From positions 7,068,001 through 7,132,000 of the forward strand of contig NW_026948187.1 in NCBI RefSeq assembly GCF_963921235.1: 64,000 bases of DNA. Reading direction: 5' to 3'. Position numbers and translations under genes: made by a program. Shown piece by piece: positions 1 to 64,000 of this stretch. The stretch comes from Mobula hypostoma. Lineage: Eukaryota. How positions within the stretch are numbered: the first letter of the stretch is position 1; every line of letters begins with the position of its first letter. The notes under the pieces were generated by a model. That model was not told the DNA's origin, did not search any database, and worked only from the letters and a program-made list of their open reading frames with translations.

Positions 1-1205
1 TCTCTGCGTAATTGTGACTGCGCACACTTCTCTTCCCTGCCACCCTTGAGTGTCCGGTATACTGCTCATGTCTTCCTCAGTGAAGATGATGCTAAATACT
101 CGTTCAGTTCCTCTGCCATCTGCTTATCTCCCATTACAATTTCTCCAGCATCATTTTCCATTGGTCCTATATCTACTATCACCTGTCTTTTACTCTTTAT
201 ATACTTGAAAAAGCTTTTAGTATCCTCTTTGATATAATTTGCTAGCTTCCTTTCATAGTTAATCTTTTCTCTCTTAATTTTCTTCTTGGTTTCCTTTTGT
301 CGGGTTCTACAATCTTCCCAATACTCTGTTTCCCGCTATTTTTGGTTACTTGTATGCCCTCTCCTTTGTTTTAACTTTGGCTTTGACTTCTCTTGTCAAC
401 CATGGTTGCATCATTTTTCCACTCGTAAATGTCTTCTTTTTTGGAATATACCTGTCTTGCATATTCTTCATTCCTCGCATGAACTCCAGCCATTGCTGTT
501 CTGCTGTCTTTCCTGCCAGTGTCCCTTTCCAGTCAACTTTGGCCAGTTCCTCTCTCATGCCACTGTAATTTCCTTTACTCCATCAGATTTCGGTTTCTCT
601 TTTTCTAATTTCAAAGTGAACTCAATCATGTTATGATCACTGCTTCCTAAGGGTTCCTTCACATCAATCTCTCTAATCACCTCCCGTTCATTACACAATA
701 TCCAATCTAGTACAGCCGATCCCCTGGTAGGCTCAACAACAAGCTGTTCTGAAAAGCCATCTCGCAGACATTCTACAAATTCTCTCTCTTGAGGTCCAGT
801 GCTGACCTGATTTTCCCAGTGTACTCGCATGTTAAAATCCTACACAATTATCATAACACTGCCCTTCTGACAAGCCTTTTCTATCTCCAGTCGTAATTTG
901 TAGTCCACATCCCTGCAGCTGTTTGGAGGCCTATAAATAACTGCCATAAGGGTCCTTTTACCCCTGCTATTTCTTAGCTCAACCCATAAAGATTCTGCAC
1001 TTTCCGATCCTATATCACCTCTTTCTAAGGATTTAATATCAGTTTTTTCCAATAAAGCCACGCCTCCCCCTCTGCCTACCCCCCCCCCCCATCCTTCCGA
1101 TACACCGTGTATCCTTGGTTGTTCAACTCCCAGAGACAGGCATACTTTAGCTAGGTCTCAGTGATGGCCACAGTACCATACCTGCCAATCTATAGCTGCA
1201 CAACA
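1..1205 (-). mobile_element. CR1 LINE fragment (endonuclease region), duplicate of 15055-16260
   Basis: Same minus-strand ORF fragments as 15401-16182 and almost identical sequence. Confidence 0.9.
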
Positions 1206-3290
1206 AGATCATCTGGTAGGTTAATTGGTCATTGTAAATTGAAGGGCCGATGGGACCGTGATGCATTTCGCCAGTCAAGATCTGACAGTTGGGAACCTAC
1301 TGGAAGTAAGCTTTTGGGACTGACCTCTTCCGGTAGGCTGATCCACAGCACCGATCTGCATTGGATAGCATAGATTCAAGTTTGTCCTGGACATAGAGGA
1401 CAGAGCTCAGGGTTCGAGGGCAGCCATTCTGCATGTGACAAGTTTTGGAGATGTAACGGCGTTTAACTTGCATGAAAATTCTGGTGATTCCTTAATATGC
1501 CTCTAGGTGACACACAAAGTGATGAAGTTGAAGATGTTGAAGGAGCCTGGTAAAAGTGCAGATGGGTTGAAAATGTGGTCACAGAAATCACAACTGTGTC
1601 AAAGTAATACGACAGTTCGGTGTCTGTTGCTTCGAAACGATAGAGAAATACGGGATTATCCCCCCAGCGTGTAAGTCTATGAGTGTGACCTCTCTGCTGT
1701 TTGATACACAATGCAAAAATAAAAGAAAAGTAGATTCGTATGCAACCAGAAGATGGCAGTCGACAATGCAGAGATTTCATTGTGTCACCTGGGAATCGTA
1801 TTGTAATTACAATGGAGAAATAACAGTCTGTAGATGAAGTTCGACAGTGAGCTGTTCCGGGATTTGTGATATCTATAAATGACTCGGTTGCATGTAAATG
1901 AGTTGACTAATAATCTTGCAGACGACCCAAAATTTAATTTGAAACATACACAAAGTGCCGGAGGTTCTTCGGGCGGTAATTTCAAATGAACTCTAAAGAG
2001 CAATACCTTTACACAGAGAGTAGTGGGTGCAAGGCCTGCACTTCCTGGTGTGGTGGTGCGGACACAAGGAGGGGAGACATTGGGGAGCTGCTGAGACAGA
2101 TATGTGCCTCTGAGGAAAATGGAAGGACATGCTCATAATTCAAGCAGACAAGATTGGTTAGCCATTAGGTTACTTATCTAACTGGTACAGCGCGACTTTG
2201 TGGGTCGACGGGACTGCTCTGGTGCTGTCATGTTCCAATGAAGAGAATGAACAGCTGACACTTTGGAGAGACTTTTTTTCTGGATTGGAAAGGTCATGGG
2301 GCCGGCTGAGGGGACAATGAGGTAGATTACCTGCTGACGTGGGGAGGGGTCGTGTTGTGAATATAAGTGATGGACAGTGTAGAGTCGGACGGGATCATGT
2401 AAGAAACTGAGCGGTGATCGGCGGAAACTGTACGAGAACGTAGATGTGGGAACAAGAGGGCACTAGCTGGTACACGAAAGGGAGGAAGGGGAGAGGATGG
2501 GTAGGTGAACTTAGAAGAAGAAACGAGAGAGGAATCAGAAACGTGGATGGAACAGGAGAAAATAGTGAGAGGGGACAAAGAGGCTGGTGCTAGAGAAATC
2601 GATGTTCATACACTCAGGTAGCAAACTACACAGACCGAATATGAACTGTTTACGCTAAAAATATTATTCCAGCACCAAAGACCGTGGACGGGCTCTCAGC
2701 CTAACGGTTAGCGTCGGAGTTCTGAGATCACTTGCTTTGTCCTCGGTAAGGACAATCTGTACGTCCCACTCGTTCAATTCACTCGTTTTCCCCGTCTGCT
2801 TTTCCACAGCTAAAAGACGTGTCCGGTAGGTTCGTTACTTTTTATACATTGACATTTGTTGAGTTGGCGCTCTATCTGTAAATATAATAAATATTTCTAG
2901 AATAAGCTCTCAGTATGGGATGGGAAGATGGAGTATATATACAGACCAGAGGGCAGTTCTAACTGTTGCGCAGGACGGCGCCGACGGACTCGCAGAAACG
3001 TTCCCGAAACAAATTCGGATCTCACCGAAGAGGTGGAGACCGCACCGCATTGGCAATACCGGGTACAGCAGGCGAAACCGGCAGATCGGCAGGTGTAGTG
3101 TCACCTCAGCAGAAAGGCCGATTTGGGACACTGAACGTGGGTGTGGGAGACCCTGTGCGGGCCGGCGCAGGACTGGTCCTGCTTGCAGGGTTCAGCGCCA
3201 GGAGGGAGATCAGTGGGGATTCATTTAAAGCTGCTGGAACGGCATCGGAACACATACTGTGGTCATGGTAATACAGCAAGGGTATGGGTT
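1..3290. repeat. Segmental duplication, near-identical to 15055-18345
   Basis: Position 1 matches 15055 (offset 15054-15056). Only scattered substitutions (~99% by eye), and the ORF track is duplicated accordingly. Confidence 0.95.
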
Positions 3291-4215
3291 CCTGCCCGGG
3301 CTGTAAAGATTTATTTAATGAAGGGAATGCATTGCAGTCCATCATGTGCAGCACCCTCCTCATTATTGACAACATCCACAAAGTACGCAGCAACAGGAAA
3401 GCAAAATTATTCATTCGGGATACCCCAACTCATTCCAGCAACAAAGACCGTGGTCAGGCTCTTAGCCTAACGGCTATGGTCGTAGATCTGAGATCATTTG
3501 CAGTGTCCTCAGTAAGGACAATCTGTGTGTCCCACTCGTTCAATGTGCTCGTGTTAACCATCTGTCTTTCCACACTTAAAAGATCTGTCCGGTTGGTTAA
3601 TTACTTTTGTAAATTGTTCCCTGATTAATTTAGGGTGAAATCGCATTCTCTGATATTTGTTCGGGGGGCGCTCGATTTGTAAGTATAATAAATATTTCAG
3701 GAATAAACTCTCAGTGTAGGAACAGGAAGATGGAGTAGATTTGCTGACCAGAGGCAGTTCTAACTATTGCGCACGACGGTGCCGAGGGACTCGCAGAAAC
3801 GTTCCCCTATACTCATTCGGATCTCACCGAAGAGGTGCAGGCCTCACTGTACTGGCAACACCGGGTATAGCAGGCAAAACCGGCAGACTGGCAGGTGGAT
3901 TGTCACCTCAGCAGAAAGGCACCTGAACGTGGGTGCGGGAGACTCTGTCCGGGCCGGCGCAGCACAGGTCCCGCATGCAGGATTCAGCGGCAGGAGGAGA
4001 TCAGTGAGGAGTCATTTAAAGCTGCTGGGGCGGCAGCGGAACCCGTACTGAGGTCACGGTTATGCAACCAGTGTATGGGTTCCTGTACCAGCTGTAAAGA
4101 AAATATGTTTTTAAAGTAATGTGAATACATCCCAGTTCCTCACGGGGAAAAGCTTCCTCATTATTGAATACATCTACAAGGAACGTAGTCGCAGGGAAAC
4201 AAAATCCACCATCAG
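2667..4215. repeat. Two diverged tandem copies of a ~766-bp unit (2667-3432, 3433-4215), each ending in a Rex1/Babar-like LINE 3' fragment
   Basis: Both units start ttccagca.caaagaccgtgg and share ggatctcaccgaagaggtg, tgtcacctcagcagaaaggc and catttaaagctgctgg. The second continues into HALFTLLPPGRRYR, a Rex1-type RT C-terminus. Confidence 0.85.
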
Positions 4216-4457
4216 TGATCGCCGTGACCCAGGCCATGCTCTCTTCACGCTGCTGCCACCTGGACGGAGATACAGGGGCGTTAGCACTCACACGACCACC
4301 ATCATAACAGTTAATACACCTCAAAAATTCAAACCCCGACATTGTCCTGCACCGTGACAGATTTCCTCGTGTTTCCATGACATATGGAGTGATTTTCAAG
4401 GGCTCCTCATCTGATAGCCTCGATAGTCATTGCGTGTTGATACATATACATATACGC

Positions 4458-4458
<1 letters not shown>

Positions 4459-4497
<39 letters not shown>

Positions 4498-4525
4498 CTT
4501 TGTGTGTGTGTGCGTGTGTGTGTGC
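4459..4525. repeat. (TG)n microsatellite
   Basis: Direct reading. Confidence 0.95.
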
Positions 4526-5929
4526 GTTTAAATCTCAGCTGAGGAAATCGTTTGTCAATTACTCGGAACATAGAGGTTAAGAACACCCAAGCACTCATCA
4601 GTCCTACCTCGGCAATGTTAATATCCTCCATCTTCTTACATCCTAATGGCTATCCAGACGTCTCTTAAAGTCGTCTACTGTATTTGACTCCACGTCAATA
4701 CCAGGCAGCGCGTTCCAGGCATCCACGGTCTCAGAGTGAAAAAAAAAACTATTCCTCAAATCCCACTTGAAACTACTTCCTCTCATTTTCGATGCATAGC
4801 CTCTGCTCTTACATATTTGAACACTGGGGTACAGATACTCCCTATTTCTCTATCTATGCCTTTCATAAGCTTATAAACCTCTCCTAAATCTCCCCTGAGC
4901 CTGCGGCGCTTCAGAGAAAACCAACCGTCTGTCCAGCTTCTCGTCACAAGACATGTTGTCTGAACCAGGCAGCGTTCCCATATGGCCTGACCAGATTTTT
5001 CAGAATTTGATACATAATATCTTGATTTGGGATCCGTGCTTCGACGGATAAAATTAGGCATTCTAAAAGTCTCTTATTCACCTTGTTGACCTGCGTAGCC
5101 ACTTTCAAGAGGCTATGACCTCAGATCCCAAGGTAGCTCTTTCACCAACACTCTTCAGGAGCTTGCCCAAACACTGTACTGTTTCATGAATTTACTTGAT
5201 ACAAGCGTTCTGCATCACAGATTTATCTGGGTTAATTTCCATCTGCCCTGTCGCTGTTAATATCTGCAACTCATCTGTGCTTTACCAGTCTTCTACAGTG
5301 GCCGCAACTCCATCACTCTTGGCATCGACCGCAAATGTACGAGCCAACCCACCTATATTTTCATCCATGTCATTTAGATACATCACAAGCATCAGGCATC
5401 CCAGCACAGATCACTGCCGAGCATCACAATTTGCAGATCTCCATCTCGGATAAGTCTTGTCAGTCATCTCACTCTGCCGTCTATGCGCAAATATGTTCTG
5501 AGTCCAGGCAGCCAATTCGCCACCGTTCCCTTTGTCTCTCCCGCTGAGGGAAAATGGCAAACGCCTGACTGAAACCATGTATACACCATCCACTGCCCTA
5601 CCCTCATCAATTCTTTTCGTAACTTTGTTAAAATACACTTTCAGGTTGTAAGACAAGATCTACCCCGAACAGAGCCATGCTAGCTCTCCCTAATCTGTCT
5701 GGGTTTTCCAACTCTCGTAAATCCTGTATATACGAATTATTAACTCCTATATCCATATCACTGAAATCAGTCTCTCTCATCCATAGTTTCCGGGATTTTT
5801 ACCGTTTCTCGTTTAAAAAAGAGATAAAACATTATCACTGGCCAGTCCTGCGGGACTTCGCCTGTGGCTGGAGTTGACATGAGGAAACCCATCAAGGCCC
5901 CAGCAATATTACGTCGTATCTCTTGCAAT

Positions 5930-6545
5930 TGTTTTGGTTACACTGGCTGCTAAGGTGTCTAAAATTGCTTCTTTGTATAAAATGGCTTTTCTGTAATAAT
6001 AAATGCGATGTATGGAGTTATCTCTCTCCCTGCTTGTTAGGGTTACACTATTGATAAGGGAGACAAAACGACCCAATGAGTGCCAGTGCTTTTCTCTCCG
6101 TTTGTGTGGGGACCCGGGTGAGTTCTTGGGTTTTTTCGGGAGGGGAACCGAAGAGGAAGGACATGCTGTACGCGTTCTGGTCGACCACCGTGGTTGGTCT
6201 CAGGTGGCGGGTCGAGGAGGTCGGAGCGGATCGCATGGTGGAAGGAAGACCCCATTAACTGAGCTCCAACGGTTGTGCACGAAGTGGTTGAACTCTGATA
6301 AGTTTGGCGCCGTTTTATTTCCTTTTATATTGTAGCTCTATTAATTGCACAGCTCCGGTAAGATCCATACATTGTAATCTGTAAATCGTGCATTGTGTGC
6401 GGTCTGATATTTGATGTGTGAGTTTAAACCAGGGTGTATTACACAGCAACTACCCAAACGTGAGGCAAGGTTTGGTGAGCGGACGCGGTTCCTTCCCCCT
6501 CGATAAACACGAGCCGTTAACTCTGCGCGTTAAATTTGTGGGGGC
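5930..6545 (+). mobile_element. LTR-like repeat, same family as 36328-37054
   Basis: gttgaactctgataagtttggcgcc and ggagctccaac.gtt.gtgcacgaag match the reverse complement of 36560-36720. Boundaries approximate. Confidence 0.5.
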
Positions 6546-6899
6546 ACTTCCGGGTTTTCCACCCGGCACCTCTGGCACGAGCACTTCTTCCGAAGTGTGA
6601 AAATTCACCCAACTTAACACGCATGCATGATTAACCGGAACTTCCTCGGACTCACACGAGTCGTAAACTTCTCCTGGTCCGTCTCCGCACGAACTTAACG
6701 GGAGGTTTACACAGCTTCATTACGGTCTATTTTGCCTTCCTCCCTTCGTAAAGAGTGGTGTTACGTTTGTAATCTTTCAGCACTGCTGGACATGGCAAAA
6801 TCAAGTGATTCGTGAGAGAAGATGAACAATATATCTATTATCACTTCTGCATTCTCTCGCAGATCTCTCGGTGTAGTCTATCTGGCCCAGTTAACATTT

Positions 6900-9350
6900 T
6901 TCAGCTGAAGAGCTTTGTGGTTGCCGAGCACTTTTTCATTTGTAATAACAACGTGATTCACTCCCGGCCGCTTATCCTTTCGGGACTCTGACGTACTGAT
7001 ACTGTCTTCCAGAGCAGACGCATTTGCCAACAACCCGTTAAGTTCATACGTCATTTCTTAGTCCCCATTTCTACCTCTCGTCGGAAATAAGGAACAATAT
7101 GTTTCAATTGTTGCATTCTTTGTGTCCCCAAGACTGGATAAGAAAAATATATGCAGTTAGTCCGACCAAATAGTCAGTAATTAGATGGAGAGCATTTTGT
7201 GAACAGTGCCCGTAAATGGAGATGTCTTAAGGTCGTTATCGGTTATGATCAGGCTTGTCTTCACGGGGCAGTGTTCAGACTGCAGAACCCCGAATACAAT
7301 TACATTGGGAAGGAACTGGGGAACTTTTATTAAGAATCGCCGCCGTGGCTAAGTCCACACCTCAGAAGTGGATATGTTATAATTTGGATCTCAGTATCAG
7401 CATTTTTAATGAGGTTGAAGCTAAGTACCAAGCAGGACAAGGCGAGGCTCGAAAACCTAAATGACGCGAAACATTGTAAGTACCGACCGGAGAAAAGAAA
7501 TGATGTTAACTGTTTAGTCATCTTAATTCGAGTCTGAAATGCGGAGGTTATTAAAGAAAGCAGAAATGTTGAAACAAGCAATATTGAGAAGGTATTTGAG
7601 GAGCAAATGGGGAACGATGAGAATAGCGGGCCTTTTCAAGAAGAAATGAGGGTACCTGCAGACAAGAAGTTCGGAAAATCCTTCATGATTACCTCACATC
7701 TGCATTCACCGCAGAAGCTGATACACAATAGGACAAGATCAGGAGGCGAAGGATATGATTGCAGGGTACTACGATAATGAGACAAAAGTGTTGCGACATT
7801 TTAGTGAACACAACTCTGCAGAGGGTCAGTATCCTGTTGCCACATATTCTGACCTTTTTCGCCACCATCTAGGTGGGTCCAGTGAACATTCTCTCCCGTC
7901 CTCCAACTGATCAATCTCCTGTTACTCCTCCTCTCTCCTTTCCATTCTGAGCCAACGCGTTGGAGTCAGTCCCGGAGTACTGGCCCCTGCGGCAGTCCCA
8001 TGGTCGGTAGTCCCACCAACAATATCCAAGTCTGTACATCTGTTACTTATGGGAACAACCTCAGAGTGTTGTGAACCGTCTGTTTATACCTCTTCCCTCT
8101 CCTGTCGTTCACACAGATACCTGGCACCTGCAAATGAGCGGTAACATTTCCTTCTACCGTAAAGACCGAATATCACCGACCTGCAACTCCAGGTTAAGGT
8201 ATAAAGCGGATGCTCTTGTTAAACCGTTACAGATTCTCAGATTGTGTGATGTTGTGTCCATCACTGAATCGTGGATGAACGGTGGTTGAATTTCGGAACT
8301 GAATGTCCGAGGCTTTAGGTTGTAGCGGAGGGACAGGGAGGTCGGCAGAGTGGGTGGCTTGGCTGTGCAGAAAATAATGGCACCTGCTCAGTAGAAAATG
8401 TGGCATGGGATCATAAGCTGTGGAATACTTGTCTGTTGAGTTCAGAAACTGCCAGGGTAACAGAATCCTCATGGGAGATATATACAGTCATCCCGACAGT
8501 AGATTAGATACAGACCATAGATTTCAACGGGAAAATGTGTACCTGGAGGGCAATGTTTCGATAGCCATAGGATTTGTCCACTTGCAGCTCGATTGGGTTG
8601 GCTTGCTTCTGCAGTTTTTGTCATTCGGCCGACGTGGTGATCAGCTATTCTGGATTGGGTGTTATGAAATGAATCGGAAATAATTCGGGAGCTGATGGTG
8701 AAATAAGCCTTTGGCAGCAGTGGTCACAATATGATTGAGTTCAACTTGACATAGAGAGGGAGAAGTTAAAGTCTGAGGAAGCAGTGTTTCAGTGCAGTAG
8801 GGGAAATTACAATGGTATGGGAAAGACTTAGCCAAAGTAAGTTTGAAGGAGATGCTGTCGGTGTTGTTTGTAGGGCAGAAATGGCGTGAGCTCCTGGTAA
8901 AAGCGAGCAACGTGCAGAATAGATCTATTCCAAAAAAAAAACTCAAATAGCAAAATAGTATGATCGGAGTTGACAAGGGACGTCAAAAGTACTGTAAAAG
9001 CAATAGGGAGGGCAAACAGCAGAGCAAAAATGAAGGGGAGGTCAAACGATTGGGAAGCAATTTAAATCGTACAGCAAGTAATTAAAAGAATCATTGGAAG
9101 GAAAATAGATGAAATATGAAAACAAGCAAACAAAAATATTACAGTGGACAGTGCAACGTTTTCAACTATATAAAAATAAAGGAGAAATGTGAGTGGATAT
9201 AGGACAGCTAGAAAATGAGGCAAGAGAAATAACAACGCGGGGCAAGGAGATGGCAGACCAACTATATGAATATGTAGCATCGGTCTTCACTGTGGAAGAC
9301 TCTAACACTTTGCCTGATGTTGTAGTGGGCGAACTAGATGCATGAGAGAC
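6900..9350. repeat. Paralogous block A (matches ~22750-25110), upstream part of the GPCR cassette
   Basis: Colinear matches such as gcc.a.cactttttcat.tgtaata, tggataagaaaaatata and aatgttgaaacaagc.atattgagaagg, followed by shared decayed CR1 pieces; ~70-75% by eye. Confidence 0.8.
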
Positions 9351-9439
9351 GAACACTGTGACTGAACGCTGTTAGACAATTCGCTAGCCGACTGTTGGGA
9401 TTATTATTTACAACTCGAGTCTCCTTTTGTATCGCTTCT

Positions 9440-9600
9440 CTGACGGCCTGCAGGTAAAGGGTTAATTGCACCTGTCATTCCGTAGAAGTTAATGAAGGGA
9501 GTGTCTGTGGGGATTGTCGACGTCACCGCGGAGGCGTGGCTGCTGGTGGCCCGGTCTCTTAAAATGTCGCCCTCATAACGACAGTGTCAGTGAGAGCCGC
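9440..9600 (+). promoter_or_regulatory. Putative proximal promoter of GPCR paralogue 1
   Basis: A 22-nt block attgtcgacgtcaccgcggagg (CRE-like GACGTCA at 9519-9525) is identical to that of paralogue 2. An upstream E-box CACCTG and a TA-rich element (TTAAAA, 9559-9564) are also positionally conserved. Confidence 0.45.
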
Positions 9601-9685
9601 CAGTCCGCGCTATCAGAGACCAGCGGCTGCAGACAGAGAGAAGACAGAGGCTGCGTCGCGAACAGGAATCTGGACGATCGCAGCA

Positions 9686-9866
9686 ATGGATTATAACCTG
9701 CGAAGTGCTATGCCCAATGATACGGGAATCGCGAAGAATATTTTCTGGGCGTATCAAAGTCTTGTTGAATATTACGAATTGCTGACGTTGGACTATCGAA
9801 TCTATCTTGCGCTTGTGACATTCCAAGTGGTTTACTACCCGGTACTCGCAATTGTAGCTCTTCTTG
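9686..9866 (+). CDS. GPR139/GPR142-like class A GPCR, paralogue 1, coding exon 1 (N-terminus plus most of TM1)
   Basis: ATG at 9686 reads MDYNLRSAMPNDTG...VVYYPVLAIVALL, 181 nt (60 codons +1), followed by a GTAAGT donor at 9867. Has an N-glycosylation sequon (NDT). YYPVLA matches the GPR139-type TM1 start. The exon has the same length and phase as the paralogue at 31620. Confidence 0.9.
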
Positions 9867-10453
9867 GTAAGTGTCGGGTCTCATCCTCATCATTAGTGCT
9901 GAAAAATATAAGTCAGCTGCTCTTTCAAACCTGTGCTCTAACGACTAGCTAATTGCAAGTCAGGTATTTCCATCTGGTATCGCTTCAGCAAACATCGGCT
10001 GAGTGTATTTGATAATGCAAGGCTTATGGTGAAAGCAAGGAGGCATGTGATCCAAGTGGACATTGCTATGTGGATCCGGAAATGGCTTGCCCATTGAGGG
10101 CAAAGTGTTATTGTAGACATTCTGCATTGAAGTCGTTGACCAGCGGTTTGCTTCAGGGATCTCTTCTGGCACCCCTAATCTTCCTGATTTTTATAAATGA
10201 CATGGATGAGGAAGTGCAGCGATACGTTAATAAATGTGGTGATGAAAAAAAAGGTTGGGGGCGTTGTGGATAGTGTGGAAGGCTGTCAGATTTACAGCCG
10301 GACATTGATAGGATGCAAAATTGCGTTAAGAAGGGGCAGATGGAGTACAATATAGATCAGTGTGAGCTCGTTCTTTTAGGTAGCTAAATACGATGGCAGA
10401 ATATAGTATTAGCGGAATTGAATAAAGAAAGAAAGAAAGAAAGAAATAGATCC

Positions 10454-11249
10454 TGTCACGTGACCAACAACAAAGAAAATATAATTGAGTCAGTTTTTTA
10501 TTAACAAACAAACAAACATTTATTAAACTCTGCTCACCAATATCGAGAAGTATTCAAACGACTCACTTAACCGGAAGTTAACCGCGATACGGCAACTCTG
10601 GAACAGTTCTTAAAGTGGTAACTTCGAACACACTATTAAAACGGTTATTTCGGAATTCCAGTTGATTTATGCAGTCAATCAGGAGAGACTTCTCTGTAAA
10701 CGGATGTCTTCGAAGACGAGACGATACTGCTGATTCTGTCCACGGGATTCACGACGACAGAAATAAACTGGCTTAAATGAACTGACCTTGTCCTGGCGAA
10801 TGACACTGCACAAACCTTCCCTATCTTACAGGATATCTCAGATGCAGGTCACTGTTTCTGAACGAAGAATCACTGAGGTAGATCGTTTATAAAACTGCCT
10901 GAACGACACCAACTTTAATTGATCCTTCAGGCTCCCGTACGTTAGTAAGATCCTCACTCTCCAATACCAGAATTACAAAAGAAAGTAAACCTCCACTTTA
11001 AAATGAAACTGTGTCCTGAGACGAAGACGCAGCATAACGGAGTAAATGACGAATTACACAACAAATCAAACTGCGTAACAGCAGGGGTTTCCCGTTCTAT
11101 ACCTGTTGAGAACATGTCATCACATGACCTAGCACTGGCGGGAAAATTACATCACTGCACCATCACAAGACCATTACATCCTGCTCACAAGACACTCAGT
11201 TACATCATGGTCATCAGACAGTCACAGGATACCCACGAGGGATGTAACA
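10454..11249. mobile_element. Solo LTR-like insertion in the GPCR1 intron
   Basis: Begins TGTCACG, ends TGTAACA, is flanked by atcc/ctcc (near 4-bp TSD), and is absent from the homologous GPCR2 intron. Confidence 0.6.
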
Positions 11250-12476
11250 CTCCAACGTCTCACCAGTTAAAAAGCCTAAGGTTACGTGGGTATCATACCT
11301 CCAGGATCTATCGCCGACACAACGGCTGCAGAGGAAACTGATGGCATGCAGAGGGATATTAATATATTAATATAAGCGAACGTGACAGCTGGTAGGTGAA
11401 CGTGTCTCCACTGGTAGGTGAGAACAGAACTACGGGACATCGCCTGAGGATTCTGGGGATCAAACTTAGGACCGTGATGAGGATGAACTTTTTCTCTCAG
11501 AGGATGGTGAATCTGGGGAATTCTCTGCTCAGTGCAGCACTGGAACCTACTTCAATAAATATACTTACGACTGGCTGCCATTGATCTTGCATAGTAGACG
11601 AATTAAGGGCTATGAGGAAAAGGGAGGTATGCGGCGATGAGTCCATGGTCAGATCAGCCATGATCTTCTTCATTGTCAGATCATGCCAGTCCGAACAGAT
11701 GGACTATTCCTGCTCCTATTATTAATGTTCTTATGTCCTCACCTTCACTCCTCTTTACAGTTCAGGGCAGTTGAATTTCTGTCACACTGATACTTGGTAC
11801 ATTAATTCGTTCCTTGCTCTCTGAAGACTTCCCGTTTGCAACTCGTTCTCCTGGTGCAGAAGATCAGAATACGTTTCAGTAATCGGTTGCTGTCACTGCT
11901 TTGCTCATAAGGCTCAGAAGCTAAATTCGACCAGCCGAGCACAGAGCCTTCGCCGCCAATCCGTGTAGCTGATTCATTATCTCACTCAACCACATTCTGG
12001 CGCCCAGCACCGGAGCCAACGGCGACCTGATGAATCAAGCACCGATCACTCTCCTCTGCCAATGGTTCCAATGAACTGGCCCCAGAGCCGTCTGTGCCGA
12101 TGAATTCCACACATTCACCTGTCTCGGTCTGAAGAAATTACGGCCCATTTCCATTCTAAAGGAAAGTCTTTTTATTGTCAAGACTCGTCTTCAGGTTGTT
12201 GACTCCCCCACGACAGAAGCAACCCTCTCCACGTCCACGATATCTTGGCCTTTCAATGTTCAATAAGTTTCAATGAGACTCCTCTCATCCTTCTGAACTT
12301 CAGCAGGTACATTATAATCACTGCCAATTTAATAATGGATTCCGATAATGTCCTTCTTAGTTGCATGAAATCCATGTTCATCTCTGCAATTGAGAGTGCT
12401 ATCGATTACAATAATTGCTTTCAGAGAATGTGTCCATACAAATGTGTGTTGATCTTTTATATTTACGTCCGCACAG

Positions 12477-13402
12477 TGAACGTGGTGACAATCGTCATCC
12501 TGTCTCGGGGAAAGTGCGGTCTCTCCGAAGGCGTCACAAGGTACCTGGTTGCCATGGTAGCAGCGGATCAGCTCGTCGTTCTCTTCGACCTGGTATTGAG
12601 CAAGATTCCGGTGACTTACTGGCCAATAGAGTTTGTCAACTGGTCAGGTCGTCTTCGCGTGTGTAATATCCACGCCGTCCTGTTCTACACCGCCACGGAC
12701 TGTTCTGTCTGGTTCACCGTCACCTTCACCTTTGATCGGTTTGTCGCCATTTGTTTTCAGGAGCTGAAACGAAGATTCTGCACCGGGCGAGCGGCGGCTC
12801 TGGTTCTGGGGACAGTGACTGTGCTAATCTGCGTAAAGAACATATTCTGGTACTTTATGTTGGATGAGTTATTTTCATCACTAAATAGGTCCTTGATCTG
12901 CCTGACTAGTGACCGTCTATTTTCCCATTCTCAGCTGGCAACATTTCTACTGATTCATTTCCTCCTCACCCCAATATTCCCCTTTGTCCTGATACTCCTG
13001 CTCAATAGTTTAACCATCAGACACGTCTTCGTAGCCAGCCGAGCCCGGAGGAGACTCCGTGGTTCGCGGGTTGGCGAAACGGCCGCCGACCCGGAGATGA
13101 AGAATCGCAGGAAATCCCTTCTGTTACTGCTGGTTATGTCGGGGAATTTCATCCTGCTGTGGGCGCTGCTGACGGTGTGTTCCGTATGGGAGAGCCTGAT
13201 TTTTTACATTTACTCGATTCCCCCAGAGTCTCTGCGGGAGCTGGGCTACATGCTGCAGCTCCTCAGCTGCTGCACCAACACGGCCCTTTACGCCGTGGTC
13301 CAGGCCAGGTTCAGGGAGCAGCTGAAGGAGACGGTGAAATCGCCCTTACGTCTCATGGCAAAGTGCACTCGGCGTTGTCAGGATTGCATTAATGCTCGGT
13401 GA
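12477..13402 (+). CDS. GPR139/GPR142-like class A GPCR, paralogue 1, coding exon 2 (end of TM1 to C-terminus); spliced product 368 aa
   Basis: Acceptor ...gtccgcacAG at 12475-12476. The phase-1 join gives V-NVVTIVILSRGKCGLS. Motifs seen: AAD (TM2), VCNIH (C3.25), FDRF (DRY equivalent), FILLW (TM6) and CTNTALY (NPxxY equivalent). Stop TGA ends at 13402. 181+926=1107 nt, with no disruption. Confidence 0.92.
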
Positions 13403-13439
13403 CACTTCTCCCATACCGCCCAAGATATCCCATTTCATC

Positions 13440-16260
13440 ATACCATGAGACCATAAGACAAAGGGGCAGAAGTAGGCCATTGGGCCCATCGAGTCCGCTC
13501 CGCCATTGTATCATGAGCTGCTCCATTCTCCTATTTAGTCCCACTCCCCCGCCTTCTCACCATAACCTTTGAAGCCCTGGCTACTCAGATACCTATCAAT
13601 CTCTGCCTTAAATACACCCAATGACTTGACCTCCACTGCTGCCCGTGGCAACAAATTCCATAGATTCACCACCCTCTAACTAAAAAAAAATCTTCGCATT
13701 TCTGTTCGGAAAGGGCGCCTTTCAATCTTTAAGTCATGCCCTCTCGTACTAGACTCCCCCATCATGGGAAACAACTTTGCCACATCCACTCTGTCCATGC
13801 CTTTTAACATTCGAAATGTTTCTATGAGGTCTCCCCTCATTCTTTCAAACTCCAAGGAATACAGTCCAAGAGCGGACAAACTTTCCTCATACGTTAACCC
13901 TCTCATTCCCGGAATCGTTCTAGTGAATCTTCTCTGTACCCTATCCGAAGTCAGCACATCCTTTCTTAAATAAGGAGACCAAAATTGTGTATTTTACTTC
14001 AAGTGAGGTCTCACCAGCGCCTTATAGAGCCTCAAAATCACATCCCTGCTCCTATACTCTGTTCCTCCAGAAATGATTGCCGACATTGCAGTCACCTTCT
14101 TCACTATTGACTCAACCTGGAGGTTATCTTTAAGGGTATACTGTACGAGGTCTCCCAAGTCCCGTTACATCGCAGATCTTTGAATTCTATACTCATTTAA
14201 TTAATAGTCTGCCCGTTTATTTATTTCTGACAGGGCATAACTATACACTTTCCAACATTGTACCTCATTTGCAACTTCTCTGCCCATTCTTCCAATCTAT
14301 CCATGTCTCTCTGCAGACTCTCCGTTTCCTCAGCACTACCAACCCCTACACCTATCTTCGTATCGTCAGCAGACTTAGTCACAAAACCATCTATTCCATC
14401 ATTAAATCATTGATATGCATTGTAAAAAGAAGCGCTCCCAACACTGATCCCTGTGGAACACCACTGGTAACCGGTAGCCAACAGGAATAGGATCCGTTTA
14501 TTCCCACTCTCTGTTTCCTGCCAATCAGCCAACGCTCTATCAACGTAACTTTCCCATAATTCCATGGGCTCTTATCTTGTTACGTAGCCTCATGTGTGGC
14601 ACCTTGTCAAAGGCCTTTTGAAAATCCAAATATACAACATCCACTGCATCTCCCTTGTCTAGCCTACTGGTAATTTCCTCAAAACATTGTCATAGGTTTG
14701 TCAGGCAGGATTTTCCTTTAAGTAATCCATGCTGAGTTCTGCCTATCTTCTCATATGCCTCCAGGTACTCCATAACCTCATCCTTGACAATCGACTCCAA
14801 CAACTTCCCAAGCACCGTCGTCAAGCTAACAGGTCTATAATTTCATTTTTGCTTCCTTGCCCCCTTCTTAAATAGCGGAGTGACATTTGCAATGTTCCAG
14901 TCTTCCGGAACCATGCCAGAATCTATCGACTTCTGAGAGATCATCGCTAATGCCTCCGGAATCTCCACAGCTACTTCCTTCAGAACACGAGGGTGCATTC
15001 CATCTGGTCCGTAAGATTTATCTACCTTTAGCCTATTCAGCTTCCTGAGTAATTTCTCTGCGTAATTGTGACTGCGCACACTTCTCTTCCCTGCCACCCT
15101 TGAGTGTCCGGTATACTGCTCATGTCTTCCTCAGTGAAGATGATGCTAAATACTCGTTCAGTTCCTCTGCCATCTGCTTATCTCCCATTACAATTTCTCC
15201 AGCATCATTTTCCATTGGTCCTATATCTACTCTCACCTGTCTTTTACTCTTTATATACTTGAAAAAGCTTTTAGTATCCTCTTTGATATAATTTGCTAGC
15301 TTCCTTTCATAGTTAATCTTTTCTCTCTTAATTTTCTTCTTGGCTTCCTTTTGTCGGGTTCTACAATCTTCCCAATGCTCTGTTTCCCACTATTTTTTGG
15401 TTACTTGTATGCCCTCTCCTTTGTTTTAACTTTGGCTTTGACTTCTCTTGTCAACCATGGTTGCATCATTTTTCCACTCGTAAATGTCTTCTTTTTTGGA
15501 ATATACCTGTCTTGCATATTCTTCATTCCTCGCATAAACTCCAGCCATTGCTGTTCTGCTGTCTTTCCTGCCAGTGTCCCTTTCCAGTCAACTTTGGCCA
15601 GTTCCTCTCTCATGCCACTGTAATTTCCTTTACTCCATCAGATTTCGGTTTCTCTTTTTCTAATTTCAAAGTGAACTCAATCATGTTATGATCACTGCTT
15701 CCTAAGGGTTCCTTCACATCAATCTCTCTAATCACCTCCCGTTCATTACACAATATCCAATCTAGTACAGCCGATCCCCTGGTAGGCTCAACAACAAGCT
15801 GTTCTGAAAAGCCATCTCGCAGACATTCTACAAATTCTCTCTCTTGAGGTCCAGTGCTGACCTGATTTTCCCAGTGTACTCGCATGTTAAAATCCTACAC
15901 AATTATCATAACACTGCCCTTCTGACAAGCCTTTTCTATCTCCAGTCGTAATTTGTAGTCCACATCCCTGCAGCTGTTTGGAGGCCTATAAATAACTGCC
16001 ATAAGGGTCCTTTTACCCCTGCTATTTCTTAGCTCAACCCATAAAGATTCTGCACTTTCCGATCCTATATCACCTCTTTCTAAGGATTTAATATCAGTTT
16101 TTACCAATAAAGCCACGCCTCCCCCTCTGCCTACCCCCCCCCCCCTATCCTTCCGATACACCGTGTATCCTTGGTTGTTCAACTCCCAGAGACAGGCATA
16201 CTTTAGCTAGGTCTCAGTGATGGCCACAGTACCATACCTGCCAATCTATAGCTGCACAAC
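13440..16260 (-). mobile_element. CR1 LINE, decayed, ~2.8 kb, antisense, 3' end just after the GPCR1 stop codon
   Basis: Minus-strand fragments VYRPPNS, SDHN, KSYGPDGMHPRVLKEVA and RVQRRFTRTIPGM. The 3' tail appears as ccatgagaccataagac on the + strand. Confidence 0.9.
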
Positions 16261-18345
16261 AAGATCATCTGGTAGGTTAATTGGTCATTGTAAATTGAAG
16301 GGCCGATGGGACCGTGATGCATTTCGCCAGTCAAGACCTGACAGTTGGGAACCTACTGGAAGTAAGCTTTTGGGACTGACCTCTTCCGGTAGGCTGATCC
16401 ACAGCACCGATCTGCATTGGATACCATAGATTCAAGTTTGTCCTGGACATAGAGGACAGAGCTCAGGGTTCGAGGGCAGCCATTCTGCATGTGACAAGTT
16501 TTGGAGATGTAACGGCGTTTAACTTGCATGAAAATTCTGGTGATTCCTTAATATGCCTCTAGGTGACACACAAAGTGATGAAGTTGAAGATGTTGAAGGA
16601 GCCTGGTAAAAGTGCAGATGGGTTGAAAATGTGGTCACAGAAATCACAACTGTGTCAAAGTAATACGACAGTTCGGTGTCTGTTGCTTCGAAACGATAGA
16701 GAAATACGGGATTATCCCCCCGGCGTGTAAGTCTATGACTGTGACCTCTCTGCTGTTTGATACACAATGCAAAAATAAAAGAAAAGTAGATTCGTATGCA
16801 ACCAGAAGATGGCAGTCGACAATGCAGAGATTTCAATGTGTCACCTGGGAATCGTATTGTAATTACAATGGAGAAATAACAGTCTGTAGATGAAGTTCGA
16901 CAGTGAGCTGTTCCGGGATTTGTGATATCTATAAATGACTCGGTTGCATGTAAATGAGTTGACTAATAATCTTGCAGACGACCCAAAATTTAATTTGAAA
17001 CATACACAAAGTGCCGGAGGTTCTTCGGGCGGTAATTTCAAATGAACTCTAAAGAGCAATACCTTTACACAGAGAGTAGTGGGTGCAAGGCCTGCACTTC
17101 CTGGTGTGGTGGTGGGGACACAAGGAGGGGAGACATTGGGGAGCTGCTGAGACAGATATGTGCCTCTGAGGAAAATGGAAGGACATGCTCATAATTCAAG
17201 CAGACAAGATTGGTTAGCCATTAGGTTACTTATCTAACTGGTACAGCGCGACTTTGTGGGTCGACGGGACTGCTCTGGTGCTGTCATGTTCCAATGAAGA
17301 GAATGAACAGCTGACACTTTGGAGAGACTTTTTTTCTGGATTGGAAAGGTCATGGGGCCGGCTGAGGGGACAATGAGGTAGATTACCTGCTGACGTGGGG
17401 AGGGGTCGTGTTGTGAAAATAAGTGATGGACAGTGTAGAGTCGGACGGGATCATGTAAGAAACTGAGCGGTGATCGGCGGAAACTGTACGAGAACGTAGA
17501 TGTGGGAACAAGAGGGCACTAGCTAGTACACGAAAGGGAGGAAGGGGAGAGGATGGGTAGGTGAACTTAGAAGAAGAAACGAGAGAGGAATCAGAAACGT
17601 GGATGGAACAGGGGAAAATAGTGAGAGGGGACAAAGAGGCTGGTGCTAGAGAAATCGATGTTCATACACTCAGGTAGCAAACTACACAGACCGAATATGA
17701 ACTGTTTACGCTAAAAATATTATTCCAGCACCAAAGACCGTGGACGGGCTCTCAGCCTAACGGTTAGCGTCGGAGTTCTGAGATCACTTGCTTTGTCCTC
17801 GGTAAGGACAATCTGTACGTCCCACTCGTTCAATTCACTCGTTTTCCCCGTCTGCTTTTCCACAGCTAAAAGACGTGTCCGGTAGGTTCGTTACTTTTTA
17901 TACATTGATATTTGTTGAGTTGGCGCTCTATCTGTAAATATAATAAATATTTCTAGAATAAGCTCTCAGTATGGGATGGGAAGATGGAGTATATATACAG
18001 ACCAGAGGGCAGTTCTAACTGTTGCGCAGGACGGCGCCCACGGACTCGCAGAAACGTTCCCGAAACAAATTCGGATCTCACCGAAGAGGTGGAGACCGCA
18101 CCGCATTGGCAATACCGGGTACAGCAGGCGAAACCGGCAGACCGGCAGGTGTAGTGTCACCTCAGCAGAAAGACCGATTTGGGACACTGAACGTGGGTGA
18201 GGGAGACCCTGTGCGGGCCGGCGCAGGACTGGTCCTGCTTGCAGGGTTCAGCGCCAGGAGGGAGATCAGTGGGGATTCATTTAAAGCTGCTGGAACGGCA
18301 TCGGAACACATACTGTGGTCATGGTAATACAGCAAGGGTATGGGG
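15055..18345. repeat. Segmental duplication, near-identical to 1-3290
   Basis: See partner. Similarity continues at lower identity into 18345-19150 vs 3290-5915. Confidence 0.95.
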
Positions 18346-20999
18346 TCCTGTGCGGGCTGTAAAGATGTATTTTTTTTAATGAAGTGAATGCATTGCAGTC
18401 CATCATGTGTAACACCCTCCTCATTATTGATTATATCCACAAAGTACGCAGCAGCAGGAAAGCAAAATTATTCATTCGGGATACCCCCACCCCCCACCAC
18501 CACGACCAGGCCATGACCGTTTCACGCTGCTGCCATCAGGAAGGAGCTACAGGGGCGGTCGGATTGACACGACCGAGATCAAAGCAGTCAATACACCTCA
18601 AAAATTCGCCTTTTGTTGCAGAGGCGACAAATGCACACATCCTCACTTCCCGCGACATTGACCTGCACGTATGGACGCATTTTCAAGGGCTCGTCAGTCT
18701 TACCCGGCAATCTCCATGTCTTCTATCTTCCTTGCATTCCTATGACTATCCAGACGTCTCTCTAAAACATCGAATGTATTTGCCTCCATCTCCATACCAG
18801 GCAGCGGATTCCCGGCTTCCGCGGCTCTCAGAGTAAAAAGCAAAATTAACCCTCACATCTTGGTTGAAACTACTTCCTCTCATGTTCGTTGTATACACAC
18901 TGCTCTGAGATATTTCAACACTGGGGTACGGATACTCCCTATTTTCTATTGTTGTGCCTCTTGTCAGATTATAAACCTCTGCTAAATCTTCCCTCAGTCT
19001 CAATTATCCATTTTTTCCCGGGATTTTCACCGTTCTTCTTTTTAAAAAAAGATAAAACATTATCACTGGCCAGTCCTGCGGGACCTCCCCTATGGCTGCA
19101 GTGGACATGAGGAAGCCAATCAAGGCCCCAGCCATATTTCGTCTGTATTCCAACGACGTGAACTCCATAACAGTCGCGGAAGTCAATTCCTCATCTGAGC
19201 CACTCACTGGCTGTCGAAGTTCCGTCTAATCTCTGTTCTAAATGGACCAGTCTGTTCTGAGATTGTGCTCTCTGTTCCCAGACTCTTCCACATCCGCTCT
19301 ATCTTAATTCTTTTAACAATCTATAGGTTTGAATGGAATTCCCCCAGCTCCACTCATTCTTCTAAGCTACGGCAGGTACAGGCCCAGATCTTCATTCGTT
19401 AACCCCTTAATTCCCGTGGTGAGTAACTTGATCCTCCACTGGGCCCACCACAATGTCATTTGAACTTTTGTTGGAAGTGGTGGGTGTTGAAGGGAGTGAG
19501 GAGTGTGGTTCTGGAAAGTGCATTGCTCTGATCATTGCCACAACCTACGACAATCAGCTGGAATGGCCATCAAATGTGAAGAAGCATCAGATAGAATATC
19601 CGAGATTTACCTGGCCGGTTGCTCACAGCTACATCACAAATAGAGCTGGAGGAGTAATTGAATCTGCTGTGAATTCAATCAAAAGTGGTGTGGAATCCGC
19701 ATAGCGGAGGGAGAGTGAAAATCTGACTGAATAGATCCACGAAAAGAACCTCTCGCTGAAAGTCAGCAAAATCGAAGAAGTGATTATTGACAAGAGTAAG
19801 AGGAAACCCGAGATACATCAGATGTATAAAGGGTCGGTAAATTCAAATTCCTGACCGTTACAAAAAAATGCATTTCGGCTAAGCGCATAAGTGCCATCAC
19901 AAGCAAGGCGGGACAGCACCTGCACTTCATAGTAATTTCCACAGATTCGGGCTGACTTGCAAATGTTTGTCACACCTCTATCTATGGACTGTTCAGATTA
20001 CCATGACTGTTTCCTGTTATGGGCCAATGCACAGGAACTGGACCAACCTCGGGCCCTGGCTATCAAAAGGGACAGTCCTTCCCACAACAATTTCACGAAA
20101 AGCCGTTACCCTACAACTATCGGGCTCATGAACGAACCTCGATAACCTTACGAACCTCAAATCTGATGGATTGCACAAGCTATGGACTCATTTTCAAGGA
20201 CTCCACAACTCGTGTTCTTTGTGCTCTTCTATGTGTCCGTTAACGTATCTCCCATCTATCCATCCATTCATTCTTTATTCATCAATTTATTGTCGTCTTG
20301 TTTGCTCATTTTGTCATCTATTACACGTTGGTTATTTACAGGGTCTCAGTTTTGGCGTGGCACTTCAATGCTTCAGTTACACTTTTCTGTTGTTCTCATA
20401 TGCAAACGGAAAAAAAAATAAACTCAAGGTAATATTTGGTGATATACCGTAGTTTCATGATACATTTACCTTTAATTTAGACGTGAGCACATGATTATTG
20501 ACCCGATTGACAGAGAGCTGGAGAGTGTGAATTCTCCGTGTTCCTGTTGATGGAGTGGGCATTGACGCAACCGGGGAAAGAACGCAGCACAATGGGAAGA
20601 TCACGTGCTCGATTGAAATCGTGGCCGTGTTTTCCATCGTGAGAGGAATACACTGGGGTCGGCGGCAGCGAACTAGAGTATTGCAGGCTGTCCTCGTCAA
20701 ACGTCCCGCCGACAAGTAATTTGCAGATGGGTTTCGGTAATTTCTAAAGGTAAAGGAGTCAGGCACAGTGGTCAGCCCTGGGGTTAATGACAAAGGGAAA
20801 AGTTAAACAACAGTGAAAAAAGGGCATGCACATAAAAATATTTAAATAGTCCATAAAATCATTGGACATAGGTGGAGAAATAGGCCATTGTGCTCTCGAG
20901 TCTTCTACTACATTCTATCATGACTGATCCCAGAACTCACTCACCCACATAGATCTACTTTCAAGCCGCATCGTCTGATACCCTGATCAAGCAGGATGC

Positions 21000-22700
21000 G
21001 ATCGATTTCCACCTTGAATACCTGCACGGACTTGGACTCCACAGCAGTCTGTTCTGAAGGGTCGCGCCTCATTTGTGAGGTTGTGTCCTGCAGTGTTGGA
21101 TACCTTCACCAGAGGAAACATTCTTTCCACATCGATCCGATCTAGTCCTTTCATGTTCAATGGGTTTCAATGAGATCCTGCCGCATTCTTCTAAAATCCG
21201 GCGAGTACAGGCCCAAAGCTGTCAAACGCTCCTCATATGTTAACCCCTTCATTCCCCGAAATATCATCGTGAACCTCCTCTGGACTCTCACCAATAACAA
21301 CAAATTCCTTCCTGAAATACGTGCTACAAAACTGTTGGCAATACTCTCCATTGCGGCCTGACTAGAGTCTTACAATCTGTCAGCATTATCCCCTTGCTTT
21401 TATGTTCTATTCCCCTTGAAATAAATGCCAGCATTACATTTGCCTTCTTTACCACAAATGCAGCATGGAAATTAACCTTCTGAGTGTCTTGCACGAGGAC
21501 TCATGAGTCCTTCTGTACCGCTGATGTTTGAACCTTCTCCCCATTTGGATAATAGTCTGCTCTATTCTTCCTTTTACCAAAATGCATCATCATGAATTTT
21601 CCAGCACTAGATCCCATCTTCTACTTTTACCCCCATTCTTCCAATTTGTCTAAGTCTTGCTGCAAACTCATTGCTTCCTCAGCACTACCGACAGGACCCC
21701 ACCTATCTTCATTTCTTCTGCAAAGTTTGCCACAAAGCCATTATCCAAATCATGGATAAACAAAGGGAATAGTCGCTGACCCAATACTGACCCTGAGTAA
21801 CATCACTAACCACCGGCAGGCAAACACAAAAGCCTTCCTCTATTCCCACTCATTGCCTCTTGCCTATCAGCCATTCCTCTGTCCATTCCTGTATCTTTCC
21901 TGTAACGCCGGAGGATTTTATCTTGTTAAGCAGCCTGATATTTGGCACCTTCTCAAAAACCTTCNNNNNNNNNNNNNNNNNNNNNNNNNNNNNNNNNNNN
22001 NNNNNNNNNNNNNNNNNNNNNNNNNNNNNNNNNNNNNNNNNNNNNNNNNNNNNNNNNNNNNNNNNNNNNNNNNNNNNNNNNNNNNNNNNNNNNNNNNNNN
22101 NNNNNNNNNGTGACGGCGCTTTGTTTGTTTGTTTATTTATTTGTTTGTTTGTTTATGTATTTATTTATTTTTATCGGCAGGCTTTCCAATATTTACGAGG
22201 TCGAGGTGCTGGTTCGACGCTCAACCGGGAACTGATGGAAAGCGTTCAGGGGTTCTGGCTGAATTTGAACTCGATAGCCCTCGCTTCGTCGTCTGGCGCT
22301 GATGCCACTGAGCTACACGCTGGCAAAATGACATCCACTGCCTCACCTTTATCACCCCCCACCAACGGCCCCTCCCCCCTCCCCCCCCCCGCCCCCCGGT
22401 TCTCACTTTTTCGAAGAACTCTGACAGATTGGTCAGGCTAGATTTCCATTCACAGGAACACCTCTGACTTTGACTTGTTTTATCATTAGTCTCCAAGTAC
22501 GTCGCAATATCATCCTTAGCAATTGACTCCAACACTTCCTCAGTCAGATTAAGCTAACTGGCCTAACATTTCCATTCGCTTGCCTTCATCCGTTCGAAAA
22601 GAGTGTAGTCGCATTTGTAATCTTCCAGACTACCGAGATAAGCCAGAATCAAGAGATTTTTGGAAAGCAGATGACCAATATATCCATTAACTGTTCAGGG
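21000..22700 (-). mobile_element. Decayed antisense CR1 fragments spanning an assembly gap
   Basis: Minus-strand RVQRRFT...GLTYEERL and ETNDKTSQSQ...KSSLTNL remnants. Confidence 0.7.
21965..22109. other. Assembly gap (145 N)
   Basis: Run of N. Confidence 1.
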
Positions 22701-23959
22701 CTCTGAGATGTAGTCCGTTTGTCCGAAGAGATTTATCCGCCATAACACCTTTGTGTGTGCCGAACACTTTTTCATCTGTAATAAGGTTTGCACTCACTCC
22801 CATTCCCTGCTACTCTCGGGACTCTGGCACCCTGATAATACCGTCCACAGCAAACACATACGCAAAGAACCTGTCAGGTTCATAGGACATTATATTCGAA
22901 AGCAAAGAACCTTAGTTTTCAATTGTTACATTTCCTGTGCCCCCATTTCTGGATAAGAAAAATATACCGACTTCTTACGACCAAATTATCAATAATTCGA
23001 TTGGGACCATTTGGGGAATAGTGCCCATAATTGCAGAAGCGTTAACATCGTTACAGGTTCTGATAAGACTGGTCTTCACGGGAGAGTGCTGAGTCGGCCG
23101 AATGCCGAATAATAATGCTTTGGGCAGGAGCTGGGTAAACTTCATTTATAATCGCCGTCGGGTCAAGTCCACACATGACATGTGGATATCTCATAATAGC
23201 GATCTCAGTAACAGCATGTTTTTTTTTCTGAGGATGAAGCTAAGTGTGAAGCAAGACAAGGCAATGTTCGAGAAGATAAATGTTTCGAACCATTTCAGAT
23301 ATGGACGGGAGAAATAAATTATGCATGATGTTTAGTCATCCTATATCGATCCAGACATGCGGAGGTTATGAAACAAACCGCGAATGTTGAAACAAGCGAT
23401 ATTGAGAAGGAAAATGTGGTGCAAATGGGGAGCGACGAGAACGGTGGGCATTTTAAGGAAGAAAACAGGTTATCTGGAGAGAAGAAGTTCGGACATTTTT
23501 TGATAAAAGTCCATCACATCGGCGATCACCACGGAAACAGATACACTGTAGGATAAAATCTGTTGGCGAAGGATATTATTGGGTTACGATGATACTGTGA
23601 CAAAAGAGTTGAGCCGCTTGTGTTAGTATCCCGCTGCACCATATTCTGGCCTTTTTCTCCACCATCCAGGTGTTTCCACTGAACGTCCTGTTAACCCCTC
23701 CAACTGCTCAATCCCCTGTAACAACTCCTCTCACCGTTCCTTTCTGAGCCACCGCGTTGGACTCGGTGCCGGAGACAGGGCTGCTGTTGCATTCCCACGG
23801 TCGTTAGTCCCGCCAACGATATCCAAGTCGGTACACCTGTTCTTGATGGGAACGACCACAGAGCGGCTGTTCACTCCTCTTCTTCCCTCTCCTGTCGTTC
23901 ACGCCGATACCTGCCACCTGCAACTGAGCAGTTACACCTCATTCTCCCGTAAAGAGCCG

Positions 23960-26900
23960 AATGCCACAAACCTGCCACTTCAGAATAAAACATAAAAAGG
24001 ATTATTTCCTTGAACCGTTACAGATTGTCAGATTGTAGGAAGCAGTGGCTGTCTCTAAATCGTAGCGGAATGTTGGTCGCATTTCCGGACTGAATGTCCA
24101 AGGCTACACGTTGTATCGGAGGGACAGGAAGGTTTGCAGAGTGGCTAGCGTGGCTGTGCAGGTGGAGAATGGCATCAGCTCACCAGTGAGATGTGACATA
24201 GGATCGTAAGCCGTGGAATCATTGTGGGTTGTGATAAGAAAGTGACAGGGCAAAAGGACCCTCATAGGAATTGTATACAGGCCTCCCGACAGTAGCTGGA
24301 ATACAGACCACAGATTTCAACGGGAAAATGTGTGCCGAAAGGACAATATTATGATAGTTACGGCATTATCAACATGCAGCTCGATTGGCTTGGCGTCTTT
24401 TTTACAGTTCTTGCTTCAGCTGACTTTTGGATCAGCTCTTACGCATTGGGTGCTATGAAATGAATCGGAAATTATTAGGGAGCTTAAGGTAAACGAATTA
24501 TTAGGAAGCAGTGATCACAATATAACTGAGTTCAATTTGAAATATGATAAGGAAAATTAAAGTCTGACGCGGCTGTATTTCAGTTGGGTGAAGGGAAATA
24601 CAATGGTGTGAGAAAAGTATTGGCCAAATAAAATTTGGAGGATTTGCTGCCAGAATTATCTGCAGGGCAGAAGGGCGGTGAGTTTCAGGTAAAACAGAGG
24701 AACGTGCAGAATACATGCATTCTAATATTAAAGAAATACTCAGATGTCAAAACTACACAATCGTGGAAAAGCTAAAGGCAAAAGAGAAGGCATATAACAA
24801 GCAAATACTAATGGGAAAACGGAGTATTGGGAAGCTTTTGAAAACCTACAGAGATCAACTGACAGAATCGTTAGAAGGGAAAAAGAAGAAATACGAAAGC
24901 ATGCTAGGAAACAATATCAAGTTGGGTAGCGAATTCGTTTATAAATTCACATAAAGCAAAGGGAAATGAGCGTGCATATAGGACCGCTAGGAAATGAGGC
25001 AGCAGAAATAATAACGGGGGACAAGGAGATGGCCGATGAACTCTGATGAAGTAAATGAGTATTTTGCATCAATCGTCACTGTGGAAGATACCGGCAGTTT
25101 GTCTGATACTGTAGTGTGTGAAGGAGAGATGTGGGTGCGGTTATTCTTGCAAGAGAGAAGGTACTCAGAAAGCTGACTGATCTAAGTGTACATAAGTCAC
25201 CCGGACCAGATAAACTCCACATTAGGGTTGTTAACGAGTGAGCGGGAGAGACTGCGGAAGCATTAGCGATGGTCTTTATGAAATTTGTGGACTCTCGCCT
25301 GGTGCCAGAAAACGGAAAAGTTGCAAATACTACTTCACTCTTTAGGAAAGGAGGGAGATAACAGAAAGGGAGTTATACACCTGCTAGCCTGACCTTACTG
25401 GTCTAGATGTTAGATTCAATTGTTAAAGGTAAGGTAACAAAGGACAGGAGAGGACAAAGTAAGCACATCCCTCTGCTGTCTCTCCTAGTATCTTGCGCAG
25501 ATATCATCAGACCCAACGGACTGACCAATCTCAGCAATTTGTCACAATCTTGTTTGGAACAACCTGCTGGATTTCCTTGAGGAGAATATATGCAGGATAG
25601 CTACAGTGGGTGTAGTGGATGTTGTGTATTTGGATTTTCAAAAGATCTTTGACAAGGTGCCACACAAGAGGCTGCTTATGAAATTAAGAGTCCAGGGTAT
25701 TACAAGAAATACCATGAGCATTGGTTGAACGTTAGGAGCAAGCGAGCGAGAATTAATTGATCCGTTTCTGTTTGGCTGGCAGTGACTCGTGGTGCTCCGA
25801 ACGTGTCAGTGTGGGGAACAATTTTTTAGGCTCTATGTCAATGATATAGATGATGGAATTTAAGTTTTTGTTGCTAAGTTTGCAGATGGTCTAAATATGG
25901 GGTGTCGGGGCAGGTACAGCTGCCGAATGATGCAACTTGCAGAGCACCTCAGACAGATTTGGAGAATTGGCAAGAAAGTGGCAAGTGAAAAAATACACTG
26001 TTGGTAAGTGCATGCTCATGCTCTTCGGTAGAAGAAATATATTTGCAGATTACTTGCGAATCGTGGAGACAATCTATAAATTAACATTTAAGAATAAATT
26101 GGACAGATACATGGATGTGGGGTGTATGGGGGGATATGGTCCATGTGCAGGTCAGTGGGACGAGGCAGAAAATGGTTCGGCACAGCCAAGAAGGGCCAAA
26201 GGGCCTGTTTCTGTGCTGTAGTTTCTATGGTTTCTATAAATTGCGGTGCAAAGGGAATTCGGAGTCCTTGTGCAGAACACCTGAAGGGGTAACATGCAGG
26301 TCGAGTCGGAGGTAAGGCAGGAAACTATACTGTTAACATTCATTTCAAGCGGTCTAGTATACAGGGACAGTGATGCGATACTGAGACTTTACAAGGCAGT
26401 GATGAAGCCTCAGTGTGACAATTATGAACAGTTTTCGGATCCTCATCAAACAAAGACGCGCTGGCATTGCCGAGGGGCCCGGAGGAATCACAAACATGAT
26501 TCCAGGGATTAAAGGGTTATCATGTTAGTACTGTTTCTCTGCTCTGGGTCTGTACGCGACGGAACTGCAGACGGATGAGGTGGGATCCCATTTCAACCTT
26601 TCGAATGTTGAAAATCCAAGGCAGATGGATGTGGAAAGGATGTTTCCCAAAGCTGGGGTGTCTGAGACAAGAGGGTGCAGCCTCAGAATAGAGAGGCGTC
26701 CATTTGAAACAGAGAAACTGAGAATTTTCTTTCGCCAGAGGCTGGGGAATTTGGGGAATTTGTTACCACATTCAGCTGTGGTGGACATGTCCTTGCGTTT
26801 ATTTAAGCCAGAGATTTATTGGTTGTTGATTGGACGCAGCATTGAACGTTACGGGGAGAAGGCCGGAGAATGGCGGTGAGGATGGGAAGTAAAAGATCAG

Positions 26901-26980
26901 CCATGATTGAGCAGACGCGATGACCTAATTCAGTTCCTATATATGCTGGTCTTATGTTCCTGTGGCCTTAAATCAGTGAG
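23960..26980 (+). mobile_element. Old decayed CR1 LINE
   Basis: Degenerate APE and RT segments in order, ending in a ggtcttatgttcc tail. Confidence 0.75.
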
Positions 26981-28800
26981 AGTTACGGACATTTTTTAAA
27001 ATCAGTTTTTACTTGCGCTCGGTGCCACGTTCATTAGATGCAAATGCCTGGGAGATGCAGGGAACTGATCGAAACTATGTAGAGAGAAAACGTTCATTGC
27101 TGCTGTCAAGTGCCAATGAATACTCTAGTCCCGCGACATCGAGCGCTTATTCATGTCAAGAGATGCTCTCTGCTGTGATGAGTGTCGCCAGGATTTTGTG
27201 TGTGATTCTGTTCTAGGCTCAAAATTCAAAGCACAATGATTATCAAAGTACTATAATGCCCCGTCTCATACATTTACCGGCATGTTTTATGTATTTCATT
27301 TTGCAGTTCTGTAAGAGCAGTCTGTTCTGCCGGCAACATGTTTGGGTTACTGTTGAAGATAATAATTGTGTGCTCTGGAATTGGTATGGTAGATTGAGGA
27401 GGTGCTTTTCTTGGCGAGGGACACTAAGGTTGGTTTTGTTTGTTTGTTTTTTTTTGGTTCGGCGGGAGATATGGAAAGAGGACGCATGGAGAACAGACCG
27501 TAGGATTTAATCGGGTGGGAGACCCATTTCTTCGAGATGGATTGCGAGCGAATTTCGGAAGGTGTTATGTGGCCTAGTGACCAGCACGCGAGAGCCAAAG
27601 AAGTTCAAGGTTAGCTCCAACCTCTGCATATTTGACCCTTTAATTAGAGTGGGCTTTCTTCCGTTTGTTCCTCCTTGCTAACTCCTTAATTCAGTAAAAG
27701 ATTCATAAATATAATCCTTTTATAACCATATAACCACATAACAATTACAGCAAGGAAACAGGCCATCTCGGCCCTTCTAGTCTGTGCCGAGCTCTAACTC
27801 TCACCTAGTCTCACCGAACTACCCTCAGCCCATAATCCTCCATTCCTTTCCTGTCCATACATGTATCCAATTCTCCTTTAAACGACAACATCGAATGTGC
27901 TTCGACTACTTCTGCAGAAGCTCGTTCCACACAACTCTCACTCTCTGTGTAAAGAAGGTCCCCCTCGCTTCCCCCAATTTTTTGCCATTTAACTCTCAAG
28001 TCATTTACTCTTGTTTGAATCTCCCCCTTCTCAATGGAGAAAGCATATCCACGTCAACTCTATCAACCCCCCTCATAATTTAAAACACCTCTATCAGGTC
28101 CCCCCCTCGTCCTTCTGCGCTCCACAGAATAAAGACCTAACTAGTTCAACCTTTCTCTGTAACAGCAGAAGAAACCCAAACAGCATTTTAGTAAATCTCC
28201 TCAGTACTCTGTCAATTTTATTGACATCTTTCCAATAATTCGGTGACCAGCACTGTACACAATTCTCTAAATCTGGCCTTACCAGTACCTTATACAACTT
28301 CAACATGACATCTCAACTCCTGTACTCAATGCTCTGATTAATAAAGGCCAGCATACCAAAAGCATCTTCACCACTCTATCCACATGACATTCCACATTTA
28401 GGGAACTATGCACCATTATTCCTAGATCCCTCTGTTCTACAGCATTCTTCAATACGCTACCATTTACCATGCATGTCCGACTTTGATTAGTCCTCCCAAA
28501 ATGTAGCACCTCACATTGTTCAGCATTAAACACCATCTGCCATCTTTCAGCCCACTCTTCTGTCTGGTCTAAATCTCTCTGAAAGCTTTGAAAACCTACT
28601 TCATTATCCACAATTGTATGCTGTCTGTTATTTCATGGTACTGATTTGTAACACGGTGGCAAATTATACAGCACAAAACCAAACGGAGCGGAATCACCAC
28701 ATATACGTTTCGACATACTACTGTATGACGTAGTCCATATTCTTGCGAGGATACTCCAGAAATTCTTCATAGAATAATAATCATCTTTACAGTAGAGGAG
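25636..28800. repeat. Paralogous block B (matches ~43571-45605); this copy carries an extra antisense CR1 3' end at ~27720-28620
   Basis: Shared decayed CR1 with the same lesions, plus non-TE flanks (26990-27720 vs 44690-45425; 28620-28780 vs 45440-45605). Confidence 0.85.
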
Positions 28801-29495
28801 GCCGTGGATAGACATGTCGGAATGGGAATGGGATGTGGAATTAAAATGTGTGCTCCCGCCTCCATCACCCTCCCGGAGCATCCTCTGCTTTCAGCAGGGA
28901 TCGCTAGCTACGCGACTCCCTTGTCCATTCGACGCCCTTCCCACTGATCTCCCTCCTGGCACATATCCTTGTAAGCGGAACAAGTGCTACACATGCCCTT
29001 ACACCTCCTCTCTTACCACCATTCCGGTCCCAAGACAGTCCTTCCAGGTTAGTCGGCTGGGGTGATATACTGCGTCCGGTGCTCCCGATGTGGCCTTCTA
29101 TATATTGGCGAGTTCCGACGCAGATTGGGAGATCGTTTTGCTGAACAACTGCGCTCTGTCCGCCAGAGAAAGCAGGATCTCCCAGTGGCCACATATTTTA
29201 ATTCCACATCCCATTCCCATTCCGACATGTCTATCCACGGCCGGCTCTACTGTAAAGATGAAGCCACACTCAGGTTGGAGGAACAACTTGCATGAACATT
29301 GACTTCTCTAACTTCCGCTAATGCCCCACCTCCCCCTCGTACCCCATCCGTTATTTATTTACATACACACATTCTTTCTTTCACTCTCCTTTGTCTCCCT
29401 CTGTCCCTCTGACTATACCCCTTCCCCATCCTCTGGTACCCCGCGCCCCCCCCCCCCCACCAACTTTTCCTTCTCCCTGGGCCTCCTGTCCCATG
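28781..29495 (+). mobile_element. Penelope-like element 3' portion (GIY-YIG endonuclease) with a short inverted copy at its 5' side
   Basis: VIYCVRCSRCGLLYIGE...RLGDRFAE...FNSTSHSHSDMSIHG is a PLE GIY-YIG domain. 28781-28851 is the reverse complement of 29190-29261. Confidence 0.85.
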
Positions 29496-29497
29496 AT

Positions 29498-30535
29498 GTA
29501 ACGGAACAGAGGTTGGTAGATGAACAGGAAGTGTCACAGCTGGAGGTGACAATTGGCATCCCATCTCTCTCTAAAAATTTGTGGAACCCATTCAAAGCTG
29601 GTCCGTGGACCTAGAGCGCTCTCTACAGTCGCTGTTGACAGAACACTCACCAAACGCACGTTTAATCAATGAGAATGATTTTTATATGAATTCTTTAGTA
29701 CTGAGTTTCCACTGCACACTCTGTTGACCTGCGTAGGAGAGGAGACTGGAATCCGGCAGGCTGGTGGGGATCTCAACGGACCAGAGAATGTAGAAGTTAG
29801 AGCACCACAGCACATGAACTGGCCCTCTGATCCGAGGTTTGAGTCACAGAAAAGTAGGGCTCAGAAACAAACACTTCGGCCTATCCAGCTGTGCCGAAAT
29901 ATTTAAACTGCCTAATTTCATTGACCAACACCAGGAGAAAATGCCCTCCTTACTTCTGCCCTAGATGTACCAAAAGACCTTCTCTGAAACTGGATATCGA
30001 AATCTCATGCACCATTTGGGCTCGCTGCTCCTTCCACGTCTTCTGACTAAAGACGTTTCCTCTCATGTTCCCCTTCAACCTTTCAACTTTCACCCTCGGC
30101 CCATTTCTTCTCATTGCCAAATCCAGCCTTTGTGTAATAGGCTGCTTGCATTTACGCGAGCTATCGCCCTCATACTGGGGCAGGTGACGCTCGTCAGCCT
30201 CGGACCGCAGCCCGCCAAGGAGAAGGAAAACTCTGATTTTATACCTCCGCTGCCTTCCGGCCATACGCACCGACGGGAAAGACATCGGGAGTAAGCCCCG
30301 AGGAAGAAATCCGGAGTCGGTGTCTCTAAGGAAGTTTGATGCTGTTTACAACTTGACTCCTGCAGCCTCTACGGAAACAGTGCTGTCAAGCTGCAGCGGC
30401 GCTTGTCCTTCCCTTGGACGGCATCAGTGACGTGAAGAAGCCGGTGCATGGACAACAGCCGGTTCTTCAAATCTTTCCGCCCAGGCTTTTGCCCTGGAGT
30501 GGATGCAGTTCACCAGAGACGCGAACCAGTGATCT
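29498..30535. repeat. Paralogous block C (matches 53144-54183)
   Basis: Both begin gtaacggaacagaggttg and end ccagagacgcga.cca.tgatct. They share long identical runs such as gagtcacagaaaagtagggctcagaaacaaac and gtcagcctcggaccgcagcccgccaaggagaaggaaaactctgat. Confidence 0.9.
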
Positions 30536-31379
30536 AACCCCCTCGCTATATGTCCTGTGTATCACCAGTTCAGCCTTCCGAATGACCTGCAGCTGCACCT
30601 CCTGAACGCGGATTGTCTGAAGTTGCAGCTGAACGCAGTTCTCTCAGCTGTCGTCGTCAGGGTTACTGGAGTTCTCTGTCCCTTCTCAGATCTCAGTTAT
30701 CCTGCCTGGCATCTCTGTTATCCTATCTGATCAGATATAAAGAAGGGAAGGAAAATAAAACGTTTTAACCCAGTGCTTTCCTTTATTTTCTTTTCTTTGC
30801 CTACTTTGACTGAAGCCTCCCTGAGCTGACGCCTCGGCGAGCAGAAGTCTGAAGATCTCCTGCTTCACGGTCCATTCAGACGATGGCTGCTGCATTTGCC
30901 CCTGGTGTTGTCTTGCAGATCAACGACAACCGCCGCCGGGTCTCTGGCCAAAGCTGGTTTTCACTTTAAGGACCTTCTGCCGCCGTTTATACCCGTGTTG
31001 ATTGACGTCTTTTCCTCCTAAATCACCCGAAGGCCAGATTGTCCGCTGTTCAAAACTCCTTTTCTGAAAATCTTTATTTTGGAATTATCTAACTCGATAA
31101 CATTTTCAATCAACCTATGCAACTATAATTTTAAGAACTATCGGTGCAATAATTATTTAAACCCGTTTATAGCAGTATTATGGTTTGTTTTATTTATATG
31201 TTTTGATTTGTGCGTCTACCGTCCTTTCCAGACTGGCTGGATATCAGTGTCCAGCTGCGTAACCATAAGTTTCTCAATGTTCTGTCAATTTACAGACACG
31301 GCACGCATCCATGGACAGCCGACTGCTGGGATTATTAGATACACTTCCAATCTGCTTTTGTATCTCTTCTCTGACGGTC

Positions 31380-31530
31380 TGCAAATAAAGAGTTAACTGC
31401 ACCTGGCATTCCGTAGAACCTGATTAAGGGTGTGTCCGTGGGAATTGTCGACGTCACCGCGGAGGTGTGGCTGCTGGTTGCCTGGTCTATTAATATGTAC
31501 GGTATCCCTCACAACGACAGTTACAGTGAG
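31380..31530 (+). promoter_or_regulatory. Putative proximal promoter of GPCR paralogue 2
   Basis: Same 22-nt block (GACGTCA at 31450-31456), CACCTG E-box, and TATTAATA at 31488-31495, about 125 nt upstream of the ATG. Confidence 0.45.
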
Positions 31531-31619
31531 AGCACCAGTCTACGCTGTCAGAGACCAGCGGCTGCAGACAGAGAGAAGACAGAGGCTGGATCGGGAACAG
31601 GAACGTGACTATCCCAGCA

Positions 31620-31800
31620 ATGGATCATAATCTGCTAAATATATCGCGGAATGCTACGGGAATTGCAAAGAATATTGTCGGGGCGATTCAATATTATGTT
31701 GAAAATTACGAATGGCTGACGTTGGACTCACGAATCAGCGTTGTGCTTGAGATATTCAGAATGGTTTACTACCCTGTACTCGCGATTATCGCTATTCCTG
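31620..31800 (+). CDS. GPR139/GPR142-like GPCR, paralogue 2, coding exon 1
   Basis: ATG at 31620 reads MDHNLLNISRNATG...VYYPVLAIIAIP, 181 nt, with a GTAAGT donor at 31801. Sequons NIS and NAT are present. Confidence 0.9.
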
Positions 31801-32084
31801 GTAAGTGTCTCGTCTCTTCCTCACGATTAACATTAAAAAAAAACATAAGTCAGTTTCTCTTTCATAACTGTCCTCTCACGGGTCGCTAACTGCAGTGTTG
31901 GTCTTTCCACCCGGTATGGTTTCAGCAAACATCGGCTGAGTGTATTTGATAAGGTAGCCCATGCATGGCTTATTGTGAGAGTAAAGAGGCGCGTGATCCA
32001 AGGGGACATTGCTATGCGGATCGAGAAATAGCTTGTCCACTGAAGGCAAAGTGTTGCTGAAGACGGTCATATTCTGCATAGAAA

Positions 32085-32590
32085 CATAGAAACATAGAAA
32101 ATAGGTGCAGGAGTAGGCCATTCGGCCCTTCGAGCCTCAACCGCCATTCAGTATGATCATATCCAACTCAGAACCCCGTACCTGCCTTCTCACCATCTCC
32201 CCGATCGCTTTAGCTACAAGGACAATATCCAACTCCCTCTTAAATATAGCCAATGAACTGACCTCAACTGTTTCCAGTGGCAGAGAATTCCACAGATTCA
32301 CGATTCTCTGTGTGAAGAAGTTTTTGCTAATCTCGGTCCTAAAAGGCTTCAATTTTATCCTAAAACTGTGACCAGTCGTTCTGGACTTCCCCAACATCGG
32401 GAACAATCTTCCTACATCTAGCCTGTCCAATCCCCTTAGAATTTTATGCGTTTCAATAAGACCCCCTCAGTCTTCTAAATTCCAAAGAGTGTCAGCCTCG
32501 TCGATCCAGTCTGTCATTATCTGAAAGTCCCGCCACCCAGGAATCAATCTGCTCAACTTTCTTTGAACCCCCTCTATGGCAAACATTGAG
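32085..32590 (-). mobile_element. CR1 3' end inserted in the GPCR2 intron
   Basis: catagaaacatagaaacatagaaaataggtgcaggagtaggcc is the reverse complement of the tail of the intact CR1. Absent from the GPCR1 intron. Confidence 0.85.
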
Positions 32591-33788
32591 GTCTTGGACT
32601 AGTGGTGTGCCTCAGGGATGAGTTTTGGCACCCCTACTCTTCGTGATTTTTATAAATGACCTGGATGAGGAAGTGGAGCGATGGGTTAGTAGCTTTGCTG
32701 ATGAGGCAAAGGTTGGAGGTGTTGTGGATAGTCTGGAGTGTTGTCAGAGGTTTCAGCGGGACATTGATAGGATGAAAAACTGCGCTAAGAAGAGGAAGAT
32801 GGAGTTCAACACAGATAAGTGTAAGGTCGTTCATTTCGTAGGTTAAATATGATGGCAGAATATAGTATCAACGGAATTAAATAAGTAAATAAGTAGCTCT
32901 AACTTTAAAAAAAAAGTTTTTAAAAAAGGACATGAGGTCACGTGGGCATCATCACTGCCATGATTCATCGCCGACTCCAACACTGCAGAGGAAACTGACA
33001 GCATGTAGAGGGATATTAATATGTTCAGCGAATGTACCAGCGTCTGGCAGATGCAGTGTAAAGTTCGGAATGCGAGGTCATCCACTTCGGGTGGTCATAT
33101 AGAAGAACAGAATACAATTTAAGTGGTAAACGATTGCACAACGCTGCTGTTCCGAGGCACTTTGTACTGCTTGTGCTTGAATCACAAAAGGTCAGTTTAC
33201 AGGAGCAACAGGCTATCAAGAAGGCAAATGGGATGTTCGCCTTTGCTGCCAGACGGATTGCATTTCAGTGAACGGCCGTGATGTTGCCACTACGGAAGGT
33301 ACTGCTGAGACGGTATCTGGAGTACTCTGCAGTTCTGGTCTCCCGGCCTGAGGAAATGGTTCACTCTCCTCTGCAAATGTTTCTAATGAACTGGCCCTCA
33401 TTACCGCCTGTGGCGATGAACTCCACACATTAACCAGCCTCTAGGTAAATAAATGTCTCCCCATCTCTGTTCCAAGGGGATGTCTCCCGATTGTGAAACC
33501 TCGTCTTCAGTTGAAGACTCCCCATTACAGAAACTACGCTCTGCACGTCCACTGTAACAAGGCCACTCAATGCTCGATATGCTATAATGAGATTCCCCTC
33601 ATTCTCCTGAACTACAGCAGCTATATTATAATCACTACCGATTTGATAATGGCTCCCGGTAATCTACTTCGTAGATTCATAAATTCCAATCAATCTATGG
33701 TCTAGGAAGTGCTATCGATTAGAATGTTATTTTCAAAGAATGTTTCCATCCAAATGTGTGTTAATGGTCTTTATTTCCCTCCGCACAG

Positions 33789-34714
33789 CGAACGTAGTGA
33801 CAATTGTGATCTTGTCGCGGGGGAAGTGCGGTCTCTCCGAAGGCGTCACAAGGTACCTGGTTGCCATGGAAGCAGCGGATCAGCTCGTCGTTCTCTTCGA
33901 TCTGGTATTGAGCAAGATTCCGATGATTTACTGGCCAATGGAGGTTTTCTTCTGGTCGAATCGCTTTCCCGTGTGTAATATCCACGCCGCCTTGCTCTAC
34001 GCCGCCACGGACTGTCCTGTCTGGTTCACCGTCACTTTCTCCTTTGATCGATTGGTCGCCATTTGTTCTCAGAAGCTGAAACGAAGATACTGCACCGGGA
34101 GAGCGGCTGCGCTGGTTCTGGGGACAGTGACTGTGCTGAGCTGCGTAAAGAACATATTCTGGTACTTTATGGTCGAAGGGACATATTCGATGTTAATTAC
34201 GTCCTTGCTCTGTCTGAGTGGAAATGCTTTCTTTTCCCAATCTCAGGAGGCAACATTTGAACTGATTCATTTCCTACTCACCCCAACATTCCCCTTTCTC
34301 TTGATTCTCCTGCTCAACAGCTTAACCATCAGGCATGTCTTCGTAGCCAGCCGAGCCCGGAGGAGACTCCATGGTTGGCGCGAAGGCGAGACGCCCGCCG
34401 ACCCGGAGATGAAGAACCGCCGGAAATCCCTCCTGTTACTGCTGGTGATGTCGGGGAATTTCATCCTGCTGTGGGCGCTGCTGACGGTGTATTCCGTATG
34501 GGATAGCCTGTATTATTCCTTATACGTGATACCCCCGAATTCTCTGCGGGAGCTGGGCTACATGCTACAACTACTGAGCTGCTGCACCAACACGGCCCTT
34601 TACGCCGTGGTCCAGGCCAGGTTCAGGGTTCAGCTGAAGGAGACGGTTAAGTATCCCTTAAGACTCCTGTCAAAGTTCACTAGGCGTTGTCATGACCGAA
34701 TTAATCCTCAGTGA
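33789..34714 (+). CDS. GPR139/GPR142-like GPCR, paralogue 2, coding exon 2; spliced product 368 aa
   Basis: Acceptor ...ctccgcacAG at 33787-33788. The phase-1 join gives A-NVVTIVILSRGKCGLS. 926 nt, open to TGA at 34714, and colinear with paralogue 1 with no net length change. Confidence 0.92.
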
Positions 34715-35689
34715 CGCGTTTCCCATTCCGCCGCAAGATATCCCACTTCGTAAGTGGCATGTACATTTCATTTGGGGCTGTGGGCAGCCCTGATTAGCTC
34801 CCGCCCTCCCGCTCTCCATGCACAAGCACGATAGGGGACGTGATCCCAATCTGCCCCCACTGTGCTCCTTCCCGCTTACTTTCTTCACAAGTTCCCTGTA
34901 ATGAATCCTTCAGTTCCACCAAGTGGGAGATTCCACCGCTATTTGCATGCGAAGCTTTGACATCACCTCGCAATATGTCCGCTGTGCCGTGCGGTATTCC
35001 GTGCGGACCGAATGCCTGTTCGGGTACGGCCGATATTGCCGAGAGCTTTTCCTTCCAAGATCCGCAGCCGTTGAACGGTTGGGGATGACCGGTTACCGTG
35101 GACAGTCTGCAAATCTCCACATGATCCGGAATTCTTTGGAGTCTGTCTGTCACCTCGAGAATAACTCAGTAACTCGCACTCCTAAAACCACTCGTTCAAT
35201 CGCCGTTCGTACGTCTCAAGCAGCAATTGCCGACGTAATGCCTTCTCGGAAATAAAATTCATTCTTGGACACGTTGTGCAGTGGAGGTCCAATCTGTCAA
35301 ATTGGATTGAATCCATTGGGTATGTGGGGAAGGTGACTGCTGAGGAAAAGGCACCGGATATCTATTTGTTTATTGAGATTCGGCACGAAATGTGAGATGC
35401 TGTCAGAAGAATGTCTATAGCAGAAACACCATCGATTGGTGTAGATTCATCATATCGTTTTCCTGCTGACCCTTCATGAATAGTGTCTTGCACAGGAGTA
35501 TTCCACGTCAGTTACTGATTGGAACTCTCCGAAACGCCGATGCGCATCTTCACTCAGTCCCTCGTAGTTTGGCCATTTTCCTTCTCCGTTTGATTATTCA
35601 CCGTTGTGCTCAGCTCCCGCCGCTGCCTGTCAAGACTGACCACGTGGGTTTCCTCGGGGTACTCCTCTTTCCTCCCGCAGTCTAAACAC

Positions 35690-37700
35690 CGAGTTAGGTT
35701 AATTGGTCATTGCAAATTCGCCCATGAGTAGGGTTCCTGGGACCGTGAAGCATTGCGGCACCTGAAGCCCGATCGTTGAGAATGGACTCCGTGGTCGGCT
35801 TCGGGGCAAGCTTCAGGGCACAGCATCCATTCAAATTTGGTCCGGAGATTGTGTGCAGAGCGTAGAGTTAGAGGGCAACCATTCTGCATTTGCCATGTGT
35901 TGGAGATGCTCTGCCATTTGACTTGTATGAAAATGTAGATGACACATAAATACGCTTGCAGAAGACACAAAACATGATGGAGTTTTGGATTCCAATACGA
36001 CAAGGCGGTCTCTCCGTCGCCTCGAAACGGCAGGGAATTCGGGAAAAGGAGATATTTATAGGATTCTTGAGAAAAAAGGAGAGACCACCAAGATTGGTGA
36101 CATTGAGCTATGAGAGAAACCTTCAGTTTGATCGACTTGAGCCGAAGCACCCATTCGTGGACTTGTTAATCTGTATCTCCACTGTTTTATGCACTCATAT
36201 GCAAAAACAATATTTTAAAAAAAATTAACGAAACGGCAATTCGTATGCCGCTTATAAGGTGGAAAACAGCAAGGCAGATATGTTAATCTGGTAACCGAAC
36301 GTTCACATTTCAAACACATCGCACAAATGTGGCCCCCTGGTAAGCCTCAGGCCCTCTCAACTCGCTCTCGTCTAGGCGAAGCAGCCTTCGGCCCCGCAAA
36401 ACTGGGTAATTAAGTTTGTGTGGATGCTGTGTGATTATACCCCACCCGCCAAATAACAGTCAATACGCCATATACGATTAAACAATTGCAAATTATTGAT
36501 ATCATTGGAACAATATAATTAATATATAATAGGGATAAAATATAAAGGGAAAGTAAAGGGCGCCAGAATTATCAAAGTTCAACCTCTTCGTGCACAAACA
36601 GTTGGAGCTCCAGTAAAGGTCCTCTTTTCACCATTCGATCCCCTCTGACAATTTCGATCCGTCCCCTGGGACCAACCACGGTGATCGACCAGACGCGCCA
36701 CACGAGTCTCTCTTGATCTCCCCTCCGTGGACCTCGGACTCCGGCTCCGGCTCCAGCTCACAGCACTGCGTCCATTCCCTCCCTCCTCATAGTGCTTTCG
36801 GCCCAAAAACCCGCGCAACTATAGCTTACAGACACACGGAAAGAATAACATCTACCCCAATTGGTTAACAACTGAAAATAAACCAAACAATCTGATAGCG
36901 ACAGACCTTTCTCAGCAGTTAATATAACAAAGAAACCATTTTAAATAGCCTACGCAGGAAGATAACAGAATAAACCCCTTACACAAAGAGCAGACAATAG
37001 TCAGTGATTAACAGGGAGTTGTTCCGGGTTTGTGTACACACATAACTGTCTACAATAAATGTAGAGAGGGTGATTAATGATCTTACAGAGAACACAAATA
37101 TATATATTTCGAGACATACACAAAGTGCCGGAGAAGTGAAAGTTCAGAAGGTGGTCATTTCAACTAACCTGTGCTCATTTCTAATAGCCTTCACACAGAG
37201 AGTAGTTGGTGCATGGGGTGCACTTCCTGGTGTGGTGTGAAAGCACAATGATTAGTGACATTTAACAGAAGCTCGGATAGGCATGTGTACCTGAGGAAAA
37301 TTAATGTAAATACATGACATTGTGCGAGCTGACAAATCAGTTGGCCACTGGGTTACTAATTTAGCTAGTTCAGCACGACATTGCGGGGCGAAGCGTCTGT
37401 TCTTGTGTCTGTACTGTTCCACGTTCTGGATTCTAAATCAGGGATTGAACAAATGACAATTCGGAGCGACATCCTACATCGGGATTGGATACGGCAAGGG
37501 GCCAGGTGGGTTCAACGAGATGCGCGGATGAGGGGATGGATTACAAACTGACAGGTGGCACGGCAAATAAGGTGTCGGGAGTGGGCCGATGGGGCTGAAG
37601 TAAGATCCTGTGAGGAGACAGGTGGAAGAGGTAAGGGGACGAAGAAGAGGGAAGTTGAAGAGAGTTGACAATGGATGAAAGGGAAGATGGTGTTTCCCCA
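35690..37700. repeat. Paralogous block E downstream of GPCR2 (matches ~1215-2600 and ~16270-17660), interrupted by a solo LTR
   Basis: Shared aggttaattggtcattg.aaatt, agagggca.ccattctgcat and catacacaaagtgccggag anchors in the same order. Confidence 0.7.
36328..37054 (-). mobile_element. Solo LTR-like element
   Basis: TG...CA termini, flanked by acaaa/ataaa (near 5-bp TSD), and absent from the paralogous block at 1870-1960. Related to 5930-6545 and 62680-62899 in the opposite orientation. Confidence 0.65.
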
Positions 37701-38849
37701 GCTGGAGAATAATGGTAAGTCAGCTGAACAAAAGAGACGAGAGGCCATGTTGTTGGGCATCTTTAAAACAGAGTTTGAAAGGCTTTTGATGATTGAGGCC
37801 TTCAAAGGTTATGTTCGAAGGTAGTGGAATGGGGTTGGGAGGGATCGTAAATCAGCCATGACACAACGGCGGAGTAGATTCCATTTTGGTTGGAAAATAA
37901 AAATGGAAAGAGCACTATCTTCTTTCAAAATGCTGGAGGAACATAACGTCTGGGGAAATGCATAAACAGTCAAGGTTGCGCACCAAGACCTTTCTTCAGG
38001 ACTGGGAAGGATGGGGGAAGACACCAGAACCGAAAGTGGGTGTAGGGGACCAGGAGAAGAAAGATAGTTAGAATATGATAGGTGAAGCCTGTTGGTTAGG
38101 GAAGGAAAAGGGTGGGAGAGGAAGGAATCTGATAGGCTAGAGGGAGATCACTGAGAGAGGCTCTCTCTGAGCTCCTGTTGGAATGAGAATTTACATTTCT
38201 TCAAGGTAGGTATGCTCCGAGGAGACTTTGCAATGCAGCAGCAAATCATAAACACAACAGCTCCTGATGTTGGGACGCTCGATCAACAAACGCAAAATGA
38301 TGGAGAAACTTAGCTGGTCAGGCAGCATCTGTGCAATTTTTTTCGTAGGTGCGATGGGCCAACGGCCGAATTTTCATCCCGCCTTCCACCGCTCTGGAGA
38401 AAACATCCAACTGTCTTCAATGAAGGCTAACGCTTCCTTCACCTTCATTACGACCCACCCCCCGATCAGATCGCGCAAGAACTTCGATGTCGGCCCCACC
38501 AAAATCTCTGTCCCAGCGAAGAATCCTGACATTCAGACCATCAGCACATGAGATATTGGAGCAGAATTAAGCCAATTTGGCCCATCGTGTCCGCTCTGCC
38601 ATTTTATCATGACTGATCCAATTTTCCTCTCAACCCAAATCTTCATCGAGAGAGTTCCTTCATTGGCAAGGGGCCGGGTGGGTTCAGCGGGATGAAGGGA
38701 TGACAGGATGTCGGTCAAACTTATGCCCTCTTACCACAGAGTCAACCTGCGCAGCAGCGTTAGGTGTACTGTGGACACGGCCCCAAGCAGAGGTTCTCGG
38801 TAATTATACAGAAAGCTATTACACGTGTGACGGGGTCCTGAATACGCCT

Positions 38850-38978
38850 NNNNNNNNNNNNNNNNNNNNNNNNNNNNNNNNNNNNNNNNNNNNNNNNNNN
38901 NNNNNNNNNNNNNNNNNNNNNNNNNNNNNNNNNNNNNNNNNNNNNNNNNNNNNNNNNNNNNNNNNNNNNNNNNNNNNN
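38850..38978. other. Assembly gap (129 N) between the GPCR cluster and the TRBV region
   Basis: Run of N. Confidence 1.
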
Positions 38979-38979
38979 T

Positions 38980-39745
38980 TGTTTTTAAGGAAGAAAGAAA
39001 GAGACAGAGAGAGACGAAGACTGCTTTGAGATGGGGCTATGAAACCCTAAGGTTCATAATTATTTCGGACTGTGACTTTACTGCATGAGAAAAAACTGAC
39101 GCTAACTTTTGGATTTCTGATGAGTTCGGAGAGAGAGGGTACCGAGAGCTCATGGATCGCGATAGCGACCGAGGGCGGTGTTACTTCATGTACAATCGAT
39201 GTTATGGCTTCTCTGCAGCGGTATTTACATTTCTACAAGGACATGGCCTGCCAGTGAATTCTTACACAGAGAAAAGGAGGGAGGAGTTATTTGAGAGACA
39301 GTTGGTACTCAGTACATTGAGCTAAATAGACAATCAGATGCTAGACCTGCAACACAGGATTTTGGACACTGAATGAGCTTTGTTGTGCCCACAGAAAAAA
39401 TGCTTTTTGGACGGTCGATCAGGCGGATTGATCAGTGGCTTTTTCAGTGTGAAAAGGGACTGACAGTATGTGGAGTTGTCCATTTTCCAACTCCGGCCTG
39501 GTTGATGATACAACGACAGAACAACGGTCCCCTGTGTTGTGGTCACAGTCGGTGACTTCTAAAGGATTTCGGAGGACAACGGGAATATCGACGGCGTCAA
39601 CTCATCTGAAGATTCAAATCTCTCCCTTTCTCTCTCCATCACTACTCAACTCAATACCACGAACTGAAGTGAACTGAACTTTACTCATTATCGCAAGACT
39701 ATCTATTTATCCCTAGACTTGAATAAGCTTGTCTTTCGTTTATTT
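38980..39745. mobile_element. Probable LTR-like interspersed repeat
   Basis: Non-coding repeat-like segment between the gap and a CA microsatellite. Family recognised only loosely. Confidence 0.3.

Positions 39746-39748
<3 letters not shown>

Positions 39749-39788
<40 letters not shown>
39749..39788. repeat. (CA)n microsatellite
   Basis: Direct reading. Confidence 0.95.
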
Positions 39789-39790
<2 letters not shown>

Positions 39791-39799
39791 TGCATATAT

Positions 39800-41890
39800 G
39801 CACACTCGGGAGGAACGGCAGAGCAGCGGTGGCTGGAGTTTATGCGAGAACTGAGGAAGGTGCAAGACAGGTATATCCCAAAAAAGGAAGACATTTTCTA
39901 ATGGAAAAAGAATGCAACATTGGCTGACAAGAGAAGTCAAAGCCAAAGTTAAAGAAAAGGAAAGGGCATACAGGGAAGCAATATGCAGTGGGCAGACAGA
40001 GGACTGGAAAGTTGTTAAAAGCTTACGAAAGGAAACTAAGAAGGTCAATAAGAGGGAAAAGATGAACTATGAAAGGAAGCTGGCAAATAATATCAAAGAG
40101 GATACTAAAAGCTTTTTCAATTATATCGAGAGTAAAAGACAGGTCAGAGTAGATTTAGCACCGATAGAAAATTATGCTGGAGAAATTGTAACGGGAGATA
40201 TGGAGATGGCCAGAGACACTCAAGGGTGGCAGGGAAGGGAAGTGTGCGCAGTCACAATTACCACAGAGGAAGTACACAGGAAGCTGAATAGTCTGAAGAT
40301 AGATAAATCTCACGGACCAGATGGAGTGCACCTTCGAATTCTGAAAGATGTAGCTGTGGAGATTGCGGAGGCATTAGCGATGATCTTTCAAAAGTCGATA
40401 GATTCTGGCATGGTTCCAGAGGACGAGAAGATTTCAAATGTCACTCCGCTATTTAAGAAGGGGACAAGGAAGCAAAAAGGAAATTATGGACCTGTTAGCT
40501 TGACATCAGTGGTTGGGAAGTTGTTGGAGTCGATTGTCAAGGATGAGGTTAAGGATAACCTGGAATACCTGCAAGATTGGCAGAACTCAGCATGGTTTCC
40601 TTAAAGGAAAATCCTGCCTAGCAAACCTCTTACAATTTTTTGAGGAAATTACAAGTAGGCTAGGCAAGGGAGAGGCATTGGATGTTGTATGTTTTGATTT
40701 TCAGAGGACCTTTGACAAGGGGCCACACATGAGGCTGCTTAACAAGATAAGAGCCCGTGGAATTACGGGAAAGTTACATACGTGAAAGATCGTTGGCTGA
40801 ATGTCAGGAAACAGAGAGTGGGAATAAATGGATCCTATTCTGGTTGGCTGCCGGTTACCTGTGGTTTTCCACAGGGATCCGTGTTGGGGCCGCTTCTTTT
40901 TACGTTGTACATCAACGATTTGGATTATGGAATAGATCGCTCTGTGGGAAAGTTTGCTGATGATACGAAGATAGGTGGAGGGGCCGGTAGTGCTGAGGAA
41001 ACAGAGTGTCTGCATAGAGACTTGGATAGATTGGAAGAATGGGCAAAGAATTGGCAAATGAAATACAATGTTGGAAAGTGTACTGTTATGCACTTTGGCA
41101 GAAGTAATAAACGGGCAGACTATTATCTAAAAGGGGAGAGAATTCAAAGTTCTGAGATGCAACGGGATTTGGGAGTCCTCGCTCAGGATACCCCTAAAGT
41201 TAACCTCCAGGTTGAGTCGGTGGTGAAGAAAGCGAATGCAATGTCGGCATTCATTTCAAAAGGAATATAGTATAGGAGCAGGGTGATGATGCTGAGGCTC
41301 TATAAGGCGCTGGTGAGACCTCACTTGGAGTACTGTGGGCAGTTTTGGTCTCCTTGTTGATGAAAAGATGTGCAGACGTTGGAGAGGGTACAGAGAAGAT
41401 TCACTAGAATGATTCCGGGAATGGGAGGGTTAACATATGAGGATCGTTTGTCCGCTCTTGGACTGTATTCCTTGGAGTTTAGAAGAAGGAGCGGGGACCT
41501 CATAGAAACATTTCGAATGTTGAAAGGCATGGACAGAGTGGATGTAGCAAAGTTGTTTTCCATGATATGGGAGTCTAGTACGAAAGGGCATCACTTCAGG
41601 ATTGAAGGGTGCCCATGTGAACAGAGATGCAAAGAATTTTTGCTAGCCGGAGGGTGGTGAATCTATGAAATTTGTTGCTACGGGCGGCAGTGGAGGCCAA
41701 GTCATTGGGTGTATTTAAGGCAGAGACTGATAGGTATCTGAGCAGCCAGGGCATCAAAGATTTTGGTGAGAATGCCGGGGCCGGGGGTTGGACTAAATGG
41801 GAGAATGGATCATCTCATGATAAAATGGCGGAGCAGACTGGATGGGCCGAATAGCCGAATTCTGCTGCTATGTCTTATGGTCTTATGGTT
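39800..41890 (+). mobile_element. Decayed CR1 LINE, ~2.1 kb (RT region to 3' tail)
   Basis: ORF fragments 39912-40604, 40782-41270 (PQGSVLGP, FADD) and 41370-41660; tail tatgtcttatggtcttatgg. Confidence 0.9.
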
Positions 41891-41934
41891 ACCTTAGAGG
41901 TTAGAATTGAATATATACGAGGTACGTGACAATA

Positions 41935-43115
41935 GACAATGGACAACAGACAATAGGTGCAGGAGTAGACCATTCAGCCCTTCGAGCCGGCACCGCCATT
42001 CACTGTGATCATGGCTGATCATCCACAATCAGTACCCTTTTACTGCCTTCTCCCCATATCCCTTCACTCCGCGAACTTTAACAGCCCTGTCTAACTCGTT
42101 CCTTGAAAGAATCCAGAGAATTGGCCTCCACTGCCTTCTGAGGAAGAACATTCCACAGATCCACAACCCTCTGTGTGAAAAAGTTTTTCCTGAACTCCAT
42201 TCGGAATTGTCTACCCTTCATTCTTAAAATGTGGCCTCTGGTTCGGGACTCCCCCAACATCGATAAAATGTTTCCTGCCTCTAGCTTGTCTAATCCCCTA
42301 ATAACCTTATATGTTTCAATCAGATACCCTGTCACCCTTCTAAATTCCAGTGTATACAACCACGGTTGCTGCAATCTTTCAACATATGACCGTCCCGCCA
42401 TCCTGGGAATTAACCCGGTGAACCTACGCTGCACTCCGTCAATAGCTAGAATGTCCTTCCTCAACCTTGGAGACCAGAACTGTACACAATATTCCAGGTG
42501 TTGTCCCACCAGGGCCCTGTACAGCTGCAGAAGGAACTCTTTACTCCTTTACTCAATTTCCCTTGTTATGAAGGCCAGCATGCCATTTGTTTTCTTCACT
42601 GCTTGCTGTACCTGCATGCTTACTTTCAGTGACTAATGAACAAGGACACCTAGATCTCGTTGTACTTCCCCTTTTCCAAACTTGACATCATTTAGATAGT
42701 AATCTACCTTCCGGTACTTGCCACCAAAGTGGATAAACTGCATTTGCCATGCATCTGCCCACTCACCCAACCAGTCCAAGTCACCCTGTATTCTCGTATT
42801 ATCCTCCTCACATTTCACACGGCCACCCAGCTTTGTGTCATCTGCAAATTTGCTAATGTTACTTTCAGTCCCTTCATCTAAATCATGAACGTATATTGTA
42901 AATAGCTGTGGTCCCAGCACCGAACCTTGCGGTACCCCTCTAGTCACTACCTGCCATTCTGTAAAGGACCCATTAATCCCTACACTTTGTTGCTGTCTGC
43001 CAATCAATTTTCTATCCATGTCAGTACCCTACCTCCAATACCATTTGCTTTACTTTTACACATTAAACTACTATGTGGGACCTTATCAAAGGGTTTCTGA
43101 AAGTCCAGGTACACT
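41935..43115 (-). mobile_element. CR1 LINE 3' fragment, antisense
   Basis: Minus-strand [14 protein letters not shown] and HLEYCVQFWSP; tail agacaatagacaat on the + strand. Confidence 0.9.
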
Positions 43116-43570
43116 ACATCAGGTGACACATGCCAGCAATAGAAATAGTAGTCTTCAGTTCGCCAGACTTGCTCAGACAGGGATTTCAGGTGTGACGCTT
43201 TCAGATTATGCTGCAGTTCTGTGAGTCGTTGATGAGGGCGCACTCGTAAAACTGAGTAGAACACTTGGTCACCATGCAAAGGTGCGGTTGGGCAGGAACA
43301 AGGGTAGAAAAGATTGACGGGCATGTACCCAGCAATAGAGGGCTTGAGGTATGGAGACTGGTAGGCCATGTTGGGTCTTTGTTTCTTGGAACTTAATAAA
43401 ATGAGGGACCAACCTGCAGAACTTTCTTTTAAATTTCAACACACGTCGACGAGATGGATGATAAGAGTCTTTTGAGATCCTGGATAGGGGAGTCTGAATC
43501 CTGTGGATATGTGTTCAGATGAGGGAGTAGGGTGGATTAAAACGAAACGTTCAATCAACTCTTATACGAC

Positions 43571-45605
43571 TTTCAAAAGATCTTTGACCAGGTGCCACAC
43601 AAGAGGTTGCTTACCAAAATAAGAATCCATGGTGTTACAAGAAACACCATGAGCATTGGTAAAACGGGAGGAGCAAGCGAGTAGGAATTATGTTCTCTGT
43701 GACAATGATGTAGATGATGGAATAGATTTTTTTTTTTGCCAAGTTTGCAGATGATCCAAATATTGGTGTCGGGGCGGGACCTGCTGAGGAAAGACGTAGC
43801 TGCAAAGCACTTTAGACAGATTAGGATAATTGGCAAGAAAGTGGCCAGTGAGAAATACACTGTTGGTAAGTACATGGTCATGCTCTTTGGTAGGGGAAAT
43901 AAATTTGCAGATCATGTGCTAATCGTGGAGAAAATCCACTAAATTGTGGTGCAAAGGGGATTCGGAGTCCTTGTGCAGAAAAACTAAAGGGTTAATATGC
44001 AGGTAGAATCGGAGGTAAGGCAGGAGACTGAAATGCTAACAGTCATTTCAAGCGGTCTAGTATACAGGAAGAGTGATGCGATGCTGAGGATTTACAAGGC
44101 AGTGCTGAAGCCTCAGTGTGAGAATTGTGAACAGTTTTCGGATTCTCGTCTAACAAAGACGTGCTGGCATTGGAGAAAGCCCAGAGGAATCACAAACATG
44201 ATTCCAGAGATTGAAGGGTTTTCATATTGGTACTGTTGGTGTGCTCAGGATCTGGATACGCCGGAACTTCAGAAGGATGAGGTGGAATCTCATTTCAACA
44301 TTTCGAATGCTGAAAACCCAAGGCAGATGGATGTGGAAAGGATGTTTCCCAAAGTTCCGTTGTCTGAGATAAGAGTGCGTGCCCTCAGAATAGCGAGACG
44401 TCCATTTAAAACAGAGAAGCAGAATATTTTCCCTCGCCAGAGGGTGGTGAATTTGGGGAATTTGTTACCACGTTCAGCTGTGGAGGCCATGTCCCTGGGT
44501 TTATTTAAGCCAGAGATTTGTTGGTTGTTGATTGGACCGAACATTAAACGTTACGGGGAGAAGGTCCGGGAAAGGGGTGAAGATAGGAAGTAAAAGATCA
44601 GCCTTGATTGAGCAGACACGATGGACCAAATGGCCTAATTCTGTTCCTATGCATTATGGTCTCATGTTCCTGTGGTCTTAAATCGGTGAGAGTTACGGAG
44701 TATTTTTATTAGTTTTTGCTAAGGCTCAGTGCCACGTTGATAAGTTCCACATGCCGGTGAAGTGCAGGGAATTGATCGAAACTATGTAGAAAGAAAACGT
44801 ACATTGCTGCTTCAAGTCCTAATGAACGGTCTCGGGCCGCGACGTCGAGCGCTTACTCATGTCAAGAGATGCTGTCTGACGTGACGAGTTTCGCCAGCAT
44901 TTTGTGTGTGATTCTGTTCCAAGTTCAAAATTCAAAGCACAGTGATTATTAAAGTACTATAATGCCCTGCCTTATACATTTACAGTCATGTTTTATGTAT
45001 TTCTCTTTGCTGATCGGTAAGAGAAACCTGTCCTGCTGTCAACCTGTTTGGGTTACTATTGTAGATAACGAATCCGTGCTATCAAATTGGTATGGTAGAT
45101 TTACTGGGAGCTCCTCTTGGCGAGGGACACGAAGTTTGGTCTTGCCTTTCCTTGGTTCGGCGGGGGATGAGGAGAGAAGACGCTGGGAGAACTGATCGTA
45201 GGATTTTATTGTCTGGGAGACCCGTTTGTTCGAGATTTAATGGCGAGCGACCGTCTGAAGGTAGTGTGTGCTTCACCTTGACAGAGTGAACAGCAAACGA
45301 CTACCAAAGAAGTTCAAGATTTGCTCCAACTTATGCATATTTGACTGTTTAAGTAGAATGGGCTTTCTTCTTTCTGTTACTCGTTACTAACCCCATAGCT
45401 CAGTTAAGATTCATAAATATAATCGCTTTCGCCGTACGTTGCCTGTTATTTCATGGTACTTAACGTGTAACAGGGTTGCAAATTACGCTCCAGCAAAACC
45501 AAACGGGGTGGAATCACTACATACATGTTTCTATACACCACTATACCACGTGATGCATTTTCTTACCAGGAAACGCAATTAATTCTTAATAGAATAGTAA
45601 TCATA
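43571..45605. repeat. Paralogous block B' (matches 25636-28800)
   Basis: See partner; the parallel ORF-track peptides 26294/43997 and 27256/44962 are visibly homologous. Confidence 0.85.
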
Positions 45606-45899
45606 ACAGAATTGACGAAAGTCCGCACAAACACAGGCGCTCAATCGGTAAGAGGGAGAAGACCAGTCTCGTCTGACCTCTCTCGTTAACAAGACTCTTT
45701 GAAGATTGAAACGGCGCCCACGGGGAGTTTTTATGTTTCCTGGCATCATGACTGATTTATTATCCTTTCTTAACACCATTCTCTTCCTTCTGCCCGTAAC
45801 TTCTGTAACCCATTCTCATCAACAACCTTGCAACCTCCGCTTGAAACATAAAGACAAGCAGACAGGTTTCAATTTGTTTCATCGCCTGGTTATATTCTC

Positions 45900-47265
45900 T
45901 GTAACAGCGTAGTATGCAATCTAGATTTATTTTCCGCGAACTCAATATATGGATACAAGGTACTATTGTGACATGCTGGCCTGCAATATATTCATATAGA
46001 TGGATTTGTGACAGGAAAATCATGTCTGACAATCTTATCGAACTTTTGAGGATGCAACTCGTAGAGTGGATGTGGTATATTTGGATTTTCAAAAGGCATT
46101 TGACAAGGTCCCACACAGGAGATTAGTGTACAAACTTAAATCACACTGTATTGGGGCTATGATATTGAGGTGCATAGAGAATTGGTCGGCAGATAGGAAG
46201 CAAAGTGTGGGAATAAACGGAACCTTTTCAGAAAGGCAGCCAGTGACTAGTGGAGTACCGCCAGGCTCGGTGTTGAGTTCCCGGTTGTTCACAATATATA
46301 TTAATGATTTAGACGAGGGAATTAAATGCAGCATCTCCAAGTTTGCGGATGACACGAAGCTGGGCGGCAGTGTTAGCTGTGAGGAGGATGCTAAGAGGAC
46401 GCAGGTTGACTTGGATAGGTTAGGTGAGTGGGCAAATTCATGCCAGATAAAACTTAATGTGGATAATGTGAGGTTATCCACTTCGGTGGCAAGAACAGGA
46501 AAACAGATTATTATCTGAATGGTCGCCGATTAGGAAAAGGAGAGATGCAACAAGACCTGGGTGTAATTGTACACCAGACATTGAAAGTGGGCATGCAGGT
46601 ACAGCAGGCGTGAAAAAGACGAATGGCATCCCGGCATTCATAGCAAGAGGATTCAAGTACAGGAGCAGGGAGGTCCTACTGCAGTTGTACAAGGCCTTTG
46701 TGAGACCACGGCTGGAGTAATGTGTGCAGTTCTGGTCCCCTAATCTAAGCAAAGACATTCGTGGCATAGAGGGAGTAAAAGGAAGGTTCGCCAGACTGAT
46801 TCCAGAGAAGGCAGGACTTCCATAGGAAGAAAGATTGGATCAACTAGGCTTATACTCGCTGGAATTTAGAAGATTGAGGGGGGTTCTTATTGAAGCGTAT
46901 GATATTCTAAACAGATTGGACAGGCTAGATGCAGGAAGATTGTTCCCAATGTTGGGGAAGTCCAGAACGAGGGGTCACAGTTTAAGTTTAAAGGGGAAGC
47001 CTTTTAGGACCAAGATGAGGAAAAAATTCTTCACACAGATAGTGACGAATCTGTGGAATTCTCTGCCACAGGAAACATTTGAGGCCAGTGCATTGTCTAT
47101 ATTTAAGAGGGGGTTAGATATGGTCCCTCTGACTGAAGGGATCATGGGGTATGGAGAGAAGGCAGGTACAGGGTTCTGAGTTGGGTGATCAGCCATGATC
47201 ATACTGAATGGCGGTGCAGGCTCGAAGGGCCGAAAGGCCTACTCCTGAACCTATTTTCTATGTTT
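45900..47265 (+). mobile_element. CR1 LINE 3' 1.3 kb, same subfamily as the intact copy at 56700
   Basis: DFQKAFDKVPHRRLV...FADDTKLGGSVS and the same ctattttctatgtttctatg tail; carries frameshifts. Confidence 0.9.
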
Positions 47266-47277
47266 CTATGCTTTTAT

Positions 47278-47280
47278 GAG

Positions 47281-47317
<37 letters not shown>

Positions 47318-47380
47318 CAGAGAGAGACAGAGAGAGAGAGAGACAGAGAGAGACGTACAGAGAGTGATAGAGAGAGAGAA
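47278..47380. repeat. (GATA)n/(GA)n compound microsatellite
   Basis: Direct reading. Confidence 0.9.
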
Positions 47381-47612
47381 TCTTCACACTGGTTCACTGT
47401 GTCTCCACACCGATGAACCGATTGCCAGTTAACCAGAGAAAGTATCTGTAACATGATACACGGCGGAGTCAATGATTTACCGTTGTTTATGAAAGGACAG
47501 GAAGTTATAAAAAATTGGGAGCGTTAATGGGCACCTGGCGAATTTCCTTGTCCGTTCATTAACTAGAGAAATAAGGATGCCTTCTTGACAACTGCGCAGC
47601 TGGGCTTTGCTG

Positions 47613-47613
<1 letters not shown>

Positions 47614-47648
<35 letters not shown>
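47614..47648. repeat. (TA)n microsatellite
   Basis: Direct reading. Confidence 0.95.
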
Positions 47649-47650
<2 letters not shown>

Positions 47651-47943
47651 CCTTCAACCAGGACTTAGGAGCAATTGTGACATTGCAAACATCAGGCTCT
47701 TGAACGAGAGGAGATAACAACACCCACAGCATCACTGATAAAACCTGAACCGAACTCGCCGATTTCTCAATGGCTTGGGGCTTTCGGAATATTTAGAGCT
47801 GCATAATATTGCATAATATACATATAGTAGCTATAGTGCTAATTTAAAACTGTTTTGCAATGAATGCGATATACGAGTTGTAAATATTATTATTGGGACA
47901 ATAATTACCCGACTTATTTTCTATCCTCTTTCACATTCCTCTT

Positions 47944-49400
47944 TTAACTCATACATTCTGTTCGGGTCAAATTTAACCTGCTTTGACATTTGACAGCATT
48001 AAAACAGACTAAATTCCCTTTGTAACCGATATTTCATGATTTTTTTTTCCAAAACTGAGCCAAAATGCACGAAAATGCAAATATTTTAAAAAAAAGTATA
48101 CTTTTGGACAGGTGCTACATTTTTTTTGTCGATTGAGTTTAATCCGGGACAAATTTAACCTGTATCTATTGAAATGGATTTTATATCCACCTGTGTGGGT
48201 CACATCAAGGAAAATGGTGGTTATCGTGAATCTTAAAACTGTGAAACTGTACATGTCATATCTGTGTACATTTTTTTTTCATAGGACAGTAGTGCGAGCG
48301 TTCAATGGGGACCTTGACACTGACACGAAGACGGCCACTTTCCCAGCACATTTGCCCAGGTTCCCACCGAGACAGGCCCCTATTGGTCTTTGAAATTTGC
48401 TTTTTTTGTGCATTTGCAGCTCGCTGTCGTTTCCGCCAGTACATGGCGAGCAACCCAGGAAAATATGGCATGAAGTGATGGGCAGCCTGTGATGCACCTT
48501 CCAGTTATGCACAGAATATGCAAATACGCAATGGGAAGCCAGCTGGAGGAGCCCCGGAGAGAAAACAGGCCATGCGCGTCGTGTAAGAGAGGACAGAAGG
48601 ATAAGAGGACACAAGGTGACCTGTGCCAATTTCCTCACATCTCAACAGCTTCTTCAGGCGCTCCTCAAGAAGAAATTCACCATGGTGGGCACTGTGAGGT
48701 GGAACAAGCCTGAGCTGCCACCTGCTGTGATTGCATCAAGGGGGCGAGATGTTTTGTCTTCTAAGTCTGCTTTCACCCATGACACCACAGTTGCCTAGTA
48801 TATGCAAAAGAAGAACAAGACTGTCACCCTTATGAGCACAGTACATAAGATTGCAGAGGTCAGGGCTCAGCAGGGCAGAATACCAGCCACCATCCTTGGC
48901 AACAATGCCAATAAAGGAGGAGTGGACACCCTTCACAAAGTAACAGGAACATACAGCTGCAAGAGGAGATCAGCCCGCTGGCCTCTCGCCATATTCCATA
49001 ACATCATTGACATATCGATCTGCAATGCCTTTGTCATATGGAGTGAGCTGAACTCTACCTGGAAAACCCAAGAGGAAAAATAGGAGGTTATTTCTGGGGG
49101 AGCTTGGAAAGGCCCTTGTAACTCCTTTCATGCAAAGGATACACCACCTTCTCCGAACAGTAGCCTCAGCAGCACTGATTAGGGCAGTTCCGCGTTCTGA
49201 ACCTGGCCCGGATCAACAACAAGTCCCACAATGAGCCAAAACAAGTGGACAGAAGAGAAAGTAATGCAACTTCTGCTCTGCAAAAAAAAAAAGGACTGCA
49301 AACCAGGGACAACTTGCTGTAAATGTGGGAAACACAAATGCAGGGGCCACACACGCAATGTTTCTGACCACTGAGTTGAATGCGAAAACTAGTTTGCAAA
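47944..49400 (+). mobile_element. piggyBac-family DNA transposon remnant (internally deleted, frameshifted)
   Basis: TTAA at 47944, then ttcgggtcaaattt end sequence. Transposase pieces FRQYMASNPGKYGMK, GTVRWNKPELP, KKNKTVTLMSTVH, NKGGVDTL...YSCKRRSARWPLAIFHNIIDIS and a Cys-rich C-terminus. The right TIR was not found. Confidence 0.85.
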
Positions 49401-49959
49401 TAACTTTTTTTTTTGTTTGTTGGTTAAAAGTCAGTTATGGTGGAATAATAGTTAGTAGTTACAATTAGATAGTAGCTATGAGTATATTTTATTATATAGC
49501 GGCGAGGACAGTTTTGATGGCTGTAATAGCTATAAACGTTTATATAATAAACCCCACGGTTCCAGAATGTTCTTTCCATTTTCAGTTTCAACAAATTTAT
49601 TTAAATAATTATTGCTGTTATGTTTTCATGTCTTACGTAAAATAGCACATGATATTTTTAGTACCTCTCAGTCATGGATTCACACAGAGCGGGAGCTCTG
49701 ATGTCCAGATCATCCTCCCCCGTTTGTCTGAGTTTGACCGGTAACCCTGTAAACCTCAGCTTTCCACGTTCCCGTCCAAAAGTCTTTCGAGACGCTGCTG
49801 TTGCAAATTGGGCTTATTTTAGTTACTTTGGCCTTCCTGTCGGCTGTGACCGGACTGGCATTCTCCTCTACACTCTCTTTAACAGGGCGTTTATGCCCAC
49901 TTAACTACAGCTCACTGGTCGTTATTATCTTTTTTGTTGTTGTTCTTTTTCGCACCATT

Positions 49960-50245
49960 TTCAGTACACTCCGGCAAATGTTGTGCGTGAAGATCCCAGG
50001 AGCTCAACAGTTTCGGAGGTTCTCAGACCACTTGGCCTGACACCAGCAATCATTCCACAGTCAAAGTGATTGATGATTTTGCTTTCCCAATCATCGTTTC
50101 TTCTGAAGAACCAACTGAACGTCTTCACAATGTCTGAATGTTTCCAAGGCATTGAGTTGCTGTCACATGATTGGTTAATTAGATATTTATCTTAACGAGC
50201 GAAAGAAAAAGGTGCACCTAATACTGTGGCCATTGAGTCTAAGTA
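49960..50245. mobile_element. Tc1/mariner-like non-autonomous remnant
   Basis: gttgtgcgtgaagatcccag...gcattgagttgctgtcacatgattggttaattagatattt...ggtgcacctaata.tgtggcc resembles the end of a common fish Tc1-like element. Confidence 0.55.
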
Positions 50246-50348
50246 CTGGTGAATTTGACAATAAACTCCACTTTGACTATGTCTTTTGTCGGTTAACCGA
50301 GCTGCAATTCCAGATTCCACCGCCAGCCGCTCCCCTGCGTACTCAGCA

Positions 50349-50387
50349 GGTTTTTGCCGAGCGTCCCCCTCTCACTGAGTCACTGTG
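50349..50387 (-). other. 23-bp-spacer recombination signal sequence of TRBV A
   Basis: Minus strand CACAGTG (50387-50381), 23-nt spacer, GCAAAAACC (50357-50349). Confidence 0.95.
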
Positions 50388-50686
50388 TAGACTCCAGGCG
50401 CAGAAATATACGGCCGAGTTCTTCGCTTCCAGGTTGGGGTTGCTCAGAGTGAAGGTCTTTCCGTCCGGTCTCTGGGCGGTAAAACCGTCCACGGGCTCGT
50501 CGGAATTGACAACTTCGGTAGCAGCGGAGTAAAAGAGGTTCTCCAGCTCCTTCCCCGGGAGCTGTCTGTACCAGAACATGTAAGGGTCAGCGCTCGTCCC
50601 CTTCACAGTGCACGTCATCGTCACATTCTCCCCGGGGGATCGCGAGAGCACGGCCGGGGTCTGAGCGATGGTCTGCGAGCTGACCT
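50388..50686 (-). CDS. TRBV: TCR beta V segment A, V exon (apparently functional; ends YFCAWSL)
   Basis: Acceptor tctctttcccAG, then VSSQTIAQTPAVLSRSPGENVTMTC...MFWYRQLPGKELENLF...FTAQRPDGKTFTLSNPNLEAKNSAVYFCAWS. Both Ig-V cysteines and the FR2 Trp are present, with no stops. The CAWS ending is typical of TRBV. Confidence 0.93.
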
Positions 50687-51156
50687 CTGGGAAAGAGACG
50701 GGAAGAGGAGGAAGGTTAATGATGACACTGGAGATCCGGGGATGGGGGGCGGGAACGGGATCAGAGCAGATATGGAAACTTAAGAAGAAAGGAAAATTTC
50801 GCAAATGAGTAAAAACGGTGGAATTCTGAAAAGAAATGGAGCAGCATGGGAAATAAAGAAAAATAGGGGGATAATCAAAAGTTTGAGAAAAAAGAAAAAA
50901 ATCATTTGTGAACAGAAATATTGGTGCAAGGACTGCAAGGAGGAAGTGAGAAGAGACCGAGAAGTGGCTAGTAAGAGGTAATCACTGGCACGCAGTCTGG
51001 AGAAGGAGAAAGATGGAGGGATTATGAAAGGAGGATAATTAATTCAGAGAGAACCGAGAGGATGAAAACAGAGGGGCGAGAAACTGAACAAAATTTAAAT
51101 AGAGGTAAAGGGAAACAAAATAATTTATCGGATTATAATAGGAGAAATTTGCTTAC

Positions 51157-51193
51157 GGTGGGTCCAGATCATAAGTCCAAGTAACACAAACAT
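51157..51193 (-). CDS. TRBV: TCR beta V segment A, leader exon (MFVLLGLMIWTH + 1 nt)
   Basis: Minus strand ATG at 51193, hydrophobic 12-codon leader, phase-1 GTAAGC donor at 51156. It joins in frame (C+AG = Gln) to the V exon across a 470-nt intron. Confidence 0.88.
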
Positions 51194-51269
51194 CTTTGTT
51201 TGGAACCGTTCTTTCCGACAATGAGCAAGTTTTGTGCTCAGCTGCCGTTTGTAACCTGTTGAAAAGACA

Positions 51270-51372
51270 GTGAGAGCCAGGAAGAGATGCCACGCCCACT
51301 TCTGCAGAAAGACCCACCCACCACTTCGACTCTTTATTGACCGAAGAACGCAGTATAAATGTCATGTCAACC
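51270..51372 (-). promoter_or_regulatory. Candidate TRBV A promoter elements
   Basis: ETS-type CAGGAAG (51278-51284), GC/GT-box CCACGCCC (51290-51297) and a weak TGACAT half-CRE near 51360-51370, all within ~180 nt upstream of the leader ATG. Motif matches only. Confidence 0.3.
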
Positions 51373-51454
51373 GCTTTATTTTTTTTTTAGCAGCAGTCCA
51401 GTACATTGAAAACTAGACCAGCGTTAGTTAATAGAAATATAAATTGAAATATTT

Positions 51455-51640
51455 CTGGAGTTCAGCGCCAATCACTCGGGTTCCAATCCCGCTGCTGGTT
51501 GTAAAGGCGTCTACGTGTTCACATCGTGTCCACGTGGTTTCCCTCCCGGAACTCCGGTTTCTTCCCATGTTTGTAATTGGCCAGTGACGAGTCGTTGGGC
51601 CGGAAGGGTCTGATATCGCGCTGTATTTCTGAATAACGAA
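51455..51640 (+). mobile_element. V-SINE-like short interspersed element
   Basis: Core gtggtttccctcccggaactccggtttcttcccat and tail gggccggaagggtctgatatcgcgctgtatttct. Similar cores occur near 35640-35710 and 56080-56150. Confidence 0.6.
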
Positions 51641-51659
51641 GTAAAAAATATTTTAATCG

Positions 51660-64000: not shown

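What the first reader, a model, noticed from the sequence alone, without database searches (positions are those of the whole stretch)
9686..34714. The two GPCR paralogues differ mainly on the ligand-facing side
Seen: the N-terminus, ECL1 (VTYWPIEFVNWSGRLR vs MIYWPMEVFFWSNRFP), ECL2/TM5 top (LDELFSSLNRSLICLTSDRLFSHSQLA vs VEGTYSMLITSLLCLSGNAFFSQSQEA) and TM6-ECL3 (CSVWESLIFYIYSIPPE vs YSVWDSLYYSLYVIPPN) are heavily substituted. ICL1 (NVVTIVILSRGKCGLSEGVTRYLVAM), much of ICL3 (DPEMKNRRKSLLLLLVMSGNFILLWALLTV) and TM7-H8 (SLRELGYMLQLLSCCTNTALYAVVQARFR) are identical. Established: mammalian GPR139 and GPR142 respond to aromatic amino acids, and chondrichthyan genome annotations contain many GPR139-like copies. 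Inference: a receptor repertoire diversifying in ligand specificity on a fixed signalling chassis, like a chemosensory or immune-sensing family outside the OR/TAAR/V1R/V2R classes.
Basis: partly seen in the sequence, partly recalled or inferred. Interest (0 to 1): 0.78.

Follow-up and report, generated by a model that had tools for sequence, protein, structure and literature searches.

The report
Tandem GPR139-like receptor pair, devil ray
Two intact neighbouring receptor genes from a very large shark-and-ray family differ mostly on their outward-facing side, but that side changes at about the neutral rate, so selection for new ligands is not shown.

Summary
The window carries two intact, two-exon, 368-aa class-A GPCR genes: A at 9686-9866 + 12477-13402, B at 31620-31800 + 33789-34714. 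They align without gaps and are 76.6% identical. 60 of 86 replacements lie in the extracellular half (P=4e-5). The assembly gap is intergenic.

Gene conversion does not explain the conserved tracts. dS is 0.25 outside versus 0.28 inside, and both match intron divergence (0.22-0.31).

Positive selection is not shown. dN/dS is about 0.9-1.1 in the loops (CI 0.5-1.9), 0.83-1.3 in the outer half and 0.26 in the inner half. In a replicate set of seven young paralogues from Heptranchias perlo, the outer parts have dN/dS 0.40-0.42, significantly below 1.

Across the 122 sequences aligned, the variable parts are the N-terminus, outer TM1, ECL1-3 and the C-tail. The deep transmembrane pocket is nearly fixed (D2.57, H3.28, T3.36, D3.37, E5.42, Q7.42).

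The family is annotated "probable GPR139" but lacks GPR139's agonist-contact residues. I found no paper describing it. The scan already noted this family many times on other DNA of this genome.

Verdict: real and moderately interesting. The "diversifying repertoire" reading is only partly supported.

The parts
9686..9866 (+). Copy A exon 1: ATG, extracellular N-terminus (N-glycosylation sequon at N11) and most of TM1. Ends in a phase-1 donor G|GTAAGT.
12477..13402 (+). Copy A exon 2: acceptor CACAG|TG, then end of TM1 through TM7, helix 8, C-tail and stop codon.
   Evidence: Pfam 7tm_1 E=6e-18
31620..31800 (+). Copy B exon 1, collinear with A exon 1 and with the same donor.
33789..34714 (+). 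Copy B exon 2, ending in the stop codon.
   Evidence: Pfam 7tm_1 E=8e-16
6732..13436 (+). A-side of the old segmental duplication: upstream DNA, exon 1, intron, exon 2 and 34 bp of 3' flank. Homology ends where a LINE fragment begins at 13442.
   Evidence: non-coding K80 0.16-0.32
22580..34749 (+). B-side of the duplication. It is collinear with the A-side but holds about 6.2 kb of extra repeat DNA (25122-31317) upstream of exon 1.
9511..9653 (+). Promoter-proximal or 5'UTR region of A with two blocks almost identical in B. Block 1, about 9513-9547, has a CRE-like GACGTCA core and one mismatch. Block 2, 9613-9653, is a perfect 41-mer also found at B 31548-31588.
   Evidence: upstream K80 0.16 versus 0.22-0.31 in the intron. 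Not found in the skate locus L001.
21965..22109 (.). Assembly gap. It is intergenic between A and B and is not part of either gene.

Best explanation
A and B are an old tandem duplicate pair. They belong to a very large, elasmobranch-expanded family of rhodopsin-class GPCRs that databases label 'probable GPR139' but that is only a distant relative of GPR139.

Both genes are intact and kept by purifying selection. The constraint is very uneven:
- The cytoplasmic half (ICL1, inner TM halves, the DRF motif, the TM6 base, NTxxY and helix 8) and the deep transmembrane pocket are held almost fixed. The likely reason is that all members share one transducer and one activation core.
- The N-terminus, outer TM1, ECL1-3, the pocket rim and the C-tail drift at about the neutral rate.

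So the pair's outward-facing difference is mainly differential constraint. That may well carry differences in ligand selectivity. The best candidates are A's loss of the family-conserved W5.38 and E5.42, where A has L214 and L218 and B has E214 and E218. Selection for new specificities is not demonstrated.

Shown: the gene models, the asymmetry, uniform dS, no detectable conversion, dN/dS values, and family-wide site rates.
Inferred: a shared G-protein partner, ligand binding at the rim and loops, and any sensory role.
For: - Intact two-exon genes with canonical splice sites. The same phase-1 intron is present in seven Heptranchias perlo paralogues.
- Whole-gene dN/dS is 0.52-0.64. The inner half is 0.23-0.37, the outer half 0.83-1.29 and the loops 0.89-1.10.
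- dS does not differ between the halves (P=0.77) and equals intron and flank K80 of 0.16-0.32.
- The scan for a low-dS tract is not significant.
- H. perlo replicate: loops 0.40, outer TM 0.42, inner 0.23.
- Family site rates are high only in the N-terminus, outer TM1, ECL1-3 and the C-tail. Outer TM2, TM3 and TM4 rates are 0.25-0.36.
- Canonical pocket positions are nearly invariant in the 122 sequences aligned.
- A and B each deviate at 10 of 127 positions that are at least 90% conserved, so neither looks more decayed than the other.
- A has a 98.7%-identical orthologue in Mobula hypostoma that keeps A's pocket states.
- The nearest solved structure is GPR139, at only 22-25% identity.
Against: - A region-wide dN/dS near 1 in the Mobula pair could be a mix of strongly selected and constrained sites. 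A two-sequence test cannot separate them.
- ECL2 sites just after the conserved Cys (205, 207) changed in three of four independent contrasts. The pair also differs by two charged residues at classic ligand-contact positions on TM5. Both fit adaptive tuning.
- The 122-sequence family sample is the set most similar to copy A, so conservation of the pocket may be overstated.
- The pocket positions were assigned by generic numbering, not from model coordinates.
Confidence: 0.7

Rival explanations
1. One reading: positive diversifying selection drives the extracellular and pocket-rim differences. On this view the family is a ligand-diverse sensory or immune-sensing repertoire on a fixed signalling chassis.
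For: - The outside/inside asymmetry holds in the pair and in the family.
- The ML and YN00 point estimates for the outer half are 1.18-1.29.
- ECL2 sites change recurrently.
- A and B differ as L versus E at 5.38 and 5.42.
- The expansion is very large: all 120 listed hits have E below 5e-96, and all come from sharks and rays.
- The known olfactory class-A families are tiny in a shark (PMC11979771).
Against: - No estimate is significantly above 1. The CI for the loops is 0.50-1.93.
- The H. perlo replicate gives 0.40-0.42, significantly below 1.
- Deep-pocket residues are conserved, unlike the variable TM3/5/6 pocket residues described for odorant receptors (my own knowledge; for this family).
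- Extracellular parts of membrane proteins generally evolve faster (established knowledge), so the asymmetry alone is not diagnostic.
- There are no expression or ligand data.
Confidence: 0.2
2. The identical tracts (TM1 end through TM2, TM6, TM7 and helix 8) are kept alike by gene conversion between the tandem copies, not by protein-level constraint.
For: - Codons 75-114 hold 1 synonymous difference where 6.4 are expected.
- The longest identical nucleotide run is 52 nt in TM7-H8 (P=0.026 under a uniform null).
- ECL2 has a higher dS than the rest of the gene in all four contrasts.
Against: - dS in the inner half is 0.28, the same as intron divergence and as the outer half.
- The low-dS window is not significant after scanning (P=0.24).
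- The 52-nt run lies where non-synonymous sites are constrained, so the uniform null is too strict.
- The other identical tracts have window dS of about 0.2-0.5.
Confidence: 0.03
3. One copy, more likely B, has lost function. It is drifting and has simply not yet acquired a stop codon.
For: - B carries changes at family-conserved core sites: S137P, T145S, F149L (DRF to DRL), R255H, and a Glu in TM2 (V88E).
- No near-identical orthologue of B is in the protein database, while A has one.
- B's upstream region took in about 6 kb of repeats.
Against: - A and B deviate equally, at 10 of 127 conserved positions each.
- Inner-half dN/dS is 0.26.
- There is no stop codon and no indel in 1104 nt at dS about 0.27, while the non-coding alignments carry gaps.
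- The splice sites and the upstream blocks are retained in B.
- B's TM5 pocket states (E5.38, E5.42) are shared with the M. birostris relative P0003.
Confidence: 0.07

Closest known systems
GPR139 / GPR142 (vertebrate class-A orphan receptors that respond to aromatic amino acids)
   Same: - GPR139 is the best sequence match (7vug, E=3e-6) and the best Foldseek match among solved structures.
- In the alignment both share W3.41.
- Both have an N-x-x-x-Y motif in TM7 without the proline.
- Both have an RFR motif in helix 8.
- Both have acidic residues in the outer parts of TM2 and TM3.
   Different: - Identity is only 22-25%. The GPR139 match is barely better than LPA6, PAF, opioid or somatostatin receptors.
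- GPR139's agonist contacts are not kept. E3.32 is L or F here, R6.51 is L or F, the Asn at 7x38 is Y or F, and D2.61 is S or R.
- P6.50 is absent.
- GPR139 is described as highly conserved across vertebrates (PMC12208981 abstract). This family has at least 120 clusters at 90% identity in sharks and rays.
Vertebrate class-A chemoreceptor repertoires (OR, TAAR, ORA/V1R)
   Same: - Large lineage-specific expansion with tandem copies.
- A conserved cytoplasmic face across paralogues.
- Faster change on the outside.
- A conserved polar anchor set in the pocket recalls the fixed D3.32 of TAARs (the resemblance is from my own knowledge).
   Different: - The coding region is split by an intron; OR and TAAR coding regions are generally described as intronless (my own knowledge).
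- The deep TM pocket is conserved rather than hypervariable.
- No dN/dS above 1 was found.
- No expression data are available.
Peptide and chemokine-type class-A receptors (opioid, somatostatin, neurotensin, chemerin GPR1, CX3CR1)
   Same: - Fold similarity is nearly as good as to GPR139.
- Variation is concentrated in the N-terminus and extracellular loops, which are the main specificity determinants in such receptors (established knowledge).
   Different: - There is no detectable specific sequence kinship.
- The family is far larger than any such receptor group.
- No ligands are known.

Membership tests
Rhodopsin-class (class A) GPCR, Pfam 7tm_1 | Seven-helix fold and a match to the 7tm_1 profile above the curated cut-off | tested here: met
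   65.7 and 58.7 bits against a cut-off of 30.5. The AF2 model has seven TM helices plus helix 8, pTM 0.73. At least 500 GPCR structures match.
Rhodopsin-class (class A) GPCR, Pfam 7tm_1 | Conserved anchors: N1.50, D2.50, the C3.25-C45.50 pair, W6.48 | tested here: met
   N62, D91, C123, C202 and W289 are invariant or nearly so in the family alignment and are present in both A and B.
Rhodopsin-class (class A) GPCR, Pfam 7tm_1 | Canonical E/DRY, CWxP and NPxxY micro-switch motifs | tested here: not met
   The motifs are variants. DRF in A and DRL in B replace DRY. L-W-A-L has no P6.50. N-T-A-L-Y has no P7.50. These are variants within class A, not a reason to exclude membership.
GPR139/GPR142 subfamily | Clearly closest to GPR139/142 among characterised receptors | tested here: inconclusive
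   GPR139 is the top hit by sequence and by fold, but only marginally: E 2.8e-6 versus 3e-6 for LPA6, and 3.1e-7 versus 5.2e-7 for SSTR2.
GPR139/GPR142 subfamily | Agonist-contact residues of GPR139 (E3.32, R6.51, N at 7x38, D2.61; PMC12775434) | tested here: not met
   The aligned positions are F/L130, L292, Y318 and S102 in A/B, and L, F, F and R in the family majority.
GPR139/GPR142 subfamily | Activation by L-Trp / L-Phe | not testable with these tools
   Needs a cell assay. The pharmacology of GPR139 is taken from the PMC5218887 abstract.
Chemosensory receptor repertoire (OR/TAAR-like behaviour) | Large lineage-specific expansion in tandem arrays | tested here: met
   1924 hits in all. 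All 120 listed have E below 5e-96 and come from sharks and rays. The window holds a tandem pair. Seven 85-96% identical copies, six of them located on one H. perlo chromosome record.
Chemosensory receptor repertoire (OR/TAAR-like behaviour) | Hypervariable ligand-pocket residues inside the TM bundle | tested here: not met
   32 canonical pocket positions have mean site rate 0.57, against 0.73 for other outer-TM sites (P=0.13). Many are held by at least 110 of the 122 sequences aligned. Only the rim (45.51, 6.58, 7.32) and the loops are variable.
Chemosensory receptor repertoire (OR/TAAR-like behaviour) | Positive selection at ligand-contact sites | tested here: inconclusive
   Region-level dN/dS is about 1 in the Mobula pair and 0.40-0.42 in H. 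perlo.
Chemosensory receptor repertoire (OR/TAAR-like behaviour) | Expression in sensory cells | not testable with these tools

The most novel reading that the evidence does not exclude
The family is the overlooked class-A chemoreceptor repertoire of sharks and rays, which have only a handful of OR, TAAR and ORA genes. A fixed acidic/polar pocket core (D2.57, H3.28, D3.37, E5.42, E7.36, Q7.42) would anchor a common ligand moiety. The variable rim, ECL2 and N-terminus would tune selectivity. On this view A and B are two differently tuned sensors, since A has replaced W5.38 and E5.42.
Probability: 0.2. Interest if true: 0.85.

Novelty: new variant of a known kind. Interest (0 to 1): 0.45.

Why it matters
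Elasmobranchs have very small OR, TAAR and ORA repertoires (PMC11979771). A class-A family with at least 120 distinct (90%-identity) clusters across sharks and rays, found in no paper I could search, would be a candidate for an unrecognised sensory or ligand-diverse receptor system.

This report gives the first codon-level check I know of for that idea. The asymmetry is real and is not caused by conversion. It looks like uneven constraint rather than demonstrable diversifying selection, and the deep pocket is conserved. That narrows what to test: the rim and ECL2 sites, and the TM5 positions 5.38 and 5.42. It also tempers the repeated claim that the whole pocket is hypervariable.

Tried and rejected
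- **DNA from close relatives.** I tried to fetch DNA of the closest relatives (P0001 and P0002 of M. hypostoma, P0003 of M. birostris, P0006 of Hypanus) for a proper multi-species codon test. No DNA was available because the sample files were too large. I used the remaining look-ups on a Heptranchias perlo array instead.
- **Per-branch counts.** I did not try another route and used phylogenetically independent pairs instead. It is biased by tree shape and I give it little weight.
- **Gene conversion as the cause of the identical tracts.** Rejected.
- **One copy decaying.** Not supported.
- **The two upstream conserved blocks as a family-wide promoter box.** They are not detectable in the skate locus L001. 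The 41-nt perfect block is only borderline by my rough hand estimate of chance (P about 0.07, not a tool result). I left this as a lead.
- **Literature.** Searches pairing GPR139 (or 'coupled receptor 139') with shark, cartilaginous, elasmobranch, skate or ray terms, plus 'GPR139-like', found nothing on this family.
- **Family size.** I ran no further search on the family's size. The number of genes per genome was not measured here.


Full report
**What is there.** Two long ORFs on the + strand (12245-13402 and 33740-34714) are the only receptor-like sequences in the 64-kb window (tblastn). Each is the second exon of a two-exon gene.

| Copy | Exon 1 | Exon 2 | Product |
|---|---|---|---|
| A | 9686-9866 | 12477-13402 | 368 aa |
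| B | 31620-31800 | 33789-34714 | 368 aa |

- Exon 1 carries the ATG, the N-terminus and most of TM1. It ends in a phase-1 donor, G|GTAAGT.
- Exon 2 starts after the acceptor CACAG|.
- The two spliced products align without any gap. 282 of 368 residues are identical, and 167 of 1104 nucleotides differ.
- The genes sit in an old segmental duplication, A-side 6732-13436 and B-side 22580-34749. Repeat insertions interrupt it, including about 6.2 kb upstream of B's exon 1.
- The assembly gap at 21965-22109 lies between the genes, 8.6 kb after A's stop and 9.5 kb before B's ATG, next to repeat copies. No exon depends on what it hides.

**Identity.** Both products match Pfam 7tm_1.
- The best solved relative is GPR139. 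The match is weak (E=3e-6, 22-25% identity) and barely ahead of LPA6, PAF, opioid and somatostatin receptors.
- A large protein search returned 1924 hits. All 120 listed have E below 5e-96. All come from sharks and rays (Mobula, Hypanus, Narcine, Leucoraja, Rhinoraja, Heptranchias, Heterodontus, Pristiophorus, Scyliorhinus), and all but one, an unnamed Logan sequence, are named 'probable GPR139'.
- Copy A has a 98.7%-identical orthologue in Mobula hypostoma (P0001). B's nearest relatives are only 77-78% identical.
- The window therefore comes from a Mobula-like ray other than the annotated M. hypostoma assembly.
- GPR139's agonist contacts (E3.32, R6.51, N at 7x38, D2.61; PMC12775434) are replaced here by L/F, L/F, Y/F and S/R. 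The database name does not imply GPR139 pharmacology.

**The observation.** I took the topology from an AlphaFold model of P0006, a collinear 368-aa homologue (pLDDT 81, pTM 0.73). I split each helix at its middle using the conserved x.50 anchors.
- 60 of 185 residues differ on the extracellular side and 26 of 183 on the intracellular side (P=4e-5).
- N-glycosylation sequons fall only in predicted extracellular segments: A at N11, N115 and N197; B at N7 and N11.

**Gene conversion.** Synonymous divergence does not differ between the halves (0.253 vs 0.280, P=0.77).
- It matches the divergence of the aligned intron and flanks (K80 0.16-0.32).
- The identical peptide tracts have ordinary window dS of about 0.2-0.5.
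- The one exception is TM2. Codons 75-114 show 1 synonymous difference against 6.4 expected. That is not significant once the scan is accounted for (P=0.24).
- Conversion is therefore not the reason for the conserved tracts.

**Selection in the Mobula pair.** dN/dS by region:

| Region | dN/dS | Source |
|---|---|---|
| Whole gene | 0.52-0.64 | |
| Inner half | 0.23-0.37 | |
| Outer half | 0.83-1.29 | |
| N-terminus plus loops | 0.89-1.10 | |

- Bootstrap intervals are 0.53-1.35 for the outer half and 0.50-1.93 for the loops.
- The outward-facing part therefore changes at a rate indistinguishable from neutral.

**Selection in a replicate set.** I rebuilt the coding sequences of seven young paralogues (85-96% identical) of Heptranchias perlo.
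- They have the same intron position and splice motifs.
- I summed three phylogenetically independent pairs chosen on a bootstrap tree.
- Loops give 0.40 (CI 0.20-0.79), outer TM halves 0.42 (0.24-0.77) and the inner half 0.23 (0.12-0.40).
A few selected sites cannot be excluded.

**Family pattern.** On 122 sequences (copies A and B plus the 120 listed hits), IQ-TREE site rates are 1.08 outside and 0.43 inside (P=7e-18).
- The sites at which A and B differ are the fast sites of the family (1.35 vs 0.57).
- The fast segments are the N-terminus (1.70), outer TM1 (1.29), ECL1 (1.20), ECL2 (1.60), ECL3 (1.60) and the C-tail (1.34).
- The outer halves of TM2, TM3 and TM4 are slow (0.25-0.36).
- Canonical pocket positions are largely fixed out of 122 sequences: D2.57 120, H3.28 119, T3.36 119, D3.37 119, L3.32 110, W5.38 104, E5.42 107, E7.36 112, Q7.42 120, W6.48 122.
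- Their mean rate (0.57) is not above that of other outer-helix sites.
- What varies is the rim (45.51, 6.58, 7.32) and the loops. ECL2 residues 205 and 207 changed in three of four independent contrasts.
- A and B differ at 7 of 32 pocket positions. The most notable are L versus E at 5.38 and at 5.42. A has lost the family's W5.38 and E5.42, and its M. hypostoma orthologue shares A's residues.
- Neither copy looks degenerate. Each deviates at 10 of 127 strongly conserved positions.

**Reading.** The pair shows strong, shared constraint on the signalling face and on a polar pocket core. The loops, N-terminus and rim evolve nearly freely.
- This agrees with the descriptive part of 'variable outside on a fixed chassis'.
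- It does not agree with the claim that diversification is driven by selection for ligand specificity.
- It does not agree with an odorant-receptor-like hypervariable pocket.
- Faster evolution of the outward-facing parts of membrane proteins is a general tendency (established knowledge). The asymmetry alone does not indicate a sensory role.

**Literature and earlier scan notes.**
- Seven searches found no paper on this family.
- A recent catshark sensory-genomics paper lists only small OR, TAAR, TARL and ORA repertoires and does not mention GPR139 (zero occurrences).
- The scan has already noted this family 27 times on other DNA of the same genome.
- My results agree with those notes on the family's size and on its distance from GPR139.
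- They qualify the repeated statement that the ligand pocket is hypervariable.

**Limits.**
- Only two sequences from the window could be compared at codon level, because DNA of the nearest Mobula relatives was not retrievable.
- Site models and ancestral-state counts were not available.
- The membrane halves and pocket positions rest on generic numbering and on a predicted secondary structure, not on model coordinates.

Noticed in passing
window 189-212 in A/B residue numbering (ECL2; A nt about 12860-12931); also L002-L008: ECL2 has raised synonymous as well as raised amino-acid divergence. dS is 0.55 against 0.27 gene-wide in Mobula, and 0.36 against about 0.10 in H. perlo. Among codons with identical amino acids, 13/63 differ synonymously in ECL2 against 97/1078 elsewhere (P=0.006), with the same direction in all four contrasts. 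This is a post hoc observation and the cause is unknown.
   Followed up: partly
window 1-3429 and 15055-18490: Two direct copies of a 3.4-kb segment are 98.8% identical and bracket gene A. The first is cut by the window start. They are far younger than the A/B duplication.
   Followed up: no
window 57034-60033 (+); fragments at 13442-15108, 40215-41889, 46000-47276, 58838-60130: An open 999-aa LINE ORF2 with endonuclease and reverse-transcriptase domains. Diverged copies of overlapping repeat DNA are scattered through the window. One starts 40 bp after A's stop codon and marks the 3' end of A/B homology.
   Followed up: partly
window 9513-9547 and 9613-9653; B 31444-31478 and 31548-31588: Two near-identical blocks lie 30-170 bp upstream of both ATGs. 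The first has a CRE-like GACGTCA core and the second is a perfect 41-mer. The upstream 300 bp is less diverged (K80 0.16) than the intron. They were not detected in the skate locus. They may relate to the promoter box noted earlier in the scan.
   Followed up: partly
window 25122-31317: About 6.2 kb of extra DNA lies in B's upstream region relative to A. It is made of repeats also present at 43940-45429 and 53144-54183.
   Followed up: no
L001 1077-1289 (-) and 6022-6234 (+): In the little-skate locus a second exon-1-like segment lies on the opposite strand about 4.7 kb upstream of the queried gene's exon 1. This suggests a head-to-head neighbour of the same family.
   Followed up: no
L002-L008: All seven H. 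perlo paralogues share the donor G|GTAAGT and an acceptor ending ACAG|TT at the position of the Mobula intron. The two-exon structure therefore predates the shark-ray split.
   Followed up: yes
window 38850-38978, 62422-62674, 63071-63228: Three further assembly gaps lie outside the finding.
   Followed up: no
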